Source of the DNA: Candidatus Nomurabacteria bacterium
Lineage (GTDB): Bacteria; Patescibacteriota; Patescibacteriia; Magasanikbacterales; UBA922
Length of the DNA stretch: 64,000 bases
NCBI GenBank assembly: GCA_020632445.1
Contig: JACKFN010000002.1
Span: 105,360-169,359, forward strand
Reading direction: 5' to 3'
The notes below the pieces were generated by a model. The model searched no databases, was not told where the DNA came from, and saw only the letters and a program-made list of their open reading frames with translations. The translations under genes and the position numbers were made by a program. This document shows positions 1 through 64,000 of this stretch, piece after piece. Position 1 is the first letter of the stretch; each line of letters opens with the position of its first letter.

Positions 1-705
1 AAGCGTTGCCGCAGACCGAGCAATAGACTCGGAATACACAACAACAACATATACAGGATCAAAAGAACTAATTCCCAAAATATCTTCTCCTATAGCAAAA
101 TCCATCTCCATACAGGTGCCTTTTGGTAAAAAACGAACTTCCTGACCAGTGCACGCAACTTGCTTGCCCCATCGTTTATCCTCAGGAGTATTCTCGAGTA
201 AATGCAGAGCTTGCGTCTTGGTTTGCTTTCGCTTGTACCTTTGTACCCATGCGTCAACCTCGTTTGGAATAATCTGATAAAGACGCTTCGTAGATGTGAC
301 ATAGCGAATGTTTGACTTGGTTTCATACATTCGATACACCTTGATCATCGCGTCTATTCCTTCAAAAAACTCAACTCGTGGGGTATCCCCTGACTTCTTT
401 TGAAGACTACGCATAAAAGGAATCATGAATTTAAAATCCTTCACTGCGGTCTGTACATTTTGAAAAACGTACTCTGGAGAAACTGCCTCATACTCCAAAA
501 TTTTTTTGTCAGTAAATGCTTTCACATATCCTTGATTTTGAAGTCGGCCCAATACGTGGTAGGTAATTGACCGCTTTATCCCGGCTTTGTCAGCGATTTC
601 ACTTACTGACACTCTGCCCAGCATCAAAAGAGATACAAAAACATGTGCTTCCTTTTCATCAAAGCCAATATTTTTAAATGTTTTTATGAGCGCTTCATCT
701 AACAT
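1..705 (-). CDS. TrmB-family transcriptional regulator. The N-terminus (ATG at 703-705) lies in the window; the C-terminus runs off the left edge, so the ORF track could not close it.
   Basis: Manual translation of the reverse strand from 705 reads MLDEALIKTFKNIGFDEKEAHVFVSLLMLGRVSVSEIADKAGIKRSITYHVLGRLQNQGYVKAF..., a wHTH N-terminus plus a sugar-sensing-like C-domain. Its architecture and wHTH pattern parallel the ORF at 51957..52781. No stop codon occurs before position 1. Confidence 0.6.
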   Translation of the reverse strand, partial: MLDEALIKTFKNIGFDEKEAHVFVSLLMLGRVSVSEIADKAGIKRSITYHVLGRLQNQGYVKAFTDKKILEYEAVSPEYVFQNVQTAVKDFKFMIPFMRSLQKKSGDTPRVEFFEGIDAMIKVYRMYETKSNIRYVTSTKRLYQIIPNEVDAWVQRYKRKQTKTQALHLLENTPEDKRWGKQVACTGQEVRFLPKGTCMEMDFAIGEDILGISSFDPVYVVVVYSESIARSAATL

Positions 706-717
706 ATCGTTGCATTT

Positions 718-732
718 GTTAATAACATTAAC
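718..732. promoter_or_regulatory. Inverted repeat GTTAAT-aac-ATTAAC, 13 bp upstream of the TrmB-like start. It is a candidate operator for autoregulation. A TGTTGA-16-TATAAT promoter (740-767) facing the + gene at 850 lies adjacent.
   Basis: A perfect 6-3-6 inverted repeat read directly from the sequence. Its position between the divergent genes (minus start 705, plus start 850) supports a regulatory role. Confidence 0.3.
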
Positions 733-849
733 AAATAAATGTTGAAAAGTCAATGTTTAAGTATAATTTTAGCAAAACATATGTTAATTTCATTGCAAAA
801 AATTGCAAAAAAGATAAAGTAGAGCTACCACCACACAAGGAACACTGCC

Positions 850-1416
850 ATGCCCAAGCCCGGAATCGAGCATACAACCATCACCTGTACCGAATGCCAT
901 GGCACAGGAAAAGTCACTGGACTCACACTTGTTACACTGTCTGCTCATGACTTTGAGTTTGCGAGCCGTTGCCAATGGGAAATCCAAGCACAACGTCCAG
1001 AAATTCGAGAACTTGGAAGACTCATCATGTCCGGCATACCACTCTCATGGATCTTTCTGTTTCCAACCCTGCTCTACGGGTTCTATGTCTCCCGTGATGG
1101 GTGGGCTCACCTGTCATGGTGGATGCATCTTCTGGGAATCATTGGAAGTATTCTCACGGCGTACTTTGGACTTTCCAGCATTCTCTTTTTGAATGAGTAT
1201 CTCAAACTCATTCGTGAATCTGAACTCTTCCACAAAGGCCTACGCAACCTGCTCAGCACAAAGTACGGTATCCGACTCGAAGAGGAAGGAAAAACATGGA
1301 AACATGTTTACCGACTCAACGGAGGTGGTCCACCTCTTCCCAAGCGTAACATCGTGACACGCAAGCAAGCACTTGAACAGATCCAAGAAGACCTTGCAAA
1401 GGAAAAAATTCCATAA
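850..1416 (+). CDS. Hypothetical membrane protein with an N-terminal CxxC...CxxxH zinc-ribbon-like motif
   Basis: 188 aa ORF. The N-terminus reads TITCTECHGTGKV. Hydrophobic segments (LSWIFLFPTLLYGFYV, LLGIIGSILTAYFGLSSILFL) follow. No recognisable family. Confidence 0.4.
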   Translation: MPKPGIEHTTITCTECHGTGKVTGLTLVTLSAHDFEFASRCQWEIQAQRPEIRELGRLIMSGIPLSWIFLFPTLLYGFYVSRDGWAHLSWWMHLLGIIGSILTAYFGLSSILFLNEYLKLIRESELFHKGLRNLLSTKYGIRLEEEGKTWKHVYRLNGGGPPLPKRNIVTRKQALEQIQEDLAKEKIP

Positions 1417-1560
1417 ACCGTACCACCAAATAGCCCACCTCACCCAACCAATCCAAGGCTAGATTTCTCAAATGAGCCCCTCCCAGCAGCAAGTTGACAG
1501 GGTTTCAGGCCTCAATGTAGAAAACTGAGGAACTTGCTCGTCAGTCTTCTCCACGAATAA

Positions 1561-1588
1561 AAAAATCTCGCAAAAGCGAGATTTTTAC
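1561..1588. terminator. Bidirectional rho-independent terminator between the convergent genes 850..1416 (+) and 1603..4041 (-)
   Basis: The hairpin AAAAATCTCGC-aaaa-GCGAGATTTTT is flanked by A/T runs on both strands. Confidence 0.5.
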
Positions 1589-1602
1589 GTTAATAAAAAT
1601 TA

Positions 1603-4041
1603 TCACAAACTTGCATCCACCTCACCCGAATCCTCCTCCTCAGGCTCACTGCCAAGCTTTACTCCATCTACCACCAAAAGTATTTCTTTTCCGGTAATAG
1701 AATCTACCGCTCGAACATTTATCTTTGAAGTCAGGTTGGTCTGGGTTGGATTGTCGACGTTATTTTGGAAGGCAAATTGTAGTGCCAAGACATCGACCCC
1801 AAGCGGGAAAGTTTCCATATTCCACAAAACCTTTTGTGTTTCCGGGTCAAACTGAACTTCACCTGCTGGCACCGAAAGCTCATCGTCAAGCCATGTAATA
1901 TCACCATAGATATCCGCCTCCACCTGAACATTGCTCAGTTCATGAAAATGATTGGAAAGTACCCAACTCATGGTATGGACAAGCTGCTCTTCTTCAATTT
2001 CGTGCAGTACCTCAATACCCAAATCGGAGTTTACGGTCAGCATCAAAGGTTTTTGGGTAAGAATTTCTGTTTCACCATCAACCTCATACTGTACCTCCAG
2101 ATTTGCGATGATCTCATAGGTACTAAACTCGGAAAGCTCTATTTGATCAATATTGCGCACAGGAATACTAACGTCTAAAATCACTTCATCGCCTGGTTCG
2201 ATAGTCAAAAATTCTGGCACCGTTGACTTATCCCACTTCAAAATCGCCCTTCTGGTATTTTCATTTACCTGTTCACCAGAAATCTCTCCATCTCGATCAT
2301 CAATCAGATCTGCCCAACTGAGCATGGACTTTTCGTCAAACGATGGGGTATCAAAGCGAAGATATACTTCAACATTGTCTACCTGAGTTTTTCCTTCATT
2401 TTGTAAAAATATACTGCTTGCAAGCATTTCCCCTGGTTGCACATCAAGCTGTTTGGTAGCACCATTGATCACCAGTCGACTCACCATGTCGGTTTCAAGG
2501 ACAGTTATGGGAAGAATCTTGCTGGCATACACATACTCTCCATTATGCTCAGATTGCCCCGATGTTCCCAGCAGTTCAAATACTAATTCTGTCTCTCCAG
2601 ACTCCTCTGGATTTACAAATACACCCGATATTTTTGCCATTTTATCTTCTCCAAGAGATGAAAGCGAAAACTTTCCTTTGTTAAATGGAACTTCCTCAAG
2701 ATTGGCACTCTGCAACAAAAATGCATCATTTTGTACCACTCGCAAATACAGTTGCTCAAGCGAGACATTCTCTGGAAGATCAGAAAAGCTTACTTGCGCT
2801 TCTACGATATCACCGGCGACCACCTCTGTTGGCATAGCAACTTCCAAGTTATACTCTGGATTGGCAACCTCGATATTAAGGCTATCCACTTTTTGAAATT
2901 CAGAACTAAAATTAACAGGAATATAATTGATAAACGCTCGGATTGATTGACTCTTGCCTACATCACCGTACATTCTTCCAAAAATATCAATAAACCCACC
3001 TTCATATCCCTGCAAAAATCCAATATCAAACCGCTCATGATTTTCTGACTCCTGATGAACTGAAGCATCTCTATAGACAAAACCTTCTGGATACTTTACT
3101 TGTAACACAACATTATCAAGACCAACACTTGAGGTGTTACGATATCGTATGCGATATCGTACATCCCCACCAAAAGGTGCGATCTCACTTCCTTCAATTT
3201 CTAAAATAACGCTCTCTGGAGCAAAAGATGCATGGGGTGTAAGGTAAAACAAACCTGCATACACGACACCAGCGACAAAAATACCCGAAAATATAAGCGT
3301 AAAGAGTGCTCGGAAAAATCTTCCACCACGACGCTTTTTAAAATGCTTCATGTCTGGAATACTTCCGTCTTTATTCTTGTAAATTTTTGACAACTTCTCT
3401 TCTATCTTCTCGTGCTTGAGAGAAATAGATTCAACTTTTTCTTCTGATTTCTGTTTCATTTTGTGAGACTTCTTTATTTTCCTTTTTGTGGGCCTGTCTA
3501 CTTCTTTTTCTTTTTCATCACCAACCTCATGGACACTGTCAAAGCCATGTTCACCATCAGCTCTGTATGGTTCTGGCATGGCTTTATGATCTAGGCTACC
3601 CCCATCACTTTTTGCATCATACCAAAGTGCACGAACATCAGCACTCACCTCATCGTCTGGATCTACCGGCTGATGCTGAGCATTTTCTTTCTTTATTGCC
3701 TTGGCTTGTGTAGCGAGTTCCTTTGTGGATGCCTCATGTGACTGATGCATTTTTGCCACCAAATCTTCCAATTCGACTGATTCTCCAAGAGCATCTGAGA
3801 GTTCCTTCTTTTTATCTTTTAAAACCTTACTGGCTCCCGCAAGCTCAATGTCTTTTTTCAAAACCTCTATATCTTCATGTATCTTTTGTTCAAGCTGTTT
3901 TTTCTTATCCAAAGCCTGGTCCTTTTTCTTTGCTAAGGGCTTTGTTGAAGACTTTTTTGCTTTGGCTGACTTGGAAGCACTTGTCCTTTTCTTTGGAGCT
4001 GTTTTAGATGCTTTTGATGTGGAAGATTTTTTGACAGGCAT
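1603..4041 (-). CDS. Large type-II membrane protein: a lysine-rich, histone-like cytoplasmic N-terminal region (~230 aa), a single TM, and a ~570 aa extracytoplasmic domain (hypothetical surface protein)
   Basis: 812 aa. The N-terminus reads MPVKKSSTSKASKTAPKKRTSASKSAKAKKSS.... The TM is FRALFTLIFSGIFVAGVVYAGLFYL. It is the last gene of the glycosylation operon and is followed by the terminator at 1561-1588. Confidence 0.6.
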   Translation of the reverse strand: MPVKKSSTSKASKTAPKKRTSASKSAKAKKSSTKPLAKKKDQALDKKKQLEQKIHEDIEVLKKDIELAGASKVLKDKKKELSDALGESVELEDLVAKMHQSHEASTKELATQAKAIKKENAQHQPVDPDDEVSADVRALWYDAKSDGGSLDHKAMPEPYRADGEHGFDSVHEVGDEKEKEVDRPTKRKIKKSHKMKQKSEEKVESISLKHEKIEEKLSKIYKNKDGSIPDMKHFKKRRGGRFFRALFTLIFSGIFVAGVVYAGLFYLTPHASFAPESVILEIEGSEIAPFGGDVRYRIRYRNTSSVGLDNVVLQVKYPEGFVYRDASVHQESENHERFDIGFLQGYEGGFIDIFGRMYGDVGKSQSIRAFINYIPVNFSSEFQKVDSLNIEVANPEYNLEVAMPTEVVAGDIVEAQVSFSDLPENVSLEQLYLRVVQNDAFLLQSANLEEVPFNKGKFSLSSLGEDKMAKISGVFVNPEESGETELVFELLGTSGQSEHNGEYVYASKILPITVLETDMVSRLVINGATKQLDVQPGEMLASSIFLQNEGKTQVDNVEVYLRFDTPSFDEKSMLSWADLIDDRDGEISGEQVNENTRRAILKWDKSTVPEFLTIEPGDEVILDVSIPVRNIDQIELSEFSTYEIIANLEVQYEVDGETEILTQKPLMLTVNSDLGIEVLHEIEEEQLVHTMSWVLSNHFHELSNVQVEADIYGDITWLDDELSVPAGEVQFDPETQKVLWNMETFPLGVDVLALQFAFQNNVDNPTQTNLTSKINVRAVDSITGKEILLVVDGVKLGSEPEEEDSGEVDASL

Positions 4042-4052
4042 AGAGGTATCTT

Positions 4053-6791
4053 CTATTTATTTTTTTTTAGGACCACTCCGAGTAGGGTATCATACTGCAA
4101 CGGAGCTTGGTATGACACGACATCAAGACCGTCATGTAGCTGCTCACTACTAAGCCACTCAGGAGTAAAATTCTCTGGGTAGTGTATTTGTATGTCATAA
4201 TGAGCATTTGTACCGGACTGCTTTTGCACAAATAAGCTATATCGCATGGCCTGATCGGAAACTTTCCCAGTAAAATCATCTTTCCATTTTTCAAAGTTTG
4301 TTTTTGGTACAAAAGTTCGCTCAAGCGTGAACGGAAGCTCGTAGGTAAAGTATACCTCAGAAGCTTCTCCAACGCGAGTCACCATCCAGTTGGCAAATAC
4401 GGTCTTTCCAAATTGTTTGGTTACGCGTGTCCCAGATTCTATATGAACGTTTTCATCTTGCTCGATTGAAGTCAAAAATGGATCAGTATACGCCCCCTCC
4501 TGCGGAACTTGAAAATGCTCGTCAGCCGGAAATTCAAATCCTCCCGCATCAATAAGTTTAGAACCCTCAGGAACATAAACGCGAAGATAGTCGATATTGT
4601 CTTCGCCATAGAACATCTCACCAGGTTTTCCGTTATGGTCTTTTTTTATCCTGAGCGTCGTAAGAATCCGCCCATCTGGAAGGATATGCACATCTTGCAT
4701 TACTTGCTCATCCATTTTCGCGTCAGATTTTCCTCCTCCAATGTTACTATGAACAACCATAACATAGTCCTGTGTCTTTGGTGTTTTGGCTACACTTCCT
4801 GTCCAACCAAACTGCTCAAATGCTTGCTGCATTGTGTGGTCGTTGAATGCTACTTGAATTTCATTTTGTGATAATGCCTCATGAAGCTGTGTGAGCAAAC
4901 GGAGTCCTTGCGAGGCGCTCAAATGATTCATCTGATCAAGAAGACCCGTGAGCATACTTCCAATGGCTTCCTTTGGTCGATTTTCCGTCTTATCGTAGTC
5001 CATCTCAACTTCCTTTTGGAGAGCAAGAATAACATTCTCTTTATCAAGTGTACCAAGCTTCTCATCGGTATATGGTCCCATAACTCCAAGCAGCCTTTCA
5101 AGTACAGATGAATTGATAGCAATTACACCATCACTGCTGGCACCGCGAGTCTGCCTATAAAACCAATCAATTTTTTGTGCACTCGATGGAAAATCAGGAA
5201 ACCAATTGGAATCTTGGAATTCCCAGCGAGAATTCAAAAGTTGCAGTGGAAGGGGTGGTTCAATTACTTCATCAAGCTGTCCCTGCACATCATATGTTCC
5301 ACCTCCAGGAACGTCGATGTTCAAAATCTTTCCCTTTTGGACATCCACAACCGCAAAGCTTCCCATAAAACCACCGGTAGCACGGATTTCATCTTCATTT
5401 TGGAAAACGACAATATATCGTCTGAACTGTTCATGTCCAAATGCTGTCACCAAGGTGTCTGAAAGCTCAGCCAGATCAGTAAGGTCATCAACCAATGTTC
5501 CAAAAAGCAGCTTAAACTCATGATAGGTAGACTGATACTCAGCCGGAATCACACCGCTATCAACTGAATCAAGTTTTTCAAGCGCGGCCTGGTACTGAAT
5601 GATACTTGAGCGCAAACTCGAACGCACCATAACGAGTTTATCTGTAAGTGAAAATTCTTGAGCACCCTGTACATCGTCAATTGCCTCTACCAAAAACTTA
5701 TTTCCAAGCGCAACATGATGCCCTGCCTGCAATACGGCTTGTCTCCCTTCGATTTGTGGTCCAATAACCGGTAACATCCGTGAGACAAACAGTAGTGTTC
5801 CATGTTCTTTTTCGAGTACACTTTCCGCGCGAGAAAATGCATCAAGCGCCGACTGCAAATCGTGTTCAGCTTGACCGACATCGGCATTAAATGCCGCCAC
5901 CGTGGATGCCTGCAGTGATAAAAATGCATTTTTACTTTCTTCGATGACGGTCTGAGAATTTTCTTTCAGATCCTGCACATATCCCCACACTGGAAAGGGA
6001 AGTACCAAAAGCAGTAGCATGGCAAATGCCAGAGCCTTTTGCCTCGTCGCATGAGTAAATAGCTCAAGGACAGTGACTTTCTCTTGCGCATCAGGTGCAT
6101 CCTCTTGAGGTAACACAGCAGTTTGTCTCTGATCCATTGATGGCGGTGCAAACTGTGCAAGCGCACTAAAATCAATAGACGCCATTTCTTCAGGAGACGC
6201 CTGTGGCTTGTCGAGTTTTCTGTATTTTTCTAATACATCCACCTCTCCGGTGGCAAACAAATGATCAAGTGGTGGCTTTTGTGAAATCTTTTGTGTTGCA
6301 GGAACCTCTGTCTGAGAAACTGTTTGCTTAATTTTCTTTTGTGTCTGTGACTCTTTTTTGAGTTCCTGGACAAAAGCATGCAGGAAATCTGGTGCTTGAA
6401 TATGTGTTGGTTTTTTTTGTTCTTGCTTTTTTTCCCTATACTCCTTGATGTGCTTTCCAAAATCTACGGTAACGCGTTTTGGCGGAAGATAGCACTTTTC
6501 CTTGTAGACATGTACCTTTTGCCAGCTGCGAGGTTCGATATCTTTGAGACGAATGATGTGCTGGCTTGGGCTCTGAATGGAGTGCGTGTCCACGAAAATA
6601 TTTACACGACTTGAAGACTGCTGAATCTTATTTTTTGATGTGTCTTTTTTTTGTAAAGATGTAAAAATACTCTTCTTTGGCTTTTTGAGAGTTTCTGTTT
6701 CCACGACATTTTTTGTGCATGTACGTTTTGTATGACCCGAAAGTTTACACAAAGAACACAGACGCGTCACACGTTTACGCCTCTTGGACAT
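4053..6791 (-). CDS. Large type-II membrane protein with an N-terminal CxxC..H..C zinc knuckle, a K-rich linker, a single TM and a ~670 aa extracytoplasmic domain (hypothetical). Its architecture recalls the DUF4012-type proteins found in glycan loci, but this is unverified.
   Basis: 912 aa. The N-terminus reads MSKRRKRVTRLCSLCKLSGHTKRTC. The TM is FAMLLLLVLPFPVWGYV. It sits immediately downstream of a GT4 gene on the same strand. Confidence 0.55.
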   Translation of the reverse strand: MSKRRKRVTRLCSLCKLSGHTKRTCTKNVVETETLKKPKKSIFTSLQKKDTSKNKIQQSSSRVNIFVDTHSIQSPSQHIIRLKDIEPRSWQKVHVYKEKCYLPPKRVTVDFGKHIKEYREKKQEQKKPTHIQAPDFLHAFVQELKKESQTQKKIKQTVSQTEVPATQKISQKPPLDHLFATGEVDVLEKYRKLDKPQASPEEMASIDFSALAQFAPPSMDQRQTAVLPQEDAPDAQEKVTVLELFTHATRQKALAFAMLLLLVLPFPVWGYVQDLKENSQTVIEESKNAFLSLQASTVAAFNADVGQAEHDLQSALDAFSRAESVLEKEHGTLLFVSRMLPVIGPQIEGRQAVLQAGHHVALGNKFLVEAIDDVQGAQEFSLTDKLVMVRSSLRSSIIQYQAALEKLDSVDSGVIPAEYQSTYHEFKLLFGTLVDDLTDLAELSDTLVTAFGHEQFRRYIVVFQNEDEIRATGGFMGSFAVVDVQKGKILNIDVPGGGTYDVQGQLDEVIEPPLPLQLLNSRWEFQDSNWFPDFPSSAQKIDWFYRQTRGASSDGVIAINSSVLERLLGVMGPYTDEKLGTLDKENVILALQKEVEMDYDKTENRPKEAIGSMLTGLLDQMNHLSASQGLRLLTQLHEALSQNEIQVAFNDHTMQQAFEQFGWTGSVAKTPKTQDYVMVVHSNIGGGKSDAKMDEQVMQDVHILPDGRILTTLRIKKDHNGKPGEMFYGEDNIDYLRVYVPEGSKLIDAGGFEFPADEHFQVPQEGAYTDPFLTSIEQDENVHIESGTRVTKQFGKTVFANWMVTRVGEASEVYFTYELPFTLERTFVPKTNFEKWKDDFTGKVSDQAMRYSLFVQKQSGTNAHYDIQIHYPENFTPEWLSSEQLHDGLDVVSYQAPLQYDTLLGVVLKKNK

Positions 6792-6852
6792 TGGTAGGTG
6801 TTTGGCTGCACGAACAGCTGAATTCTGCTTTTATTATAGCACAAAAACAGAA

Positions 6853-7968
6853 TTATTGTGAAGAAATTTCTGTGTACATTTGATGCGTTTTCTTTGCAAG
6901 TGTATCCCAGCTATAAAGTTTGCATTGTTTTTGACCATTTTGCACTAATTCTAGACGAATATCCTCATCTTCTAAACCTTGCAGTATCATATGTGCCATA
7001 TGATCTACATTTTCCGGATCAAAGTAAAGTGCCGCATCTGCTAAAACCTCAGGCAAACAACTTGCCATGCTCGATACCACAGGTATCTTGTGCATCATCG
7101 CTTCAAGCGGCGGAAGGCCAAATCCCTCATAAAGACTCGGGAACACATAAAGCCTGGATTTTTGATATAGGTCACTGAGCTGATCGTCATCAAGGAAATC
7201 AGTATAGATGATAGAATTGCCAAATCGTTGAATTGCTACATTGTCAAACAATTTTTCATAAAAAGATGTTTTCTTCCCAACCAAAACAAGTTGATATGCG
7301 TCATCTGTTGCCTCGCGTACCTGCTCCCAAGCCTCGATGAGTCTATTCAAATTTTTATGAGGATACGCAGACCCGACATACATGGCAAAAGGCTTGGTAA
7401 TGCCAAATTTTTCTAGATCAATGGTCTTGTTTGACAAAACTAATTCAAAAGGAGCTTGATACGTTACGTACATTTTTTCCATCGGCGTTCCCAATGTTTT
7501 GTGAACATCTTGTTTGGTAAATTCACTCGTCACTATTACTTTTTTCGCTTTTTTTACAGCATTTTTTACGACTACACGATGCAGTTTGTCCTTAATAAAA
7601 TACCTAACCGGACCAAGTGTGGTGGCATCAGGTCGGGGATAATGGTACATAGTCAAATCATGAATCGTCACTACATAAGCCCCTGGATACAGCATCGGCA
7701 CATTCCAGTGCGGAAAGTGCATCACATTTACGTCTGCTTTTTTTATAATGCCTGGCATCTTCAATTGCTCTGCCACTGAGTACCAAGGAATATCACAAAG
7801 CACCTGCGAAAAATTTGATCCAAAATGCTCAGCTTGTAACTGTTCATTTACAAACAAAACATACTCATTGTCTGTATCCATTTTACCCAAAAATAAAACA
7901 AGCTGCTCGACATATCGAGCCAGCCCATAACCTTTTCCCATCATGCGCGCGTCAATTCCAATACGCAT
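6853..7968 (-). CDS. Glycosyltransferase family 4 (GT-B, group 1)
   Basis: 371 aa. It carries the C-terminal EX7E-type motif EGFGLPPLEAMMHKIPVVSS typical of GT4. The start lies 1 nt after the lexA stop (TAG 7970-7972, ATG 7966-7968), which implies co-transcription and translational coupling. Confidence 0.85.
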   Translation of the reverse strand: MRIGIDARMMGKGYGLARYVEQLVLFLGKMDTDNEYVLFVNEQLQAEHFGSNFSQVLCDIPWYSVAEQLKMPGIIKKADVNVMHFPHWNVPMLYPGAYVVTIHDLTMYHYPRPDATTLGPVRYFIKDKLHRVVVKNAVKKAKKVIVTSEFTKQDVHKTLGTPMEKMYVTYQAPFELVLSNKTIDLEKFGITKPFAMYVGSAYPHKNLNRLIEAWEQVREATDDAYQLVLVGKKTSFYEKLFDNVAIQRFGNSIIYTDFLDDDQLSDLYQKSRLYVFPSLYEGFGLPPLEAMMHKIPVVSSMASCLPEVLADAALYFDPENVDHMAHMILQGLEDEDIRLELVQNGQKQCKLYSWDTLAKKTHQMYTEISSQ

Positions 7969-7969
7969 A

Positions 7970-8605
7970 CTAAAACTTTGGTTGTTTTATCACTTGTAGC
8001 ACCACGCCGCTAACCTGATAGGCATCGACATCATCTCTGTGAATGTATATCGGCATGTACTGTGATGTTGATTCAGAAACGAGTGCGATTTGATTATTTT
8101 CTTTATCAAGAAAAAAGCGCTTGATATTGGCAAGTCCGTCAATAAGCGAAACAACATACTGTCCACTTTCTGGTGCATGATTTTCACTGTCTACGATTAC
8201 GTAATCTCCTTCTTCTATATTTTTACCGTCTATACTTGCCTTGTTCATAGAATTGCCAACGGCTTGGATGGCAAATACCCCATGAATTTTTTTGAGCACC
8301 TTTGGAGAAACCTGCAGATAACCCTCTACCATATCGTCGGCATAGACCGTCGCCGCACCACAGCTCGCACTTCCCAGTACTGGCACCGCTAGCAGTGACC
8401 CTGACTGCGCCTGACTCACCAACTGCAAAATACCTTTTTTACGGTCCATACGAATGAAGCCTTTCTTGGCGAGTTGATAAAGATGATGCTTGATCTTTTG
8501 TGGAGAATTTTCTACTCCGACAAGCTCACCGAGGCTACGAAGCGGAAGACCTGAAACGTCTTTTGAGCCAATAAGTTGAAGAAGTTTTTCTTGAATAGAA
8601 TGCAT
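7970..8605 (-). CDS. lexA: LexA repressor: a winged-HTH N-domain plus an S24 self-cleaving peptidase domain
   Basis: The wHTH reads IQEKLLQLIGSKDVSGLPLRSLGELVGVENSPQKIKHHLYQLAKKGFI. The cleavage region is VLGSASCGAATVYADD...EGYLQVSP (cf. VGRVAAGEP...EGHYQVDP). The Ser motif is AVGNSMN and the Lys motif is ANIKRFF. The start was chosen at MHSIQ (ATG 8603-8605) rather than the upstream ORF-track start. Confidence 0.8.
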   Translation of the reverse strand: MHSIQEKLLQLIGSKDVSGLPLRSLGELVGVENSPQKIKHHLYQLAKKGFIRMDRKKGILQLVSQAQSGSLLAVPVLGSASCGAATVYADDMVEGYLQVSPKVLKKIHGVFAIQAVGNSMNKASIDGKNIEEGDYVIVDSENHAPESGQYVVSLIDGLANIKRFFLDKENNQIALVSESTSQYMPIYIHRDDVDAYQVSGVVLQVIKQPKF

Positions 8606-8667
8606 AGGAGTGTAAATCCCATTATATCGCTTATTTACCTCAAAAGAAATCCCCACTTGTCAACAGT

Positions 8668-8687
8668 TTATTCACAGATGTGAATAA
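8668..8687. promoter_or_regulatory. Perfect palindrome TTATTCACA-ga-TGTGAATAA in the lexA 5' region. This is a candidate LexA operator (SOS box) of this lineage.
   Basis: A 9-2-9 perfect inverted repeat, 63 bp upstream of the lexA ATG. It lies between two TTGACA-containing promoter-like elements on the minus strand. LexA genes are typically autoregulated through a palindromic box. Confidence 0.45.
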
Positions 8688-8757
8688 CTTTTCAGTATTT
8701 ATACTTTTTACATTATTGACAAGCTTGACAACAGAACACTTTTTATCTAAAAATAAA

Positions 8758-8782
8758 CAAAAAATCTTGCTTATAGCAAGAT
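8758..8782 (-). terminator. Rho-independent terminator downstream of the 8813..9220 gene (minus strand)
   Basis: The stem-loop is AAAATCTTGC-ttata-GCAAGATTTT. On the minus strand it is followed by TTTTTTGTTTATTTTT. Confidence 0.5.
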
Positions 8783-8812
8783 TTTCACTCAATATTTTTT
8801 ATCCCCAATTCC

Positions 8813-9220
8813 CTATGACTTATTCACATATTTGCGTCTAAAGGCCTCTTTATCCCCAAATTCAGGGTAATCTTTATGATGCTCTGGCGGTTGAAAACCC
8901 TTTTTTTTCTCATGCTTGATACCACACCAATAGTGTTCAGTCATGGCAGCAACCATGCTGGCATAGTGAAAAAGACCATTAACGTAACCACAATACATGC
9001 AGTTAAGCTTTTCTACCGGATTGAGGTACTTGAGCCGGTGCCGATCAATTTTGATATAATCTCTGGTTTTCAGATACGGAATCCCATAGAGCGGAAAACA
9101 GACCGTATGATAGATTTCTAAAAAAATATGCAAAATGACTGATGGAACAATCATCATGTAGATAAAAGGGATTGAGACAATGTTGAGAGGAGTTCTCTCA
9201 GGATATTTTTTGTATTCCAT
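8813..9220 (-). CDS. Small hypothetical membrane protein within the glycosylation locus
   Basis: 135 aa. It has two hydrophobic helices (IVSIPFIYMMIVPSVILHIFLEIYHTVCFPLYGI) and a Cys/His-rich C-terminal part (CMYCGY...HYWCG). No family was recognised. Confidence 0.45.
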   Translation of the reverse strand: MEYKKYPERTPLNIVSIPFIYMMIVPSVILHIFLEIYHTVCFPLYGIPYLKTRDYIKIDRHRLKYLNPVEKLNCMYCGYVNGLFHYASMVAAMTEHYWCGIKHEKKKGFQPPEHHKDYPEFGDKEAFRRKYVNKS

Positions 9221-9232
9221 GTTATTTTATAG

Positions 9233-10366
9233 TCATGTGGTCGCCCTTGAGTCTAAAGAAAGAAGATGCAAAAATTCTTGAACAAATACACCCCAAGAAT
9301 ATTCAACCTTATTTTCTTCATTATACCTTTTTTGCTGGTCTATTTGAAATGCAATCGCCTTTTCTATTTCGGTTACACTATATGGATCGACGAGTGATGC
9401 AAATTCATCGGCCACTTCTACCAAAGAACTGTTACTGCTGGTTACTACTGAAGTTCCTACGGACTGCGCCTCAAGTACGGGAAAACCAAATCCCTCATAA
9501 AAACTCGGATACACGAAAATTTCTGCCATCTGGTAGAGTGCAGGTTTGTCGCACGCATCAACGTAGCCAATAGGCATCACGTTTTGGGTGCTTTTCATTT
9601 TTTTGACAACACTTTTGTATTTCCATCCAAGAGTCCCGGCAATTACCAAAGTGTACTTTTCTTTTTGTGTACGATTCCATCTTTCAAACCCGTCAATCAC
9701 ACCTTCTATATTTTTTCGTGGTTCGATAGTGCCCAGAAAAAGTAAATACTTTTCTGGCAAGCTGTATTTTTTTCTCACCTCAAAAAATTTTTCCTCAGAT
9801 AACCCCCGTTTATATTCCAAAAATTCTTTGCCTACTCCCGGACGCAATGTATGTACGCGATCCTTTTTTATACCATACTGGTGAGTAACATCGCGTGACG
9901 TATTATGAGATGGCGTAATAACAAATGTTGCCTTTTTGCAGGCACGTCTTGGATGAAGAATCCAATGCCAAATACGACGTTTAATATTGTACCAGCTCGG
10001 ACACAGCTCATAAGACATATCATGCACGACCTGAACCCGCTTGCATCTACTCGAAACAGAGCTAAATCCGATATTGAGGGAGACAAAGTAATCAAGCTCC
10101 TGCTCAAAAAATCTATCTAACTTTATAATTCCAAACAATGTCAAAAAATTTAAAACCTTGCTTGGTAGCCCTACATACCGATAGGTGACATTACGCTGTT
10201 TCCAGAGTTCTATCTTTGATCTATCAACTTTCCGCCTCCCATAAAACAAAAAATACTGATTTTTATGATCAGTATGCAAAATGGCATCAAGAAATTCATA
10301 GGTAAATTCACCCACTCCAGTCCGCGGGCTGTCCAGCAGTGGACGAATGTCAATGCCAATGTTCAT
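9233..10366 (-). CDS. Glycosyltransferase family 4
   Basis: 377 aa. Carries the motif EGFGFPVLEAQSVGTSVVTS. Has a GT-B fold pattern. Confidence 0.85.
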   Translation of the reverse strand: MNIGIDIRPLLDSPRTGVGEFTYEFLDAILHTDHKNQYFLFYGRRKVDRSKIELWKQRNVTYRYVGLPSKVLNFLTLFGIIKLDRFFEQELDYFVSLNIGFSSVSSRCKRVQVVHDMSYELCPSWYNIKRRIWHWILHPRRACKKATFVITPSHNTSRDVTHQYGIKKDRVHTLRPGVGKEFLEYKRGLSEEKFFEVRKKYSLPEKYLLFLGTIEPRKNIEGVIDGFERWNRTQKEKYTLVIAGTLGWKYKSVVKKMKSTQNVMPIGYVDACDKPALYQMAEIFVYPSFYEGFGFPVLEAQSVGTSVVTSSNSSLVEVADEFASLVDPYSVTEIEKAIAFQIDQQKRYNEENKVEYSWGVFVQEFLHLLSLDSRATT

Positions 10367-10375
10367 AATTTTTTC

Positions 10376-11479
10376 TTAACGCATTTTTGATGCCTCAAAC
10401 TTTCCCTGAATAAGTCCAAATACCTCCTTTTCAAACCGTCTGATATCAAACTGCTTGGCATGGTGCGCAATTTGGTGCCTATCAAAATCTTTGTGAGGAA
10501 AACGACGCAGGAGCAAATCAAAAAGCGTTTCCCATGTTTGTTCTTCAAACAAAAGTCCTGTTTGTCCATCAATAACCGTTTCTGTTGCACCACCCTTCCC
10601 ATACGCAATGACCGGGCAACCACTAGCCATAGCCTCTACAGGAGTGATTCCAAAATCCTCAAGCTGCGGGTGAATAAATGCCTTCGCCTTGGAAAGAAGT
10701 TCAATCTTTTCTTTTTCAGAAACCTTTCCCAAAAATTCTATATTACTCTTGGCGGACTTTTTGATATCATCCCACCAGCCAGGTCCAGTACCAAAAATTT
10801 TCAGCTTCCAACCAAGCCTATTAAATACCTGAATAACCAAATCAAATCGTTTGTATGCTGCGAGTCTTCCTCCGGTAATAAAGTAGTCCCCCACCTCATC
10901 GCTGACATAGTACTGACTCGTATCAACCGGCGGATAGACGACCAAAGCATCACGCTTGTAGTATTTTTGGATCCGATTTTTAACAGTATTGGAGTTAGCC
11001 AAAAAATGATCAACACGGTCTACGCTCATACGATCCCACATGCGTAGTTTATGGATGAGTCTTGGAAGGAGAATTTTTACCAAGGCATTATACTTGAGAT
11101 CACGAATATATTCGTGTGTATCGGTCCACAAAAAACGCGTCGGCGTATGGCAATAACAGATATGAATGGCTCCAGGATCTGTAAGCACACCTTTGGCAAA
11201 AGCGCTCGTAGAAGAAAGCACCACATCAAACCCACGCAAATCGTAGTGTTCTGTCGCCAGAGGCATCAGTGGCAAATACCACTGATAATGTGATCTTGAA
11301 AATGGAAAATTTTTGAGAAATGATTCACGAATTTGCGCATTTTGAAAACTTCCAATCTTATCTGGATCATGAAACAAAACATAGATTGGCGCGTTTGGCC
11401 AAATATTGTGAAACGCTTCTACCACTCTTTCTGCCCCACCATCTTGAGCGAGATAATCATGCACCAGTGCAATTTTCAT
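10376..11479 (-). CDS. Glycosyltransferase family 4 (group 1)
   Basis: 367 aa. The N-terminus is MKIALVHDYLAQDGGAERVV and the C-terminus reads EDFGITPVEAMASGCPVIA. Confidence 0.85.
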   Translation of the reverse strand: MKIALVHDYLAQDGGAERVVEAFHNIWPNAPIYVLFHDPDKIGSFQNAQIRESFLKNFPFSRSHYQWYLPLMPLATEHYDLRGFDVVLSSTSAFAKGVLTDPGAIHICYCHTPTRFLWTDTHEYIRDLKYNALVKILLPRLIHKLRMWDRMSVDRVDHFLANSNTVKNRIQKYYKRDALVVYPPVDTSQYYVSDEVGDYFITGGRLAAYKRFDLVIQVFNRLGWKLKIFGTGPGWWDDIKKSAKSNIEFLGKVSEKEKIELLSKAKAFIHPQLEDFGITPVEAMASGCPVIAYGKGGATETVIDGQTGLLFEEQTWETLFDLLLRRFPHKDFDRHQIAHHAKQFDIRRFEKEVFGLIQGKFEASKMR

Positions 11480-11485
11480 AGCCTA

Positions 11486-12904
11486 CTATTCTGCCTTTCT
11501 TTTCTTAAACAATATAAAGGGGGTTTTGATAAATACAATGGCATCAAGGGCCAAAGACCAATTCTCAATGTAAAAAATATCCAAATTTGCTTCTTCGTCA
11601 TATGACAAATCACTTCGACCAGAAATCTGTGCAAGCCCCGTAACCCCTGGTGGTATAGAAAGCACCTTCATATGACCAGTGGTATACCCCTTAACCTCTC
11701 GTGGTTGATGCGGACGTGGTCCGACCATACTCATATCACCGATAAACACATTGAGGAACTGTGGAAGCTCGTCGATACTCCACCTACGGATGAACCGACC
11801 AAATGGCGTAATGCGTGGATCATTTTCTACCTTATAAATAGGACCCTTTCTGCTACTTTGCTTCTTTATCAGCTCTGCTTCTTTCTCGAGCGCCTTTTTA
11901 CCTGACTCCCCATACTGCTCTCCAGTACAATCCTGCTGATACATAGAGCGAAATTTGTACAGATAAAACTTTCTTCCACTATGCCCTATACGCTCATTTT
12001 TGTAAATGATTGGTCCACCAGTCTCAAAAAAAATGATCAATGCGGTAAGAAGCATTATGGGACTCGTCACAACCATCAAAATAAGGCTTCCAATGAGATC
12101 AAAGATACGTTTGAGTACCATCCACCAACCTTCCAGACGAGTTTTTTTGATCTCTACAATAGGGACACCAGCAATTGGAGCCACAGCAATGTTGGTGGCA
12201 TAGGTAGAAAACAAATCAGCAAAATACTTAAAGGTTATTTGGTGTTGATTACAATAGTCGAGCAAACTCAATGTCTGTTTTTGCGATGCGTGTGGAGCTG
12301 AAAGGACGATTTCATCAATCAATTCTGTCTCGTATTTTTTCAAATCAGTAAGGCTAAATGACGGAAGTGTACCAATAACTTTATATCCAAGCTCGGGGCG
12401 CTTATCAAGTTCTTGTTTGAGTTGATGCGTAAGATCATTGTCCCCAATGATAAGCACATTGCGCAGTCCTATGCCCGCACGATATACCAGCGACTTAAGT
12501 CCACGAATAACAAGTCGTCCCAAGAAAACATACACTACCGCAAATACCCATGCAGCTGCGGCAATGAAACGAGAATCAAAAAGTTGTTGGGTAAACATCA
12601 AAAAAGTTGCTACGATGGCAAGACCCGCGAGGTTAGCAATAAAAATTCTAATCACATCTGAACCAAGCTTTCTGTTTGGATCAATGCTGTACAGTCCGGA
12701 AAGGATGAACACAAACATCCAAACAAAGATAATTGGTAAAATAATATCGAGGAATTGCCCAACGCTCATTTGGAACAAAACAGGTTTTAGCCCAATCGCC
12801 CAGTCAGAAAACCGAAGATAGTACGCACAAATCGCTGCCAGCAATAACATAAAGAAATCCAGTGGGAGCTGGACAACCATAAAAAACATCTGTGTTCTTT
12901 TCAT
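11486..12904 (-). CDS. Polyprenyl-phosphate sugar phosphotransferase (WbaP / bacterial sugar transferase family), the initiating enzyme of the glycan locus
   Basis: 472 aa. It has an N-terminal multi-TM region. The C-terminal catalytic domain reads KRIFDLIGSLILMVVTSPIMLL...GPRPHQPREV...PGVTGLAQISGRSDLSYDEEANLD. Confidence 0.9.
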   Translation of the reverse strand: MKRTQMFFMVVQLPLDFFMLLLAAICAYYLRFSDWAIGLKPVLFQMSVGQFLDIILPIIFVWMFVFILSGLYSIDPNRKLGSDVIRIFIANLAGLAIVATFLMFTQQLFDSRFIAAAAWVFAVVYVFLGRLVIRGLKSLVYRAGIGLRNVLIIGDNDLTHQLKQELDKRPELGYKVIGTLPSFSLTDLKKYETELIDEIVLSAPHASQKQTLSLLDYCNQHQITFKYFADLFSTYATNIAVAPIAGVPIVEIKKTRLEGWWMVLKRIFDLIGSLILMVVTSPIMLLTALIIFFETGGPIIYKNERIGHSGRKFYLYKFRSMYQQDCTGEQYGESGKKALEKEAELIKKQSSRKGPIYKVENDPRITPFGRFIRRWSIDELPQFLNVFIGDMSMVGPRPHQPREVKGYTTGHMKVLSIPPGVTGLAQISGRSDLSYDEEANLDIFYIENWSLALDAIVFIKTPFILFKKRKAE

Positions 12905-12959
12905 AGTTTACTATGAGGTATATAGGTTATTTTAGACAAAAAAAGTGTGAAAGTCAAAC

Positions 12960-12988
12960 TTGACAAATCCTTGTTTTTATGCTATGAT
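12960..12988 (+). promoter_or_regulatory. Consensus sigma70 promoter TTGACA-17-TATGAT driving rnpB
   Basis: TTGACA is at 12960-12965 and TATGAT at 12983-12988. The predicted transcription start (~12996) coincides with the P1 helix start of the RNase P RNA. Confidence 0.6.
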
Positions 12989-12995
12989 CTCCTCT

Positions 12996-13425
12996 GTATC
13001 TATCAAGATGATCGCTTGCCGACTTGTCGGCAAGAGGAAAGTCCGAACTCTCGCTGATTTTTTCAGCAGCACAAGAGTGGGTAACGCCCACCCAGTCCGC
13101 CTCAGGTGTACTGAGGGAAAGTGCCACAGAGACAATACTATCCCGACATCGTCGGGAAAAAGGTGAAAAGTTTGAAGGTGTTTTGATACCAGTAGGATAT
13201 CCCTCGTATCAAAGCTACTTCATTCGCTGTATGGTGACATACATGCGTGGTAAACCCTCTTGGAGAGAAAGAGCAGAGCGTCTTTGGACGTAAAAAGTTA
13301 GCTCGTTAGAGACTGCTGGCAACAGCAGCCGTAGAGAAATGATCATCATCCTGACTTCATGTACAACCGACTTCGGTGGACACATGACATACGGAATACA
13401 AAATTCGGCTTATAAAATAGATACC
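12996..13425 (+). ncRNA. rnpB: RNase P RNA, bacterial type A
   Basis: Conserved blocks are present: GAGGAAAGTCCG (P4 5' strand), GGTAACGCC, GTGCCACAGAGACAA (cf. GUGCAACAGAGAGCAAA), GGTGAAA, GGTAAACCC, TAGAGAAATGA, and the 3' ACAAAATTCGGCTTATA (cf. ACAGAACCCGGCUUAU). The P1 pairing GTATCTAT/ATAGATAC defines the ends. Confidence 0.85.
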
Positions 13426-13452
13426 AAAAATCCGGCTTTAGCCGGATTTTTT
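13426..13452. terminator. Bidirectional rho-independent terminator shared by rnpB (+) and the convergent tRNA-Leu (-)
   Basis: AAAAATCCGGC-ttta-GCCGGATTTTTT, with A/T runs on both sides. Confidence 0.6.
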
Positions 13453-13454
13453 CG

Positions 13455-13540
13455 TGCGCGAGAGAGGACTTGAACCTCCACGTGAAAAACATCACACTAG
13501 GCCCTCAACCTAGCCTGTCTACCAGTTCCAGCACTCGCGC
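13455..13540 (-). tRNA. tRNA-Leu (anticodon GAG), class II with a long variable arm
   Basis: Manual fold of the reverse strand gives acceptor GCGCGAG/CTCGCGC, D-arm CTG-GAACTGGTAGA-CAG, anticodon stem CTAGG/CCTAG with loop TTGAGGG, variable arm TGTGATGTTTTTCACG, T-arm GGAGG-TTCAAGT-CCTCT, and discriminator A. The upstream promoter is TTGACT-17-TACTAT on the minus strand. Confidence 0.85.
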
Positions 13541-13619
13541 TTATATTTTTGCTAACCCCACAATAGTACAAAAAAACACCCGAAAAGTCAAGTGTTTACC
13601 ACATATCTTCCAAAGAAAG

Positions 13620-14381
13620 CTAAAACCTTCTGTCTTTCCCCACAACCATAGCTATCCGACTTTTTGCCAGACGAATAGTGAGTTTCGTTTCCTTAGACTG
13701 CTTTCCATCGGCTTCAACAAGAAACGGTTTTTTTCCACGAACCACCATTTCTTCAAAAGGAAAAACACTTGGCTCCTCATAAATATCCTTAAAAACCCCC
13801 CTACGAGCAAGAGGTCGTATAAATGCCTCCAACTTTCCATCTTGAGGGTGAACGGCTTGTTTTGTCCCATTTTTATTCTTGAAATAAAATGGCTGCAAAT
13901 TACAAACTACGAGCTCCATTTTCTTGTTTACGGCAAATACAGAAAAACTGTCATCATATTCGATGGAGACATCATGTGGAAATACGTGAAGTTGGGATAC
14001 AAAATATCTATTGTTGACCCATCCAACATCCAACCGCACAACCCTCCGCCGTGACAACACATCACACGATTCTACCCCCTCAGGAATGCCCAAAACCTGC
14101 GCAATGGTATTTCCATTGCCCATGGGGAGAAAACCAAAAGTAACATCACATGTCGCCCCGCGGGAAAGTACATGGCCAAACGTGGCGTCGTTCCCAACAA
14201 TAACAACCGTGGTGGCACCACGGCGCATTTCCTCATCTATAATATGCTTGGTATTGCTAAAACTTTGCAGACGAATAATTTTTCCTGCAATTTCATAGTC
14301 AGTCAGGCGTGTCTCAATAGCCTTGAGAGCTGAGTCATACTTTTTCTGACGCAAAAAATTGTCATACAAGTAGACATACAT
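13620..14381 (-). CDS. Diacylglycerol-kinase catalytic-domain lipid kinase (YegS/BmrU-like)
   Basis: 253 aa. VVIVGNDATFGHVLS...TFGFLPMGNGNTIAQ corresponds to the GGDGT...PLGIIPLGTGNDFAR motifs of the DAGK_cat family. Confidence 0.65.
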   Translation of the reverse strand: MYVYLYDNFLRQKKYDSALKAIETRLTDYEIAGKIIRLQSFSNTKHIIDEEMRRGATTVVIVGNDATFGHVLSRGATCDVTFGFLPMGNGNTIAQVLGIPEGVESCDVLSRRRVVRLDVGWVNNRYFVSQLHVFPHDVSIEYDDSFSVFAVNKKMELVVCNLQPFYFKNKNGTKQAVHPQDGKLEAFIRPLARRGVFKDIYEEPSVFPFEEMVVRGKKPFLVEADGKQSKETKLTIRLAKSRIAMVVGKDRRF

Positions 14382-14389
14382 AATGACAC

Positions 14390-14869
14390 TTACTCAACGG
14401 TCTGCTGAGAATCATCTTCCTCCATACTCGCCGTTGACTTGAGCCTTGAGCGTACAGAACGCTTTTTTTCCGAGGAAGCTCCTTCAATCGAAATCCCAGC
14501 CATGTTCAATTTCCCCTGAATAAGCGCACCAGGGGACACAACCAGCACCTTGCAGGTAATGTCTCCGAGTACCTGCGCTGATTCCGTAAGCTCAAGTCGG
14601 TCAGAAACCTTTATGTTTCCTTTTATATGTCCTGAGATAACAGCGTCTCCGGCTTTTACATTAGCAAAAATCTTTGCACCATCTTCTACCGTAAGCAATC
14701 GACTCGTAGTCACATTTCCAGAAACAGTTCCCTTTACGAGGATGTTTCCTTCAGAGGCAAAGTCACCTTCGACATGAACCGATGGCCCAACGACGGTTTC
14801 AACCGTATCTGGCTCCTGGCTTTGTACTTGCCGTGATTGAAGAGATAAGTCTTGGTTTTTTGGAAACAT
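14390..14869 (-). CDS. Bactofilin (CcmA-like cytoskeletal polymer)
   Basis: 159 aa. It has beta-helical repeats of the G.V.G.I type (VKGTVSGNVTTS...AKIFANVKAGDAVISGHIKGNIKV) characteristic of DUF583/bactofilin. Confidence 0.8.
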   Translation of the reverse strand: MFPKNQDLSLQSRQVQSQEPDTVETVVGPSVHVEGDFASEGNILVKGTVSGNVTTSRLLTVEDGAKIFANVKAGDAVISGHIKGNIKVSDRLELTESAQVLGDITCKVLVVSPGALIQGKLNMAGISIEGASSEKKRSVRSRLKSTASMEEDDSQQTVE

Positions 14870-14984
14870 ATATACGTTGCTAATGTGAAAGCAATAACTT
14901 TCTACTATTTATTGATTGAGGTGTGAGAATAAAATTCTGCATCTTCAGTATACAAAAAAAATCAATTTGAGACAATTCTGAATA

Positions 14985-16718
14985 CTATTCTTTCGTATCA
15001 GATGATAACTCCTCCGGCCGATCACTATATTGATTTATAATATCTTGTCCAAACTTCGCCTGTTCATCTTTGAACTCTACGGTCTGTTCATCCGGACCTT
15101 CTAACGGCACCTCGAAACCAAACTCACTTCCTTTGCCGAGTCCAGGACTCTTTGCCCATACTTGCCCACCATGTGCTTCAATAAACTTACGACATACATA
15201 GATACCAAGTCCAGTCCCATTTACATTCGTACCCTCAACGTTCTTACCACGATAAAATTTTTGAAAAAAATTCCCTTTGTCTTCTTTGTTAAATCCAAAA
15301 CCTTCATCTTTGACGCGGACAACTACCTTTCCTGACTTTTTTTCAAGTATGATCTTGATGACCCCCTTATCACTATATTTGATAGCATTATCAATGAAGT
15401 TAAAAACCACATGTCGAATTTTTTCAGAATCCATCATAACCTTGACCGAAGCGGTCTTTGAGGGTTTCCAATCAATTTTGAGCCCCTTTTGACTAGCCCT
15501 GTCTATGAGTTCTTTGTAACAACTTGTAATAACCTCATTCATACTTCCTTTTGCAAACGAAAATTTTGTTCTTCCTTGCTCGATTCGAGTGATATCCAAA
15601 AATTCATCTACAAGTTTTACCAGACGTTCGTTACTCTCATCCATTTCGTCCAAAATTCCCTTGGTTTTTTTTGTGACTTTTCCAAAAGCCCCATCAGAAA
15701 TGAGTTCTATATATCCCTTGATGATCGAAAGCGGCGTTCGCAGCTGATGTGAGGCAATAGAAAGAAATTCAGTTTTGGTCCTATCAAGTTCTTGAAGCTT
15801 TTCATTTGCAACCTCTAACGATTTGGCCATGTGCTCAATTTGCTCCTTCTGATTTACTTCACGAACAACTGAGCGCACGATCACATACCCAAGTCCAGCA
15901 GCAAGAACAAATGCTGAACCTTTCAAAATGAGCTGTGTGAGTGTATCGACAAACAATACGTCAATCCCAAATAAGATAACCATTGCCACAACGGCAAGCT
16001 CAGTAAGTAAAGCCTTCATACTCATGAGCTGATACTTGGCAATTGAATACGAAACGGTTAATACCAAAATGAAGGTAAATACGGGACCAAGATGAATGAA
16101 GTGATAATTATGAAAGAAAGGGGATGGAAGAATGATGTTGAAATATCCACCGCATAAGACAATCCCAATCATGGTCGCAAAAATAATCTTTGCTTGTTTG
16201 CGAAGCACTTCGTTAGTGTCTTTGAGACTAAGTGCAAACAAAATTAACCCCCCCAAATAATACGCAGAGAAAAACGCAGTGAACAACCACCATCCAATAG
16301 GCTTAAGGTCAACTGAACGAGTACCATCAGGAAGAATAAATGCATCTCCCACTATAAAATCTGGGATAAAAAGCAGATAAGAAACAATGATAAAAAGGAC
16401 AAAACTTCCGATGTTGTAATTCAAAACGTTCGATCGTTTGTGTGGGAATACATGTACAAAGAACCACACATTCATGGCAATAAATAGCCCAGAAACATAT
16501 ATGGCTCGCATGTAGACGCTTGCCACCTCAAGTGGTGCATTTCTAAATGTAAGCAAAAGAAAAATCCATGCAGAAAGTGACAGGGCAAATGTGGTAAAAA
16601 CAATGTTGATTGAGTTTTTTGGGTCATTCGAGAGTATGAAAAACGCAAGCATGGCATTAAAGAATCCCAAAAAAATCAATAAGTAGTCGGGAAACGAAAG
16701 AAAAAATAACATAGACAT
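14985..16718 (-). CDS. Sensor histidine kinase with a multi-TM N-terminal sensor
   Basis: 577 aa, with about 8 N-terminal TM helices. The H-box is EFLSIASHQLRTPLS. The HATPase_c N/G boxes include GTGLGIYVCRKFIEAHGG. No response regulator is adjacent. Confidence 0.85.
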   Translation of the reverse strand: MSMLFFLSFPDYLLIFLGFFNAMLAFFILSNDPKNSINIVFTTFALSLSAWIFLLLTFRNAPLEVASVYMRAIYVSGLFIAMNVWFFVHVFPHKRSNVLNYNIGSFVLFIIVSYLLFIPDFIVGDAFILPDGTRSVDLKPIGWWLFTAFFSAYYLGGLILFALSLKDTNEVLRKQAKIIFATMIGIVLCGGYFNIILPSPFFHNYHFIHLGPVFTFILVLTVSYSIAKYQLMSMKALLTELAVVAMVILFGIDVLFVDTLTQLILKGSAFVLAAGLGYVIVRSVVREVNQKEQIEHMAKSLEVANEKLQELDRTKTEFLSIASHQLRTPLSIIKGYIELISDGAFGKVTKKTKGILDEMDESNERLVKLVDEFLDITRIEQGRTKFSFAKGSMNEVITSCYKELIDRASQKGLKIDWKPSKTASVKVMMDSEKIRHVVFNFIDNAIKYSDKGVIKIILEKKSGKVVVRVKDEGFGFNKEDKGNFFQKFYRGKNVEGTNVNGTGLGIYVCRKFIEAHGGQVWAKSPGLGKGSEFGFEVPLEGPDEQTVEFKDEQAKFGQDIINQYSDRPEELSSDTKE

Positions 16719-16857
16719 GCAATAAAAAAATCGGCTCGTACTCTACTACAAATATTTCTCATAGTATAGCACAAACCGACAAAAAGAGGGATGCACGGCC
16801 GCGTGTCAGTGGGAAAATTCACGCGGCATGCTATTGGGTGGGATATATTGTGTGAGA

Positions 16858-18177
16858 TCAAGCGTCGCGCGGAAGGTAGATCATACCGGAGTTGGCCAGC
16901 TGTGCGCCATATCCGGCGCCAATCACCAGCTGCCCGATCAGGTCACCAGGCTGGACAAGTCTCATCTCAATGGCACGACTGATCACGATGCCCGTTGACG
17001 GGCACACGGTGTTGCCGATGTCAGGCGTGCGAAGTGTACGATCGAGCATATCCAGCATATCGGCCAGCTCCCGCACCAACTTGAAGTTGGCCTGGTGAAT
17101 CGCGATCAGCATGAACTCCGTGATAGACTCCACACCCCACATCCGCGTGAGCATCTCGGCGTTGTCCATCATCGCACGGAAGAAGACCTCGGCCACGACG
17201 CCGGCGTTCATGGTGTACCGCGCATCCTGCCAGTTGCCGGCGTAGAGCGGGAAATCCGAACCACCTGCCATGAAGTCGACCAGCTCGATCGGCAGCGACG
17301 ACTCGCAGGACGTAAGACGCCCCTGACCACACCGCTCGAAGATAAGCGCCGAACCACCATCCGCGAAGAACCACGGCGTAGCCGCAGCCCACGGATGAGG
17401 ATGTTCGTTGGCCGTTCGCGTGATGTCGGGGTGCATGGCGGAGCCCGATGTGGAGTTGGTCCCCACGACGACACCCAGCTGAAGTCCTTCATGGGCCTTC
17501 ATGAACGTAGCCATCTCGTTAATGGCCGCACCCAATCCAGCACACCCGAAGTTCATGTGACGAACGATCCATCGACTCCGGCTGAGCCCGAGGATGTTCA
17601 TAGCCGCGCCGATGAGCCCACCGAGGTTGGTCCTCCCAGTGGTGCTCACGAAAACCATCACACCATTGCTCGTCCGCGCTTCATCGAGCGAGATGCCGGC
17701 CTGGTGAAAGGCACGAACCACGGCGAGCACAGCGTAGTGAAGGTCCGTCATGTGGTCCACGAGCGGCACGAGCGCCTGACGATGGGTCGGGAACGTCGCG
17801 CGCTCCCTCATGCCATGTCTGCGCTGGAGCTCCAGGATGCGGTCACGGAACTCCACGAGCTCGGGGTTCGGTTCGTCGGGATCACCCATGATCGGGAACC
17901 CCGTCACCAGACACCTCCCCTTCTCGTCGGTGTAGCCCGCCTCGTGGGAATCGAGAAACCGCACATGGCCCTGTCTGTCGATCTTGACCGCCGCGCTCGA
18001 ACCTTCGGCCTCGGTCATGCCGTAGAAGTCTTGGGCGGACATGAGGCCACCGCTGGGCTTGTTCCAAGGGAACCCACGAGCAATGTCCTCGTAGGTCACC
18101 TGCTGTCGACCGACATCAGAGGCGGCACGCAGCACCACCCCCATAACTTCCACTGCGTTGATGGTGTTGCTGGACAT
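16858..18177 (-). CDS. FabH-like (KAS III-type) thiolase-fold condensing enzyme with a ~150 aa N-terminal extension, encoded on a high-GC island
   Basis: The catalytic triad context is conserved: NFGCAGLGAAI (Cys; cf. AAACAGF), IAIHQANFKLV (His; cf. VPHQANLRI) and DIGNTVCPSTG (Asn; cf. HGNTSAAS). The C-terminus LVIGAGYG matches the FabH end. GC3 is strongly elevated relative to the rest of the window. The start was chosen at ATG 18175-18177, which is preceded by the RBS GGCGGAGGGT, rather than the TTG at 18207. Confidence 0.7.
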   Translation of the reverse strand: MSSNTINAVEVMGVVLRAASDVGRQQVTYEDIARGFPWNKPSGGLMSAQDFYGMTEAEGSSAAVKIDRQGHVRFLDSHEAGYTDEKGRCLVTGFPIMGDPDEPNPELVEFRDRILELQRRHGMRERATFPTHRQALVPLVDHMTDLHYAVLAVVRAFHQAGISLDEARTSNGVMVFVSTTGRTNLGGLIGAAMNILGLSRSRWIVRHMNFGCAGLGAAINEMATFMKAHEGLQLGVVVGTNSTSGSAMHPDITRTANEHPHPWAAATPWFFADGGSALIFERCGQGRLTSCESSLPIELVDFMAGGSDFPLYAGNWQDARYTMNAGVVAEVFFRAMMDNAEMLTRMWGVESITEFMLIAIHQANFKLVRELADMLDMLDRTLRTPDIGNTVCPSTGIVISRAIEMRLVQPGDLIGQLVIGAGYGAQLANSGMIYLPRDA

Positions 18178-18396
18178 CTGACCCTCCGCCTTGATCTCGT
18201 GTTTCAAAACTCAGAATCTACAGCACCACCTGGCACTGGGATCCCGATGTATACGATGCATCCTAGCTTTCGTACACATTACTCTTGAGTTACTACTCAC
18301 CAAAGAATAATGTAAACAAAAACAGTCCTCGCCGGACATTCTATTCTATAGAGTAAAAAAAATCGCCGACAGGCCCCCTTTTTCAATTGAAACTCA

Positions 18397-18783
18397 CTAA
18401 TCCAAATCCATAATATTGTCCCGAAATCTCCCGCAGTTTATATCAAGAGCTCTGTAAATGTCAAATAAGCGTTCACTAGATAGTTCCCCCTTTTTAGCAA
18501 TGATTCCTCTTCTATCAAGAGTTTCTATCTTATACAGCTTACACAAAGCGTCAACGCCTAACCCATTTTCCGCGGCCACGAGAAGTACCTCGTTAGCAAA
18601 GACATGGTCACCTTTTTCACGCGGCTCAAGAATAGCGCATACAATAGTAGACAATCCTTCATTGAGGACATTATCCTGCAAAACCACCACAGCTTTTTCT
18701 CCCTTTTTTGACTCGTAGAGAAAAATATCACCACGCTCTATGACACCACAATACATGTTATCAATATCAAATGCTGCTTCCAT
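18397..18783 (-). CDS. MazF/PemK-family endoribonuclease toxin
   Basis: 128 aa. RGDIFLYE...KAVVVLQDN...LSTIVCAI...RRGIIAKKGELSSERLFDIYRALDI follows the PemK/MazF fold pattern (GDIWLV...RPVLIVS...VVVPxT...). It overlaps the upstream RHH gene. Confidence 0.65.
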   Translation of the reverse strand: MEAAFDIDNMYCGVIERGDIFLYESKKGEKAVVVLQDNVLNEGLSTIVCAILEPREKGDHVFANEVLLVAAENGLGVDALCKLYKIETLDRRGIIAKKGELSSERLFDIYRALDINCGRFRDNIMDLD

Positions 18784-18785
18784 AC

Positions 18786-18983
18786 CTATTGCCTTTCTTT
18801 GCTCACCGCCCGCAGTTCATCCTCCATGCTTTGGATTTCCTGTTTATGTTTGTAGTCCAAAATCGCCCTAGCCACAAAATCACTTCGCTTTCCATGCGGA
18901 AATGCTTTACGAAAATAACTTGCCAAGCTTTTTGGCAATTTTATAGTCAAACGTTCAATGGATTCCTCCGCTTTACTTCGCAT
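18786..18983 (-). CDS. Ribbon-helix-helix (CopG/MazE-like) antitoxin
   Basis: ERLTIKLPKSLASYFRKAFP...SDFVARAILDY is a typical RHH beta-strand plus two helices. Its stop lies next to the toxin start. The start was chosen at MRSKAEE. Confidence 0.55.
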   Translation of the reverse strand: MRSKAEESIERLTIKLPKSLASYFRKAFPHGKRSDFVARAILDYKHKQEIQSMEDELRAVSKERQ

Positions 18984-19068
18984 ACTTCTTTCAGTATACA
19001 GAAAAAAAACAAAATCCAAACTTCTTTCTGTGGATAAGTTGCACTCTACAATACACCTTTTATTTGCG

Positions 19069-20769
19069 TTACATCTTTTCTACCACTGATATTCCTAGCA
19101 ATCCAAGCCCCTTTTCCATGACTACCAAAACTTTTTCGATTACTTTGATTCTAAATGCTTGGAGATTTTTGTCGTCTTGGATCACTGGACACTGGTGATA
19201 AAAGACATTAAAAAGCTGCGCCAAGTCAAACACATAATGAGCCACCTTTGACGGATCAAGCTCCTTTGCCGCAAGCGTAGTTACCTGTGGAAACTCAAGC
19301 AACTTAAGTAAAAGCTGCCGTTCTTCATCTACCAGCTCAGCTGGCATCATATATGACCCATTTCGTCCTTCCTGATGTGCCTTTCTCAAAATACTTTTAA
19401 TTCTAGCTACAATATACAATAGGTATGGTCCAGAATCTCCTGATAATGTCACACTGTTTTCGATATCAAAAGCAATATCCGATGAGACGTGCACTTTGAG
19501 CATAGAATACTTGAGCGCAGCTACAGAAATAGCTCGTGCAATTTTTTCTTTTTCTTCAACCTGCGCATCCTCCATTACTCGCTGCACCGCCGATTCTACC
19601 TGCTCAATAAGCTGATCACCAGTAACCACATTTCCGGTTCGAGAACTCATCTTTTGATCACCTTTGAGTTGCAAATAGCCACCAACCAAATGAAATTCCT
19701 TTCCAATCGTCTGTGGAGCAATCAACTCGAGCGCCTTAAAAACTACTTTGAAATATTCCGTTTGTTCTTTCCCCACGACATGAATGACTCTGTCTGGGTT
19801 ATACTGTGCAAAACGCATTTCTGAAAGTGCCAAGTCCTTAGCTTCATAGGTTGGGAAGCCTTTGGAGTTAATAAATACTCGGTCATGCAGGCCATAAGCA
19901 CTGCCCTCAAATATGATGGCGCCTTCACTCTCACGAAATACCCCTTTTTGCATGAATGCCTTTACAATTTCTACTCCCCTCTCATACGTCTGCGACTCAA
20001 AGTACATATGATCAAAACGGGTATCAAGTTTTTCATAAATGGTATCAAAATATTCGAGACTCCACTGACGCGCTTTTTGGTATACCTCTTGAATATCAAG
20101 AGAATGCTCATACACTTTGTCGTTGTACGCGATGACGGCCTGTTTTTTTTCTTCACTTTCTTCGAACGCACGTGCACCGTGCGCATAGCATTGCCCCAAA
20201 AACTCTACGCGCTTTCGAACTGGTTCCTGTTCCATCTGCTCGAACAACTCGATATTCTGATAGATTCCATAGAGTGACATGGCAATATGCCTTCCAACAT
20301 CCCCTTGATAGTTTACACGAAGCACCTCATACCCCGCATTTTCGAGCAAACGTGCAACAGATTCTCCGGTGATGGTGTTACGAAGATGCCCCAAATGAAA
20401 AGCCTTCATAGGATTGGGACATGCAAATTCAACCATGTATTTTTGTCCCTTTCCCACTTCTGAGCTTGCAAAATCATCGCCGATTTCTTGCAAGGCGAGG
20501 TTCGCAATGGCATTACCTTGTAAAAAGAAATTTAGGTATGGACCCGTCGCGGCAACCTCACGGATGAAGTCTGGTTGATGCCGCTGAATTTTCTCCACAA
20601 GATTTTGCGCGCACTCTGCTGGATTTTCTCCTTGCTTTTTGGCATGCACAAAGCAGGCAAATGCAAAATCTCCCATCTGTGCGTTTGGCGGACGAGTTAC
20701 TTCTTTTGGGCCAGTGACTCCTACTTGCTCCAAAATCTGTTCAAGTTGTGTGGCAAAATCTTGTGACAT
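19069..20769 (-). CDS. argS: Arginyl-tRNA synthetase
   Basis: 566 aa. The class I HIGH motif is HLGHLRN. The ArgS-typical DALK anticodon-binding domain ends in a C-terminal Met. Confidence 0.95.
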   Translation of the reverse strand: MSQDFATQLEQILEQVGVTGPKEVTRPPNAQMGDFAFACFVHAKKQGENPAECAQNLVEKIQRHQPDFIREVAATGPYLNFFLQGNAIANLALQEIGDDFASSEVGKGQKYMVEFACPNPMKAFHLGHLRNTITGESVARLLENAGYEVLRVNYQGDVGRHIAMSLYGIYQNIELFEQMEQEPVRKRVEFLGQCYAHGARAFEESEEKKQAVIAYNDKVYEHSLDIQEVYQKARQWSLEYFDTIYEKLDTRFDHMYFESQTYERGVEIVKAFMQKGVFRESEGAIIFEGSAYGLHDRVFINSKGFPTYEAKDLALSEMRFAQYNPDRVIHVVGKEQTEYFKVVFKALELIAPQTIGKEFHLVGGYLQLKGDQKMSSRTGNVVTGDQLIEQVESAVQRVMEDAQVEEKEKIARAISVAALKYSMLKVHVSSDIAFDIENSVTLSGDSGPYLLYIVARIKSILRKAHQEGRNGSYMMPAELVDEERQLLLKLLEFPQVTTLAAKELDPSKVAHYVFDLAQLFNVFYHQCPVIQDDKNLQAFRIKVIEKVLVVMEKGLGLLGISVVEKM

Positions 20770-20778
20770 GTTTTAAAT

Positions 20779-21960
20779 CTATTGAATTTCTACAAAAAAA
20801 CGTTTTCCCTTTTGAATCACATCGCCAGATTGAACTTCTTGCGATATGTCCTCTACCTTTACATCATTTACTTTCACTCCACCACCCTCAATGGCACGAC
20901 GCGCATCAGAATTGCTACTGGCAAAACCTGCTTCTTTGAGAACCGACACAATATCGTAGGCAGAAGGCGCGAGCACTGGAATTTCATCTGGTCTATCTCC
21001 AGATTGAATAACGGTTTGAAAATGATCTGCACCCTTTTGAGCGGCATCTTGTCCACGAAACTGTTTGGTAATTTCAAAAGCAAGCCGCAATTTGAAATCT
21101 CTCGGATTCTCCCCTGCAGAAAGTTTCTTTTCTATCTCATGCAGCTGATCCATAGGTATACGCGTACAAATCTCAAAACCGGGAACAATCATCTCGTCAC
21201 TCCATCGCATGACCTTTCCAAACATATCTTCTGGTGAGTCGTCCAAGGCAATCATATTTCCTTCGGTCTTCCCCATCTTCTTTCCTGTCGAATCAACTAA
21301 AAGCTTTGTGGCAACCACAAACTTTTCTTTATCCTTGAGATCTTTCATAAGTGTTCGACCGGCAAGCATGTTAAACGTCTGATCATTTCCTCCTGCTTCT
21401 CCATCGACATCCATGGCTACACAATCATATCCCTGCATGAGTGGGTACATCAGTTCGTGCAGATATACCGGCTTTTCATCTTTGAGACGCTTTTGGAACA
21501 TATCACGTTCCATGAGCCGTTGTACCGTAAAATGTGAAGAAAGCTCCACCACGTCTGCAAAACTCATCTTTCCATGCCACTCACTATTATACAAAAGCTC
21601 AGCCGGATTCTCTCCGTCAAAATCAATAATAGCAGCTGCCTGCTCCTGATACTTCTTACAATTTTGCAAAACTTCATCTTTGGTGAGCTTAGTCCTCGCG
21701 GCTGACTTATCGGTTGGGTCACCAATCATGGCCGTAAAATCACCAATAAGCATGATAATCTTGTGCCCTAAAAGCTGAAAATCCCTGAGTTTGAGGAGTG
21801 TAATTCCATGGCCGATATGAAGCGTTGGTCCGGTTGGATCATACCCAACATAGAGACGAAGCGGCTTTCCCTCAGCCATTCTTTTTTCCAAAAACTCACG
21901 AGTTGGGTAAATGTTTTCGACTCCCCTATCGAATAGATTGTACACAAGTTGGTCTTCCAT
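20779..21960 (-). CDS. tyrS: Tyrosyl-tRNA synthetase (with a C-terminal S4 domain)
   Basis: 393 aa. The N-terminus reads YVGYDPTGPTLHIGHG. The KMSKS variant is KMGKT. The C-terminal S4-like domain is SDARRAIEGGGVKVND. Confidence 0.9.
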   Translation of the reverse strand: MEDQLVYNLFDRGVENIYPTREFLEKRMAEGKPLRLYVGYDPTGPTLHIGHGITLLKLRDFQLLGHKIIMLIGDFTAMIGDPTDKSAARTKLTKDEVLQNCKKYQEQAAAIIDFDGENPAELLYNSEWHGKMSFADVVELSSHFTVQRLMERDMFQKRLKDEKPVYLHELMYPLMQGYDCVAMDVDGEAGGNDQTFNMLAGRTLMKDLKDKEKFVVATKLLVDSTGKKMGKTEGNMIALDDSPEDMFGKVMRWSDEMIVPGFEICTRIPMDQLHEIEKKLSAGENPRDFKLRLAFEITKQFRGQDAAQKGADHFQTVIQSGDRPDEIPVLAPSAYDIVSVLKEAGFASSNSDARRAIEGGGVKVNDVKVEDISQEVQSGDVIQKGKRFFVEIQ

Positions 21961-21964
21961 ATGC

Positions 21965-23062
21965 TTACATTAAAGGTAAAGTAATGGTAAATACGGTTGA
22001 TGCTGATTGTCGAAAATCGTTATACTCGCCTTCATCTACATCCACCAATACTTCCCTCATTTGGTGGGTCGGACGAGCATTAAACTCATCATCAGTTTCT
22101 GCTCGAGCCTGCTTGGATTCTTTTGATTGAACGGATATCTTTCCACCCATCGATGCGATCAGCTCGTCGGCATGGGCAAGCCCCAGACCAGTGCTTTCAG
22201 AACCACTTACCCCTTCTCGAAAAAGCATTTTCTGCATAGCTTTATCCATGCCAACTCCATCATCACACACCTCGATGACAAACTCACGAAGCTCTGGATG
22301 AACATACATTCCAATACTAATATTTTTGGCACGGACCATTTTTTGTCTTTGCGCATATGTCAAATTCCCCAATATGTTCCGAAAAACATTAAAAAGCACT
22401 CCTTGAGCAACCTTGACCTGCTCATTTTGACCCTGCCGAAAGATGTTTACTTTCTCAAAAGTAATGCGTTTTTTGTATGTCTGCAAGAAAAGTTCAAATA
22501 AGTCTTTGATCTCTTCAATGTTTTTTTCTTCCATGATCTGCTCATCTCCAATGGCTTCTGGGATTTTATATGCGTAATTGTTATTTTCTGTTTGTGCTTT
22601 TTTTTGCTCCACATTATACGAACGCACCACTAATGACTCCATAATAGCTTCGTACAGTTCATATATATCGACCAATCGATTATACAATAGATGAAATCCT
22701 TCATCATCCCTTTCTCCATTATGTGGCTTAAGAGCATCTTCCATGGCTTCGATAAAGCCTACCACCAAGTTATAGTAGTCGTGAAAAAGGTCGTGACCAA
22801 CATATCGCTGTTTGATTTCTTCCGGAAAACTTTCAAACAAAACTGGCGTTTTCTTAAGACTGTCAATCATTCTGGTTGCAAAATCATAGCGTCCTGTACG
22901 TACTGCCTCTGCAGAAGCATGAATCAAAATTTTATACTCACGTAACTTCTTCAAAATGGTATCAAGTGACAATTTCTCTCTTGCCGCTTCCCGTTCTACT
23001 GATTTACCCATATCTTGAGCAGAAACCACAACACGTTGATCTACGACTCTTTTATCACTCAT
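21965..23062 (-). CDS. Cytoplasmic histidine-kinase-like ATPase (HATPase_c) protein with no TM and no clear H-box
   Basis: 365 aa. The N box is LFNVFRNILGNLTYA, G1 is VCDDGVGM and G2 is TGLGLAHADE. It is embedded between valS and tyrS, and its start overlaps the valS stop. Confidence 0.5.
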   Translation of the reverse strand: MSDKRVVDQRVVVSAQDMGKSVEREAAREKLSLDTILKKLREYKILIHASAEAVRTGRYDFATRMIDSLKKTPVLFESFPEEIKQRYVGHDLFHDYYNLVVGFIEAMEDALKPHNGERDDEGFHLLYNRLVDIYELYEAIMESLVVRSYNVEQKKAQTENNNYAYKIPEAIGDEQIMEEKNIEEIKDLFELFLQTYKKRITFEKVNIFRQGQNEQVKVAQGVLFNVFRNILGNLTYAQRQKMVRAKNISIGMYVHPELREFVIEVCDDGVGMDKAMQKMLFREGVSGSESTGLGLAHADELIASMGGKISVQSKESKQARAETDDEFNARPTHQMREVLVDVDEGEYNDFRQSASTVFTITLPLM

Positions 23063-25854
23063 ACAAAACTTTCTTGTTGTTCTTTTAGCTTTTTAAGATT
23101 TTCCTTTGCTTTGGCAAGTTTTTCCTTTTCTTGATTGACCACTGCCTCTGGTGCATTGCTGACAAAACTCTCATTGGAAAGTTTTTTCTCCTGAGCAATA
23201 ACATATGGTTCAATTCCGTCAATTTCTTTTTGGATTCTTTCTTTTTCTTTTTCAAAATCGACAGCACCAGCAAGATCTACATATACAGTTACTCCTGTGT
23301 CCACAAAACTCACCATAGTATCGGTTTTGTCTATCTGTGGTGCAATCGTGAATGACTGTAGTTTCAGAAGTTTTTGGATAACTTGTGCCTGACTATCAAG
23401 CAACACCTGAAATTCTTCTGTTTCAATTGAGACAGAAAGATCAACGGTATATGGTATATTGTACTCTCCTCGGATATTTCGAAGTCCAGTGATAACACTA
23501 CGGACGATTTCAAATTGATTTTCTATTTTTTCGTTGCCTTGAGTACTCATCGCCTTTGGCCATGGGGCGACCATAATAATTTGTTCTTCTCCATAAACAT
23601 TTTGCCAAATGGCTTCCGTAACAAACGGCATAAACGGATGCCACAAACGAAGCAACGTACTCAAAATCACATTGAGAATTTCTGATTTCTCCTCTCCTTC
23701 GGACTCTCGCTTGGCGATTTCCAAATACCAATCGGCCACATCATTCCAAGTAAATTCGCGAAGCTTTTCGAGTGCCAAAGTAAATTGATATTCTGCAACC
23801 AGCGTATTTACCTGTGTTATGGTGTTTTGTAATTTTTGAATAACCCACTGATCAGCGAGTGTGTATGCTTGTGGCATTTGAGAAATTTCTGGTGTGAGTG
23901 CACTTTCACGAATGTTCCCCTTCATGAAACGAGACAGATTCCATAATTTATTCACAAGATTTCTCGCATCTTCTACTTTTTCAATGTAAAAACGAGAATC
24001 ATTCCCAGGTGTGCATCCAGTAACCAAACTATACCGAAGCGCATCAGCACCATACTGCTCAATCATTTCGAGTGGATCAATTCCATTTCCTGCTGACTTG
24101 GAAAATTTCTTTCCATCTTTGTCGCGAAGCATCCCATGAATGTACACATTCGAAAAAGGAATTTCTCCAATCGCATATGTCGTCATCAAAATCATACGTG
24201 CCATCCAGAAAAACAAAATCTCCCACCCCATTTGCATCCAATTGGTTGGGTGAAACAATTTCAAATCTTCGGTTTGATCTGGCCACCCGAGCGTTGAAAA
24301 CGTCCAAAGACCGGAACTAAACCAGGTATCAAGGGTATCTTCGTCCTGAGTCCAGCCATCACCCTGTGGAGCTTCAACTCCGCAGTACACTTCTTCACCA
24401 CGGTACCACACCGGTATCCTATGGCCCCACCAAATCTGCCGTGAAATACACCAATCACGCAAATTATCAATCCATTCAAAATACGTCTTATTATACCTAT
24501 CAGGCAAAATGTTTACCTCTCCAGAACGCACCACCGTCTGCATAAGCTCTTTGAGCGTAACCTCCTGTCCGGCTTTGATATCTTTGAGCTTTGACTGTTT
24601 TAAAACAAATTTTTTATTAACATCCACAAACCACTGATTGGAGACCATTGGTTCTATCACGGTCTTGGTACGATAACACAGTGGCACTCGGTGAACATAG
24701 CTTACGTCTTCTCCAACAATGAGCCCCTTATCTTTCATGATCTGTACAGACTTTTTCCGTGCGCTTTCGATGGTTTCTCCTTCGAGCTCACCGGCGATCG
24801 ATGTCATCTTTCCAGAAAAATCAATCTTTTGGATAAATGTTTCATCTAAACCTCGTCGATTAGCCAAATCATAATCATCTGCTGAATGATTGGAAGAAAT
24901 AGTCATCGCACCTGCCCCCTTTTCCATGTCAATCACCTCGTCGGCAAGAACGGTAAAAGTTCGGGAACCAGCATAGGTCTCGTACTCGAATGTTTGCCCC
25001 TCCAACTCTTTTCCCATTTTTTCTTCGATAACAACAAACTCGCTTTGTGGCTGCAGGGCGCTTAGTACATTTTCCATTTGCTCCTTGTCGTCAAAAAGAT
25101 TTTTGGAAAGGATAAGTTCATCAGTCTCACCATCCGCATTGGTAAAACGCACTTTTACATAGACGCCTTCAGGATGCACCACGAGCGGCGAATTGGCACA
25201 CTTGGTTTCAGGACGAACCGTACCAATCACAAAGTTCCCACAACGGATGTAATAAAACGGTTCTTGTTTTTCATCCCACTCAAGCTCGTCATCCGAAAGC
25301 ACAGACTGCGCTCCAATAGACCAGTTGATCAAACGTGTACCACGGTAGATAAGTCCATCATCGTACATGCGCTTGAAAATTTCGTTCACGGCGCGATTGC
25401 GATCGTCGTCAAAAGTATAGCGAAGTCGTGACCAGTCAGCACTGGTACCGAGTTTTCGAATTTGTCCGAGAATGGTTGCTTTAGAATCTTCGGCAAAGGT
25501 ACGAATCCTACTGAGCAGTTCTTCTCTTCCAAGCTCCTCACGAGGATGCTCAATTCCTTCTTTTACCAAAAGGCCTTCTACCTTGGCCTGAGTGGCTACT
25601 GCTGCGTGATCAGTTCCGGGTAACAGTAACACTTTTTTCCCCTGCATACGCTGATAGCGCACCATGAGATCCATAAGGGAATTTTCCAATGCATGACCCA
25701 AATGCAAAATTCCCGTTACATTTGGTGGCGGCATCATCACAGAAAATGGTTCACCTTCCAGATTATCAGGGTTAAAAAAACCAGAATCTATCCATTTTTG
25801 ATAAATTTCATCTTCAAATTTACTCGGCTCATACGCCTTTTCCATTTCTTTCAT
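23059..25854 (-). CDS. valS: Valyl-tRNA synthetase
   Basis: 931 aa. MPPPNVTGILHLGHA is the ValS signature. The KMSKS motif is KFSKSAGN. A C-terminal coiled coil is present. Confidence 0.95.
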   Translation of the reverse strand: MKEMEKAYEPSKFEDEIYQKWIDSGFFNPDNLEGEPFSVMMPPPNVTGILHLGHALENSLMDLMVRYQRMQGKKVLLLPGTDHAAVATQAKVEGLLVKEGIEHPREELGREELLSRIRTFAEDSKATILGQIRKLGTSADWSRLRYTFDDDRNRAVNEIFKRMYDDGLIYRGTRLINWSIGAQSVLSDDELEWDEKQEPFYYIRCGNFVIGTVRPETKCANSPLVVHPEGVYVKVRFTNADGETDELILSKNLFDDKEQMENVLSALQPQSEFVVIEEKMGKELEGQTFEYETYAGSRTFTVLADEVIDMEKGAGAMTISSNHSADDYDLANRRGLDETFIQKIDFSGKMTSIAGELEGETIESARKKSVQIMKDKGLIVGEDVSYVHRVPLCYRTKTVIEPMVSNQWFVDVNKKFVLKQSKLKDIKAGQEVTLKELMQTVVRSGEVNILPDRYNKTYFEWIDNLRDWCISRQIWWGHRIPVWYRGEEVYCGVEAPQGDGWTQDEDTLDTWFSSGLWTFSTLGWPDQTEDLKLFHPTNWMQMGWEILFFWMARMILMTTYAIGEIPFSNVYIHGMLRDKDGKKFSKSAGNGIDPLEMIEQYGADALRYSLVTGCTPGNDSRFYIEKVEDARNLVNKLWNLSRFMKGNIRESALTPEISQMPQAYTLADQWVIQKLQNTITQVNTLVAEYQFTLALEKLREFTWNDVADWYLEIAKRESEGEEKSEILNVILSTLLRLWHPFMPFVTEAIWQNVYGEEQIIMVAPWPKAMSTQGNEKIENQFEIVRSVITGLRNIRGEYNIPYTVDLSVSIETEEFQVLLDSQAQVIQKLLKLQSFTIAPQIDKTDTMVSFVDTGVTVYVDLAGAVDFEKEKERIQKEIDGIEPYVIAQEKKLSNESFVSNAPEAVVNQEKEKLAKAKENLKKLKEQQESFV

Positions 25855-25991
25855 AAAATTTGCCTAAAATAAAAGAAAAAACAGCATTTATGCAATCAAT
25901 AGATTTATGGTAGCAAATCCAGGCAAAAAAAGCAAATATTGTGCCAAGATAAGCCAAATATTTATCCCCAAGCCACAAATTGACCCAAGAC

Positions 25992-26020
25992 TTGACGTAT
26001 ATGAATTTTTTTGGTATAGT
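25992..26020 (+). promoter_or_regulatory. AT-rich sigma70-like promoter TTGACG-17-TATAGT, immediately upstream of high-GC island 2
   Basis: TTGACG is at 25992-25997 and TATAGT at 26015-26020. The RBS GGAGGA (26041-26046) and GTG (26052) follow. Confidence 0.5.
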
Positions 26021-26051
26021 CATTTATCCGTAACCACCACGGAGGACATCC

Positions 26052-26219
26052 GTGTCCCGTACCAGAAGGACCATCGGTCGAGCCCTGTTTTGGGGCTTGG
26101 CCGCCAACACCGCATGGGTGTTCCTCATGTCGGTAGGGTCCTACGAGCTCCTCGATGGGATCTTCGACATCGACGAGCTGTTCAACTACCGATTCAAGCC
26201 GAAGGAGGAAGACAAGTGA
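26052..26219 (+). CDS. Small membrane protein (55 aa), first ORF of the GC-island micro-operon
   Basis: GTG start with the RBS GGAGGA. The product is VSRTRRTIGRALFWGLAANTAWVFLMSVGSYELLDGIFDIDELFNYRFKPKEEDK. GC3 is high. Its stop overlaps the next start (GTGA). Confidence 0.4.
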   Translation: MSRTRRTIGRALFWGLAANTAWVFLMSVGSYELLDGIFDIDELFNYRFKPKEEDK

Positions 26220-26386
26220 ACGGGATAGCCGAGGACCTGCTCGAGTCGTCTGTGGGCTTATGCCCCTTCTTCATCGTCGACGGCATCAACTGGCTCGAAC
26301 GCCGCGCTCGCGCGCGGACTCGTCGTCGCGAAAACCGTGAAATCCGTCGCTGTAAGCAGATGCAGCATATCTGGGGGCTCTGGTGA
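26216..26386 (+). CDS. Small protein (56 aa) with a hydrophobic N-terminal half and an Arg-rich tail
   Basis: GTG start preceded by AAGGAGGA. The product is VNGIAEDLLESSVGLCPFFIVDGINWLERRARARTRRRENREIRRCKQMQHIWGLW. It is coupled to both ORF1 and ORF3. Confidence 0.4.
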   Translation: MNGIAEDLLESSVGLCPFFIVDGINWLERRARARTRRRENREIRRCKQMQHIWGLW

Positions 26387-26607
26387 TGCTGTTCTACCGC
26401 GCTGGCATCGTCGTCGGTCTCATGCTCAACACCGAGGCCGCAGCGGCCAAGGTGCTGAACCGGCGATCCATTGACGTCGCAGTCGCCTGCCACATCGTCA
26501 GCATCGCCGTCATGGGAGCATTCCTCCCTGAGACCTTCAAGAAGGGCATGCATGACGCCGAGTCAGCGGTGGAAGCTCTAACCAACCCATTCGACTTCGA
26601 CATCTGA
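26383..26607 (+). CDS. Small hydrophobic protein (74 aa), third coupled ORF
   Basis: ATGA stop/start overlap with ORF2. The product is MMLFYRAGIVVGLMLNTEAAAAKVL...VAVACHIVSIAVMGAFLPETFKKG. Confidence 0.4.
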   Translation: MMLFYRAGIVVGLMLNTEAAAAKVLNRRSIDVAVACHIVSIAVMGAFLPETFKKGMHDAESAVEALTNPFDFDI

Positions 26608-26691
26608 TCGTCCCACAAACCACCCCACGCGGACCCCACCCCGCCATCTTCAGAAGAGCAAATACTTGTTTGTTGTTCTGAGTAGAAAAAT

Positions 26692-27855
26692 ATGGCACTA
26701 AAGATTAATGAACAAATCATGAAACGATTTGATCAGGCAAATAACATCCTGATTGTTTTTCGTCGCCATTTTTCTGGAGACTCAATTGCATCAGCGCTTG
26801 GGCTCTATAACTACCTCGAATCAAAAAACAAACGAGTCGACATGGTGTCGGAAAATTTTGTCCTTCCTACACAATACGAATTTTTGCCAAAAGCACATCT
26901 GATCAAAAAAGAATTTTCCTTTCTGCAAAAATTTGTCATTACCGTAGACATCAAGGATATTGGAATTGAAGAACTCAACTATGATGTGGAGCATGAAAAG
27001 CTACGCATTTTTGTTACTCCAAAACAGGGACTCATTACCGGAAACCACATCCGTACCGCGCAGACTCGATTTCGCTATGATCTCATTGTCGTGGTGGACA
27101 GCCCTGACCTCGAATCACTTGGAGATCTCTTTGAAAAACACACAGATTTGTTTTACCAAATTCCCGTTATCAATATTGATAACCACAGCGAAAACGAACA
27201 CTTTGGTCACATCAACCATGTTGATATTACCGCAACCTCTACCGCTGAAATGGTCTACAACCTCATCAAAACCGATCAAAAGCTCGTTATGGATGCTGAC
27301 AAGGCGACTACCCTGCTTACAGGAATCATTGCCAAAACACAGAGCTTCAAGACCAATGAGACCAAACCACACACACTTAATATTGCCAGTGAACTCATCA
27401 ACCACGGAGCAGATCGAGACCTTATTATTCGCAACCTCTACCGCACTCGTAGCGTTAATGCGCTCAAACTCTGGGGACAGGCGCTCACACACCTCAAGCA
27501 CGACCGATCAAACAATCTTGTCTGGACGAGTATTACCCGAGAAGATTTCGTTCGCACTGGTGCCAATGAATATGACCTGCATGATATTGTCGATGAACTT
27601 ATCTCGAACTCTCCAGAAGCAGAAGTGATTGCCCTCTTTTATGAACCACACCACAAGGATTCAGAAGGAACACCCGTGCATGTTCTCCTTACCGTCGAAA
27701 AACCATACGACGCTGCCAAGCTCGTCGGTGAATATGGCCCCCTCCTTGGAGGAAAAAGACGCGTGTCCTTTATCGTAGAAGGAAAATCACTTGCAGATGT
27801 TGAAAGCAGTATTGTGGAGACGATCAAAAAACGAATGAAAGAAGTGAAAAAGTAA
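26692..27855 (+). CDS. DHH-family phosphoesterase (NrnA-like core) with variant motif III (DNH instead of DHH)
   Basis: 387 aa. Motif I is HFSGDSIASALG, motif II is VVVDSPD and motif III is NIDNHSEN. Its size is NrnA-like. Confidence 0.5.
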   Translation: MALKINEQIMKRFDQANNILIVFRRHFSGDSIASALGLYNYLESKNKRVDMVSENFVLPTQYEFLPKAHLIKKEFSFLQKFVITVDIKDIGIEELNYDVEHEKLRIFVTPKQGLITGNHIRTAQTRFRYDLIVVVDSPDLESLGDLFEKHTDLFYQIPVINIDNHSENEHFGHINHVDITATSTAEMVYNLIKTDQKLVMDADKATTLLTGIIAKTQSFKTNETKPHTLNIASELINHGADRDLIIRNLYRTRSVNALKLWGQALTHLKHDRSNNLVWTSITREDFVRTGANEYDLHDIVDELISNSPEAEVIALFYEPHHKDSEGTPVHVLLTVEKPYDAAKLVGEYGPLLGGKRRVSFIVEGKSLADVESSIVETIKKRMKEVKK

Positions 27856-27881
27856 CAGTAAAGCTAAAAAAAAAATCGGCA

Positions 27882-28448
27882 TCAAGCCGATTTTTCATTT
27901 TCTCGAAATACTTTCATACCTTTCGCATCCTCATACAGCATGTGATATTGCTTCTGGACTCTTTTACCCCAACTATGCGGATCCTTGATATTTCCATTTT
28001 GATCAAAAAGTTCTTTGACATTATCAAAATACAGCTTTCCGGTTATAACCATTTCAAAATTCGTAATGACTGGCGAAATGTTTTCAAGTACTCGAGCTCC
28101 TCCAAAACGACCAGTCGAAACTCCTACAAGCAAACAGGGCTTACGATAGTACTGGTCAAAAACTTGATCCATTACCATCTTAAGTTCGCCTGGATACCCA
28201 TGGTTGTACTCTGGTATCACAAAAACAAACGCATCTGCGGCATCGACCTCTTTTGACCATGGACGAGTCAGTTTCTTACTTTGCCAATCAGGTACTGTTC
28301 TGCCAAGCATAAACGTCTCAACCTTCAATAATTTCGTTTTGATGCTGCTTTTTTTTTTGAGTTCGCCAAAAAGATATCTTGCCACCTTAATGCTATTTGC
28401 TCCTTTTCGAGCTGTCCCAAGGACTACGGGGATATGAAGTTTTTTCAT
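27882..28448 (-). CDS. NAD(P)H-dependent FMN reductase family flavoprotein
   Basis: 188 aa. VFVIPEYNHGYPGELKMVMD matches the PEYNxxxPGxLKNAxD signature. Confidence 0.75.
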   Translation of the reverse strand: MKKLHIPVVLGTARKGANSIKVARYLFGELKKKSSIKTKLLKVETFMLGRTVPDWQSKKLTRPWSKEVDAADAFVFVIPEYNHGYPGELKMVMDQVFDQYYRKPCLLVGVSTGRFGGARVLENISPVITNFEMVITGKLYFDNVKELFDQNGNIKDPHSWGKRVQKQYHMLYEDAKGMKVFRENEKSA

Positions 28449-28449
28449 A

Positions 28450-29184
28450 TTACTTGGTTACATAATACATTCGACTCTCGATCAGTTCACCCGCACTGGT
28501 ATCGTTTGCTGCCTCAAGAAGCTTTGCCTTCCCCTGCAAAAAAGCCTCCACACGCTCTTGTGGCAGCCAATTCATTTGAATCGGATACAATTTCAGTCGG
28601 TTGTACAACAATTCATGCGAGAATCCGAGAGCTGACAAAAATTGATACACTCTTCGCTTAGGTTGGAGTCGGTGAATAAACGGAACCTTGCTTGGAACCT
28701 GAAAAGCAATAACTCCCCCAGGTCTTAGGACACGAATAAATTCACCAATGTATCTTTCTATTTGATTTTTGTCTGGGATATGTTGCAGCACTATATTGCA
28801 ATACACCATATCAAAAGTGTCATCTTTAAACATCGACAAATCATCTGCCTGATTGACAATGAATTGTTGTTTGTCGTCCCCCTCATGGAGTTTTTTAGCT
28901 TTTTCTATCATGGCCTTTGACACGTCGACCCCAACGGCATCGTCAAAATGCTGACTCAGTGCCTTGGTGAGTCTCCCGACTCCACAACCAAAATCCAAAA
29001 CTTTCTTTGTTTCTTTCGGTAGGTCAAAAGTATTTACCTTTTGCATGATAACGTCGATTTCCTTTTGTCCGGTGACAAAAAATTCTGATTCATCCCATCC
29101 ATTGAATCTTTTTGTCGGGTCAGAAAGCACAGCCCACAGTGGGTCCATTTCTCCAAGTTTGTCCCATTCTTTTTTGTAGTTCAT
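28450..29184 (-). CDS. Class I SAM-dependent methyltransferase
   Basis: Motif I is VLDFGCGVGRLT and the post-I region is VGVDVSKAMIEKAKK. Confidence 0.8.
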   Translation of the reverse strand: MNYKKEWDKLGEMDPLWAVLSDPTKRFNGWDESEFFVTGQKEIDVIMQKVNTFDLPKETKKVLDFGCGVGRLTKALSQHFDDAVGVDVSKAMIEKAKKLHEGDDKQQFIVNQADDLSMFKDDTFDMVYCNIVLQHIPDKNQIERYIGEFIRVLRPGGVIAFQVPSKVPFIHRLQPKRRVYQFLSALGFSHELLYNRLKLYPIQMNWLPQERVEAFLQGKAKLLEAANDTSAGELIESRMYYVTK

Positions 29185-29200
29185 TTTTGTAATTCAATAG

Positions 29201-30775
29201 TTACATCAAGGCCCTCCCGGTCATTTCTGGAGGAATTGGTATTTCCAACATAGAAAGTACCGTTGGCGCGACATCTGCGAGCATACCAACAGGAGGCATT
29301 AGACTCAAGTCACCTCCTGGCGCATCACCAGAAGGGCCAGCTTGCCCCACATAATTCTTTCCAATGACATAGAATGGCACAGGATTATTTGAATGTTCTT
29401 TGTCCCTATCCCCCGTTTGGAGATTCACCATTGACTCAGCATTTCCGTGGTCCGCGGTTATCAAAAGGACTCCATCCTTTGCCAAAGTATACTCAGCAAT
29501 TTGACCAAGACAGCCATCGAGTGTCTCAATAGCTCTTATGGTCGCCTGAAGATCTCCAGTATGCCCCACCATATCGGCATTTGCAAAATTCACAATGATG
29601 ACGTCATGCTGCCCACCTTGAATAAGTTTGATAACCTCCTTGGTAATCTCCGGAGCTGACATTTCTGGTGCTTGATCATAAGAGGAAACCTTTGGTGAGG
29701 GAACAAGTACTCGGTCTTCATTTTCAAATTCATCCTCTACGGTACCATTGAGAAAAAACGTAACGTGGGCATATTTTTCTGTTTCTGCCACATGCGCCTG
29801 GCGAAGACCTGCTTTGGAAATAACTTCAGCAAGACAGTTTTGAACAACAACTGGTGGATAGGCAACCGACACCGGAAGTTCTTTTTCATATTCTGTCATG
29901 GAAGCAAAATACAAATTCTGGATCTTTTTGGTTTCAAACTTGCTGAACCCAGGCAAAACAATGGCCTTAGTGATTTCACGCGCGCGATCTGGTCTGAAGT
30001 TAAAAAAAATCACGGCATCATTATCATCAATGGTAGCCAATGGCTGTCCTTGAGTACCAATCACCACAGGTTCAAATTCCTCATCATATATTTCTTTGAC
30101 ATACGAAGCATCCAGTGCAGCCAATGGATCAGAAAAGTATGATGACGCCCTTCCAAAAACCATTGCATCATATGCCTTTTGAACCCGCTCCCAACGGTTA
30201 TCACGGTCCATAGCAAAATGACGACCAGACAAAGTAGCGATTTTCCCTAAACCAATTTCAGAAAGCTTGTTTTGCAGTCTCCCAATAAAATCTTTTCCAC
30301 TATTGTAGACAGCATCACGACCATCCGTAAACGCATGTACAAAAACATCCTTCACTCCATTTGCCTTTGCCATGTCCAAAAGTGCATCGCAGTGATCCTG
30401 GGCTCCATGAACATTTCCCGCACTCATAATGCCCATAATATGAAGTTTTGAACCGTTGGTTTTGGCATGTTCCATTGCCCCAAGAAGTGCCTTGTTCTGC
30501 GCAAACTCACCACTTGAAATTTCGTTATTAATACGTGGCAGTGTTTGGTAGTATACACGTCCGGCACCAATATTGAGATGTCCTACCTCAGAATTTCCCA
30601 TCTCTCCAAACCGAAGCCCCACTTCGTTTCCAGAAGACAAAAGCGTCATAGCTGGATAATGTGCTACGAAGTTATCAAAATTGGGAGTCTTGGCAACATA
30701 GATGGCATTTCCATCACCGGGGGGTGCGACTCCAAATCCATCGAGAATAGCGAGTACTAAGGGTTTTGGCCTCAT
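29201..30775 (-). CDS. gpmI: 2,3-bisphosphoglycerate-independent phosphoglycerate mutase
   Basis: 524 aa. The N-terminus reads LVLAILDGFGV. The catalytic-Ser motif is MGNSEVGHLNIGAGR and the metal-binding region reads TADHGNAE. Confidence 0.9.
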   Translation of the reverse strand: MRPKPLVLAILDGFGVAPPGDGNAIYVAKTPNFDNFVAHYPAMTLLSSGNEVGLRFGEMGNSEVGHLNIGAGRVYYQTLPRINNEISSGEFAQNKALLGAMEHAKTNGSKLHIMGIMSAGNVHGAQDHCDALLDMAKANGVKDVFVHAFTDGRDAVYNSGKDFIGRLQNKLSEIGLGKIATLSGRHFAMDRDNRWERVQKAYDAMVFGRASSYFSDPLAALDASYVKEIYDEEFEPVVIGTQGQPLATIDDNDAVIFFNFRPDRAREITKAIVLPGFSKFETKKIQNLYFASMTEYEKELPVSVAYPPVVVQNCLAEVISKAGLRQAHVAETEKYAHVTFFLNGTVEDEFENEDRVLVPSPKVSSYDQAPEMSAPEITKEVIKLIQGGQHDVIIVNFANADMVGHTGDLQATIRAIETLDGCLGQIAEYTLAKDGVLLITADHGNAESMVNLQTGDRDKEHSNNPVPFYVIGKNYVGQAGPSGDAPGGDLSLMPPVGMLADVAPTVLSMLEIPIPPEMTGRALM

Positions 30776-30778
30776 AGA

Positions 30779-32404
30779 TTAATACAGTTCTTGACCAGTC
30801 ATATCATCAGGCTTTGGGAGCCCCATGAGTTTGAGCACTGTAGGAGCGACATCCGCGAGCTTTCCATTTTTCTTCAGTCTGATCGCTCGAGCATTTTTTT
30901 TGATAATGATAAATGGAACAGGATTAGTGGTATGTTCAGTCATCTGTTCTCCGGTAACTTCGTTAATCATCCGCTCGGCGTTTCCATGATCAGCCGTAAT
31001 AACCACCTGACCATCTATCGAAAGCATATACTCAACGAGTTTCCCTATCGCAGCATCCATGTGGTGCACGGCAACTTTTGCAGCCTCTAAATTTCCAGTG
31101 TGCCCAACCATGTCTGCATTGGGAAAATTTACACAGATAAAATCAAAAGTATCTTGAACAAAATATTCTTGAATTTTTTTTCCAACCTGATGACTCATCA
31201 TTTGCGGATGATCTGCATACGTATAGTGTCCGGTAGATCGGACGAGCTGTCTTTTTTCACCATTGATAGCACTGGGAAATCCACCATTAAGAAAGTACGT
31301 AACATGCGCGTATTTCTCGGTTTCTGAAAGAAAAAGCTGTCGGTAATCTTCACCAATGGCCTTTGCTAGACAATTTTTGAAATCAGGACTCGGAAAAGCA
31401 GTAAATACTCCAGGAAGGTCCGGTCCAAAATCCGTCATGGCGACAAATCGAGTATTCTTCGGAAATTTTTTTCTGTGAAACGCACCTTTGTTCCGTTTAT
31501 GGAAATCAGTTTGTACAAATGCCTTCGTGAGTTGTCGGGCACGATCAGAACGTGCATTAAAAAAGAAAATCACGTCATTGTTTTTGAGTTTCACTATGGG
31601 TTTTCCTTTCTCCGTGATAATAGTAGGTGAAATATATTCATCTGTTTCTCCTCGATTGTACGCTTGTGAAATTGCCTCTTCTACACTTGTGGCTTCATAC
31701 GGTGCCTCTCCCAGTACAATAGTATCATAAGCTTTTTTCGTCCTATCCCATAGCTTGTTTCTGTCCATAGCATAAAACCTTCCCATAACACTGGCAATCT
31801 TTTCCTTCTGCATACTCTTGTGAAGCGCATGCAAATGTTTCACTGCAGAATGTGGGGGCGAATCCCGTCCATCGGTAAAGAGGTGGAGATATACATTATG
31901 AAACTTTTCTCGACGAAAATACTCCAAAAGGGCATACAAATGTTCAGGGTGTGCATGTGCACTGTTATGATTTGTCAAAAGACCCATCAAATGAATGTTG
32001 GTATTGTATTTCTTTGCATGAAATAGCCCTTGCTTGAAAGCTTCATTTTTAAAAAATGTCCCATCAGTAATGGAACCCCAAATACGTACGAGGTCCTGCT
32101 CTACCACTCTTCCTGCCCCGATGTTAAAATGACCCGCTTCGGAATTCCCTTGTTGCCCAGAAAACAGTCCTACATATGTTCCATGAGCTTTGAGCTTCGT
32201 ACTGGGGTAATTTTTCATGTACGAAAAAAGGTTGGGAGCCGTTTTTGGTGTGATGGCATTCCCTTTTTGTTTTGAAGAGAGACCAAAGCCATCCATGATA
32301 ATAAAAAGTGTTTTCTTTTTTGAATTTTTTTGAATTTTTTCTGCTGGCATATGCTCTATTGTACTCTTTTTGTCGTTGGAATTCAAATCTCCCTGCCACA
32401 CCAC
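30779..32404 (-). CDS. Second, divergent iPGM-family paralog (cofactor-independent phosphoglycerate mutase-like)
   Basis: 541 aa. It carries FIIMDGFGLS, QGNSEAGHFNIGAGR and TADHGNAER. The true start is possibly downstream, at MPAEK. Confidence 0.75.
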   Translation of the reverse strand: MVWQGDLNSNDKKSTIEHMPAEKIQKNSKKKTLFIIMDGFGLSSKQKGNAITPKTAPNLFSYMKNYPSTKLKAHGTYVGLFSGQQGNSEAGHFNIGAGRVVEQDLVRIWGSITDGTFFKNEAFKQGLFHAKKYNTNIHLMGLLTNHNSAHAHPEHLYALLEYFRREKFHNVYLHLFTDGRDSPPHSAVKHLHALHKSMQKEKIASVMGRFYAMDRNKLWDRTKKAYDTIVLGEAPYEATSVEEAISQAYNRGETDEYISPTIITEKGKPIVKLKNNDVIFFFNARSDRARQLTKAFVQTDFHKRNKGAFHRKKFPKNTRFVAMTDFGPDLPGVFTAFPSPDFKNCLAKAIGEDYRQLFLSETEKYAHVTYFLNGGFPSAINGEKRQLVRSTGHYTYADHPQMMSHQVGKKIQEYFVQDTFDFICVNFPNADMVGHTGNLEAAKVAVHHMDAAIGKLVEYMLSIDGQVVITADHGNAERMINEVTGEQMTEHTTNPVPFIIIKKNARAIRLKKNGKLADVAPTVLKLMGLPKPDDMTGQELY

Positions 32405-32468
32405 TATATTGACAAATTAGCTTTTTCATGTTAAGGTCGATGCAGTACAATCATGGGGAGGTACCCCG

Positions 32469-33317
32469 ATGTTCTACGTAATCACAGCGGTAGTCGTCGC
32501 CGCCGTATTTGTCGCTATCAGCATCGTTCGTAATCTCCGTCAGGGACGGTCCTTCGAGGAGATGGCCGATGATGGTCAGCAGCCCAAGGACGAAGGCGAC
32601 AAGAGCAAGCAGAACGATCGCTTCGCTCTACCCGATGACAAGGCGGCCACCTCGAGGGCTAACCTGAAGACCGTGCTGGACTACCCCCCGGACAAGGTGC
32701 CCATGGTGACCATCGTGTACGTGGACGACGATGGACACCAGAAGCGCCGGCGCTGGCCGGTGATTCAAGGTCTCCGGATGGTAAGGACCTTTTTGCGCCA
32801 AGGAGTTCGAACTCAACGTTTCGCCATCCGTGATGTCTCGGAGTTCGACCCCACGAACACCTCACAGCAGGGTGACGCTGACGCGCTGTTCTGGCGCATC
32901 AACGATGGTACGAGCGAGCCCGACCTCGACCCCCCGATCCCCTGCGAGCTGCTGATGATCCTGATGGGGGTGGATCAGAAAGAAGCAGATCGGCTCTTCG
33001 ATGCCATGCAAAAAGGTAACGCGCGAGACACGATCGCTGACCCACGAGGCGCCGCAGAGGTCGCACGCACCCATGCGCTCGCTGAGCAGGGGATTCGCGT
33101 TAATCTGCGTCGCACCATCGCACTTGGTGATCCAGCGATCGCCTCCCTTCAGAACTTCATGGCGATCAACCAAGCTCCTGAGCGAGCTCTGGCAGAGGTA
33201 GTGCAGGCACGTCGAACAAATCTGGGGATGCCATCCCCTCAGTTGTCCGACCCTGAACCTGCCGACAGTCAACGACCGACGCTCTTCGCCAACCCTACCG
33301 ATCCCACCAAAAGCTAG
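32469..33317 (+). CDS. Hypothetical membrane-anchored protein encoded on high-GC island 3
   Basis: 282 aa. The RBS GGGGAGG lies 7 nt before the ATG. The N-terminal TM is FYVITAVVVAAVFVAISIV, followed by an acidic/Pro-rich soluble domain. GC3 is high. A terminator follows. Confidence 0.5.
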   Translation: MFYVITAVVVAAVFVAISIVRNLRQGRSFEEMADDGQQPKDEGDKSKQNDRFALPDDKAATSRANLKTVLDYPPDKVPMVTIVYVDDDGHQKRRRWPVIQGLRMVRTFLRQGVRTQRFAIRDVSEFDPTNTSQQGDADALFWRINDGTSEPDLDPPIPCELLMILMGVDQKEADRLFDAMQKGNARDTIADPRGAAEVARTHALAEQGIRVNLRRTIALGDPAIASLQNFMAINQAPERALAEVVQARRTNLGMPSPQLSDPEPADSQRPTLFANPTDPTKS

Positions 33318-33343
33318 CCGAAGCCTCACCCTCGGCAAACTCC

Positions 33344-33382
33344 AAAAAGCCCGCTCTTTTGATAGAGCGGGCTTTTTGTTTT
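33344..33382. terminator. Bidirectional rho-independent terminator after the island-3 gene (+) and eno (-)
   Basis: AAAAAGCCCGCTC-ttttgata-GAGCGGGCTTTTTGTTTT. Confidence 0.6.
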
Positions 33383-33400
33383 GCTGCGACGACGTATTCT

Positions 33401-34672
<1,272 letters not shown>

Positions 34673-35530
34673 TTATTCTATCTCAAATACAACTCGAATT
34701 CCCATTTTTACATTCATAGCACCATCTTCACCCATTTCTTCAGTTGGAATTTGAATACCTTCATGATTGTTTTCAAAGCCGCCTTCAAACTCATCATACT
34801 GCACAATTCGTACAAATTCTACCCCAAGCGTCTGTGCTAAAATTTCTGTTTTCTCATTCAATCTTCGTACAGCTTCATTTCGTGCCTGAGCATAGTATAC
34901 TCCCGGATCATCAACCGCAAACCTCAACTCACCAACACTGTCGACGCCGACTTGTCCTGCCAGATCAAAAACGTCTTGTACTTTGTTAAGATTTCTTATT
35001 TTTACCTGCAATTGTTGACTCACGTTGTACCCTCCACCTGATGTGACTCCCTGTTCCTCATCGTTATACAGCGGATACACCTGATAATCGAATAATTTGA
35101 TATCTGATTTTTCAATCCCAAGCTGGCGAAGCCCATTCATGAGTGCATCCATTGACTCATTATTTTCTTCTTGAGCAAGTGCCACAGTTTCGGATACGGT
35201 TTGCATACCCATTACCACAAAAGCGCTATCAGGCGTTGCCAGTACTTCCCCCTCTGATTCTATCGTTATTGTTCTGACCTGAGCATTTTCTTGTCCAATA
35301 TGCTCGTATTCCTTCATGTTGTTTCGTATCAGAGTACCCAGTAACACAATCCCGTAAACCACCAAAATTCCAATCAGAGTCCATAAAATCTTTCTTCCAA
35401 AATAACCCATGTGTTCATGGATAGTATGATGGCCATCATGCTCAACGATAGCTTCTTGTTTTGTCTTACTCACACTTCTCCTACGCTTGGCAGCAGAATT
35501 GCGAGTCACTGCAGGTTTTTTGACAGGCAT
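34673..35530 (-). CDS. SIMPL/DUF541 (YggE-like) domain protein with a basic N-terminus and a single TM
   Basis: 285 aa. It opens MPVKKPAVTRNSAAKRRR and has the TM ILWTLIGILVVYGIVLLGTLI. ITIESEGEVLATPDSAFVVMGMQT matches the SIMPL signature IxVxGxGxVxxxPDxAxxxxGV. Confidence 0.6.
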   Translation of the reverse strand: MPVKKPAVTRNSAAKRRRSVSKTKQEAIVEHDGHHTIHEHMGYFGRKILWTLIGILVVYGIVLLGTLIRNNMKEYEHIGQENAQVRTITIESEGEVLATPDSAFVVMGMQTVSETVALAQEENNESMDALMNGLRQLGIEKSDIKLFDYQVYPLYNDEEQGVTSGGGYNVSQQLQVKIRNLNKVQDVFDLAGQVGVDSVGELRFAVDDPGVYYAQARNEAVRRLNEKTEILAQTLGVEFVRIVQYDEFEGGFENNHEGIQIPTEEMGEDGAMNVKMGIRVVFEIE

Positions 35531-35547
35531 ATTATTTGTTTTTCTTA

Positions 35548-36720
35548 TTATAACACATGCAGACCTGGCAAGTCTTCACCAGCCAAAAACGTGAGCATAG
35601 CTCCACCTCCAGTACTCACATAGTCAATGTACTCAAGCATGTGTGCGCGATGCAATGCATCAATAGTTTCTCCACCACCAACCAAACCAAATGCTTTTCC
35701 ACGAGAACAGCTGGCAATGAGCCGTGCCATAGAAAGTGTCCCAAAGCTGTACGGCTGTTTTTCGTACAGCCCTATTGCTCCATTCCATATTATCGTCTGC
35801 GCTTGCTTGATGTATCGTGAATAGAGATAAATCGTTTCTGGACCAATATCATAAATAGCTTCATTGCGTTTACACACTCTGTATGGACTTTTTTCAAGTA
35901 TAACGTGTCGGAAATTTTTTCCTTCAGCATCCCCAACAATAACGTCAATGGGTTTGATAACCTTTTTTTTCTTGAGTGCTTTTTGCGCATCCGAGAGTAA
36001 ATCCTTCTCGACAAGCGAAACGCCCACCCCATACCCAATGCTTTTTAGGTACGTATTAAAAAGCGCTCCACCGATAAGAATATGATCACAACGAGCGGAA
36101 AGCTTTTTGATAACAGGAAGTTTGGTAGCTACCTTGGCCCCTCCAACCACCAAAACAAATGGCTTCTTCCCGTGTTCTACGATATGAGTTATGGACTTTA
36201 CCTCTTGTTGTAAATGCAAACCTGCATATGCTGGAACATGTTTGGCGATTCCGACCGTCGACGCATCTGCGCGATGAGTGACGGCAAACCCTTCCTGTAC
36301 AAAAATGTCAGTCATAGCAGCGAGCTTGCCGGCAAGATTTCCCTTATTTCCTTTTTCTTCTTTATGAAAACGGGTGTTTTCAAGCATTAATACCTGCCCC
36401 GAGTGCAAGGCAGTAATTGCTTCATATGCTTTATTTCCTACCAAAGAATTTACAAATTTCACCTTTCTGCCCATTAGGTGAGAAAGATACTTTGCTATTG
36501 GCTCTAAACTGAGCGCCTTTTTCTTTTTCCCTTCCGGACGTCCTCTATGTGAAAGAAGAATAACCTTTGCCCCCTTGCTGAGTAAATATTCAATCGTGGG
36601 CAGGGCAGCCAAAATTCTGGTATCATCTGTTACTTTCCCTTTTTCTACTGGAACATTAAAATCAACACGTACCATAACATGCTTTCCAGAAAGATTTTTT
36701 ATGCGTTTTATTGATTTCAT
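35548..36720 (-). CDS. pgk: Phosphoglycerate kinase
   Basis: It carries VMVRVDFNVPV and the hinge GGGA..TFL. The start was chosen at MKSIKRIK (ATG 36718-36720). Confidence 0.95.
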   Translation of the reverse strand: MKSIKRIKNLSGKHVMVRVDFNVPVEKGKVTDDTRILAALPTIEYLLSKGAKVILLSHRGRPEGKKKKALSLEPIAKYLSHLMGRKVKFVNSLVGNKAYEAITALHSGQVLMLENTRFHKEEKGNKGNLAGKLAAMTDIFVQEGFAVTHRADASTVGIAKHVPAYAGLHLQQEVKSITHIVEHGKKPFVLVVGGAKVATKLPVIKKLSARCDHILIGGALFNTYLKSIGYGVGVSLVEKDLLSDAQKALKKKKVIKPIDVIVGDAEGKNFRHVILEKSPYRVCKRNEAIYDIGPETIYLYSRYIKQAQTIIWNGAIGLYEKQPYSFGTLSMARLIASCSRGKAFGLVGGGETIDALHRAHMLEYIDYVSTGGGAMLTFLAGEDLPGLHVL

Positions 36721-36771
36721 AAAAAAGCTACACATGTAGTGTAGCATATTTTTACTTCTTTGTTGACAGCA

Positions 36772-37776
36772 CTACAGTTTCTTTCCAATTTTCTCCACCA
36801 TTTCCACAAGACGATTTGCATATCCCCATTCATTATCATACCAGGCAACCACTTTTACCAAATTTCCACCAACGACCTTGGTAAACTCAGTATCGACGAT
36901 ACACGAATATGGATTGCCAATGTAATCACTCGAAACGAGCGGCTCGTCAGTTACCTGCATGATTCCTTTGAGTTCCTTTTTGCTCGCAGCCAGCAAAGCC
37001 TTGTTTACCTGATCAGCGGTAACTTCCTTTGAGAGCACAAAGGTAAAATCCGTTAATGATACGGTAATGGTTGGAACACGAACAGAGAGTCCATCAAACT
37101 TTCCAGCTAAATCTGGTATAACGCGAGTCACTGCCACGGCTGCGCCAGTAGAAGTTGGTACCATGTTTTGCGCGGCAGCGCGCGCCCTTCGCAAATCACT
37201 GTGTGGTGCGTCTTGGAGCCTTTGATCAGCTGTATACGAATGAATGGTGGTAAGCATAGCCTTCTCAATTCCAAAACTCGTATGTAAAACCTGTGCTACA
37301 GGAGCGCTACAATTTGTAGTACAAGAGGCATTATCGATAATTTTCTCATCATGGTAATTTGTGCAGTTGATACCACGGACGAACGTTTGTATTTCCTCTC
37401 CCTTTGAAGGAGCTGAAATCACGACTCTTCTTGCACCCGCCTTGAGGTGCTTTCCAGCACCCTCTTTGTCGCGAAATATCCCTGTTGACTCAATAACAAT
37501 ATCTACCTTGAGTTTTTTCCATGGAAGCTTCTCGGGTTCACGCTGTGAAAATACCTGGACTTTTTTTGAGCCAATAATCAAGTGTTTCGCATCACTGGCA
37601 ATCTTTTTTTCCCATCGAGGATATGCGGTATCATGTTTGAGCAAGTGAGCCAAAGTTGCGTTGTCCGTCAAATCATTAATCGCAACTACCTCAATATTTT
37701 TTTTCTCCCAAGCAATCTTAAAAGCATGACGACCAATACGTCCAAATCCATTAATAGCAACTCGAATTTTTTTCAT
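36772..37776 (-). CDS. gap: Glyceraldehyde-3-phosphate dehydrogenase (type I)
   Basis: It carries INGFGRIGR and the active site SCTTNCSAPV. Confidence 0.95.
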   Translation of the reverse strand: MKKIRVAINGFGRIGRHAFKIAWEKKNIEVVAINDLTDNATLAHLLKHDTAYPRWEKKIASDAKHLIIGSKKVQVFSQREPEKLPWKKLKVDIVIESTGIFRDKEGAGKHLKAGARRVVISAPSKGEEIQTFVRGINCTNYHDEKIIDNASCTTNCSAPVAQVLHTSFGIEKAMLTTIHSYTADQRLQDAPHSDLRRARAAAQNMVPTSTGAAVAVTRVIPDLAGKFDGLSVRVPTITVSLTDFTFVLSKEVTADQVNKALLAASKKELKGIMQVTDEPLVSSDYIGNPYSCIVDTEFTKVVGGNLVKVVAWYDNEWGYANRLVEMVEKIGKKL

Positions 37777-37860
37777 ATAAATACGCAGACAAGGGTTATG
37801 TTTCCCTTATTATAACAAAAAAGAGACCGCTTTCGCAATCTCTTTAGTCTAATGTTGTCT

Positions 37861-38508
37861 TTATGCAAGTCCTGCTTGCTGTTGCACTTCTTCTACGAAG
37901 TTATCTACTTTCTTTTCAATTCCCTCTCCAAGTTCATAACGTGCGAATCGACGAACAGAAATTTTTTCACCGATTTCTCCTGTCTTTTCAGTAAGGAGCT
38001 GTTCAATCGTCTTGCTATCATCTTTGATAAATCCCTGATTGAGCAAACACACTTCACTGTAATACTTTGCCATCTTTCCTTCAAGAATTTTTTCAATGAT
38101 ATCATCTGGTTTTCCTTCATTCTTGAGCTGTGCACGGTAGACATCCTTTTCACGATCCATTTCCTGCGTCGTTACTTCATCTGAGCTTACATACTTCGGC
38201 GCAGCCGCAGCAATATGCATAGCAATATCACTTACGAGCTTTTGAAAATCTTCATTTTTGGCCACAAAATCGGTTTCACAATTTACCTCAACCAGTACTC
38301 CGATCTTTCCATTTCCGTGAATGTAACTCATAACAGCACCTTCCGCAGCTACCTTGTCAGCACGCTTTGCTGCCTTTGCTGCTCCTTTTTTACGAAGCCA
38401 ATCAACGGCCTTTTCAAAATCCCCACCATTTTCATCAAGTGCTTTTTTACAATCCATCATTCCTGCTCCTGTTTGCGCTCGGAGCTTAGCGATGTCACTT
38501 GCGCTCAT
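37861..38508 (-). CDS. tsf: Elongation factor Ts
   Basis: The UBA-like N-terminus reads SASDIAKLRAQTGAGMMDCKKALDENGGDFEKAVDWLRKKG. The start was chosen at ATG 38506-38508. Confidence 0.9.
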   Translation of the reverse strand: MSASDIAKLRAQTGAGMMDCKKALDENGGDFEKAVDWLRKKGAAKAAKRADKVAAEGAVMSYIHGNGKIGVLVEVNCETDFVAKNEDFQKLVSDIAMHIAAAAPKYVSSDEVTTQEMDREKDVYRAQLKNEGKPDDIIEKILEGKMAKYYSEVCLLNQGFIKDDSKTIEQLLTEKTGEIGEKISVRRFARYELGEGIEKKVDNFVEEVQQQAGLA

Positions 38509-38584
38509 AGTATTTGATTTGTTTATGTTATTATGAAAAAAAGAGATGGGAAGCCTAGACACTGCCAAACTTCCCACCATCACG

Positions 38585-39301
38585 TTATTTGTCTCCTACA
38601 GTTTTTGATTTCTTTTCAAATTCTGCTTTTCCTTCGCTAATAGCATCACGAACCAACCCAACCATCATATCAATAGCTTTGACAGCATCATCGTTAGCTG
38701 GAATGATGTAGTCTGCTTTGTCTGGGTTTGCATTGGTGTCAGCAATACCAATGATCGGTACTCCAACCTTGTTTGCTTCTACCACAGCGGTCTTTTCACG
38801 CTGCAATGCTGGGATAAAGATGGCATCTGGAAGTTTTTTCAGATCTACCAAACCACCGATATAACTACTCATCTTTTCTAGATTTTTCGCAATTTCAAGT
38901 TGTTCTTTCTTGGTGTACTTTTCAAGCTCTCCTGACTCTCTTTGCTCAGTAAGCATATTGTAGTTATCAATAAGCTTCTTGATCTCTGAAAAGTTCGTAA
39001 GCATTCCACCAATCCAACGATCAACGAGGTATGGCATACCACAGTCACTCGCTGCCTTTTTTACAATTTCTCTTGCCTGTGGCTTGGTGCTCACAAACAA
39101 AATGGTCTTTCCATCGCTTGCCAATCCTTTGATAGCTGCGAGTGTTTCCTCAAGCTGAGCTTGGGTTTTTTCGAGGTCAATGACGTGTACGCCATTTCTC
39201 TGCGTAAAGATGAAAGGTTTCATCTTAGGATGCCAACGTGATGTCTGATGTCCAAAATGGACCCCAGCCTGTAGCATCTCTACAATAGTTGGAACTTGCA
39301 T
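38585..39301 (-). CDS. rpsB: 30S ribosomal protein S2
   Basis: The N-terminus reads MLQAGVHFGHQTSRWHPKM. It shows the classic rpsB-tsf arrangement. Confidence 0.95.
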   Translation of the reverse strand: MQVPTIVEMLQAGVHFGHQTSRWHPKMKPFIFTQRNGVHVIDLEKTQAQLEETLAAIKGLASDGKTILFVSTKPQAREIVKKAASDCGMPYLVDRWIGGMLTNFSEIKKLIDNYNMLTEQRESGELEKYTKKEQLEIAKNLEKMSSYIGGLVDLKKLPDAIFIPALQREKTAVVEANKVGVPIIGIADTNANPDKADYIIPANDDAVKAIDMMVGLVRDAISEGKAEFEKKSKTVGDK

Positions 39302-39431
39302 AGATTTCCTTTAGGCCTACGGCCGTCCACCTTTTTACTTTCCCTGTGAGTGTTCACAAGGAGGAAATTTCCCTCAATGTCGCCATTTTGGGGCAAAAAG
39401 TGTGAGATAGTAATGAATAATTTTATGGCGC

Positions 39432-39460
39432 TATTATAGAGAAAAAAGGAAAATTTGTCA
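39432..39460 (-). promoter_or_regulatory. Perfect consensus sigma70 promoter TTGACA-17-TATAAT for rpsB-tsf (minus strand), with a ~125 nt leader
   Basis: On the minus strand the sequence reads TTGACAaattttccttttttctcTATAAT. On the plus strand TTGACA is the complement of 39455-39460 and TATAAT the complement of 39432-39437. A divergent + promoter (TTGATT-15-TATAAT, 39497-39523) serves the dsbA-like operon. Confidence 0.55.
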
Positions 39461-39548
39461 AGAGGAGGGCAGAAGTGCAAATTTTGCCTAAATCTGTTGA
39501 TTTTTGTGAATTTATGCTATAATCTCTCTAAAATTATCCTTGCCGACT

Positions 39549-40295
39549 ATGGTTCAATTTTCCAACACCCAAGTTCCACAGGAATTTCAATCTTCACGCG
39601 CCGGTAGCTTTTGGCTGCTTCCATCGGTACTCCTGGTCGCAGCACTACTGATTGCTCTGTTTGCCTTTTTCTTTTTTGAAGCCAAAACAAACAGAATCAA
39701 ACAAAACGCCGAGCAACTCTCTTCTCAAGCATATTCTCCCTCTGCAGCTCTTGCCAATACCGCAGATATCAAAAAAATACAAACAAAAAAACTCATCAGA
39801 CCATTTAATCCAACCCTCGGAAACTCGAATGCAGATGTCGTCATCCTGGCATTTATTGACTTTGAATGCCCATACTGCGCTCAAAGTTATCCCATATTTG
39901 AAAGGGTGGTTAAAAAATATGGAGACGCTATTTTTGTAGTCTTTAAAAACCTCCCACTTGATGACATACATCCAGATGCCAGGCGTTCTGCCCTTGCCGC
40001 CATGTGCGCTCATGACCAAAATCAATTCTGGCCCTATTATCGATCTCTTTTTTCTACCAGACAACTCCTGACCGAACACTTGGTAAGCCAAGCGAGGTCA
40101 CTCAAACTCAATACCGAATCTTTTACAACCTGCCTCACAGAAAAAACACATGACCAAAATATCCAAAGGGACATTGCTGACGCCATAAGCGTAGGAGCTC
40201 AAGGGACACCAACATATATCGTCAATGGTGCGAAAATTTCAGGAATTCTTTCTGAACAAGATTGGGATCAAATCATCCTTTCATTCCTCAAATAA
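39549..40295 (+). CDS. DsbA-family thiol:disulfide oxidoreductase with an N-terminal membrane anchor
   Basis: The TM is LLPSVLLVAALLIALFAFFFF. The thioredoxin fold carries the CPYC active site, within FIDFECPYCAQSYPIFERVVKKYGDAIFVVFKNLPL. Confidence 0.75.
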   Translation: MVQFSNTQVPQEFQSSRAGSFWLLPSVLLVAALLIALFAFFFFEAKTNRIKQNAEQLSSQAYSPSAALANTADIKKIQTKKLIRPFNPTLGNSNADVVILAFIDFECPYCAQSYPIFERVVKKYGDAIFVVFKNLPLDDIHPDARRSALAAMCAHDQNQFWPYYRSLFSTRQLLTEHLVSQARSLKLNTESFTTCLTEKTHDQNIQRDIADAISVGAQGTPTYIVNGAKISGILSEQDWDQIILSFLK

Positions 40296-40296
40296 T

Positions 40297-41856
40297 ATGA
40301 AACGCTTTTTTATTCTTCTTCCACTGTTTCTCCTCTTGTGCGCTCCGAGCATAGCGCACGCACGAGTCGACCAACGCTGTTTTATCAAAGAACAATGTAT
40401 CCAAGCCAGAAAAAGTTTTAACCTACCCACAGACGAACTGGAAGAAGGGTTCTACAGGACTCAGGAAACCATAGAAGCTTGTGGTGACAAAGACGGAAAG
40501 GGACGTGAGCTGGGTTTTTGTCTTCCTGTTGGAAAGGCCAAGACGCAAGTTCAATTTGGATCTACAAACGAATTCCAGGATGTAGGAGACTTCATCCAAA
40601 AAATGTACCGTTATGGAATAGGTGCAGGAATTTTTTTGGCAGCGGCGATGCTCATTGTTGCAGGGCTGCGTTGGACCGCATCTGGAGGAAATCCCAACAG
40701 CGTCGGCAATGCGCAAAAACAAATCGCCGGTGCACTGGTAGGGCTTTTCTTACTGGTTTTTTCATACTTCATCCTCAACACCATCAACCCCTACCTTGTG
40801 AACATGCGTCTTCCACAAATTTGGATGATCAATACCATAGGACTCGCACCGGTATATTGCAGCGAAACAAATAATGCACTCGCATTTGCCGTCACGCCAG
40901 AAGAAAAACAAAAAGTGGGATACGACACGGTTTCCATTGAGGCTATCAAGGATAGCAAATTTACCCCCGGTAAGATATTTGATGTTGACAAATCAGAAGC
41001 AATGTGTAATTATGATTACTTCGTAGATGGTACCGGCGGAGCTGTCTGTAGAGGGCAAGTCTGTCCCAATCCAAACGAAGAGCTTTGCTTTACCCCATAC
41101 GGGGGATCCCATGACGAATGTGGAAAGGGTACCGTTGCTGGAAAAATTGAACATTCCGGTTTGATTGAAGGGGCTATCCAACAGCTGCAAAAAAATGACC
41201 CTTCGCTTATTGGAGGAGCACTGGTAAGCGCACTGGGTACCGTTGCACTCGAAGGTTGGGAATGGCCATGGGTTGATGATACAAGCCCTGGATTTGGGCT
41301 CGATGATGACCTCGAACTTTGGGCTGCGTGTGGTGATGGAAGTATCAATGAAATCGCGAATGCGAAAGTTGAATTAGACCAAAACAGACTGGTGCAGTAC
41401 TACGTCATTGAAGAAACCCGCGAAGAAATTATTTTACAGGGAAATGCCAAATGCAGCAATAGTGGAGGCTTACTCGGGTATGTCCTCGCCGCAGAACTCA
41501 ACGAAGAAGGAGACGCCACTGACGAAACACACTTTATCGGACACGTTGGGACTATTGGAATTGACTTGGGAGATGACAGAGCATTCCGAAACATGCTCGA
41601 GTTTAAAACAGAAACTTTTCTCAAGGCACTTTTTTCTGAAGAAGAAATAAAGACAGGATTGGTTATCAACATAGATGCTGCGGCAATTGAAGACATTGAT
41701 GGAGCAGACGACGGTGCAACAAATCGAAGAACTGCCAAGTACCTCGAATACGGATTCTGCTCTGAGCTTGATCGCCTCAATAATGATTGGTGGAAAAACG
41801 CTGGAGAAATCATTTCTGTAAAGTATAGATGTAAATACAAACCTGTTACTGAATAA
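40297..41856 (+). CDS. Secreted/membrane Cys-rich hypothetical protein. It has a signal peptide, a central pair of TM helices and a ~330 aa Cys- and acidic-rich C-domain.
   Basis: The signal peptide is MKRFFILLPLFLLLCAPSIAHA. A helix-loop-helix membrane hairpin reads GIFLAAAMLIVAGLRWTASGGNPNSVGNAQKQIAGALVGLFLLVFSYFIL, and 20 or more cysteines follow. It sits downstream of the DsbA-like gene and 13 nt upstream of uvrA. Confidence 0.5.
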   Translation: MKRFFILLPLFLLLCAPSIAHARVDQRCFIKEQCIQARKSFNLPTDELEEGFYRTQETIEACGDKDGKGRELGFCLPVGKAKTQVQFGSTNEFQDVGDFIQKMYRYGIGAGIFLAAAMLIVAGLRWTASGGNPNSVGNAQKQIAGALVGLFLLVFSYFILNTINPYLVNMRLPQIWMINTIGLAPVYCSETNNALAFAVTPEEKQKVGYDTVSIEAIKDSKFTPGKIFDVDKSEAMCNYDYFVDGTGGAVCRGQVCPNPNEELCFTPYGGSHDECGKGTVAGKIEHSGLIEGAIQQLQKNDPSLIGGALVSALGTVALEGWEWPWVDDTSPGFGLDDDLELWAACGDGSINEIANAKVELDQNRLVQYYVIEETREEIILQGNAKCSNSGGLLGYVLAAELNEEGDATDETHFIGHVGTIGIDLGDDRAFRNMLEFKTETFLKALFSEEEIKTGLVINIDAAAIEDIDGADDGATNRRTAKYLEYGFCSELDRLNNDWWKNAGEIISVKYRCKYKPVTE

Positions 41857-41869
41857 TTAAAAGTCACCT

Positions 41870-44704
41870 ATGTCGAATGTTATTCGAATAAAAAATGCCT
41901 GTGTACACAACCTCAAGAATGTTTCGATAGACATTCCCAAAAACAAACTTACCGTTATTACAGGACTTTCTGGATCAGGAAAGTCTTCTTTGGCTTTTGA
42001 TACCATATACGCAGAAGGACAAAGACGCTACGCTGAGAGTCTGAATGCCTATGCACGCCAGTTCATGGATGTCCACGACAAGCCAGATGTTGAACAAATT
42101 GATGGACTTTCACCGACTATTGCGATTGACCAAAAAAACATTTCTCGCAATCCACGTTCTACATTAGGCACGACCACAGAAATTTATGATTATCTGCGTC
42201 TCCTCTTTGCTCGCATCGCCAAACAATACGATCCAGAGACCAATGAAGTCGCCCAGGGGTACTCACCTGGAGAAATTACTGAAGAAGTCCGCAAAGCAGC
42301 GCGAAAAGAAACCATTATCATTATTGCCCCATATTTCAAGGGGGAAGCGGCAAGCCAAAAAAATCTTTTACAAAATATAGAACGCTCTGGATTCAATACG
42401 ATTCGCCTCAATGGAATGGAACAAAAAATCCACGAGTTTAAGAAATTCAAATTCCAAAAAGGGAGTCTGTACGAGATCGACGTTGTAATTTCAAAAATCA
42501 ACGATCCCAAAAAACAAAATGTAGCCCCCTTTGTGGAAAATGGTCTTGAACTCGGAAATGGGAGCATCATTATTGTTGGTGAAGACTCCGGCGAAGAACG
42601 ACTACTCACAACGTTCCCATACTGTGAATCTACAGGAAGAAGCTTTGAAAAAATTGAACCACGCACCTTTTCTTTTAACTCTCCATACGGTGCCTGTCCT
42701 CGCTGTACAGGCCTTGGTTATACCCTAGATATTGACCCTGAGCTTATTGTTCAAAATCCACGACTCACTATAGCCGAAGGCGCCATTACACCATGGAGTC
42801 GCATGATGGGGAATCAAACCAAACAAATGCAGCTTATCGAGATCGTTGCGCAGTCTCATGGATTTTCTATTCACACCCCAGTCCAAGATCTTACCAAGAA
42901 AGCCATTGACCTTATTTTGTATGGAACTGATGGTCAACAATACAAAATTGGAACCAAGACCCTCAATTTCGAAGGAGTTATTCCAAATCTCGTCCAAAAA
43001 CATGCCACATCAGATTCCGAATATATCAAAAAAGAAATTGAACAATACATGCAAGAAACCACTTGTCCGGTTTGTGATGGAAAGCGACTCAAGGCAGAAG
43101 CCTTACATGTAAAGATAGGAAATTTGACCATTGCTGATATAACGCAAATGAGTGTGGCAGAGTCTCATGAATTTTTTTCAGCTGGTGGAAAGAAGCAAAC
43201 CTCAAAATTCCTTGCCGGACTCAGCAAAAACGAATCAGAGGTCGCCACTCCAATTGCCAGAGAGGTAGGAAAGCGCCTCGACAATCTCATGAATGTTGGT
43301 TTACACTATTTAACTCTCGACCGTGCGGTAAATACGCTTTCTGGAGGAGAAATGCAGCGTATCCGTCTTGCCAATCAGCTTTCAACAGGACTTACCAATG
43401 TCATCTATATTCTTGATGAGCCGACGATTGGTTTGCACCCTCGAGATAACGCAAAACTCATTGATACCATCAAATCACTCCGTGATCTTGGTAACACCGT
43501 TATTGTCGTAGAACATGACGCCACCATGATGCAAGCAGCCGACTTTGTCATCGATATTGGCCCTGGCGCCGGTCAACACGGTGGGGAAATTATGGCCAGT
43601 GGAACGTACAGCCAAATACTCAAGGCCAAAAATTCACTTACTGGTCAATATCTCAGTGGTGAAGAAGTAGTCACAACTCATAAACCACCGAACGACAAGG
43701 CCAAAAAACCAAAGTCTATTACCATTACTGGAGCAAAAGCAAACAACCTCAAAAATATTGATGTCTCTATTCCTCTTGGAAAGCTTGTCTCTATAACAGG
43801 AGTATCCGGATCAGGAAAATCTACGCTTATCAACCACATCCTGGCAAAGGCGCTTTCCAAACATTTTTATCGCGCAAAAACACAAGTTGGTGAACACACC
43901 AAAATCAGTGGAATCGAACATATTGATAAGGTTATTGCGATTGACCAAACTCCTATTGGAAGAACTCCTCGCAGTAACCCCGCCACCTACACTGGTGTCT
44001 TTACCGCCATCCGTGACCTGTTTGCCAGCCAGACAGAAGCCAAAATGCGCGGATACGATGCCGGAATGTTTTCTTTTAATGTAAAGGGCGGAGGAAGATG
44101 TGAATCATGTAGTGGCGAGGGATACGTGTGTATTCCTATGCATTTTCTCAATGATGTTTTCATCGAATGCGGAAGTTGTGAAGGGAAACGATACAACAAA
44201 GAAGCACTCGAAATACATTACCGAGGAAAAAGCATTGCCGATGTGCTCGAGATGACGATTGAGGAAGCCTATACGTTTTTCCGAGACACATCAACTATTT
44301 CTGATAAACTCCATGTACTCAAAAATGTTGGTCTTGGATATCTCAAACTCGGTCAACCGGCAACAACCCTTTCCGGTGGTGAGGCACAAAGAATCAAGCT
44401 TGCAACAGAACTTTCTCGGCGCCAAACAGGAAAAACACTCTACATTCTCGATGAACCCACAACAGGACTCCACTTTGCTGACACCAAAAGACTCCTCCAA
44501 ATCCTCGCCCAACTCGTGGAAAAGGGAAACACGGTTTTGACGATTGAACACAATATGGACGTTATCAAATGCAGTGACTGGATCATTGACCTGGGACCAG
44601 AAGGAGGAAAAGAAGGTGGAGTTGTCGTCGCACAAGGTACCCCAAAAGACGTCGTGAAGGTAAAAGGAAGTCATACGGCAAAATACCTCAAAGAAGTCCT
44701 CTAA
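41870..44704 (+). CDS. uvrA: Excinuclease ABC subunit A
   Basis: 944 aa. It has two ABC ATPase modules ([14 protein letters not shown]; [12 protein letters not shown]) and the zinc-finger pattern CPVCDGKRL. Confidence 0.95.
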
Positions 44705-44800
44705 CACCAAAACGTAAAAAGGATCCTCACTGGGGATTCTTTTTTTGCTGACAAATTTCTGAAGTCATGGTAAGCTTAATATGCGTTTAAATACTCCACT

Positions 44801-45667
44801 ATGCAAGAAAAAACAACTCTTCCTGGACGAGCGCCACTGCAACCCCGAGAATCTGCATCTGGCGGGCCAAAAACACCCGAGCAACCTCCAACCGCTCTAC
44901 CATACGATCAATCCAAAACGAAAGTTTTTGCCTCTGATGAACATCGTCTCGAAGCAGAAAACCTCTCAAGACTCCGGGAACTGAGCAATGCTCTTGAGCA
45001 CGCACTTGGTGGACCCCTGTCAGGTGACCTCTCTGACGATATGCTTCACGTACGCATTGCCAGTACCGTAGTCACCATTGATAATAAGAAAATGCCTATA
45101 GTGTCTGCTCTGCTAGAGATTGCGAGTATATCGCGTGGACTCCATATAACACTCGAAGATATCGCCGGGCCAAATTTACTTCGATACACAACAGAAATTG
45201 ATAAAGATGTTGGTGCTATGTTTTTGCAAGCCGAAGACCCAAACACCGCTGAAATTGATTTGAAGCCAACACAGCCGCCTACACGTGCCGCCCATGATGA
45301 GCCAACAATGATTTTGCCACTCGAGCAGAGTTTCCACCCTGAAGACGAAGATGCTGAGTTTCAGAGACTTGTTCATGAGGTACAAGCGGCCATCCAACAA
45401 AGAACAACATTTCCTCCGAATAAACTTGGCAACATAGTTGAGCGCCTAAAAACTCTTCAAAAATCTGACCAAAGTGGTAAAGGTCAAAACGAAAGAAGAT
45501 TGCCTCCAGATGTATTTTCTTGGATGCAAAATCAAGAATATGCTTTAAATCGAATGGAAGCAGGGAAAACCCGTTTAGAAGCTGCTTTACCGATGCATGA
45601 TAATGAGAGTAAAAAGCCCAATTTCCTACAAAGAATTTTTGGACGCACGAGAAAAGAGAAGCCATAA
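44801..45667 (+). CDS. Hypothetical protein
   Basis: A 288 aa ORF with no recognisable motifs and a weak RBS. The terminator at 45668-45698 follows. Confidence 0.3.
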   Translation: MQEKTTLPGRAPLQPRESASGGPKTPEQPPTALPYDQSKTKVFASDEHRLEAENLSRLRELSNALEHALGGPLSGDLSDDMLHVRIASTVVTIDNKKMPIVSALLEIASISRGLHITLEDIAGPNLLRYTTEIDKDVGAMFLQAEDPNTAEIDLKPTQPPTRAAHDEPTMILPLEQSFHPEDEDAEFQRLVHEVQAAIQQRTTFPPNKLGNIVERLKTLQKSDQSGKGQNERRLPPDVFSWMQNQEYALNRMEAGKTRLEAALPMHDNESKKPNFLQRIFGRTRKEKP

Positions 45668-45698
45668 CAAAAAATCCCGATTCTTCGGGATTTTTTTA
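45668..45698. terminator. Bidirectional rho-independent terminator serving 44801..45667 (+) and rplS (-)
   Basis: AAATCCCG-attctt-CGGGATTTTTTT. Confidence 0.55.
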
Positions 45699-45712
45699 CT
45701 TCCTTTTTTTGC

Positions 45713-46051
45713 CTAGGCTTTTGCTGTTGGCTTCTTTACTTCCTTAAGCTTTTTCTTGTGAGATCGCAAGTAGTATGCCCGTCCTTGTTTTACCTTCATT
45801 TCACGAACGAGTTCAATCTTTTCGATAAGCGGTGAATGGATTGGAAAGATCTTCTCCACTCCTACACCGTTTGATACCTTACGAACGGTAACCGTTGCCC
45901 CTGCCTCATTTCCATGCTTTACGGCAAGAACTTGACCTTCAAACATTTGTATACGTTGTCTTTCTTCACCCTTTTTGTTGACGTCTTTAATGATCTGGTG
46001 AACTCTCACGATCATTCCAGACTTGAGGGCATTTCTGATGTCTTCTGACAT
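45713..46051 (-). CDS. rplS: 50S ribosomal protein L19
   Basis: 112 aa. RIQMFEGQVLAVKHGNEAGATVTVRKVSNGVGVEKIFPIHSPLIEKIELVR matches the L19 signature. Confidence 0.9.
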   Translation of the reverse strand: MSEDIRNALKSGMIVRVHQIIKDVNKKGEERQRIQMFEGQVLAVKHGNEAGATVTVRKVSNGVGVEKIFPIHSPLIEKIELVREMKVKQGRAYYLRSHKKKLKEVKKPTAKA

Positions 46052-46204
46052 AGTTTTAGCTTAATCGGAGAGGTTCATGACTGATAGTCTTGGTCTGAAC
46101 ATCACTAAATCGTGTGGCGATATCATACTATACTTCTTGAAAGTTGTCAAGAGGGCTCAGGAACGCCGCTTTCAAGCTTTTTAAGCTCAATAGAGTGCTT
46201 TTCT

Positions 46205-46720
46205 CTACTGCACAAACTCCTCCACCCTAACAAGCTGTACCTCCTCACGGGTTTCCTTCAAATCCCTAAGGGTAAAATCATGTATCTGCTGGTCCAAAGC
46301 CTGACAACAGTCTGTTACCACAGTTATATCAAAATCCCTATCATAGGCGTCTTGCACCGTTGACCTGACACACAGATTTGTCAAAATCCCCGCAACCACA
46401 ATAGAGTCAATGCCTGCCAATTCATCTTCGAGACTCGTGTTATAAAACGGGCTGATCTTGTTTTTCTCTATAACCACATCTCCTTCCAGTTTATCTAGCC
46501 CTTCAATGATTGCCACATTCTTTGATCCAGGTGCAAATGCTCCGTCAGAATCTGCTTCAACATGAGCAATAAAGATGATCTTGTAAGCTTGTCCACGACA
46601 AAAGTCGATCAGCCGGTTGGTATTTTCTATTAGCTTCGATACATCACCAATATAATAATCTGAATTCTCGTCGATCCACTCATTTTCAAAATCAACGAGA
46701 ATAAGTGCTTTTGATGGCAT
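46205..46720 (-). CDS. Isochorismatase-family cysteine hydrolase
   Basis: It carries ALILVDFENEW and VAGILTNLCVRSTVQDAYDRDFDITVV (catalytic Cys). Confidence 0.8.
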   Translation of the reverse strand: MPSKALILVDFENEWIDENSDYYIGDVSKLIENTNRLIDFCRGQAYKIIFIAHVEADSDGAFAPGSKNVAIIEGLDKLEGDVVIEKNKISPFYNTSLEDELAGIDSIVVAGILTNLCVRSTVQDAYDRDFDITVVTDCCQALDQQIHDFTLRDLKETREEVQLVRVEEFVQ

Positions 46721-46727
46721 AGGTTTG

Positions 46728-47291
46728 TTACAAATGTGTTTTTAATATGCTCACTATGTGTTCAGCCGTCTCGTCTATCTTCCCCTCTTTGTTGACCACG
46801 GAAAAATCATACTGCTTGGCTATTCCCATTTCATAACCAGCGGCTTCGATTCTTTTTTGTAATTCCTGCTTAGAGGTTCCTCCACGACGCAAAATTCGCT
46901 CTTTGAGCGTATCGAGTGATTCTGGCACTAAAAATATCGAAAGATGCTGCACTCCAAGCTTATCAAGACTGAGCTTTCCATGGACATCAAGGGTCGAAAA
47001 CACGACTTGATGCTTTTGCAAAAATTCATGCAAATGTTTTTTTTGTACTCCATAAAAATTTCCAACATACTCATTGTATTCGACGAGTTCATCGTGTTCA
47101 ATCAACTTTTGAAACGCATCATGTGAGACAAAAAAATAATCGACTCCTTCATGCTCTTTCGGTCGGATCTCCCGGGTCGTTGTTGTCACCAATCGAGCAC
47201 TCCCTGGTATTCGTGCAATGAGCTGCTCGACGATGGTATTTTTTCCACCCCCAGACGGGGCAGAGATGATGACGAGTTTCCCCTGCTTCAT
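46728..47291 (-). CDS. gmk: Guanylate kinase
   Basis: The P-loop is SAPSGGGKNT. TTTREIRPKEHEGVDYFFV...EYNEYVGNFYG matches the GMP-kinase signature. The start was chosen at MKQGKL (ATG 47289-47291), 1 nt from the rluD stop. Confidence 0.85.
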   Translation of the reverse strand: MKQGKLVIISAPSGGGKNTIVEQLIARIPGSARLVTTTTREIRPKEHEGVDYFFVSHDAFQKLIEHDELVEYNEYVGNFYGVQKKHLHEFLQKHQVVFSTLDVHGKLSLDKLGVQHLSIFLVPESLDTLKERILRRGGTSKQELQKRIEAAGYEMGIAKQYDFSVVNKEGKIDETAEHIVSILKTHL

Positions 47292-47292
47292 A

Positions 47293-48294
47293 TTACTTGA
47301 GTGTTTGCAAAAACAATGAAAGTTCCTTGGGGAGTTTGAGTTCATAGTCTACGCTTTCACCTTGTGTGTTTTGAAATACCAACCTTTGTGCATGCAGAAA
47401 CAGTCTCCCAAGTTGTTTGTCATATTTTCGTCCTCTGTGCTGATGGTAGAGTTCATCACCAACAACATGGTGATTATACGCGTACATATGTACACGAATC
47501 TGATGCGTACGCCCAGTGTGAATTTTTACCTTAAGCAGAGTGAAATTTACAAATACTTTTTCTACCCAAAACTCTGTAAGTGCCGTCTTTCCTGGCTGAC
47601 GTTTGTACACTTTATCCAGCGCAAGTTTATCAGTCTTGGGTCTACTGACCATACGTCCATCGTTTCCACGATCAATTTCAAAGTCCAGGGTATCATGCTG
47701 CGCTTCGACAACACCATGCACCAACACCGTGTAAAATTTTTCTACTTCTCTTTGCTTAAACTGCGCCTTGAGGTGCTCAAAAGCCTTTTGATTTTTTGCT
47801 ACCACCATGAGTCCTGAAGCCTCTCGGTCCAATCGATGCACAATACCTGGTCGCTCGGCATTTTCACCAACGCCTCGGATTCCAGGATACTTTTGTACAA
47901 GCCAATGTGCCAAAGTCGCCGGCTCATCAGCCTGGGTTGGATGCACCAAAAGCCCAGCGGGTTTGTTTATCACGATATAATCTGTTTCGTCAGCAATAAT
48001 TTCAATCTTTTTATAAAGCTCCAAGTCCTCCTGGCTCACCTCTACAGGTTCCTCCTCAATAAAGTACACATCAATGGCATCGCCCTGGCGAATCATATCT
48101 CCAGCTTTTTTGGGGAGCTTTCCATTTACCTGCACTTTGTTATTTTTTATCATCTTCTGAATCTCACCACGACTAAGCTGTAGATGTTCCACCAAAAAAA
48201 TATCCAACCGCTTTTGCCCTTCGAGTTCTGGAACAACAAAAATTTTCTTCTCTGTGATCATACTTAATTTATATAGATACACTGACATTATCAC
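47293..48294 (-). CDS. RluA/RluD-family pseudouridine synthase with an N-terminal S4 domain
   Basis: The catalytic motif is HRLDREASGLMVVAKN. The S4 region is RLDIFLVEHLQLSRGEIQKMIKNNKVQVNGK. The start is probably downstream, at MITEKK. Confidence 0.85.
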   Translation of the reverse strand: MIMSVYLYKLSMITEKKIFVVPELEGQKRLDIFLVEHLQLSRGEIQKMIKNNKVQVNGKLPKKAGDMIRQGDAIDVYFIEEEPVEVSQEDLELYKKIEIIADETDYIVINKPAGLLVHPTQADEPATLAHWLVQKYPGIRGVGENAERPGIVHRLDREASGLMVVAKNQKAFEHLKAQFKQREVEKFYTVLVHGVVEAQHDTLDFEIDRGNDGRMVSRPKTDKLALDKVYKRQPGKTALTEFWVEKVFVNFTLLKVKIHTGRTHQIRVHMYAYNHHVVGDELYHQHRGRKYDKQLGRLFLHAQRLVFQNTQGESVDYELKLPKELSLFLQTLK

Positions 48295-48347
48295 AATCTC
48301 TTATAAAAGGCAAGAAAATGGCTGAGATTAGCCATTTTCTAAAGTAG

Positions 48348-48420
48348 TGCGCCTGGGTGGGTTTGAACCACCGACCCCAACGTTATAAGCGTTGTGCTCT
48401 AACCCCTGAGCTACAGGCAC
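48348..48420 (-). tRNA. tRNA with predicted anticodon UAU (tRNA-Ile, AUA-decoding)
   Basis: Manual cloverleaf gives acceptor GTGCCTG/CAGGCGC (T2-G71 wobble), D-arm GCTC-AGGGGTTA-GAGC, anticodon stem CAACG/CGTTG with loop CTTATAA (U33, anticodon TAT, A37), variable loop GGGTC, T-arm GGTGG-TTCAAAC-CCACC, and discriminator A. A terminator hairpin lies at 48315-48338. Confidence 0.8.
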
Positions 48421-48555
48421 TCATTTTAGCCCTGACCTAGCATTATTTCCCACTTGCGGGACTAGTGCCTGAGCTACTGTCACATACGCGCATCACTATA
48501 ACAAAACCAGAGGCTATTTTCAAGTCCTTTTGCCGACCGGTCGAACTGTGATATA

Positions 48556-49275
48556 ATGTGGGATATGAAAAAAAATGAAGTAAAGAAACTGATCCTTATT
48601 GCAAAAAAGCGAATGAGCCGTTCAAAAGATCCTATTCACGACCTTGCACATGTAAAAAGGGTTGTAAAATACGCCAAAAAGTTCTCAAAAAATGCTAAAT
48701 TAAGCGAAGATGAGGCTATGGCACTCGAACTTGCCTGCTTTTGGCATGATGTTGGCCGCACAGTCATTAAACGTCCTTCTATAGTCATAATGAGCTTTAT
48801 CGACGACACGATATCAGCATGCATGCTCCTCAAAGAAGCCATTCTCACCCGGTCATGGTCAGCATCTGTCCGTAAAGCTATCTTGCTCGTCTTGTGCAAT
48901 AATGCAGGTTTTGGACCACTTTTTACCAAGCTTCTATTGAGCAAACAAGACCGACACCTGCTCAACCTCCTCAACGATGCCGACAATTTTGATCTCTTCA
49001 ATTATCACCGCATGAATCGCATTGTGAAGCTTGCCGACAAATCATTCATATTCCATTATGGATATAAATTAACAGCATGGTGGTTTTTTAAACTTGAAAA
49101 AATTCGATTTAAAACTCAAGAAGCAAAAAAATACTTTCGAGAAGTGCTCAAACAACTTTCACAGTGGATGATGCAAGACCACATCAAAAAATGGCATATA
49201 GAAACATTTGGTTGGGATTGGTGCGAAAAAACACTGCTAAGAATTCACTCTCTGAGCTGTAAATATAACTACTAG
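48556..49275 (+). CDS. HD-domain metal-dependent phosphohydrolase
   Basis: It carries the H...HD motif pair IHDLAHVKRV and ACFWHDVGR. An extended -10 promoter (TGtgaTATAAT) lies upstream. Confidence 0.6.
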   Translation: MWDMKKNEVKKLILIAKKRMSRSKDPIHDLAHVKRVVKYAKKFSKNAKLSEDEAMALELACFWHDVGRTVIKRPSIVIMSFIDDTISACMLLKEAILTRSWSASVRKAILLVLCNNAGFGPLFTKLLLSKQDRHLLNLLNDADNFDLFNYHRMNRIVKLADKSFIFHYGYKLTAWWFFKLEKIRFKTQEAKKYFREVLKQLSQWMMQDHIKKWHIETFGWDWCEKTLLRIHSLSCKYNY

Positions 49276-49301
49276 CGGGCAAACGCCCGTTTTTTCTTGC
49301 T

Positions 49302-49991
49302 TTGAAAAAGTTTGACTGCTACAATACCATTGATAATAATCATTCTATGCCTTTTTCTTTTTTTTCAGAAAACAACAGAATTCGAAGACAGGCCGAAAAA
49401 AAACTCAATGAGTACAACAGGCCATCAATGAATTACTTCGTCCTCATTGCTTTGTCAGCCGCCATCGCCACATTTGGGCTCGCACTTGATAATACTTCCA
49501 TTGTCATCGGCGCTATGGTCGTTGCGCCGCTTATTACTCCGGTCTTTGCATTTTCTCTTGGATTGATACTCTTTCGTATGAAAAATGTTGCGAAGTCATT
49601 TCTGTCGCTCTTCTTCGGTACATTGGCAGGACTGTGCGTCTCCATTCTCATGGCAATGGTAGTAATTCTCATCAATGGCAACTTTGCGCTCGGAAGCGAA
49701 GTGCTTGGAAGAACAGAGCCTAACCTACTTTTTTTTCTCGTAGCATTTCTATCAGGTATCGCAGGTGCCTATGCCTACGGTAGACCACAGGTCCTCGAAT
49801 CCATCACCGGTATCGCTATATCCGTTGCCATTGTTCCTCCACTTGCTGTAACAGGTATTGGAATTGCATTGCAGAATTATCATCTTATGCAAACAAGTTT
49901 CTTACTCTATGCATTTAACTTGCTTGGAATTGCTTTTGGAAGTATTGTAACTTTTGTCGCACTCGGTTTCGGAAAGGATATCGAAACGTAA
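49302..49991 (+). CDS. Polytopic membrane protein (DUF389/TIGR00341-like)
   Basis: It has about 6 TM helices. The GAMVVAPLITPVFAFSLG pattern is present. Confidence 0.45.
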   Translation: MKKFDCYNTIDNNHSMPFSFFSENNRIRRQAEKKLNEYNRPSMNYFVLIALSAAIATFGLALDNTSIVIGAMVVAPLITPVFAFSLGLILFRMKNVAKSFLSLFFGTLAGLCVSILMAMVVILINGNFALGSEVLGRTEPNLLFFLVAFLSGIAGAYAYGRPQVLESITGIAISVAIVPPLAVTGIGIALQNYHLMQTSFLLYAFNLLGIAFGSIVTFVALGFGKDIET

Positions 49992-50133
49992 ATTTTTTTC
50001 AAAAAACTTTGTAGTGCTTCAAAAAAAGTTATACACAGTTTTTTCCTGCAAACTCTTAAAAAAATTTGCAAAAAAACATATAATGTATGTAGGTCGATTG
50101 CATACTTTTTTTTTACAAAAAGTTTTGCATAAC

Positions 50134-50162
50134 GTTTTACATCCATGCTTGTCATGTAAAAC
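50134..50162. promoter_or_regulatory. 9 bp inverted repeat GTTTTACAT-N11-ATGTAAAAC in the 5' leader of the H1-like gene, downstream of TATAAT at 50079-50084
   Basis: A perfect inverted repeat read from the sequence. It lies about 70 nt upstream of the strong RBS AAAGGAGG. Confidence 0.3.
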
Positions 50163-50230
50163 ATTTCAAGTTGGTGTGTGCCTAGGTCACATCAAATACA
50201 ACATAACCTCAAACGAAAGGAGGTGTCACT

Positions 50231-50599
50231 ATGCCAGCAAGAAAAAGAGCTACCAAAAAAAGCAGTGCTGCTCGTAAGCCTGCTAAGCGCAAAGCTGCTC
50301 CTAAGAAAAAGGCTACTGCAAAGCGTAAGCCTGCTAAGCGCAAAGCTGCTCCAAAGAAAAAGGCTGCTGCAAAGCGTAAGCCTGCTAAGCGCAAAGCTGC
50401 TCCAAAGAAAAAGGCTGCTGCAAAGCGTAAGCCTGCTAAGCGCAAAGCTGCTCCAAAGAAAAAGGCTGCTGCAAAGCGTAAGCCTGCTAAGCGCAAAGCT
50501 GCTCCAAAGAAAAAGGCTGCTGCAAAGCGTAAGCCTGCTAAGCGCAAAGCTGCTGCAAAGCGTCCTGCTCGAAGAAGATCAACTTCAAAGAAGAAATAA
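50231..50599 (+). CDS. Histone H1-like, lysine/alanine-rich DNA-binding protein built of tandem 17 aa repeats
   Basis: 122 aa, pI strongly basic. It has five-plus copies of KPAKRKAAPKKKAAAKR. The RBS is AAAGGAGGTG and a terminator follows. The protein resembles Hc1/AlgP/BpH1-type bacterial H1-like proteins in composition. Confidence 0.7.
   Translation: MPARKRATKKSSAARKPAKRKAAPKKKATAKRKPAKRKAAPKKKAAAKRKPAKRKAAPKKKAAAKRKPAKRKAAPKKKAAAKRKPAKRKAAPKKKAAAKRKPAKRKAAAKRPARRRSTSKKK
50276..50562 (+). repeat. 51 bp tandem DNA repeat: 5 full copies plus a diverged 6th
   Basis: Units start at 50276, 50327, 50378, 50429, 50480 and 50531. Copies 2-5 are essentially identical, and the first differs at a few sites. 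The repeat encodes the 17 aa protein repeat. Confidence 0.85.
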
Positions 50600-50611
50600 A
50601 TTTTTCTTCAT

Positions 50612-50640
50612 CACAAAAAGAGGCCAAAAGCCTCTTTTTG
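50612..50640. terminator. Bidirectional terminator between the H1-like gene (+) and the PHP-domain gene (-)
   Basis: AAAGAGGC-caaaa-GCCTCTTTTT. Confidence 0.55.
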
Positions 50641-50655
50641 CTTTGGGAACTTTTT

Positions 50656-51960
50656 TTATAGATTCATTCCAAGCTGCTTTGCCCGTCCCCGCTGCTGAGC
50701 ACTTTGAAAAACTTTTACCACTCCAAACTCCCCATCATACCCTGGTTGGATATAAATATCTCCTTCTCTTACCTTTTGAATTGCATTGGCAACTTCTTTG
50801 GATGAATACTTTTCTATCTCTTTTACATCACCATGAATAAGTACACTAAACTCACTTCCCATCTTTTCAATTAACCCATCATATATTTTCTTGACGGCCT
50901 TGCTTGATACACCAACTTGAATGGTGTCGGAAATAATTTCTGGGAGTGGAACAATACTTTTAAATGGAATTCGCTCAAACTGGTTGGCACTACCGTGTGG
51001 CCGTGACGCAAGCTCCTGTACCCTGTTGAGCACACCTACAACAAGTTTCTTCTTGCACTTTGGACATATTCCTTTGAGCCTCTTTGTTTGCTCTGGCTCA
51101 CACCAAAAACCACAATCCCTATGTCCATCGCAATGATATTTTCCTTCTTCTGGATAAAATTCTATGGTATACAAAAATTCGCTTTTCTTTGCTTCCCGGA
51201 TGATCTGCATAATCCTCAAATATGTAATATCAAGCTCACTTTGAAAGGAAAACACATTTGCTTCCCTACCTAATTTCTGTGGACTGTGCGCATCAGAGTT
51301 TGACACCAAAGTAATCTTATCCAAAAAATCACACTGCCAATTCATCAGAGGGTCACTAGAGAGTCCGGTTTCGATAGCAAAAATGTGTGGTGTCAAATCT
51401 TCAAAAGCCTCTTCGAGAGAATCATATCCACTTTTTGAACCAAAAATACCAAACCATGGCGTCCATACATGTGCAGGTATCATCACCATACGCTCATCAA
51501 CATCAAGCATTAACTCTAAGAGTGCTTTGCTGGTAATACCCAGTATGGGACGTCCGTCAGCATACAAGTTAAACCCCATGTCAGCTAGCTTCTGATTAAA
51601 CTTTTCTGCAACCGATATACTTGGAGCAAAAACAAGATGGTGAACTCTCCGAGTTGCTCCCTTATCTTTTTTGATAACCGAAACTTCTGTACCCAAAAGA
51701 AACTTCGTTTGATGATTTCGCAGGATAGAAAACTCTTGATCGTTTTTCACTTCTTCTTTTAATACAAAAACACCCTCTGAATGCTCCACCAAACTTTCCT
51801 GAATATGTTCAAACCACTTTGGGTGCGTAAAATCACCGGTCACTACAATATCGATTCCGCGTATAGCACAACTACGTGCAATTTCTGGAAGCTCAAGATG
51901 CTTGGAGCATGCCCGAGAGTACTTTGAATGAATATGGAGGTCAAGAATTTGTTGGATCAT
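50656..51960 (-). CDS. PHP-domain protein with a central C4 zinc ribbon. Its architecture resembles endonuclease Q / the TIGR00375 family.
   Basis: 434 aa. The N-terminus is LDLHIHSKYS (PHP motif I), with further His/Asp PHP motifs. The zinc-ribbon region reads YHCDGHRDCGFWC...GICPKCKKKL. Confidence 0.5.
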   Translation of the reverse strand: MIQQILDLHIHSKYSRACSKHLELPEIARSCAIRGIDIVVTGDFTHPKWFEHIQESLVEHSEGVFVLKEEVKNDQEFSILRNHQTKFLLGTEVSVIKKDKGATRRVHHLVFAPSISVAEKFNQKLADMGFNLYADGRPILGITSKALLELMLDVDERMVMIPAHVWTPWFGIFGSKSGYDSLEEAFEDLTPHIFAIETGLSSDPLMNWQCDFLDKITLVSNSDAHSPQKLGREANVFSFQSELDITYLRIMQIIREAKKSEFLYTIEFYPEEGKYHCDGHRDCGFWCEPEQTKRLKGICPKCKKKLVVGVLNRVQELASRPHGSANQFERIPFKSIVPLPEIISDTIQVGVSSKAVKKIYDGLIEKMGSEFSVLIHGDVKEIEKYSSKEVANAIQKVREGDIYIQPGYDGEFGVVKVFQSAQQRGRAKQLGMNL

Positions 51961-52781
51961 ACATCTTTAGATTTCGACTTATCTTGTGCTCCATTCCAGG
52001 CAAGATCAAAAAGGAGCTTCATCATACCATGAATCGTAGGATCTTCAATAATCACCCCAATAAGACCCTTTTCATCAAAATTCACAAGTGAAATTCTGTT
52101 CCGGTCATAAATGGTGAGCTCTGCAGAAAAAGTAAACTTTTCTTTTTCTATAAAACGTACCTGCGGCCAAATTTTTTTGTCAACATGATTGTACACGGTC
52201 TTGCCATAGTCTATACCAAATTGTGTCATTGGTAAAATACCCTTCGCCGTCACTCCATTTTTCGCTTTTTCCCGTACATAATCACGCAAAAATTCTTTGG
52301 GGAGAAACTGCATCAAATTTTCTATCTGAGAAAATCCATACATCTCATACTTCTGCTTCCCTGCGACATGATCGTCATACACCTGCATTACCCCCTCACG
52401 CCCTTCATAAAAAATTACCTTTGGTTTATTTGGAGTAAGAGTAAACAACCCCTCAAGTTCTGGAATAAGTCGCTGCGCTTGCTCAACACCCTCTCTTGCC
52501 ATCCTCATTCTTCCCTTTGCATACCGGACAAGTTTTTCCGGCCTTTCGAGCTGATAAAAGATCTTTTTTTTCTTCTCAAGCTCTGTAACGAGCCCCTTGA
52601 TAGCCAATCGCTCAAGCAAAGCATACACCGTACTTCTGTTGAGGGAGCAGTGCTTTGCGATCTTTGAAGGATACGCTCCTCCCAAATCATAAAGAGCGCA
52701 GTATACGAGCGCTTCTTTGCGAGAAAGCCCCGCCTTTTCAAGTTGTGTTTGGAGTCTAAGGTTCCCACTCACAATTTCCAT
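51957..52781 (-). CDS. TrmB-family transcriptional regulator (paralog of the gene at the left edge)
   Basis: The wHTH reads SRKEALVYCALYDLGGAYPSKIAKHCSLNRSTVYALLERLAIKGLV. A C-terminal effector domain is present. Its start overlaps the PHP gene stop. Confidence 0.6.
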   Translation of the reverse strand: MEIVSGNLRLQTQLEKAGLSRKEALVYCALYDLGGAYPSKIAKHCSLNRSTVYALLERLAIKGLVTELEKKKKIFYQLERPEKLVRYAKGRMRMAREGVEQAQRLIPELEGLFTLTPNKPKVIFYEGREGVMQVYDDHVAGKQKYEMYGFSQIENLMQFLPKEFLRDYVREKAKNGVTAKGILPMTQFGIDYGKTVYNHVDKKIWPQVRFIEKEKFTFSAELTIYDRNRISLVNFDEKGLIGVIIEDPTIHGMMKLLFDLAWNGAQDKSKSKDV

Positions 52782-52971
52782 ATTGTTTTGCTTTTTCTAC
52801 TATACCATTTCTTTATTTTTTGTCAATTTATACGAACACTTTTTTATTATTAAGCTTTTTTTGTTTGTTTTTAGTTAAATTTTAGTACTTTTTTTGTTAA
52901 CTACCACAAACGTTTTATGAAATCATATATTCTACGATGAACTCACCAAATGTATTCATTCATACTTCTTT

Positions 52972-54099
52972 ATGAAAAAACTTATATTTTCAATGGCCGC
53001 AATCACCCTACTCGCCACTGGATGCTCGTCGCAAAACGCATCACACACAAAAGATGTCCCATCGGTCATAAAAATTGGATTCATTGGACCACTCTCTGGT
53101 GACGCAGCGAGTTATGGCGTCCCTTCAAAGGATGCCATTGAGCTTGCCAAGCAAGAGATTAACGAAACTGGTGGCATCAACGGTTCAACACTGGAAATCG
53201 TTTACGAAGATGGAAAGTGTGATGGAAAAGGAGCCTCTGCAGCCATCCGAAAACTCATTGATATTGATAAAGTTCAATATATTATTGGCGGTTTTTGTAG
53301 TGGAGAAACCTTAGCGGCAGCACCAGTTGCCGAGCAAAATAAAGTAATACTTTTTTCTTCGTCATCGGGAAGCCCTGACATTACCCATGCAGGAGACTTT
53401 ATCTTTCGAAACTTCCCGTCTGATGCCAGTTCTGCTACCAAGCTTGCAAAGCTTGCCAAAGAAAAGGGAATGCTCCGTGTTGCCACTCTTACAGAAATTA
53501 CTGATTATGCCCAGGCCTTTACACGCACCTTTTCACAAACCTTTGAAAAACTTGGTGGTTCGCTGGTTACACGGCAAGAATATGAGAGCTCTTCAAAAGA
53601 TTTTCGATCGCAACTTACCAAGGTAAAGGCCAGTGACGCAGATGCCATCTTAGTTATCGCGCAGACTCCAGAAGAGTTTGCCCTTATACTCAAACAAATA
53701 AAAGAAATAGGAATTGACCTCCCACTTCTTTCCAATGAATTTTTGGTATCTGACATGGTCAAAGAAAGTAGCTCACTCGTGCAAGAAGGATACTATGCAG
53801 AGCCACTCTTTGATGAGACAAGGCCAGCGACAAAGGCATACATGGACAAATACCAAGCAGCCTACCAAAGCCACGGATCTCTTCCTCCCGTCTATATTGC
53901 AACAGCCTACGATGCCGTCTATATTGCAAAAGAAGCAATTGAGGCTTCAGGCCTTAACACGGAAAAAATTCGAGACTACCTTTATAGCATAAAAAATCGC
54001 GAAGGCGCGGCAGGAACGCTTTCCATTGATGCCAATGGAGATGCTGAATTCCAATATGTAGTAAAAGAAATTCGAAATGGAGTGGTGCAAGACCTCTAG
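52972..54099 (+). CDS. ABC-transporter substrate-binding lipoprotein, branched-chain amino acid (LivJ/LivK-like) family
   Basis: The lipobox is LLATGC. IKIGFIGPLSGDAASYGVPSKDAIELAKQEINETGGINGSTLEIVYEDGKCD matches Peripla_BP_6. No permease or ATPase genes are adjacent. Confidence 0.8.
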   Translation: MKKLIFSMAAITLLATGCSSQNASHTKDVPSVIKIGFIGPLSGDAASYGVPSKDAIELAKQEINETGGINGSTLEIVYEDGKCDGKGASAAIRKLIDIDKVQYIIGGFCSGETLAAAPVAEQNKVILFSSSSGSPDITHAGDFIFRNFPSDASSATKLAKLAKEKGMLRVATLTEITDYAQAFTRTFSQTFEKLGGSLVTRQEYESSSKDFRSQLTKVKASDADAILVIAQTPEEFALILKQIKEIGIDLPLLSNEFLVSDMVKESSSLVQEGYYAEPLFDETRPATKAYMDKYQAAYQSHGSLPPVYIATAYDAVYIAKEAIEASGLNTEKIRDYLYSIKNREGAAGTLSIDANGDAEFQYVVKEIRNGVVQDL

Positions 54100-54110
54100 A
54101 AATCTCCTAC

Positions 54111-54142
54111 AAAGAACCGAGTAGCTCCTCGGTTCTTTTATT
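54111..54142. terminator. Bidirectional rho-independent terminator
   Basis: GAACCGAG-tagctc-CTCGGTTCTTTTATTTCTTT. Confidence 0.5.
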
Positions 54143-55385
54143 TCTTTGTCGGGGAAAATACTTGATATATAACAATTACTACAAAAACTGTAAACAAATA
54201 TATCTGGTAACCGAATGCAAATGCAGCCCCATTGATAGGCTCGTAAACTCCAAAAGAACATACGGCTGCAAAAAAAATCGCCATCAGACAAAGACAGAGT
54301 TTGGACAAAAAATCGTAACGATCCTTTTTGTGTTTCCACTGACGAACAATATGCCGTATTTCCTTTATAAAAAGCTTCCACAGGAGAAAACAAACCTTTC
54401 CCAGTATTGGCCATACGAGTATCAAAGGCAGCGCAAAAAGACGAGCTTCTTGTGCCTTTGCAGCCCAAAATACAAACGTCGTGTTGATAATCACTGATAA
54501 TACAAAAGCAAACAATAGACGCTGTACTTGCTTTTTTAGGTGAAAATGGCGGGAAAATGCGCGCAGCATGGCAAGCGGCAATCCCAAAACGACAAAGAAG
54601 CTCACTAAAGACTCCAAGGTATGTGCCCCATCCTGAAAATTGAACATCCAGTGCCGAAACCTTTCATCAGACATATATTCCCAAGCGACTGTACCGTAAT
54701 CGCTGTGCACACTGAACCAATATATGGCACCAAGGTATGCTCCCGTTGCCAAAAGCATTGCAAAAACACTTCTGACAAATACAATATCCGTAAATGCATG
54801 CTTTTTATTTGGCATGAGAAAAAATACAAACCCAGGGATGAGCAAGACACTCGTTTCACGTGCAAAAAGGGCCAGAAAAAAAGAGACAGAAAACCCTATC
54901 CACCATCTTTTCATAGCACACAAAAGCGTCAGCAAAAGAAACAAATACTGAAATGGCTCGTCGTAGGAGTAAATAGGTATGCCAAAGGCAAAGAGAATCG
55001 AAAAGCTGAGATAAAAAAATACCACCGCCAGATAGGCATTGCGATCTCTTTGCTTAAATGCCTTGGCAAGATAGAATAAAGCCATCCCACACAAAAATAA
55101 AAGCCCAAAATTTACGGCAATAAACGCATTGGCATAACTCACATCAAGTATTCTATGAACAAAATCAATGGCAAATGATGTCATCGGCCTTCGTACAAAG
55201 GCCGGGTGCTGCATGTGGTAATCATACACTTCCTGTATGAAACCATGGTTGATATTATTCTTGTAATCCCAAGGATCCACCATCCCAATATCAAGACTTA
55301 GCATGCTTGGAAAGAAATAGTGCAAGGCAAAAATGCCTAGTGTAAACGCTAGGCATAAAAAGAATGTTTTGAGCAGTGTTTTCAT
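54138..55385 (-). CDS. Polytopic integral membrane protein (~11 TM; possibly a GT-C-like glycosyltransferase or ligase, unverified)
   Basis: 415 aa, with hydrophobic helices throughout. No soluble domain. Confidence 0.4.
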   Translation of the reverse strand: MKTLLKTFFLCLAFTLGIFALHYFFPSMLSLDIGMVDPWDYKNNINHGFIQEVYDYHMQHPAFVRRPMTSFAIDFVHRILDVSYANAFIAVNFGLLFLCGMALFYLAKAFKQRDRNAYLAVVFFYLSFSILFAFGIPIYSYDEPFQYLFLLLTLLCAMKRWWIGFSVSFFLALFARETSVLLIPGFVFFLMPNKKHAFTDIVFVRSVFAMLLATGAYLGAIYWFSVHSDYGTVAWEYMSDERFRHWMFNFQDGAHTLESLVSFFVVLGLPLAMLRAFSRHFHLKKQVQRLLFAFVLSVIINTTFVFWAAKAQEARLFALPLILVWPILGKVCFLLWKLFIKEIRHIVRQWKHKKDRYDFLSKLCLCLMAIFFAAVCSFGVYEPINGAAFAFGYQIYLFTVFVVIVIYQVFSPTKK

Positions 55386-56107
55386 TTTCCACTATATTCT
55401 ATGTCTTCTTCACTCAGTCGACGAATCCCAGCGTCCGAGTGTTTTTCTTCTATAACGTGCGCAAGAAGTCCTGGGACTCGTCCAATAATAAAGATAGCAT
55501 CTCCCTGATCTGGCGTAAAGCCCATGTCACACAAAATGGCAGCAATAACCCCATCAATGTTAAAAGGAAGTGGCTTTGATGATATTGCACTCAGCTCGCC
55601 TTGGACTTGTTTGGCGAACTGACTATACTTTCCTAAAACACCGTTTTCTTGCGCAATGGCAAAAAGCGTTTCGCTGCGTGGATCTCTATCCGTGAATACC
55701 TTGTGGCCAAAACCTGGTACACGAATCTTTTGTTCTTTGAGACTCAAAAGAAGTTGTTTCAAATTCTTTGTGGATTCATTTTCAAGAAAAAACTGCATGG
55801 CCATCCCAGTGGCAAGTCCATGCCTTTGACCAAAACCAAGTAACCCCGCTGCAAGGGATGCATTGAGAGGGTTTTTGGCTGACACGGATACACGGGCATT
55901 GAGCGCCGAAGTATTTACGCTATGATCAATTGAACTTATCAAAAGCGCATCCATCATTCGTCCCTCACTCTCGTTTGGGAGTCTTCCCTGCAAAATATGG
56001 AAAACCGATTGTGCAAAAGAATGCCCCTTTACCAGCGTTTCCAAAGCAATGCCACGGATATACTCTCCGTCTTCACGAATGTCGGTTATACTTGTTTGAA
56101 ATTTCAT
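55382..56107 (-). CDS. Truncated citrate-synthase-fold protein (citryl-CoA lyase / ATP-citrate-lyase C-domain-like)
   Basis: VPGFGHKVFTDRDPRSE matches the citrate synthase signature G-F-G-H-x-V-Y-x-x-x-D-P-R. PLPFNIDGVIAAIL matches the catalytic-Asp region (NVDFYSG). It is only ~242 aa, covering the small domain and the C-terminal half of citrate synthase. The start was chosen at MKFQTSITDI (ATG 56105-56107). Confidence 0.6.
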   Translation of the reverse strand: MKFQTSITDIREDGEYIRGIALETLVKGHSFAQSVFHILQGRLPNESEGRMMDALLISSIDHSVNTSALNARVSVSAKNPLNASLAAGLLGFGQRHGLATGMAMQFFLENESTKNLKQLLLSLKEQKIRVPGFGHKVFTDRDPRSETLFAIAQENGVLGKYSQFAKQVQGELSAISSKPLPFNIDGVIAAILCDMGFTPDQGDAIFIIGRVPGLLAHVIEEKHSDAGIRRLSEEDIEYSGK

Positions 56108-56108
56108 A

Positions 56109-56618
56109 TTACAAAAACATTTCCATAAAATAATCATCGTAAAATTTTCCATCAATAAGCATTTCCTTTTCAAGCGTACACAGTACACTAAACCCAAGCT
56201 TCTTATAAAAAGCAACAGCCCTTTCATTTTCTTTATTCACCAAAAGTTGTAGCTTGAGTACACCAGCTTCCTTGAGCTTATCCGTCAAAAACTCAAAAAG
56301 CCGCTTTGAAATTCCTTTCCCCCTATATTCGGTTTCTACAAAGACTGCCTTAAGATGTGCGACATGCCTTAACCTCGGAAGTGCGTCAATATACGCTCCC
56401 ATGAATCCCACAACTTTTTCACCTTCCATAGCAAAATATTGCCACGACGTTTCTTCTAACCAATTCTTTTCCAAACTTTGACGCCACTGCTCCTCACTAC
56501 GCTCCTTTTCAAGCTCATAGCTACTTCCAAAAGCAATTGGCTCAACCTGAAGAGATTTGAGACGAATGTCTTTAAAAAGTTCCCATTGATCTGGATGAAG
56601 TTTTATTATTTCAATCAT
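56109..56618 (-). CDS. GNAT-family N-acetyltransferase
   Basis: It carries VVGFMGAY...VFVETEYRGKGISKRLFEFL...AFYKKLGF (motifs A and B). Confidence 0.75.
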   Translation of the reverse strand: MIEIIKLHPDQWELFKDIRLKSLQVEPIAFGSSYELEKERSEEQWRQSLEKNWLEETSWQYFAMEGEKVVGFMGAYIDALPRLRHVAHLKAVFVETEYRGKGISKRLFEFLTDKLKEAGVLKLQLLVNKENERAVAFYKKLGFSVLCTLEKEMLIDGKFYDDYFMEMFL

Positions 56619-56626
56619 ACCATTTT

Positions 56627-57523
56627 TTATGCATATGGCTGTACTAACTCTACCAAATGTTCATAGGTTTGTGCAATCATGACTCCTGCAGCCTTGAGGG
56701 CAGCTTCTTTTTCAGCAGCGCCTTTCCCACGCTCAACAATTGCCCCGGCATGACCGATATTTACTCCCTCAGGAAGACTGTTAGCAAACTTTCCCCCCAC
56801 AAAAACCGCGAGCGGCTTGGTAAATCCTTTATCACGAACCAAGTCAGCAATCTCAAACTCATAACTCCCACCATGCTCACCAAAAATAATCACTGCCTTA
56901 GTCTGCGTATCTTTTTCAAATTCTTTCAAAATATCTGCATAGGTCGTCCCCATCAAAAGATCCCCACCTACGTGCACCGCACTGCTTTGTCCCATCCCCG
57001 CCCTACGAACCTGCCAAGAGAGTTCATTCGTCATTCCACCAGATCGAGATATAATTCCAATCGAACCTGGCATAAAAATCTCATCTGCTTGATCTTTAGG
57101 TCCTCCAATAACCCCCACACGAGCCTGACCTGGATTGATAAATCCAAGTGAGCTCGGCCCAATAATCCTGGCGCCTCGCTCTTTGGCAGCAGATAGACAA
57201 TAGGCCGTATCCTTGATGGGTACTCGCTCAATAATGGGATTGATGATCTTTACTCCTGCTTCTATAGCTTCCATCATTGCCTCTCTTGCAGCAAATGGCG
57301 GCACATAAATAGCACTAACATCAACGGGTCCAAGCCTGTCCACCAGATCCTGCACTGTGTGAAATACAGGCTTGCCTTCCACAAACTCACCAGCCTTGCC
57401 TGGACGTGTTCCACCAATGACATTGCTTCCATACTCAAGCATAGCCGTCGTCGCACTTTGCCCTTCTTTTCCAGTAATACCTTGTACAATAATCTTTGAG
57501 CTTTTATCAACGAATATTCCCAT
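56627..57523 (-). CDS. Succinyl-CoA synthetase alpha-subunit-like CoA-binding / phospho-His subunit
   Basis: The N-terminus is KIIVQGITGKEG. It also carries IISRSGGMTNE and the phospho-His motif GHAGAIV. Confidence 0.85.
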   Translation of the reverse strand: MGIFVDKSSKIIVQGITGKEGQSATTAMLEYGSNVIGGTRPGKAGEFVEGKPVFHTVQDLVDRLGPVDVSAIYVPPFAAREAMMEAIEAGVKIINPIIERVPIKDTAYCLSAAKERGARIIGPSSLGFINPGQARVGVIGGPKDQADEIFMPGSIGIISRSGGMTNELSWQVRRAGMGQSSAVHVGGDLLMGTTYADILKEFEKDTQTKAVIIFGEHGGSYEFEIADLVRDKGFTKPLAVFVGGKFANSLPEGVNIGHAGAIVERGKGAAEKEAALKAAGVMIAQTYEHLVELVQPYA

Positions 57524-57524
57524 A

Positions 57525-58019
57525 CTACAAGTATCTCTTTAAATCATTAAAAATAGCCCCTTCCGGACAGCTACCACCTACAATAGCACGTGCCATAAAT
57601 CTGTCCTTCTCAACATTTTCTTCATCTCCAATATTTTCAAAGTAACGACCATTTACAAGCACGTCCGCGGCCTTGAGTGCAAGTGCCTCATGACTGTGCG
57701 CTCTACAGGCTTCAATGATGTCTTCGTTTTTACTATACCAATCTTTTGGCCCATCGTCCTTGGTTACCAAACGTACGTATTCGACAACCTGTTTGCCAAA
57801 TAACGCCATTACCTCCTGATCAGAAACTGTCGTTTCCTCAAAAATATCATGCAGAAATCCTGCCACCACCACATCAGCGCTGTACCCATACCGTATGAGC
57901 TCGTAGCCAACATCGAGCGTATGAAAGAGTTCACACTTATCATCATCTTGTACATTTTGATACCGTTCAAAGACAAAAATAATGGCTTCTTGATATTTTT
58001 TGTACATCTCATTACTCAT
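57525..58019 (-). CDS. HD-domain phosphohydrolase (YfbR-like)
   Basis: It carries ELFHTLDVG and VVAGFLHDIFEET. Confidence 0.6.
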   Translation of the reverse strand: MSNEMYKKYQEAIIFVFERYQNVQDDDKCELFHTLDVGYELIRYGYSADVVVAGFLHDIFEETTVSDQEVMALFGKQVVEYVRLVTKDDGPKDWYSKNEDIIEACRAHSHEALALKAADVLVNGRYFENIGDEENVEKDRFMARAIVGGSCPEGAIFNDLKRYL

Positions 58020-59167
58020 ATTTGTTTATTAATCATATCTGCAAGCACCTTCGCGGTATCGCCCATGCTTGTTTCTTTTCCAAAAAGTTTTATATTCAAA
58101 TTATTACGCTTTCCACATTCACGCATAAGCTCCATCCCCTCTTTTTCATTTGGCCCGGCACGTCTTACGACTATTGGATATGTTGGCTTCATCTCATCAA
58201 ACGCATCCACAATGCCCGCAAAGGTATCTCTGACATTGGTGAAATTGGCCACCACACCACAGAGCCACAATCCACGTAGTCCCGGTTTGGAAAGTACAAT
58301 TTTAGTAAGCTCATACACCTTTTCTCGTGGAGGATTGCCTGAATACTCCGTGTAATTGGCAGGTTTAAGCCCTACATCTGCCAAGGCGTCCATATTGGCA
58401 ATGCTAGCTCCTCCACCATTGAGGATAAGCCCAACATCACCGTCCATTTCAATATATTTTCCTGCAGTTCCTTGATAGTATTTTTCACCCCTATCAATTT
58501 CTTGGACCTGAACCTCGCGATCAGTAGGTGGACGTCCCATCATGGTTCGTGGTTCAAAATCTTCCCACTCCTGGTGTCGGAAAAATGCATCGTCGTCGAG
58601 TGCAATTTTGGCATCGGCGGCAATAAACTCTCCTGTTTTGGTTTTGATAAGTGGATTCACTTCAACGACACGACAATCCTGCTGCAAAAAACAATTCCAA
58701 AGCTCTTCGGCAAAAGGAATGTCCAAACCTAACACCTCACTCTTGATATCAAGATAGTACTTCTCAATTTTTTCTTCTGGAACGTCTTCGATATCCATGC
58801 CCCCATCTTTGCTATACACCAATATTGGAGTTTTTGCGTTGGTATCATAGGTGATCGAAAGATACTGTTCCTCATCAATATCAACTTTTTCTTCCACACG
58901 AACATACGCGACGTGCTGCCCTCTGACCTCCATAGCAAAAATTTCTTGAACCGCTTTTTCAAATTCATCAAATCCACTACACAAACGAATCGCACCATTT
59001 TTTCCACGCTTTCCAATCAGTACCTGCGCTTTTACCACCACCTCGTCACATCTTAGCGCTTCATACTTTTGCAATAAATTTTCTCCACGTTTGACTTGAA
59101 AACCTCTTGGTACTTTGATGCCATATGTTTCAAGCATGTGTTTTCCCTCAAACTCGTATAAATTCAT
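58016..59167 (-). CDS. Succinyl-CoA synthetase beta-subunit-like ATP-grasp subunit
   Basis: The N-terminus MNLYEFEGKHMLETYGIKVP resembles SucC (MNLHEYQAKQLFARYGLP). It also carries VVKAQVLIGKRGKNG and DVGLILNGGGASIANMD. Confidence 0.8.
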   Translation of the reverse strand: MNLYEFEGKHMLETYGIKVPRGFQVKRGENLLQKYEALRCDEVVVKAQVLIGKRGKNGAIRLCSGFDEFEKAVQEIFAMEVRGQHVAYVRVEEKVDIDEEQYLSITYDTNAKTPILVYSKDGGMDIEDVPEEKIEKYYLDIKSEVLGLDIPFAEELWNCFLQQDCRVVEVNPLIKTKTGEFIAADAKIALDDDAFFRHQEWEDFEPRTMMGRPPTDREVQVQEIDRGEKYYQGTAGKYIEMDGDVGLILNGGGASIANMDALADVGLKPANYTEYSGNPPREKVYELTKIVLSKPGLRGLWLCGVVANFTNVRDTFAGIVDAFDEMKPTYPIVVRRAGPNEKEGMELMRECGKRNNLNIKLFGKETSMGDTAKVLADMINKQI

Positions 59168-59877
59168 ATTACACTTGCCACCTTTAAAAAATTTTTAAAC
59201 AATTTCTCCCCTGTCCTTATGTGTACATCTTTTACTTCCTGAAACTCAGCGCGCAGCTGACCTGCATCCATTTTGCTAAGTTCTGGATGTTCCCGCAGCC
59301 ATTTTTCAAAAATGTCTTCATTAATTTCAAAATGACATTGCATGCCATAAGCACTATTTCCAATTTTTACAGCCTGATTACTGCAATGATCTCCAGTAGC
59401 AAGCACCTTCATATGTTCTACCAGCTCTACGGTGTCTTCATGAAGCTGGAAAAAATGCAATGGACTTTCGAGTCCGTCAAAAATCGGATCTTGCTTACCT
59501 TCCTTTGTCAGCGTAAGCGTGTACAAATTGCCATTTTTGCATTTCAAACCAATCTCTTTATCATAAAATGGAACCACAGCTCCACCAGCAGCCTTAACAA
59601 GCACTTGCAGACCAAGACAAATGCCTAAATACGGCTTGTCCTGCATAATCCATTTTTTTATGGTTGCAATTTGACTTTGCATTTTGGCGGTTTCATCGTT
59701 CGCGCTATCGTATCCACCCAAAACAATCATAGCGCTATACTCCTCGAGTTCTGGAATTTCTTCACCGTTATTCAAGTCCACCTTTGTATAGGGGACATCC
59801 CGATTTTCGAGCCAATCAAACACAAATCCTGGACGCTCACGAGTAACATTTTGCAACACAAGCACTGTTTTATCCAT
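59164..59877 (-). CDS. Class I glutamine amidotransferase domain protein
   Basis: The nucleophile elbow is LGICLGLQ. His/Glu are present in CHFEINED. Confidence 0.7.
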   Translation of the reverse strand: MDKTVLVLQNVTRERPGFVFDWLENRDVPYTKVDLNNGEEIPELEEYSAMIVLGGYDSANDETAKMQSQIATIKKWIMQDKPYLGICLGLQVLVKAAGGAVVPFYDKEIGLKCKNGNLYTLTLTKEGKQDPIFDGLESPLHFFQLHEDTVELVEHMKVLATGDHCSNQAVKIGNSAYGMQCHFEINEDIFEKWLREHPELSKMDAGQLRAEFQEVKDVHIRTGEKLFKNFLKVASVI

Positions 59878-60235
59878 ATGATTCTTGCAAAGATGGTGAA
59901 TTTTTCAGATCAATCCGAAACTCTTTTCCCCAATCCTGCATACCAATTGATGTATACCAACCATGGACATGATCCTTGCCGTAGCGACTATTTGCAACCA
60001 ATTTGTAGCAACCAAGTTCCTTGGCCTTTTCCATAACGGCTTGCACCAAACTCTTTCCATACCCTTTTCCCCTGTGTTCTAACTCAACGTACACATTTTC
60101 AAGCAAGCCATATGGTTCTTTGTGCTTATTATTTTGAATAACGACCAAAAACGCAAACCCCACTTTTTGACCATTTTTTTCAATAAAAAACTCAAGAGCA
60201 TAAGTGTCACTTCGTTTTGTAAATGCTAGACTCAT
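59870..60235 (-). CDS. GNAT-family N-acetyltransferase
   Basis: It carries VYVELEHRGKGYGKSLVQAVMEKAKELG. Confidence 0.75.
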   Translation of the reverse strand: MSLAFTKRSDTYALEFFIEKNGQKVGFAFLVVIQNNKHKEPYGLLENVYVELEHRGKGYGKSLVQAVMEKAKELGCYKLVANSRYGKDHVHGWYTSIGMQDWGKEFRIDLKNSPSLQESYG

Positions 60236-60240
60236 AGTCC

Positions 60241-60753
60241 TTATATTCTTTTTTCTGCCTCCCTTAAAATAGCTAAATCACGAAGCCGAACATACTTTCC
60301 GATGTAATCCCTGGGATCATCAGCCTCCATGCGGTCAGTCGCGTCACCAAGCGTCATCCACTTGAGCTCAAAACCGTCCTCAATTTCTTCCTGGGTAAAC
60401 TCTACATTCTGTAATGGACCGCTTACCGCTGCCAAGTACGCATACGAAATTTGAATTTGCTCATACCGATCTCTATACTCAATAGTTATGCCGAGGGACT
60501 CTCCGATTTCTACAGGAGCACCAGCTTCCTCAAGCAGCTCACGTACAAGTGCCCTATGAATTTCTTCATCTCCCTCAAGTCCTCCACCAGGAAGCTTGTG
60601 ATACTTATGTTTGGTTACTGCCAAAACAGCTATTCTCTTTTCTGGATCAAAAACTACTGCACGCGCAGCCTTTCGAAGCTTGTACGGTTTGAAAAAGCTT
60701 TCTGCTTCACCCAGGCCGATAGTTTTATCACTTATTTCCTTGAGGAGTTCCAT
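60241..60753 (-). CDS. NUDIX hydrolase
   Basis: The Nudix box is GGGLEGDEEIHRALVRELLEEAGA. Confidence 0.8.
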   Translation of the reverse strand: MELLKEISDKTIGLGEAESFFKPYKLRKAARAVVFDPEKRIAVLAVTKHKYHKLPGGGLEGDEEIHRALVRELLEEAGAPVEIGESLGITIEYRDRYEQIQISYAYLAAVSGPLQNVEFTQEEIEDGFELKWMTLGDATDRMEADDPRDYIGKYVRLRDLAILREAEKRI

Positions 60754-61159
60754 ACAATTGATTTCTAAACTTTTTTGAAGACATCATGAAAATGATAATA
60801 AGTGGCAAAATAGCTGGAAGCTCCCCTTGGCCAAGCGCAGAGACTATCATAAGCGCCCAAACTATCATTGCCACCACATACCAGTTTTTTTGTCTCTTTT
60901 GCAGCGCCAGCAAACTCAAAACGCATGCAATCAAAGCAAAAAATACAGGACCTGATACTTCACCAGCCCGCACAAATGCTTCATCATAGTTTAGCCCCTC
61001 TTCAATAAACCCAGCTCGATATCCCTGCCAAAAAGGATGCAAACCCTGTGTATCTGCTCCTGCAAGCCAAATCACTATGCCAAGAAACAGCACAGACAAA
61101 ACAAGTTCGAGCTGAATCAATCTTTTTGTCCAGGTAAAAAATTTGCTTTTCATATGCAT
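60728..61159 (-). CDS. Hypothetical membrane protein
   Basis: 143 aa with four hydrophobic helices. It overlaps the NUDIX ORF, so the start of either may differ. Confidence 0.35.
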   Translation of the reverse strand: MHMKSKFFTWTKRLIQLELVLSVLFLGIVIWLAGADTQGLHPFWQGYRAGFIEEGLNYDEAFVRAGEVSGPVFFALIACVLSLLALQKRQKNWYVVAMIVWALMIVSALGQGELPAILPLIIIFMMSSKKFRNQLYGTPQGNK

Positions 61160-61173
61160 ATTGATGAATTATC

Positions 61174-62151
61174 TCATTTCATTATATCACAGAGCACTCT
61201 GCCAAGTTTTTGTCCATCATGACGAACAAGACTCCGTAGCAAAGTATCACCATGATCTTTTTTAACAACTTCATCTGCGACCACATCAGCTCTAACAACG
61301 ACATACTTGTCCTCCTGCAAATCATCTTTTGTTGGTTTGCGTCCCATCTCGATGTATTTTTCAAGTGCATACACCGGAAAATCTCCTTTGTGTGCCACAA
61401 CCACATCGGGCATCCTTCCAGAATATTGCTCGATGACATCCACCATTTCTGTCAGCCCCATGTCATCAGTCTGACCATGTTTTTCAATGAGGTTAGTGAT
61501 AAAAATAAACTTCCCTGTTGACTCCACGATGGCCTGCGGAATCCCATCAATGACGATATTAGCGATAGTAGTCGTATAGAGATCTCCCGGACCTGCAATG
61601 ATGTAATCAGCATCCACAATAGCCTGAACTGCCTTGTCATGCGCTTTGGCGAGTGGCTCTAACCGAAGCGACGATATCTTTCGACTCCCATCATGCTGTG
61701 GTTCATCGATCAAATGTTCACTCTTTATCTCAGTTCCATCCATATACTTGGCGACAAGCTGCGTTTGATCAAGAGTGACAGGAATTACCTTCCCTTTGAG
61801 TGAAAAAAGCTCAGAAAGTGCATCGATGGCATCTACTTCTCCCCCGCGAAGATCACACAGTGCCATCATAATGAGGTTTCCAAGCGTGTGACCAGAAAGA
61901 CCATCTCCTTTTGCAAATCTATACGTAAAAAGTTGTCGCAAAGTGTCGTTTCCTTCGCTCGCAAGTGCAATAATAGATTTTCGCAAATCAGAAAGTGGTA
62001 AAAGGCCAAATTCATCTCGAACTATGGCATTGCTTCCACCGTCATCGGTCATACTCACGATCACAGAAAGATCAATATCAACTCGATCTTTGAGCCCAGA
62101 CAAAACGGCAATCGTTCCTGTTCCGCCACCTATGACAACAACTTTTTTCAT
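61174..62151 (-). CDS. YvcK/CofD-like (UPF0052, gluconeogenesis factor family) protein
   Basis: It carries VVVIGGGTGTIAVLSGL and SMTDDGGSNAIVR. The start was chosen at MKKVVVIGGG, which overlaps the upstream stop as ATGA. Confidence 0.75.
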   Translation of the reverse strand: MKKVVVIGGGTGTIAVLSGLKDRVDIDLSVIVSMTDDGGSNAIVRDEFGLLPLSDLRKSIIALASEGNDTLRQLFTYRFAKGDGLSGHTLGNLIMMALCDLRGGEVDAIDALSELFSLKGKVIPVTLDQTQLVAKYMDGTEIKSEHLIDEPQHDGSRKISSLRLEPLAKAHDKAVQAIVDADYIIAGPGDLYTTTIANIVIDGIPQAIVESTGKFIFITNLIEKHGQTDDMGLTEMVDVIEQYSGRMPDVVVAHKGDFPVYALEKYIEMGRKPTKDDLQEDKYVVVRADVVADEVVKKDHGDTLLRSLVRHDGQKLGRVLCDIMK

Positions 62152-62582
62152 AACAATTCTATTATCTGCTCTAAACCCTGAACTACCTGTATTTCTTGTG
62201 GAAACCGCACTCCAAAAATACCCACAAAATCCATATTGGCATATCGCGCAGCATCGCAATCACTAATCGAATCTCCAACGACCAAACACTCACTTGATTC
62301 TAGCTGCAAGTATGTTGCGCAGAGCAAAAAAATTTCAGGTGCTGGCTTGGCCATGTACTCCACATCATCAATTCCCACAATCACATCTACCATCTCTTGC
62401 AAGCCATATTGCTCTGCGTATGAAAGAACTGTTTGGTGCTTCAGGTTAGAACCTATGGCCGCACTGATCCCTTTGTTCTTAATATACTCCAACACCCTTT
62501 TTGACTCTACAAAGTCAACATCCAACACTCCTTGAAAATCAAAAATGATTGCTTTGTACTTGCTTTGCATCGTTTTTTGCAT
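62148..62582 (-). CDS. Short HAD-superfamily hydrolase-like protein (capless)
   Basis: Motif I-like is AIIFDFQGVL (second Asp replaced) and motif IV is LVVGDSISD. It is only 144 aa. Confidence 0.45.
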   Translation of the reverse strand: MQKTMQSKYKAIIFDFQGVLDVDFVESKRVLEYIKNKGISAAIGSNLKHQTVLSYAEQYGLQEMVDVIVGIDDVEYMAKPAPEIFLLCATYLQLESSECLVVGDSISDCDAARYANMDFVGIFGVRFPQEIQVVQGLEQIIELL

Positions 62583-62722
62583 ATCTTCTAATTGTGTGTT
62601 TCGCGATTCCGGTAAACTTTAGTCTGTGGCTACAGATGACCATACTCCAAAGGTCGCGGTGATCAGAATCAAGCGACTTTGTGGCATAGTCATCTGCAGC
62701 CAATAGAATCCTAGACCGATAG

Positions 62723-64000
62723 TTATTCCACCGTAACACTCTTCGCCAAATTCCTTGGTCGATCAACATCTCTCCCCAGCCCGACCGCAACATAGTAGGC
62801 AAAAAGCTGAGTTGGGAGTGTATTGAGAAGCGGTTCAAGGAGTTCCATAGTAGGTGGAACGTAGATAATATCATCAGCAAGCTCTTTTGCACGGTCATCG
62901 CCCTGGGTCGCGATCATCACGATCGGCCCCTTTCTTGCACGAACTTCTTCGATGTTGCTACGCATTTTTTCATAAAGTTGATTCTTAGTCATGATGGCGA
63001 ACGTTGGAAATTCAGGGCTTATAAGCGCCAGCGGTCCATGCTTCATTTCTCCACCAGGATAACTTTCCGCATGTATGTAGCTTATTTCCTTGAGTTTTAA
63101 AGATCCCTCAAGTGCCACAGGGAAATTAATTCCCCTTCCCAAGAATAAAAAGTCCTTTGAGTTTTTGTATTTTTCAGCAATTGCTTTGATCGTTTCCTTT
63201 TGTGACAAAATAGCATTCATTTTTTCTGGAATTTCCAAGAGCGCTTCAATCAATCTCTTTCCCGTGGCAACACTCACCCTCCTTGCCCTTCCGAACTGTA
63301 TGGCATACAACAAAGATACGGCAATCATGTTGGTATATGCCTTGGTAGATGCCACCGCAAGCTCCGGACCTGCATGGATATAGGTCCCACCGTCGGTTTC
63401 GCGAGCAATCGTCGAACCAATGACATTTACAATACCGCGAACATGTGCACCTTTTCGTTTTGCTTCTCGAAGCGCGGCAAGGGTGTCTGCAGTTTCACCA
63501 GATTGTGAAATTACAAAAACAAGTGTCTTGTCATCAACAACAGGATCTTTATAACGAAATTCACTAGCCACTTCTACTTCTGCCGGAATCCCCACCAATC
63601 GTTCAAAAGCATACTTTCCTACCATTCCAGCGTAGCTTGCCGTACCACAGGCAATAAAAATTACACGGTTAATCTCTCGCATTTGCTGCTCACTCATGCC
63701 AAGTCCTCCCAAAATGGCTGTTCCGTTTTCCAGGTCGAACCGACCACGAATGGCGTCTTCAAACACGGTAGGCTGGTCATGAATTTCTTTGAGCATAAAA
63801 TGGTCATAGCCCTGTTTTTCTGCCTGCTGCTCATCCCAATCAATATTTTCTACGACCTTTGAAATGGATTTGCTTTGTAAATTAAACAAACGAACATTTC
63901 CAGAAGTTACCTCTGCGATCTCACCATCCTCGAGAAAAATCATTTGCTTGGTGTAAGGCAAAATTGGTGTTGCGTCACTAGCAATAAAATTCTCATCCTT
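62723..64000 (-). CDS. glmS: Glutamine--fructose-6-phosphate aminotransferase (isomerising). The C-terminal SIS domains are present; the N-terminal glutaminase domain lies beyond the right edge.
   Basis: It carries FIASDATPIL, DHFMLKEIHDQP, two SIS domains, and the diagnostic C-terminus LAKSVTVE. The reading frame stays open to position 64000. Confidence 0.85.
   Translation of the reverse strand, partial: KDENFIASDATPILPYTKQMIFLEDGEIAEVTSGNVRLFNLQSKSISKVVENIDWDEQQAEKQGYDHFMLKEIHDQPTVFEDAIRGRFDLENGTAILGGLGMSEQQMREINRVIFIACGTASYAGMVGKYAFERLVGIPAEVEVASEFRYKDPVVDDKTLVFVISQSGETADTLAALREAKRKGAHVRGIVNVIGSTIARETDGGTYIHAGPELAVASTKAYTNMIAVSLLYAIQFGRARRVSVATGKRLIEALLEIPEKMNAILSQKETIKAIAEKYKNSKDFLFLGRGINFPVALEGSLKLKEISYIHAESYPGGEMKHGPLALISPEFPTFAIMTKNQLYEKMRSNIEEVRARKGPIVMIATQGDDRAKELADDIIYVPPTMELLEPLLNTLPTQLFAYYVAVGLGRDVDRPRNLAKSVTVE

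Follow-up and report, generated by a model that had tools for sequence, protein, structure and literature searches.

A probable lexA-glycosyltransferase operon of a Candidatus Nomurabacteria bacterium, with a candidate direct-repeat LexA operator and two inverted matches to the DnaA-box consensus in its leader

The lexA-dinF operon of E. coli is a lexA operon with a passenger gene, and Sanchez-Osuna reportedly found in 2017 that patescibacterial lexA is autoregulated via a direct-repeat operator. Direct-repeat lexA operators include GTTC-N7-GTTC in Alphaproteobacteria and TTACACATATTTTWTACATA in Balneolaeota, and a remark in PMC7739468 counts patescibacterial LexA among the direct-repeat binders as well (PMC7739468, PMC8565304). 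The replication initiator DnaA acts as a transcription factor at sda, ywlC and the trmE-noc operon of B. subtilis (PMC4447404), and the consensus of its box is given as TTATNCACA (PMC4447404) or TTWTNCACA (PMC5835720); a text search found no mention of lexA in either paper. DnaA boxes also make up the core of the E. coli sites DARS1 and DARS2, which consists of three boxes, box I facing the opposite way from boxes II and III (PMC5742627). DARS1 lies within uvrB's promoter region (PMC5835720) and reads TTATCCACt-N5-TGTGGATAA-N3-TGTGTATTA.

In the window, by which we mean the whole stretch of 64,000 nucleotides analyzed from a Candidatus Nomurabacteria bacterium (GCA_020632445.1, contig JACKFN010000002.1, positions 105,360 to 169,359 of the forward strand), lexA occupies positions 7970..8605 on the minus strand and encodes a LexA-family repressor of 211 aa that has a winged helix-turn-helix (wHTH) at its N-terminus, together with Cys82-Gly83, Ser119 and Lys162. 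A profile search placed Peptidase_S24 in the C-terminus of this protein (E=5.6e-17), and the residues of the Ser/Lys dyad, Ser119 (GNSM) and Lys162 (NIKR), were unchanged in 32 homologues and matched the catalytic region of E. coli LexA on alignment. The profile of the window LexA family aligned over its full length with solved LexA structures and covered residues 28-198 of E. coli LexA, the HTH included. The LexA DNA-binding domain is thus recognizable from this alignment and from the many orthologues that match PF01726 (Pfam LexA_DNA_bind), despite the window protein itself scoring 21.5 bits, just under the cut-off of 23.7. Its recognition helix, SPQKIKHHL, is nearly invariant among patescibacterial LexA proteins. 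The score against TIGR00498, the NCBI LexA equivalog, was 78.7, below the cut-off of 110.95, and by this sequence measure the window LexA is a divergent lineage of the LexA family. An exact-sequence look-up returned no identical copy on record. Taken together, these features identify the product as a genuine LexA-family repressor of a type widespread in Patescibacteria, and they uphold a preliminary description of this DNA in which the protein was called a bona fide LexA with wHTH, S24 peptidase and Ser/Lys dyad. The Ala/Gly-type cleavage region named there has to be corrected, with the Ala-Gly cleavage position of LexA aligning to Cys82-Gly83, a pair nearly invariant across the family. Cys-Gly is the cleavage site of UmuD, which makes self-cleavage of the window LexA at Cys82-Gly83 plausible. 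In addition, recA was found in genomes related to the window organism.

The gene directly downstream of lexA encodes a GT4 glycosyltransferase (6853..7968, minus strand). The lexA stop codon (7972-7970) and the GT4 start codon (7968-7966) are separated by a single nucleotide in the junction TAG-T-ATG, as had been described, and either this 1-nt gap or a 4-nt overlap is kept in four lineages, the LexA identity of the relatives being 72-83%. Comparison of the window with these relatives revealed no conserved terminator or promoter between the two genes, which lie on the same strand. A hairpin at 7920-7905 within GT4 was rejected as a terminator, since it overlaps a coding motif that is conserved in GT4, whereas the stem itself is not. 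The conserved junction and the lack of a conserved terminator between the genes suggest that lexA and GT4 are very probably co-transcribed and translationally coupled, in agreement with the coupling proposed earlier. As in E. coli lexA-dinF, a gene directly downstream would be under the lexA promoter, the passenger being a GT4 glycosyltransferase here instead of dinF; behind lexA in other Patescibacteria we found DNA methyltransferases, MazF toxins or MscL.

The preliminary description placed lexA inside a cell-surface glycosylation operon, and this holds for the gene neighborhood but not for transcription. Upstream lies a unit on the minus strand (8813..12904) composed of a WbaP-type sugar transferase (11486-12904), two GT4 genes (10376-11479 and 9233-10366) and a 135-aa ORF (8813-9220), and GT4 and DUF4012 genes follow on the other side. 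However, the WbaP-GT4-GT4-135-aa unit ends at an intrinsic terminator with a 12-bp stem and a T run (8760..8786, minus strand), whose position is kept in relatives while the stem sequences differ, and lexA opens its own transcription unit after it. Downstream of GT4 are the gene of a 912-aa DUF4012 product (4053..6791, minus strand) and that of an 812-aa protein with no Pfam match (1603..4041, minus strand), which is followed by an intrinsic terminator at 1586-1561. The DUF4012 gene has a promoter of its own (6833..6862, minus strand; TTCACA-18-TGcTATAAT) with an extended -10 that is invariant in relatives, and the further proposal that the surface proteins are co-induced with lexA is weakened by this conserved promoter.

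The lexA leader contains the perfect 9-2-9 palindrome that had been pointed out there. It lies exactly at 8668..8687, 63 bp upstream of the lexA ATG, and consists of TTATTCACA, a 2-bp spacer and TGTGAATAA; the palindrome, TTATTCACAGATGTGAATAA, in its full form TTATTCACA-ga-TGTGAATAA, occurs once in the window where 0.02 copies are expected. Each arm matches the DnaA-box consensus TTATNCACA at 9 of 9 positions, and both arms also fit TTWTNCACA, so that by sequence the palindrome is an inverted pair of DnaA boxes. In close relatives both arms remain box-like and change mainly at the N position, although in one relative (L001) the right arm is also off at the W position (TGTGTACAA). A third, weaker box-like 9-mer, TGTTGACAA, is found on the minus strand 2 bp past the palindrome (8657..8665); it has two mismatches, does not vary among close relatives and includes the hexamer TTGACA (8663-8658). 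More such 9-mers are spread over 8799..8858, namely TTATCCCCA at 8799, TTATTCACA at 8820 and TTATCCCCA at 8850, the last two inside the 3' end of the upstream ORF. This amounts to six box-like 9-mers in 190 bp, a cluster from 8668 to 8858 (P about 4e-4).

Outside of this lineage the exact palindrome 20-mer was present in at least 120 metagenome contigs of 23-60% GC. Among the 120 contigs listed, dnaA adjoins the 20-mer in 34 and dnaN does so as well in 24; none of the 120 encodes a LexA of the window type. A dnaA start could be assigned in about half of the 34 contigs, and in these the palindrome is usually no more than about 150 bp upstream of that start; in other contigs it is in the dnaA-dnaN spacer or further off. 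Other genes beside the 20-mer include dnaB and ruvC. One of the contigs (L172) is patescibacterial, with a DnaA 75-77% identical to named Patescibacteria DnaA, and here the palindrome directly follows the dnaA stop codon and opens the dnaA-dnaN spacer. Boxes of this kind are also present at three further patescibacterial dnaA loci (L209, L210 and L211), among them inverted pairs whose arms stand 2 bp apart. The element thus occurs at dnaA promoters and in dnaA-dnaN spacers, as expected of DnaA boxes. In the lexA-bearing genomes, TTWTCCACA was five-fold enriched in non-lexA intergenic DNA (18 vs. 3.6+/-2.4) and showed no enrichment in coding DNA. Repair genes were not enriched beside the non-lexA intergenic boxes in 1.27 Mb of related loci, where the neighbors were unrelated. 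The window site resembles known DnaA-regulated promoters in the 9-mer consensus TTATNCACA and in the placement of boxes just upstream of or inside the promoter, and it resembles dnaA/oriC boxes in that many bacteria have the identical inverted pair upstream of dnaA and some Patescibacteria have it in the dnaA-dnaN spacer; it differs from these systems in that the promoter is that of lexA.

A DnaA-type box is not confined to the lexA leader of the window. We found one in 61 of 81 patescibacterial lexA upstream regions, with about 5 expected by chance, and in 49 of the 81 promoters its place is constant, immediately upstream of the -35, and its orientation the same. Overall, 57 boxes were in plus and 16 in minus orientation. 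The 49 fixed-place boxes vary only at the degenerate N and W positions of the consensus (position 5, G42/T4/A2/C1; position 7, T27/A18/C4), the rest being unchanged, and their flanks are conserved, with C at -1 and CTT after the box. Most lexA promoters keep one arm alone, with the left arm missing in most lineages; the box is doubled in a few lineages only and the single box is flipped in some, and where inverted pairs occur they favor a 2-bp spacer. Judging from these alignments, the palindrome is probably a local, doubled version of the single DnaA box that lies just upstream of the -35 in patescibacterial lexA promoters.

A second element of the leader is a direct repeat with a 9-bp period, TGTCAAgctTGTCAAtaaTGTAAA, at 8707..8730 on the minus strand. 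Its TGTCAA-N3-TGTCAA core spans 8716-8730, and a third, degenerate unit extends it to 8707. In the window alone, 2 such repeats were found against 1.0 expected, which is not above chance, and the evidential weight of the repeat therefore comes only from its conservation across genomes. At one mismatch or fewer, TGTCAANNNTGTCAA had 72 matches in 1.27 Mb, about 64 of them upstream of lexA or its operon; matches within the recA coding sequence of six loci were set aside as a coding coincidence (DKLDK), and the remaining few are inside other ORFs. At the same tolerance, 51 of the 81 lexA upstream regions contain the repeat. Among lexA genes with the conserved recognition helix it is retained even where the DnaA box is absent, as in the Falkowbacteria loci and several others. 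A position matrix gave no convincing site outside lexA operons in the 1.27 Mb, no motif was found upstream of the recA of locus L070, and the lexA loci contained neither ribonucleotide reductase nor dnaA genes. A text search for TGTCAA in connection with LexA returned only primer sequences. The lexA-specific repeat fits the remark on the architecture bound by patescibacterial LexA (PMC7739468). These results make the direct repeat the best candidate for the LexA operator. It is like the autoregulated direct-repeat lexA systems in being conserved upstream of, and specific to, lexA and in accompanying a near-invariant recognition helix, and unlike them in its 9-bp period, in extra inverted TTGACA copies in or near the core promoter, and in that the DNA examined yielded no additional members of a regulon.

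The TTGACA at 8663-8658 is an inverted copy of the TGTCAA unit. The -10 of the lexA core promoter is a TATAAT at 8621..8626 on the minus strand that precedes the ATG by 15 nt and does not vary among close relatives; a spacing of 17 nt yields no good -35. TTGACA was rejected as the -35 of this TATAAT, since it would leave a spacer of 31 nt. In this clade the distance from the direct repeat to the TATAAT downstream of it is about 90 bp, and all candidate sites are upstream of the core promoter, a placement that is unusual for simple repression.

We consider it probable that the lexA-GT4 operon is served by a LexA direct-repeat operator together with a high-affinity DnaA-box pair (TTATNCACA, a 2-bp spacer and TGTGNATAA), and that the palindrome is not the LexA operator. 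Under this proposal, LexA would bind the TGTCAA direct repeat (8716-8730, with the degenerate unit to 8707) and the inverted TTGACA (8663-8658), and would report DNA damage through RecA-stimulated self-cleavage, and DnaA would report replication-initiation status. Transcription would start at lexA after the intrinsic terminator and continue into GT4, with probable translational coupling, so that through co-transcription GT4 expression would respond to both proteins. The sequence identities, the conservation, the association of the palindrome with dnaA and the operon anatomy are observed here, and the pairing of proteins with elements and the sign of any effect of DnaA are inferred. That DnaA directly controls lexA and its passenger gene across Patescibacteria, through the box beside the -35 that is doubled into an oriC-type pair here, is a more tentative proposal, to which we give somewhat less than even weight.

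If true, one small operon would receive signals of both replication status and DNA damage, and the DNA-damage repressor of this candidate-phyla bacterium may be tied to the replication initiator. If DnaA acts at lexA, replication control would be wired to the damage response in reduced genomes, and the slot behind lexA would be a general site for surface-modifying or defence genes under joint control. The comparisons also supply a fixed architecture, in which a consensus DnaA box accompanies a direct repeat of the LexA type, for the lexA promoters of a superphylum without genetics. The palindrome as an SOS box would have meant a new LexA motif; reading it as DnaA boxes averts a wrong regulon prediction.

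The cluster of boxes could also be a DARS- or datA-like modulator of DnaA, which titrates DnaA or reactivates ADP-DnaA and whose location in the lexA leader is incidental. The three boxes TTATTCACA, TGTGAATAA and TGTTGACAA reproduce the DARS arrangement of box I opposed to II and III, the window site shares with DARS1 the promoter region of an SOS-related gene (uvrB in that case), and the six box-like 9-mers within 190 bp are in keeping with such a role. However, both spacers measure 2 bp here, as opposed to 5 and 3 bp in DARS1, the spacing common to DARS1 and DARS2 is not found among the window boxes, and the third box has two mismatches. Moreover, a single box at a fixed distance from the -35 in most lineages argues for promoter control and not for a free-standing DnaA-handling site, and we regard the DARS- or datA-type explanation as unlikely.

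The preliminary description proposed the palindrome as a good candidate for the LexA operator of this lineage; on this view, a LexA dimer would bind the two arms and repress lexA-GT4 until DNA damage occurs. A perfect dyad in a lexA leader is the usual form of a LexA site, the palindrome is conserved in the clade, and most patescibacterial lexA promoters retain one arm, alongside the nearly invariant recognition helix of their LexA; the dyad symmetry and the preference of inverted pairs for a 2-bp spacer would suit a dimeric repressor as well. Against this, both arms are perfect DnaA boxes, and the same 20-mer stands beside dnaA in 34 of the 120 listed contigs, from diverse bacteria without the window-type LexA, and the same inverted pair is present in patescibacterial dnaA-dnaN spacers. 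The left arm is absent in most lineages and the single box flipped in some, whereas box-less lineages with the same recognition helix retain the TGTCAA repeat, and the literature remark cited above groups patescibacterial LexA with direct-repeat binders. A search for copies of the palindrome near DNA-repair genes, of the kind proposed as a check on the SOS-box reading, yielded none, either in the window or across 1.27 Mb from related loci. The TGTGAAT half-site reported at the uvrA operon (39504-39510) is in fact at 39505-39511 and is at chance level, with 12 copies of this heptamer in the window against 17 expected. Together, these observations make the palindrome a very improbable LexA operator.

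It is equally improbable that the element is used by another factor or by none, as part of an extended promoter or UP-like element, or as a site for some other regulator, with the DnaA match coincidental. The fixed position of the box directly upstream of the -35, its preferred orientation and its conserved flanks are features that another factor, or LexA itself, could exploit, and TTCTAG and other repeated elements flank the box in one lineage. Nevertheless, a chance 9/9 match in both arms is improbable, coincidence would also have to account for the way the box varies, for the spacing of 2 bp and for the presence of the element at dnaA, and a perfect consensus box would bind DnaA anyway. CRP sites have the half-site order TGTGA..TCACA, and a CRP-like site was rejected because the half-sites of the palindrome are in the opposite order, TCACA..TGTGA.

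The window contains no dnaA gene, and a replication origin within it was rejected on the basis of the cumulative GC skew, which falls almost monotonically. The single small rise in the skew, at 40-42 kb, coincides with a switch of the genes to the plus strand.

The protein encoded by lexA (7970-8605, minus strand; 211 aa, N-terminus MHSIQEKLL) is 100% identical to H6758_01630, a hypothetical protein of Candidatus Nomurabacteria bacterium, and has hundreds of homologues at ~50% identity throughout Patescibacteria. Pfam searches returned a Peptidase_S24 domain (E=5.6e-17) and an N-terminal LexA_DNA_bind match slightly short of the cut-off (21.5 vs. 23.7 bits); the score against the NCBI LexA equivalog model was also below its cut-off (78.7 bits; cut-off 110.95). 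In an alignment of 32 homologues Ser119 and Lys162 were invariant, while the helix PQKIKHHL and Cys82-Gly83, which aligns with the LexA Ala-Gly bond, were nearly so, and the best matches of the resulting profile were solved LexA structures, covering both domains. A Cys-Gly cleavage site is of the UmuD type. Taken together, these features identify the protein, as judged from sequence, as a genuine, divergent LexA with a UmuD-type site, in agreement with the preliminary description except that the cleavage site is Cys-Gly and not of the Ala/Gly type.

The genes at issue are all encoded on the minus strand, with the lexA stop codon (7972-7970) one base before the ATG of the GT4 glycosyltransferase gene (6853-7968). 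Relatives with 72-83% LexA identity have a 1-nt gap or 4-nt overlap at this junction and keep the order WbaP, GT4, GT4, (small ORF), lexA, GT4, DUF4012, large protein; one relative lineage has a PP2C-like gene inserted, likewise with 1-nt gaps. A hairpin by the junction falls within a GT4 coding motif; the motif is conserved but the hairpin is not, so it was rejected as a terminator, and no other hairpin was found near the junction; the proposed coupling of lexA to GT4 thus stands. The placement of lexA in the middle of the WbaP-GT4-GT4 operon does not, since an intrinsic terminator with a 12-bp stem (8786-8760, minus strand) closes that unit upstream, from which lexA is predicted to start a new transcription unit rather than to lie inside an existing one; relatives have a hairpin of different stem sequence at the same place. 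The two large downstream proteins are likewise predicted to be independent of the lexA promoter, although some read-through may occur, because the DUF4012 gene, 3' of GT4, has its own promoter (6862-6833, minus strand) with an extended -10, TGcTATAAT, invariant in all relatives; the case for their co-induction by damage via lexA, as had been suggested, is thereby weakened. The 912-aa DUF4012 protein (start at 6700-6791, minus strand) has a basic, Cys/His-rich, zinc-knuckle-like N-terminus, MSKRRKRVTRLCSLCKLSGHTKRTC, which also occurs in close relative L004 and would not be expected if the protein is at the cell surface, as presumed. Directly upstream of the WbaP gene, and divergent from it, is a class A RNase P RNA (12996-13428, plus strand; 174 bits).

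The perfect palindrome reported in the lexA leader, TTATTCACAGATGTGAATAA, is exact at 8668-8687, is the single copy in the window (0.02 expected), and is kept in close relatives L004 (TTATTCACA-cc-TGTGAATAA), L087 (TTATTCACA-tc-TGTGTATAA) and L001 (TTATCCACA-gc-TGTGTACAA). Its reading as a candidate SOS box does not stand: the arms match DnaA boxes, and the exact 20-mer occurs by dnaA on contigs without this LexA. No relaxed copy was found near any DNA-repair gene in the whole 64-kb window. The TGTGAAT half-site to which meaning had been given in the promoter of the uvrA operon (39505-39511; UvrA identity confirmed, 41870-44704) is one of 12 window copies, with 17 expected.

A shared architecture emerged from the upstream regions of 80 lexA loci in named genomes of Patescibacteria, tTGTCAAgttTGTCAAgttTTAat..c TGTGGA(T/A)AA CTTtTTGAca .. 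TATAAT .. ATG. In 49 promoters the box TGTGGAWAA, the counterpart of the palindrome's right arm, keeps a single orientation and a constant position immediately upstream of the -35. A DnaA-type box was present in 61/81 lexA upstream regions (~5 expected), and an inverted pair, with a 2-bp spacer, in only 8 of the 81. This box matches the DnaA-box consensus, given as TTATNCACA (PMC4447404) or TTWTNCACA (PMC5835720), with variation at the N and W positions. Within the patescibacterial lexA loci, TTWTCCACA was five-fold enriched in intergenic DNA away from lexA (18 vs. 3.6+/-2.4) and showed no enrichment in coding DNA, and the window's lexA leader holds six box-like 9-mers in 190 bp (P about 4e-4). 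Elsewhere in the window, a MazF/PemK toxin gene (18397-18783, minus strand) has a perfect DnaA box (TTATCCACA, 19029-19037) in its upstream intergenic region, and MazF genes lie directly 3' of lexA in other lineages.

A scan of public metagenomes for the exact 20-mer returned at least 120 contigs (GC 23% to 60%), none of those listed encoding this LexA. Of the 120 listed, 34 have dnaA adjoining the 20-mer, 24 of these with dnaN too. For the roughly half of the 34 with a callable dnaA start, the palindrome is usually within about 150 bp upstream of that start; in other contigs it lies in the dnaA-dnaN spacer or more distantly. Among the matches listed, further boxes often follow 2 bp away, and dnaB and ruvC are among the other neighbours. 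Contig L172 is patescibacterial (DnaA 75-77% identical to named Patescibacteria DnaA) and carries the palindrome directly after the dnaA stop codon. Three more patescibacterial dnaA loci have tandem boxes upstream of dnaA and 2-bp-spacer inverted pairs at the beginning of the dnaA-dnaN spacer. The consensus match, the 20-mer at dnaA, the intergenic enrichment and the six-box cluster together identify the palindrome as a predicted pair of inverted DnaA boxes like those at the replication origins of Patescibacteria. In the three further genomes (L209:1-2874, L210:1-2776, L211:1-2898), dnaA is immediately preceded by type IV secretion genes (TraC-like; VirB4/TraG-like ATPase).

LexA itself probably binds a TGTCAA direct repeat. 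With up to one mismatch, TGTCAA-N3-TGTCAA occurred 72 times in 1.27 Mb of related lexA-locus DNA, ~64 of them upstream of lexA or of a small gene heading its operon, the remainder being chance coding matches within recA and a handful within other ORFs; a position matrix found no further convincing sites in the 1.27 Mb. The repeat is retained in lineages without the DnaA box, Falkowbacteria loci included, and many lexA promoters also contain the hexamer in inverted form, TTGACA, within the spacer and 7 nt before the -10, a position expected for a repressor. The window's candidate LexA sites, both on the minus (gene) strand, are the direct repeat TGTCAAgctTGTCAAtaaTGTAAA (8730-8707), not above chance when the window alone is counted, and TTGACA (8663-8658). 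PMC7739468 cites a patescibacterial SOS study among cases in which the site recognised by an evolved LexA is a direct repeat and not a palindrome. In one lineage (L042, L043, L045, L048, L052, L066, L073 and L074; about -100 to -30 from lexA) TTTTCTAG stands in place of the second TGTCAA unit and another copy of TTTCTAG(A/T) is found between -35 and -10, which suggests a further or altered operator. At L063:5660-5700 a tandem 18-bp repeat (GTTTTCCACAATTGACAA, twice) joins a DnaA-type box to TTGACAA; the region has several tandem repeats and precedes the gene of a 421-aa membrane or secreted protein without a Pfam match.

Combined control of lexA-GT4 by LexA and DnaA is most likely. The single operon would have a control region joining LexA sites (direct repeat plus inverted hexamer) with high-affinity DnaA boxes; RecA-stimulated cleavage of LexA at Cys82-Gly83 would relieve repression upon DNA damage, and DnaA beside the promoter, activating or repressing, would bring input from replication status. 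In the window's clade the midpoint of the DnaA boxes is some 56 bp 5' of the -10; in most other clades the box adjoins the -35. The DnaA-reactivating sequence DARS1 of E. coli lies in the uvrB promoter region (PMC5835720) and reads TTATCCACt-N5-TGTGGATAA-N3-TGTGTATTA. Like its core, the window element has its first box inverted relative to the second and third; it is not classed as a DARS because its spacers differ (2 and 2 bp vs. 5 and 3 bp). Patescibacterial dnaA promoters have TGTG(A/G)A(T/A)AA-N3-TGTGTATAA (L209:2916-2936, L210:2915-2935, L211:2928-2948, L172:290-310), nearly identical, 3-bp spacer included, to E. coli DARS1 boxes II and III, TGTGGATAAccaTGTGTATTA (L212:1122-1142).

The gene immediately 3' of lexA usually overlaps it or lies 5-35 bp off. 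Its identity varies by patescibacterial lineage, and the types found are C5 DNA methyltransferase, N6/N4 methyltransferase, Eco57I/TaqI-type methylase, MazF/PemK toxin and MscL genes (L012:10660-11805, L027:4398-5453, L020:10658-11485, L026:10655-12229, L082:10078-11898, L084:2107-3987, L025:1745-2104, L040:10648-11043, L017:9532-9834). This position seems to accommodate changing genes, some of them related to defence. A positionally fixed consensus DnaA box in the lexA promoters of a whole superphylum may be new, as may the variable passenger gene that accompanies it. An HNH endonuclease or phosphoketolase gene is often divergent upstream of lexA.

Patescibacterial-type LexA was also found on contigs labelled Chitinophaga, Chitinophagaceae, Bacteroidota or Bifidobacteriaceae (L058, L059, L072, L075, L078, L083), with lexA divergent from recA in all except L075, where another gene precedes lexA. 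Their recA-lexA intergenic regions (e.g., L059:9771-10000) have Bacteroidetes-style TAnnTTTG promoter elements, and the promoters retain TGTCAAgttTGTCAATAA, with a TTATTCACA or TTATGCACA box closer to recA. These contigs may be mis-binned; alternatively, a canonical-type LexA may really exist in a phylum from which its absence has been reported (PMC8565304).

Elsewhere in the window, GC rises to 0.52 at 16001-18000 (about 0.42 elsewhere), a 439-aa ORF (16858-18177, minus strand), whose sole match is a weak one to the KAS-III C-terminal domain, is overlapped by an antisense ORF of 397 aa, and one tRNA gene is present (48348-48420, minus strand). Locus L018 has three copies, at 748, 1567 and 2551, of a terminator-like hairpin, AAAACAG(A/G)AACGTGTGGAAAAC(G/A)TGTTTCTGTTTT with TGTGGAAAA in its loop, between successive genes.

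Follow-up and report, generated by a model that had tools for sequence, protein, structure and literature searches.

Three short GC-rich islands in the chromosome of a Candidatus Nomurabacteria bacterium (CPR, ultra-small) have been present in this lineage since before its split from a related species, as comparison of the two genomes shows, and their GC-richness is equal in both. We give an even chance to the reading that the islands are of ancient foreign origin and were then inherited vertically at a GC-rich steady state, under a local bias favouring G and C.

Composition, borders and coding nature of the islands

The window, i.e. the whole 64 kb stretch of DNA that was analysed, has a GC content of 0.428 (300-nt windows: mean 0.428, sd 0.048), and GC above 0.52 in 300-nt windows is confined to three segments:

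about 16750-18300, island 1, peak GC 0.65 (300-nt windows)
26000-26700, island 2, peak GC 0.61 (300-nt windows)
32400-33400, island 3, peak GC 0.62 (300-nt windows)

At each island edge GC rises from about 0.35 to about 0.60 within at most 100 nt. Island 1 is flanked by a histidine kinase gene and a PemK toxin gene with its antitoxin, island 2 by valS and DHH, and island 3 by a gpmI paralogue and eno, the neighbours that the first-pass annotation had named. Its description of three sharply bounded high-GC islands was borne out by sliding-window GC (300 nt), GC3 and tetranucleotide signature, while its estimate of ~38% GC for the backbone had to be corrected to about 42%. The tetranucleotide signature of the islands correlated with that of 64-69% GC, actinomycete-like contigs at r 0.46-0.74, compared with r 0.26-0.53 for their own backbone.

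The GC3 of the island ORFs (0.68-0.80) lies 8-12 sd above that of the other ORFs of the window (57 non-island ORFs of at least 80 aa; mean 0.389, sd 0.035, maximum 0.51). The island ORFs show codon periodicity in the order GC3>GC1>GC2, indicating that their frames fit real coding, and they combine high GC at all codon positions with an amino-acid usage of R>K. Between the window and the related species, nucleotide identity at codon positions 1/2/3 is 0.53/0.60/0.41 in island 1 and 0.49/0.52/0.32 in island 3. All islands hold intact ORFs with protein-level constraint; the plausible coding sequence noticed earlier in each of them is upheld by codon periodicity, protein homology and, for island 1, a FabH-type triad and fold.

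Long chance ORFs do arise in GC-rich DNA, island 1 has antisense ORFs, and GC-rich islands in AT-rich genomes can be structured RNAs. We give scarcely any credence, however, to an artefact through chimerism in assembly or binning, or to ORFs that are merely incidental to structured RNA genes of high GC. Chimerism, which had been offered as the alternative to acquisition, is refuted by junctions that are 100% identical in the independent Logan assemblies of SRR12358675, SRR12358676 and SRR14234112 and in the 188 kb NCBI contig, and by the same island architecture in two other species, assembled by others. A structured non-coding RNA gene was rejected as well: Rfam gave zero gathering-level matches in the islands, whether those of the window or those of L174 and L087, and codon periodicity is strong, with protein homology (E 5e-72 and 2e-16) and a catalytic triad.

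Genes and regulatory elements

Island 1 carries a single gene, now placed on the minus strand, with a terminator-like element downstream:

16790..18290, unstranded, GC-rich block (0.54-0.67, GC profile) between the histidine kinase and PemK toxin genes
16793..16831, minus strand, GC-rich hairpin followed by a T-run, terminator-like, situated 3' of the ORF (fold -21 kcal/mol, z -2.4)
16858..18177, minus strand, island 1 ORF of 439 aa (H6758_01680; GC3 0.76), divergent FabH/KAS III-like condensing enzyme

H6758_01680 is annotated as hypothetical at NCBI. Its product carries a Cys212-His361-Asn389 triad in GCAG, HQAN and GNT contexts; C212 is invariant, as are H361 and N389 in a 3-sequence alignment; in a 20-sequence alignment these two are at least 90% conserved, and the triad is retained in the ortholog of the related species. 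Pfam ACP_syn_III_C (PF08541) scored the protein at 26.3 bits, its cut-off being 26.6; PF08545 (ACP_syn_III) gave no match, and NCBIfam fabH TIGR00747 scored 24.5 bits, far under its cut-off of 292.1. A Foldseek search of the PDB with the low-confidence model of the protein (pLDDT 53, pTM 0.63) returned FabH, OleA and BioZ as best matches (E about 4e-13, probability 1.00, TM 0.67-0.75 on the target), and the model thus predicts a thiolase-like KAS III fold. The product is likely an enzyme of acyl condensation or acyl transfer that uses the Cys-His-Asn triad. It is 35% identical to its ortholog (E 5e-72), and the two copies are reciprocal best matches (222 bits vs at most 108 to the outside family).

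Island 2 contains three overlapping small ORFs, not one:

25992..26020, plus strand, sigma70-type promoter TTGACG-17-TATAGT with extended TG (promoter scan, 10/12 matches)
26021..26051, plus strand, conserved leader CATTTATCCGT..AACCACCACGGAGG with Shine-Dalgarno site GGAGGA at 26041-26046
26052..26219, plus strand, ORF A, 55 aa, GTG start, basic N-terminus and one transmembrane helix
26216..26386, plus strand, ORF B, 56 aa, GTG start overlapping the ORF A stop (GTGA)
26383..26607, plus strand, ORF C, 74 aa, start overlapping the ORF B stop (GTGATG)
26608..26681, plus strand, conserved GC-rich 3' tail with ACCCCACCCCGC motif, GC 0.67 (alignment with the relative)
26650-26681, plus strand, hairpin without U-tract just upstream of the DHH start codon at 26692

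In the alignment the promoter hexamers are identical in the related species, and the leader sequences stay alike as far as the Shine-Dalgarno site (mean column identity 83%) and diverge beyond it. ORF A (GC3 0.80) has a counterpart that is 30% identical and has the same features. ORF B combines an acidic N-terminus, a hydrophobic stretch and a strongly basic tail; its counterpart is 35% identical and is translationally coupled too (TGATG). ORF C has two predicted transmembrane helices and is 42% identical to its counterpart. The hairpin folds with z -2.7 in the window and -4.4 in the relative. The products are likely a complex of three small membrane proteins, and the operon is probably co-transcribed with DHH.

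Island 3 carries one ORF:

32409..32437, plus strand, promoter-like pair TTGACA-17-TAAGGT upstream of the island, both hexamers conserved in the relative
32455..32461, plus strand, Shine-Dalgarno site GGGGAGG, 7 nt upstream of the ATG, its GGGAGG core conserved in the relative
32469..33317, plus strand, island 3 ORF of 282 aa (H6758_01745; GC3 0.68), annotated as hypothetical at NCBI
33343..33378, bidirectional terminator with a perfect 15-bp stem (-36.6 kcal/mol, z -4.7)

The scan gave other, weaker promoter pairs near the one listed. The terminator is common to the island 3 ORF and the convergent eno, and the relative has an equivalent element. The protein has an N-terminal transmembrane anchor, a moderately conserved alpha/beta core at about residues 55-180 and a variable C-terminus; it is likely membrane-anchored and probably faces the cytoplasm. 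A search of about 15 billion proteins gave a single homolog, P0038, which the related species encodes in a syntenic position (31-32% identity, E 2e-16). The AlphaFold model reached pLDDT 53 overall and 64-82 for residues 55-145, and a PDB fold search with it gave no match. The earlier observation of AT-rich, sigma70-like promoters and strong Shine-Dalgarno sites ahead of islands 2 and 3 is confirmed. The islands look like expressed transcription units, and it is from such signals in the DNA that we infer their expression.

Age, source and persistence of high GC

Backbone proteins of the window and of the related species (four runs, one genome) are 63-87% identical, with synonymous sites saturated, and synteny runs from PemK through argS-tyrS-valS, DHH and gpmI-gpmI to eno-PGK. 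GC-rich blocks lie at all three sites of the related species with the same borders, and the island proteins are 30-42% identical. DNA alignments break at the borders 26045/26625, 32371/33413 and 18304, the last being the border of island 1 at which alignment picks up again, and promoter, leader and tails are 73-83% conserved. The DNA that bounds each island is thus regulatory, conserved and similar to the backbone: promoter and Shine-Dalgarno site for islands 2 and 3, and a 3' tail or terminator. Given that sites, borders and regulatory edges are the same despite saturated backbone synonymous sites, we concluded that the islands predate the species split. All three islands are found in two species only; in a third (species C), informative for one site, the region upstream of valS is taken up by another GC-rich operon of membrane proteins. 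In the more distant relatives L011, L089 and L008 (valS only about 41% identical) the island 2 site is empty, the valS-DHH spacer being 98-172 nt vs 837 nt in the window.

One explanation offered by the first-pass annotation was recurrent acquisition of short cassettes from a high-GC donor, e.g. an actinobacterial host; the islands would then be recent, independent gains that are not yet ameliorated. Sharp borders and donor-like composition suit such gains, as does the occurrence of the island 1 protein family on actinomycete-like contigs, and the unrelated GC-rich genes at the valS site of the third species would suit an insertion hotspot. Recent or recurrent acquisition is nonetheless improbable, since the same three islands, with homologous genes, borders, promoters, Shine-Dalgarno sites and tails, are shared across saturated synonymous divergence, six independent same-site insertions without recombinase, repeat or tRNA target are implausible, and the donor was not found. 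The class of recently transferred DNA was likewise rejected, the islands being present in a related species and having no close homolog in the protein collections or IMG/VR.

Outside the lineage, relatives could be detected for one island protein only, the FabH-like enzyme of island 1; they are about 30% identical to it and lie on contigs of 64-69% GC with actinomycete-type neighbours (WS_DGAT, neocarzinostatin, dodecin, ECF-sigma). This family, which occurs only on such contigs, is the evidence for a high-GC donor of island 1, and to this extent the proposed actinobacterial source is supported. No donor for islands 2 and 3 was found among about 15 billion proteins, and no close homolog of any island in the protein collections, including Logan assemblies of the same runs, or in IMG/VR; with no homolog outside the lineage, a foreign origin of islands 2 and 3 is read from composition only. 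Searches for mobility genes among the island ORFs gave no Pfam or PHROG match, none adjoins the islands (neighbours: HK, PemK, valS, DHH, gpmI, eno), the tRNAs of the window, at 13454 and 48347, lie away from them, and searches for flanking direct or inverted repeats gave only chance-length matches. A classical mobile island or prophage remnant was rejected; the islands have the atypical composition of such elements and lack their mobility genes, tRNA site and repeats. Integron cassettes were rejected too: there is no integrase among the neighbours and there are no attC-like imperfect inverted repeats at cassette ends, the sole likeness being expression from an upstream promoter.

The composition itself does not behave as a decaying relic. 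GC3 is 0.71-0.74 in the islands of three species vs 0.33-0.39 in their backbones, and the offset in GC3 and R/K ratio is alike in all three. With the per-lineage relaxation factor of 0.28 (95% CI 0.12-0.38) obtained from backbone four-fold sites, the island GC3 required at the split is 1.02-1.97; passive amelioration of an ancestral transfer was rejected, since values above 1.0 would be needed. At island four-fold sites (only 184, from alignments at 30-42% identity) 67% differ between species while composition is the same (A.10, C.42, G.27, T.21). Island synonymous sites are thus largely randomised between species with GC-rich composition kept; the residual GC/AT-class correlation at four-fold sites, 0.25 in islands vs 0.08 in the backbone, means that complete turnover is not demonstrable. 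An equally fast-evolving neighbour gene (26% identity) has a normal GC3 of 0.38, indicating that fast evolution alone does not yield high GC. Our searches of papers found no mechanism that holds a few kb at +35 GC3 points in a bacterial chromosome, and we know of none.

Under the reading of an ancient foreign origin, an ancestor would have gained the genes by horizontal transfer from a high-GC organism, and the genes would have settled in intergenic spacers without mobility machinery, island 2 between the probable resident DHH promoter and the DHH start codon. Vertical inheritance would have followed, with island composition a maintained steady state and not a donor fossil. The local bias would favour G/C in the short tails outside the coding sequence as well as at every codon position; candidates are selection on island transcripts or proteins, and GC-biased repair or conversion confined to the island loci. 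We tentatively propose, at somewhat below even odds, that a few short chromosomal loci can have their own nucleotide equilibrium: at three fixed sites a local process favouring G/C would have kept genes, whether imported or lineage-specific, at GC3 about 0.75 vs 0.35-0.39 in the backbone, outlasting synonymous saturation, and the divergence of the island proteins would be two to three times as fast as that of their neighbours.

Long residence in a high-GC genome is the simplest reading of island composition, and this favours the main rival, ongoing replacement, in which homologous DNA of an unsampled high-GC source repeatedly takes the place of the ancestral sequence inside the ORFs. The reservoir might be the epibiont's bacterial host, or a mobile element of high GC acquired through transformation. 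The island of every species would then track its own reservoir, giving donor-like composition, extreme divergence and fixed borders. Composition, amino-acid usage and tetranucleotides do resemble a high-GC genome at all codon positions, the ORFs alone diverge while the edges are conserved, and the amelioration arithmetic, with a donor GC3 of 0.85-0.95, permits an island age below about 15-68% of the time elapsed after the split. We consider replacement unlikely, given that the searched collections hold no reservoir: the single homolog of the island 3 protein is the syntenic CPR copy, island 1 has relatives only at the distance given above, even in the Logan assemblies of the same runs, and IMG/VR gave none. 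Both FabH-like copies, moreover, have in common an N-terminal extension absent from every outside homolog, and the GC-rich non-coding tails are conserved like backbone DNA, indicating that the tails were not replaced. The bolder variant, in which the islands are continually re-templated from the homologous genes of a high-GC host, is disfavoured.

An endogenous origin would make the islands native, lineage-specific genes whose GC-richness was created, and not only maintained, by a local process, e.g. recombination hotspots under diversifying selection with gene conversion biased towards GC. No homolog of islands 2 and 3 was found outside the lineage, high GC accompanies fast protein evolution at three loci, and the third species has an unlike GC-rich membrane-protein operon at the valS-upstream site, all of which would fit. 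On the other hand, the only outside relatives of the FabH-like enzyme are in high-GC genomes, the islands are very sharply bounded, more distant relatives have an empty site, and the islands show no sequence variation across three runs, the available assemblies of each genome being identical. To our knowledge, GC effects of recombination reported in bacteria are far smaller than +0.35 GC3. Conservation of bacterial recombination hotspots between related species (PMC11879095) counts for an endogenous origin and a NAR 2024 study, which argues against biased conversion as the cause, counts against it; we regard this origin as rather doubtful.

Atypical GC is routinely taken as a sign of recent horizontal transfer and its decay as a clock, which is wrong for these islands: they look freshly imported though they are older than a split with saturated synonymous divergence. 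Should a local GC-favouring process be at work, HGT detection and models of base-composition evolution would be affected, as would MAG decontamination, where composition filters can flag such islands, and the three loci would offer a compact system for weighing selection on GC vs biased conversion. Renewal of the islands from a partner organism, should that be what occurs, could give a lead to the hosts of Nomurabacteria, and re-templating from a host would make the islands a record of its identity. The lineage of the window genome is thought to lack lipid synthesis; the FabH-like enzyme and the small membrane proteins are candidates for roles in the envelope or at the interface with the host.

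Comparison with known systems

The island 1 protein resembles FabH/KAS III, OleA and BioZ in its GCAG Cys, HQAN His and GNT Asn, in the ACP_syn_III_C similarity at its C-terminus and in its fold match (TM 0.70-0.75 on the target). It differs in being only 12-19% identical to solved structures, in an extra N-terminal region of about 100-140 residues missing in outside homologs, and in its genomic setting, since CPR bacteria are generally regarded as having no fatty-acid synthesis.

In Borrelia, antigenic variation loci of the vlsE type exceed their AT-rich genome in GC content, and the islands are likewise locally GC-rich, rapidly diverging genes in an AT-richer genome. The vls system, however, needs silent cassette arrays and encodes a surface lipoprotein, whereas the topology of the island 3 protein suggests a cytoplasmic domain, and blastn and tblastx searches of the 64 kb window for silent paralogous cassettes of the islands gave self matches only.

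Eukaryotic GC-biased gene conversion hotspots include mouse Fxy, which straddles the pseudoautosomal boundary, and fast-evolving GC-enriched exons. The islands share with them a sharply bounded GC rise at all codon positions and accelerated amino-acid change; the eukaryotic cases, however, depend on meiotic recombination hotspots, and we know of no documented GC-biased conversion of comparable magnitude in bacteria.

Transferred DNA is said to ameliorate towards host composition in the model of Lawrence and Ochman. The expectation is restated in PMC12455944. The islands resemble its subject in being genes of foreign composition within a genome of different mutational equilibrium, but the model predicts backbone GC by synonymous saturation and the islands are unconverged in three species.

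Integration hotspots ('islets') for transferred genes between core genes are reportedly the subject of work by Oliveira, Touchon and Rocha. Hotspots are also discussed in PMC11879095. The islands fit this description in their syntenic core flanks and in a content that is different or absent in other lineages: they are genes of atypical composition between housekeeping genes, with no integrase, transposase, tRNA or repeats, and the valS-upstream site has different genes in the third species and is empty in more distant relatives. Usual hotspot content, however, turns over between strains and drifts to host composition, whereas the homologous genes of the islands persist across species at their own GC, without drift to that of the host.

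Composition, borders and genes of the three GC-rich islands

The GC profile of the window (42.8% GC; mean 0.428, sd 0.048 over 300-nt windows) exceeds 0.52 only at ~16750-18300, 26000-26700 and 32400-33400, with peaks of 0.61-0.65, and reveals no further GC-rich island in the other 47 kb. The three segments reported in the first-pass annotation were thus confirmed, as were their flanking genes: a histidine kinase gene and pemK (island 1), valS and the DHH phosphoesterase gene, DHH (island 2), and a gpmI paralogue and eno (island 3). The backbone, put there at ~38% GC, is actually at ~42%. At every island edge GC changes between ~0.35 and ~0.60 within 100 nt or less. The islands carry the following ORFs:

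16858-18177, minus strand: island 1 ORF, 439 aa
26052-26219, plus strand: island 2, first small ORF
26216-26386, plus strand: island 2, second small ORF
26383-26607, plus strand: island 2, third small ORF
32469-33317: island 3 ORF, 282 aa

The three small ORFs of island 2 are coupled by stop/start overlaps (GTGA, GTGATG). GC at third codon positions (GC3) is 0.68-0.80 in the island ORFs compared with 0.36-0.44 in nine neighbouring genes, i.e. 8-12 sd above the 57 other ORFs of the window, and the island ORFs show a GC3>GC1>GC2 periodicity. Arginine and lysine usage is inverted (islands R 8.3%, K 2.4%; backbone R 4.6%, K 7.9%), and the short non-coding tails of the islands have a GC of 0.64-0.67. 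The highest GC3 among backbone ORFs, 0.51 at 39645-40091 (minus strand), is ~3.5 sd over the mean and far under the islands. We found neither significant flanking repeats of the kind that border mobile elements nor adjoining tRNA genes at the islands, and no silent cassettes or paralogues of them within the window.

All junctions are present at 100% identity in independent Logan assemblies of three runs (SRR12358675, SRR12358676 and SRR14234112), and NCBI holds the same proteins (H6758_01680, H6758_01745) on a 188 kb Candidatus Nomurabacteria bacterium contig, indicating that the organism belongs to CPR/Patescibacteria. Given these identical junctions and the 188 kb contig, the assembly or binning chimerism considered earlier no longer stands, and an artefact is effectively excluded. 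The valS of the window is at most 54% identical to that of any GTDB species representative. Population variants were absent: the available assemblies are 100% identical, and a second cluster member differs only by an alternative start codon. A literature search returned no mention of the run accessions.

Island 1 encodes a FabH/KAS III-like enzyme that is very divergent. Its score for Pfam ACP_syn_III_C falls just short of the cut-off (26.3 versus 26.6 bits) and its NCBIfam fabH matches are weak; the GCAG, HQAN and GNT motifs are kept across family alignments, and a structure model of low confidence (pLDDT 53, pTM 0.63) matches FabH, OleA and BioZ structures (E ~4e-13). No close relatives were found. 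A profile search recovered ~33 clusters of environmental FabH-like proteins, 384 aa long and roughly 30% identical to it; the contigs of the three clusters inspected have a GC of 0.64-0.69 and carry WS_DGAT, neocarzinostatin-family, dodecin and ECF-sigma neighbours, a setting that is actinomycete-like. The island 2 products are small membrane proteins and the product of island 3 carries a membrane anchor at its N-terminus; Pfam and NCBIfam searches gave nothing meaningful for either island. For the island 3 protein there was likewise no PHROG or PDB-fold relative, the fold search yielding no match at E <0.29. An orphan in a word-indexed search, it found a single homologue, P0038 (31% identity, E 2e-16), upon exhaustive search of 1.84 billion representatives.

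Other readings of the islands were rejected. Rfam gathering scans of the window and its relatives matched nothing in the islands, which speaks against structured RNAs, and a phage or defence origin was dismissed given that there were no PHROG matches and that IMG/VR held no relatives of the island 1 or island 3 protein. As to transcripts resistant to MazF/PemK, ACA and UAC are merely mildly lower in the islands and no specific motif is missing; the trinucleotides depleted beyond codon usage are generic A/T-rich ones only (z -3.5 to -4).

Elsewhere in the window, a tRNA-Ile gene (48347-48420, minus strand) has the genomic anticodon TAT; in bacteria AUA is usually read by a lysidine-modified CAT tRNA, and TAT is uncommon. 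The class A RNase P RNA (12996-13428, plus strand) is 433 nt long against a model of 367 positions, indicating insertions relative to the consensus.

The islands in related species

The gene for P0038 occupies the equivalent syntenic place, gpmI-gpmI-[X]-eno, in a related genome known from independent assemblies of four runs (SRR29965070-73), the contigs of which are all identical. Its gene order is that of the window over ~20 kb, with backbone identities of 63-87% for proteins and 67-77% for DNA. The relative is GC-rich at all three sites (0.56-0.68 beside PemK, 0.55-0.63 between valS and DHH and 0.54-0.59 between gpmI and eno; backbone ~0.41), and the island borders (window 26045/26625, 32371/33413 and 18304) are exactly where interspecies DNA alignments break off and pick up again. 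Its island 1 holds an intact 435-aa FabH-like ORF with 35% full-length identity to ours (E 2e-70 by tblastn, 5e-72 by blastp). The two copies have an unusual N-terminal extension and the catalytic motifs in common and are reciprocal best matches, scoring 222 bits with each other versus at most 108 against the outside family. Its island 2 holds the same three coupled small ORFs (30, 35 and 42% identity). In interspecies comparisons of the island ORFs, codon positions 1 and 2 are better conserved at the nucleotide level than position 3, and the catalytic triad is kept, indicating protein-level constraint. A further candidate for a third genome, P0040 at locus L172, was set aside, its context being unrelated.

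The regulatory edges of the islands are conserved at the level of backbone DNA. For island 2 these are a promoter (TTGACG-17-TATAGT), a leader (CATTTATCCGT..AACCACCACGGAGG) and a C-rich 3' tail with a hairpin; for island 3, a promoter (TTGACA-17-TAAGGT), a GGGAGG Shine-Dalgarno core, a 3' tail and a terminator common to eno. The suggestion that islands 2 and 3 are wired to host promoters was therefore borne out as far as these promoter and Shine-Dalgarno edges are real and conserved, and from sequence the islands are predicted to be expressed. The hairpin separates the last ORF of island 2 from the start codon of DHH (window 26650-26681; ~2236-2268 of L169, a locus of the relative; z -2.7 and -4.4). 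It lacks a U-tract, consistent with read-through into DHH, and might serve as an attenuator or as an element of RNA stability or processing.

Both tandem gpmI paralogues (cofactor-independent phosphoglycerate mutase; window 29201-30775 and 30779-32350, minus strand; ~40% mutually identical) are conserved at 82-85% in the related species. A GTG start listed mechanically for the second copy, 32404, is probably too far upstream: both the relative and the gene call from Logan point to 32350. In valS (23059-25854, minus strand), DNA at 24637-25576 has no match in the relative while both flanks align at 67-70%, and the protein has 931 aa here and 895 aa there; this essential synthetase thus appears, from the aligned sequences, to have a variable internal segment.

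In distant relatives (valS ~41% identical), DHH and valS are divergent neighbours 98-172 nt apart compared with 837 nt here, indicating that island 2 was gained within this lineage; the island 2 promoter could not be aligned with the DHH promoters of these island-less relatives, the spacers being too diverged. In a third species (valS identity 54%), represented by a MAG and by a JGI contig that agree at 99.95% identity, a divergently oriented 0.62-0.63 GC block lies directly upstream of valS and encodes two coupled membrane proteins (GC3 0.69-0.78) without detectable similarity to those of island 2 (best E 0.12). The MAG contig (L007, CAZMTW010000022.1), the closest available relative of the valS region and the counterpart of JGI contig L087 (Ga0210044_10029019), is titled 'uncultured Gammaproteobacteria bacterium' in GTDB, a label that is probably wrong. 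All three islands are thus known from two species, and one site from one more. GC-rich segments also occur in L010 and L011, two more distant genomes of different lineages, where they adjoin tRNAs or coincide with the beginning of a gene for a large secreted protein; in L010 (labelled Bdellovibrionales, GC 0.49), a 0.64 GC segment with ambiguous ORFs (15151-15850) abuts a three-tRNA cluster.

Amelioration and the persistence of island composition

The two species differ at 63% of backbone four-fold degenerate sites, a divergence near saturation (F81 distance 1.46). A direct two-state estimate gave a per-lineage GC relaxation factor of 0.28 (95% CI 0.12-0.38). Even at the upper-bound relaxation, today's island GC3 of 0.60-0.80 would need an impossible 1.02-1.55 at the split, and passive amelioration of an ancestral transfer is rejected. 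For islands decaying passively from a donor with GC3 of 0.85-0.95, the calculated age is less than 15-68% of the time elapsed since the split, at odds with the sites, borders, regulatory edges and homologous genes that the two species share. Independent recent insertions are effectively excluded. The recurrent acquisition from a high-GC donor offered as one explanation in the first-pass annotation is partly supported: a foreign-looking origin is plausible, but given these shared features the acquisitions are not recent.

Island four-fold sites differ between the species at 67% of positions (n=184, from alignments at 30-42% identity) and have the same composition in both (A.10, C.42, G.27, T.21; GC4 ~0.69), with a residual GC/AT-class correlation of 0.25, higher than the 0.08 of the backbone. 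Island GC3 is 0.74, 0.71 and 0.74 in the three species, the backbones having 0.39, 0.33 and 0.39, and arginine exceeds lysine in the islands of all three. Given these similar values, the composition of the islands behaves like a steady state. Fast evolution by itself does not explain this, because a sensor histidine kinase gene (HATPase_c; 21965-23062, minus strand) in the tyrS-valS interval, only 26% identical to its syntenic counterpart, has an ordinary GC3 of 0.38.

Origin of the islands and comparison with known systems

The islands are three intact blocks the size of transcription units, and the promoters and tails that bound them are conserved. At least two species have inherited these blocks, which combine hyper-divergence with a stable GC-richness. 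They would derive from a high-GC foreign organism, for which the evidence is reasonable in the case of island 1, composition being the one line that points to it for islands 2 and 3, and would have entered intergenic spacers without mobility genes, island 2 separating the DHH start codon from the probable resident promoter of that gene. A local G/C bias, whether from selection on island transcripts or proteins or from repair or conversion that is GC-biased at these loci only, may then have kept the blocks and their short non-coding tails from relaxing to the backbone equilibrium. We put the odds that the anomaly reflects such a locus-specific, GC-favouring evolutionary regime at somewhat below even.

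Continual overwriting of the island ORFs by homologous DNA from an unsampled high-GC reservoir would account directly for the composition, yet we regard it as unlikely: no reservoir homologues were found, though the collections searched include assemblies of the same runs, the two FabH-like copies from CPR have an extension unique to them, and conservation extends to the GC-rich tails. A purely endogenous origin, with enrichment driven by a hotspot, seems to us quite improbable; it agrees with islands 2 and 3 being orphans, but not with the distribution of the FabH-like family, nor with the small GC effects reported for bacterial recombination. A NAR 2024 study likewise argues against biased conversion as the cause (PMC11879095).

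What stands out is the age and stability of the compositional anomaly, which current amelioration models do not predict; if true, a locus-specific GC-favouring regime would be new for bacteria. In the literature searched we came across no account of GC-rich orthologous islands that persist in CPR or other bacteria. The known kind to which the islands come nearest is that of HGT-derived islets at core-gene hotspots. The three loci did not test as classical mobile islands, integron cassettes, structured RNAs or cassette-type antigenic variation loci. They resemble integration hotspots between core genes in placement but differ in showing neither turnover nor amelioration, and the closest conceptual analogue of a sharply bounded, GC-rich, fast-evolving segment would be the eukaryotic gBGC hotspot.

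Follow-up and report, generated by a model that had tools for sequence, protein, structure and literature searches.

A GC-rich KAS III-like gene lies in a variable slot whose enzyme families co-vary with the sensor half of an adjacent histidine kinase

Within a 64-kb stretch of DNA (the window) from a Magasanikbacteria-like CPR genome, a GC-rich gene for a very divergent KAS III-like protein (the cargo gene; 16858..18177, minus strand) occupies a slot that in related contigs holds unrelated enzymes, and the family of the enzyme co-varies strictly with the N-terminal sensor of the histidine kinase encoded next to it, whereas the core of that kinase follows genome relatedness. We give an even chance to the reading that enzyme and sensor form a swappable module, in which the enzyme would make or modify a hydrophobic ligand read by the kinase.

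Both the open reading frame (ORF) and the locus are real: locus and flanks are 100% identical to three independent Logan assemblies, and the minus strand of the GC-rich block holds one long ORF (16858-18207; 449 aa if a TTG start is used). The ATG at 18177, which gives 439 aa, seems more likely to be the start than the TTG at 18207; GGAGG lies 5 nt upstream of it (18183-18187), and the public gene call P0001 also begins there. An earlier note on this DNA had described a thiolase-fold gene of ~440 aa, which this ORF bears out, but had given 18260 as the right-hand coordinate, which marks the limit of the GC shift, not of the gene. The shift itself is as that note had it, with 100-nt windows of 0.54-0.67 GC across ~16.80-18.25 kb and ~0.33-0.45 in the flanks, in a surrounding genome of 42% GC. 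By codon position, the cargo gene has GC 0.61 and GC3 0.76, against ~0.38-0.40 in neighbouring genes; its GC is elevated at all codon positions, and the protein is poor in Lys and rich in Arg, Ala and Gly, a composition of high-GC style. An antisense ORF (17095-18288, plus strand, 397 aa) was rejected as a gene on its codon-position GC pattern, which is unlike that of coding DNA, and is unremarkable because GC-rich DNA is expected to hold long antisense ORFs.

The encoded protein is a very divergent member of the KAS III/FabH superfamily with a Cys-His-Asn triad. The motifs NFGCAGL, HQANFKL and GNTVCP, the FabH-type context that had been noticed earlier, contain Cys212, His361 and Asn389 (numbered on the 439-aa form); in a 34-sequence family alignment these residues stand in register, with the Cys212 column near-invariant and the His361 and Asn389 columns invariant, and the window protein retains every near-invariant residue of that alignment. 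Its His and Asn motifs also align with those of the 2EBD FabH. AlphaFold2 run with the 34-sequence alignment (pLDDT 75.9, pTM 0.78; residues 141-439 confident) predicted the alpha-beta-alpha-beta-alpha thiolase fold, and this model was used for structure comparison (single-sequence pLDDT was 38). The top Foldseek matches in the PDB were BioZ, FabH, FabH2, OleA and PqsD (E ~1e-18 to 1e-17), with E values of 1.5e-18 to 1e-16 and target-normalised TM scores (TMt) of 0.72-0.85 for BioZ and FabH; MxnB was also among the matches, and PqsD, OleA and MxnB fit the predicted model as well as FabH does. The enzyme is soluble and probably catalytically competent.

Fold, triad and best profile matches would all suit an ordinary FabH that initiates fatty-acid synthesis in this organism, yet we consider that identity very improbable. 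Pfam and NCBIfam matches of the window protein were of FabH type only and all under curated cut-offs, narrowly for PF08541 (ACP_syn_III_C; 26.2 bits, cut-off 26.6) and more widely for PF08545 (12.6 against 24), PRK09352 (26.9 against 249) and TIGR00747 (24.4 against 292.1), in agreement with the earlier view that this is not a housekeeping FabH. Identity to solved FabHs is 14-20%; Pfam context placed no fatty-acid or polyketide genes, including fab, acpP and plsX, within ~10 kb, again as had been claimed; and a phmmer search of the 64-kb window for an acyl carrier protein (ACP), a weak test, found none. Sister lineages hold a methyltransferase or reductase-like gene in its place, and the gene evolves far faster than its neighbours. 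Nor did other branches of the superfamily claim the protein: it had no match at E<=1 to the Chal_sti_synt N or C domains of type III polyketide synthases and none to the OleA, DarB, StlD and DpgA subfamily models, which gave 23-36 bits with its relatives (cut-offs 425-550; 450-550 for DarB and StlD), and PF00195 matched two relatives weakly. Its closest protein among 1.84 billion representatives is 41% identical, and the nearest relatives outside the CPR are at ~30% identity or less. Scanning GTDB representatives for the pattern of the window protein found nothing; this does not show absence, since such a scan detects close relatives only. Apparent matches to P0021, a 1662-aa repeat protein (residues 24-83, matched via ten repeats), to DUF7259 (E 0.052) and to the GloVer repeat (E 0.043) were judged to be chance.

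PqsD, the pyrone synthases MxnB and PpyS, DarB and OleA are KAS III-like makers of signals or specialised metabolites. The window protein resembles them in fold, in triad and in being a stand-alone gene outside fatty-acid synthesis, and a head-to-head or acyl-CoA condensation is plausible for it; unlike them it shows no specific sequence affinity to any of the group, and partner genes of those pathways are missing. A specialised small-molecule role of the PqsD or pyrone-synthase-like kind, which the earlier note had suggested, is the best reading. With FabH and KAS III enzymes, including BioZ and FabH2, it shares the thiolase fold, the triad in HQAN and GNT contexts and a Gly-rich C-terminal loop; it differs in its low identity, an insertion, an apparently degenerate N-terminal CoA-contact segment, the lack of fab neighbours, its replacement by unrelated enzymes in sister lineages, and the constant pairing of its CPR copies with a sensor kinase.

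The ~150-aa N-terminal extension described earlier resolves differently, into what is probably a degenerate canonical N-terminus followed by an internal insertion. The insertion (about residues 67-141, ~17755..17979, minus strand, placed by BLASTP against P0004, alignment, profile and pLDDT) is ~40-70 residues long and common only to the window protein and its orthologues in loci L045 and L043 (the latter being P0004). Against a family profile built without insertion-type sequences, residues 2-74 of P0004 aligned to the ordinary N-terminal part (E 3.7e-8); the CoA-contact segment GxGS...W..R.GI was recognisable in P0004 at that same E value and weak in L045 (E 0.0057), and the profile did not detect it in the window protein. 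The N-terminal segment of the window and L045 proteins is probably a canonical one that has degenerated. Structure prediction gave a helix at about residues 105-121 within an insertion otherwise modelled at low confidence, and confidence below 50 over the N-terminal part. The apparently degenerate CoA-contact region of the window protein counts against the module reading.

Related contigs, found in part by a metagenome scan with the kinase alignment, place the gene in a recurrent setting. Across ~30 related contigs the order is ArgRS, an antitoxin and PemK (in many loci), one usually GC-rich gene, a multi-TM histidine kinase and bactofilin; in the window the neighbours are ArgRS/TyrRS/ValRS, pemIK, the kinase, bactofilin and a DAGK-type lipid kinase. 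The slot gene, GC-rich in 21 of the 23 contigs measured, belongs to at least four unrelated families: KAS III-like, acyl-ACP-reductase/CER1-like, O-methyltransferase-like and TM-anchored methyltransferase. Two of the cargo types have matches to fatty-acyl enzymes, TIGR04058 (32 bits) and CER1-like_C (E 2.4e-17), and the KAS and O-methyltransferase proteins have no membrane segment. Five CPR loci are of KAS type (the window, L045, L043, L046 and L049); in the KAS clade the gene lies directly upstream of a multi-TM kinase in 7 of 11 loci examined (those five plus L125 and L127), and in ~25 loci other cargo families adjoin the same kinase, so that an enzyme gene beside a membrane kinase recurs across lineages, as a synthase-receptor locus would have it. 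The pace of change in the slot is uneven: the L045 orthologue is 35-37% identical to the window protein, against 77-79% for flanking proteins and ~72% for flanking nucleotides. Differing alleles can also coexist, as L069, L073 and L074 all come from sample Ga0172379.

The kinase gene divides into two parts with different histories. Its membrane sensor (~residues 1-303; 15810..16718, minus strand) is almost wholly membrane-embedded, with about nine hydrophobic segments by hydropathy; in the window it matches no Pfam sensor family, and HisKA_7TM matches appear with other cargo types. The core (HisKA + HATPase_c; 14985..15809, minus strand) was delimited by Pfam and identity matrices. Sensor identity averaged 0.53 within and 0.24 between cargo families (none of 5000 label permutations reached this), whereas core identity averaged 0.69 within and 0.67 between. 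A case in point is L073, with methyltransferase cargo, and L074, with reductase-like cargo: their cores are 0.98 identical and their sensors 0.24. At the DNA level the two match at 90% as far as 77 nt short of the cargo start, and the match resumes near kinase residue 297, so that precisely cargo plus sensor is replaced. Non-KAS relatives likewise align to the window up to the pemK stop and then from about kinase residue 303 (breakpoints 15797-15809). From the L073/L074 and L054/L060 swaps we conclude that enzyme and sensor are exchanged as a unit, which, with the co-variation, is the behaviour expected of a synthase-receptor locus. Within families, cargo identity correlated with sensor identity (Spearman 0.57) and hardly with core identity (0.14), the pairs being non-independent. 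The KAS pair of window and L045 does not show the stronger divergence of sensor than of core that a pherotype-style locus predicts (0.77 against 0.81); that signal appears only when different cargo types are compared and in further pairs. In the same pair, an enzyme at 35-37% identity beside a sensor at 77% diverges faster than a strict ligand-receptor lock predicts.

The deviant composition of the gene and the hexamer GATGCA near both of its edges had been taken to resemble an inserted island with a target-site duplication, that is, a FabH-like gene recently acquired from a high-GC donor on a small mobile element that duplicated six bases. The hexamers are where they were said to be (16790..16795, 18255..18260 and 32439), but they do not mark a duplication: the window holds 45 copies against 45.8 expected, and for pairs of zones spaced equally far apart, at least one common hexamer turns up in 84% of the shuffled pairs and in 95% of the real ones. 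The left copy overlaps the last three stem bases, at the 3' edge, of a terminator-like hairpin that is conserved in L045, and the right copy is a chance match within a palindrome, GATGCATC (18255-18262), in the 5' leader. The locus has no integrase, transposase or recombinase, phage and plasmid collections gave no match, and none of the relatives examined has an empty slot. The slot is taken in L045 and L043 by orthologues that have the private insertion of the window protein too, although their flanks have diverged to 51-79% amino-acid identity, and the co-varying sensor has a host-like GC3 of 0.32. Together with the distance to the closest known protein, these observations show that the island was not freshly inserted, and leave the high-GC donor scenario with next to no probability.

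A related scenario, in which enzymes derived from GC-rich partners or hosts are re-acquired repeatedly to copy or alter host molecules, would account for GC enrichment at every codon position and for the high-GC amino-acid composition, and KAS-clade relatives do occur on contigs of 63-65% GC (L004, L123); horizontal transfer into Patescibacteria is documented (PMC12455944). We regard it as unlikely, as the CPR-borne KAS proteins cluster together (three with the private insertion), their branching order agrees with that of flanks and sensor, non-CPR relatives are remote, and the sharp GC boundary falls between the cargo gene and the sensor co-inherited with it. The locus resembles integron cassettes and genomic islands in being a single gene of deviant GC in a fixed slot with a hairpin after it. 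It differs from them in lacking an integrase, a target-site duplication and any attC-like site that the cargo types share, its breakpoints lying in coding and leader homology and not at a specific site.

On the upstream side, the 5' leader, which runs from the PemK stop to the start of the cargo gene (18178..18396, minus strand), was delimited by alignment, a blastn breakpoint, fold z-score and sequence. Conservation with L045 extends over its initial ~93 nt past pemK (breakpoint 18304), and in its GC-rich proximal part (18178-18300) the fold is better than in shuffles (z -3.3). Just past the cargo stop lies the terminator-like hairpin (16793..16831, minus strand; GCAUGCCGCGUG...CACGCGGCCGUGC followed by a U-rich tail), with fold z of -5.6 in the window and -6.95 in L045; many other loci have analogous GC-rich hairpins 3' of the cargo gene. 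A second long hairpin (16723..16780, minus strand), a candidate attenuator or promoter, which embeds an extended -10-like TGTGCTATACT and closes with a U-run immediately before the kinase start codon, was found by folding in four of the five KAS-type loci (window, L045, L046 and L049) and partially in L043. A terminator scan restricted to loops of 3-8 nt found neither hairpin, a consequence of that limit, and an Rfam search of islands and leaders returned no family.

The left border of the slot is a pemIK-type toxin-antitoxin pair (18397..19019, minus strand; Pfam and synteny), consisting of a PemK/MazF-like toxin (18397-18783, minus strand; PemK_toxin E 6.6e-10) and a small ORF in the antitoxin position (18786-19019, minus strand; a public gene call of 65 aa) with no Pfam match. 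Synteny of pemIK is conserved in many loci, and a variable gene beside a toxin-antitoxin pair, turning over rapidly between near-identical flanks, could be an effector in a conflict or defence hotspot anchored by pemIK. This seems highly unlikely to us: PADLOC gave no match for the KAS protein, PemK or the antitoxin, the cargo-kinase pair occurs without pemIK in L016, L017, L035, L046, L049 and L076, and the swapped unit reaches into the kinase sensor and not into pemIK.

Exchange of alternative enzymes together with the sensor half of a kinase suggests a pair of signal-maker and receptor. In such a module, cargo and sensor would be exchanged by homologous recombination in their flanks, on one side in pemK and the leader and on the other in the DHp and catalytic core, and enzyme and sensor would work together. 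What the enzyme would make or modify is a small, hydrophobic molecule of acyl origin (perhaps, where the cargo is of KAS type, a beta-keto-acyl, ketone or pyrone-type condensation product of scavenged acyl thioesters). The adjacent kinase would bind this molecule within the membrane, so that the two would be synthase and receptor of one signal, comparable to phcB-phcS or cqsA-cqsS, with alleles that may diversify like those of pherotype loci. Against this reading we count reports, cited in PMC12455944, that fatty-acid synthesis is lacking in CPR bacteria, which raises the question of where acyl and malonyl thioesters would come from. A search of the 64-kb window for a response regulator with CheY and OmpR queries, a weak test that used three queries with the ACP one included, found none.

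The co-variation would suit equally well a coupling that is not one of signal and receptor, with the enzyme remodelling a scavenged membrane lipid or an envelope component that the kinase senses within the membrane, or gating the kinase as an accessory subunit. The conserved downstream bactofilin and DAGK-type lipid kinase, the almost entirely intramembrane sensor and the resemblance of two cargo types to fatty-acyl enzymes favour this alternative, to which we assign a lesser though appreciable likelihood; set against it are the absence of membrane segments from the KAS and O-methyltransferase cargo and the unrelated chemistries in the slot, which fit different small ligands more easily than one envelope function.

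The signal-receptor reading finds its nearest parallels in known two-gene systems. CqsA-CqsS and LqsA-LqsS are signalling pairs of a synthase and an adjacent sensor kinase, and agrBDC and comQXP are polymorphic pherotype loci whose variable part comprises the signal gene and the N-terminal sensor of the kinase. In Ralstonia, the methyltransferase PhcB makes the signal sensed by the kinase PhcS (PMC8578825, PMC11960443). Like PhcB-PhcS, CqsA-CqsS and LqsA-LqsS, the present locus sets the gene of a small-molecule enzyme next to a polytopic membrane histidine kinase, and two of its alternative cargo families are, like PhcB, methyltransferases; unlike those pairs, it has no sequence relationship to them and no adjacent response regulator, and a single locus accommodates several unrelated classes of enzyme as alternatives. 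With agrBDC and comQXP it shares a variable signal-side gene and sensor, a conserved core and flanks, and coexisting alleles (Ga0172379), although its variable gene has a strikingly deviant base composition and codes for an enzyme whose fold changes, where those loci have a peptide precursor and its processing enzyme.

We tentatively go further, with less confidence, and suggest that this may be a previously unreported polymorphic signalling locus of Magasanikbacteria-like CPR bacteria, at which unrelated enzymes (KAS III-like, acyl-thioester-reductase-like and two methyltransferase types) are exchanged with the sensor domain of one kinase, giving chemical "dialects" of lineages or strains, or detectors of host cues, with some gene-specific force keeping GC high and A low in the enzyme gene alone. 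CPR/Patescibacteria are regarded as minimal episymbionts that scavenge lipids and whose chemical communication is little known; if the proposal is true, a conserved locus at which an enzyme and the ligand-binding half of a kinase are exchanged together would let genomes be used directly to ask what such cells produce and detect, and would provide natural enzyme-sensor pairs for testing.

High GC (GC3 ~0.66) and A-poor codon usage persist across cargo genes and are confined to them, beside a host-like sensor and between flanks saturated at silent sites. A bounded GC-rich gene that has been kept for so long challenges the equation of a GC island with recent transfer. The force involved might be selection on transcripts to withstand the neighbouring PemK/MazF-type RNase, or alternatively a localised mutational bias. 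Once codon usage is allowed for, the gene shows no depletion of known PemK/MazF motifs (ACA, UAC, UACAU and others), and the 22 cargo genes pooled gave no clear depleted motif of the kind expected from PemK-site avoidance, with mild depletion of the AU-rich tetramers TTAT, TAAG, CTAA and ATTA (z ~-4 to -4.6). Automatic gene callers mishandle such GC-rich cargo genes; in L045, the 437-aa orthologue had been miscalled as a 162-aa protein plus an antisense ORF.

The window has a GC content of ~42%, with three short blocks at 58–62% GC, the first of which (~16.80–18.25 kb) contains a sole long minus-strand open reading frame (ORF; 16858–18207, TTG start). Its likely start is an ATG at 18177, with GGAGG five bases upstream, giving a 439-amino-acid (aa) β-ketoacyl synthase-like (KAS) protein identical to public gene call P0001. 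GC by codon position (0.62/0.46/0.76; third-position GC (GC3) in adjoining genes, 0.37–0.40) is as expected of a real gene that uses high-GC codons; a 397-aa ORF antisense to it was without coding pattern and was set aside as a usual by-product of GC-rich DNA. Three independent assemblies (SRR12358675, SRR12358676 and SRR14234112) match the window at 100% identity throughout this island and its two flanks, so that the junctions cannot be an assembly chimera. By its ArgRS (best identity 58%), the organism falls among Magasanikbacteria-like Patescibacteria.

The two closest KAS relatives are located in the same genomic place as the window gene. In one related contig, L045 (order ValRS–HATPase–TyrRS–ArgRS–antitoxin–PemK–X–kinase–bactofilin–DAGK), an intact 437-aa KAS orthologue (9128–10489) lies within a 64% GC block, and the public call there retained only the last 162 aa plus a 223-aa antisense gene; in CPR genomes of low GC, GC-rich genes are easily mis-annotated in this way. 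Flanking proteins are 77–79% identical between the window and L045, the KAS protein merely 35%. KAS genes also lie directly upstream of the orthologous kinase in contigs L043 (P0004), L046 (P0005) and L049 (P0007). A metagenome scan with the kinase alignment, combined with ArgRS loci, gave ~30 contigs with the same synteny, in which the slot holds one gene of ~0.9–1.4 kb (the cargo) from at least four unrelated families: KAS III-like (5 loci), acyl-ACP-reductase-like (7 loci plus one CER1-like_C relative; TIGR04058, 32 bits; best PDB match 6JZU), soluble O-methyltransferase-like (6 loci) and transmembrane (TM)-anchored methyltransferase (9–10 loci). Two further KAS-clade members, P0010 and P0011, are each directly upstream of a multi-TM kinase N-terminus, which for P0011 is most like KAS-type sensors; the short kinase fragment beside P0010 is matched as well or better by O-methyltransferase-type sensors. 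KAS-clade loci L004, L123, L124 and L126 are not adjacent to a multi-TM kinase. On an NCBI contig (L127, GCA_040960765.1; positions 1–318 and 3302–3655), a KAS-type kinase sensor comes after a GC-rich KAS relative (GC3 0.86, flanks ~0.50), and a fragment ~1.7 kb upstream of the relative, matching window kinase residues 129–226, may be a second sensor gene nearby.

An earlier note had likened the GATGCA direct repeat at the edges of the island to a target-site duplication. GATGCA occurs 45 times in the window against 45.8 expected, and at the spacing of the two copies 84% of zone pairs in shuffled sequence and 95% in real sequence have at least one hexamer in common. Of the two copies, the left one falls on the 3′ edge of a strong hairpin, terminator-like and conserved in L045, that follows the KAS gene; the right one belongs to a palindrome of the 5′ leader. 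The island has no recombinase, and phage and plasmid collections gave no relative. With the hexamer at chance level and the gene present in the same slot in related contigs, the reading as a mobile island with a target-site duplication is wrong.

What varies in the slot extends beyond the enzyme. Among 28 kinases, the membrane sensor (window residues 1–285) averaged 0.53 identity within and 0.24 between cargo families, a difference reached by 0 of 5,000 label permutations; the HisKA/HATPase core of the same kinases averaged 0.69 and 0.67 (138 of 5,000). Two contigs from one sample, L073 with methyltransferase cargo and L074 with reductase-like cargo, have 90% DNA identity through pemK that stops 77 nt short of the cargo start and resumes at ~kinase residue 297, with no alignment in between (core 0.98, sensor 0.24). 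Identities between the window and contig L051 are 0.77 (core) and 0.16 (sensor); between L054 and L060, of one cargo family, they are 0.97 (core), 0.49 (sensor) and 0.31 (cargo). Since non-KAS relatives align to the window only until the pemK stop (18398–18419) and then from 15797–15809 (~kinase residue 303), its variable module spans ~15810–18397 and takes in the leader, the KAS gene, the hairpins and the sensor domain. Inside a family, the identity of the cargo followed that of the sensor (Spearman 0.57) and not that of the core (0.14; pairs non-independent). The KAS-type sensor, with ~nine hydrophobic segments, matched no Pfam sensor family; sensors that adjoin the other cargo types have HisKA_7TM as their Pfam match. 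These comparisons show that cargo family co-varies with the sensor and that the two are exchanged as a unit, probably by homologous recombination in the conserved flanks. A polymorphic enzyme-plus-sensor module is conserved across a CPR lineage, and this module, with its odd cargo composition, is a more interesting result than the gene itself.

The gene is very divergent, and its enzyme type already known. Pfam returned solely ACP_syn_III_C, at 26.2 bits against a cut-off of 26.6, plus a weak match to ACP_syn_III, and NCBIfam FabH models scored 24–27 bits (cut-offs 249–292); by NCBIfam models, with which its relatives were likewise scored, the protein belongs to no named subfamily. Just two non-identical relatives passing E = 1e-3 were present among 5.8 billion clustered proteins, and 51 related proteins (best, 32–40% identity) came out of an exhaustive HMMER scan over 1.84 billion representatives. 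Across an alignment of 34 sequences, His361 and Asn389 never vary and Cys212 is near-invariant; the window protein retains all near-invariant residues. The AlphaFold2 model from this alignment (pTM 0.78; residues 141–439 confident) matched BioZ, FabH, FabH2, OleA, PqsD and MxnB about equally in Foldseek (14–20% identity). The conserved triad, weak FabH-model matches and modelled fold together identify a predicted KAS III-superfamily enzyme, which bears out the earlier claim of a FabH-like thiolase-fold enzyme. The N-terminal extension claimed with it did not hold: against a family profile built without long (insertion-type) proteins, residues 2–74 of P0004 match the usual N-terminal strand and helix (E = 3.7e-8) and the alignment picks up again at 116, which makes the additional stretch an internal insertion. 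This insertion (HEAGYTDE.G..LVTG...) is common to the window protein and the L045 orthologue, the N-terminal segment is degenerate in both, and model residues 1–140 are of low confidence, bar a helix at ~105–121.

Given the modelled fold, triad, slot and co-variation, the KAS product is most likely read by the adjoining kinase, cargo enzyme and sensor acting on one and the same molecule: the enzyme would carry out a Claisen-type condensation on Cys212, whose product, hydrophobic and acyl-derived, would be bound by the polytopic sensor. Precedents are CqsA/CqsS for enzyme–sensor pairing and two polymorphic loci, agr and comQXP, for an exchangeable module. Another is the methyltransferase PhcB, paired with the kinase PhcS (PMC8578825, PMC11960443). 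Against this reading, neither a response regulator nor an ACP was found in the 64-kb window by three approximate queries (a weak test); CPR bacteria are reported to be without fatty-acid synthesis (PMC12455944); and the enzyme diverges faster than the sensor between the window and L045. A physical enzyme–sensor complex, or a role in envelope remodelling, would explain the co-variation equally well.

Across 23 loci, mean GC3 was 0.66 for cargo, 0.32 for the co-inherited sensor and 0.33 for the core, with host-like cargo composition solely in L016 and L017. The sense strand of the cargo has little A at four-fold sites (0.13 overall, 0.05 in the window gene), and the cargo protein is Lys-poor and rich in Arg, Ala and Gly. 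Flank DNA of lineages with orthologous cargo is just ~72% identical, so that silent sites there are probably near saturation; simple ancient transfer with later amelioration thus does not account for the GC that the cargo retains. Recent import is at odds with the private insertion, congruent branching and lack of close donors, and a test for MazF-type motif avoidance yielded just a mild depletion of AU-rich tetramers. Cargo base composition is gene-specific and unexplained.

The second GC-rich block (26000–26700, GC 0.58–0.61), between ValRS and a DHH-family gene, has a counterpart in the same slot of L045 (601–1300, 0.56–0.62); a clean long ORF is lacking, with frames of 159 aa (plus strand), 119 aa and 108 aa (both minus strand), and the L045 match of the 159-aa ORF is limited to its AT-rich first 42 residues. 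The third is a 282-aa ORF (32469–33317, plus strand; GC3 0.68) with an N-terminal hydrophobic segment, between phosphoglycerate mutase and enolase genes, with no match in Pfam or PADLOC. Short blocks of 0.55–0.72 GC on a background of 0.33–0.45 also occur in Magasanikbacteria-like contigs L005, L008, L011, L013, L015, L018, L020, L031 and L035, mostly as single ORFs without family match; those of L018 and L020 are homologous (49% identity), and that of L031 codes for an IS110-type transposase fragment. GC-rich single genes thus seem a general trait of this lineage.

A near-identical ~120-nt leader, with a promoter box of the TTGACA type, a GGAGG site and two or three hairpins, precedes reductase-like cargo in L057 (~3400–3521) and TM-methyltransferase cargo in L054 (~3480–3606) and L060 (~3030–3151), with the exchange breakpoint at the cargo start codon. 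The pemK-to-cargo spacer is ~460 nt in L045 versus ~220 nt in the window, which is without a counterpart of the ~325-nt GC-rich untranslated stretch before the L045 orthologue (8851–9175; no family at Rfam gathering thresholds). A long hairpin (window 16723–16780, L045 10547–10607, also L046 and L049), whose closing U-run directly adjoins the kinase start codon, embeds a TGnTATACT/TATAAT-like box, is conserved with compensatory changes in these four KAS-type loci and could be an attenuator or promoter-occluding structure. The window also encodes a class A bacterial RNase P RNA (12996–13428, plus strand; 174 bits), tRNA-Ile(TAT) (48347–48420, minus strand) and tRNA-Leu(GAG) (13454–13540, minus strand), the last overlapped by a probably spurious 194-aa ORF (13470–14054, plus strand).
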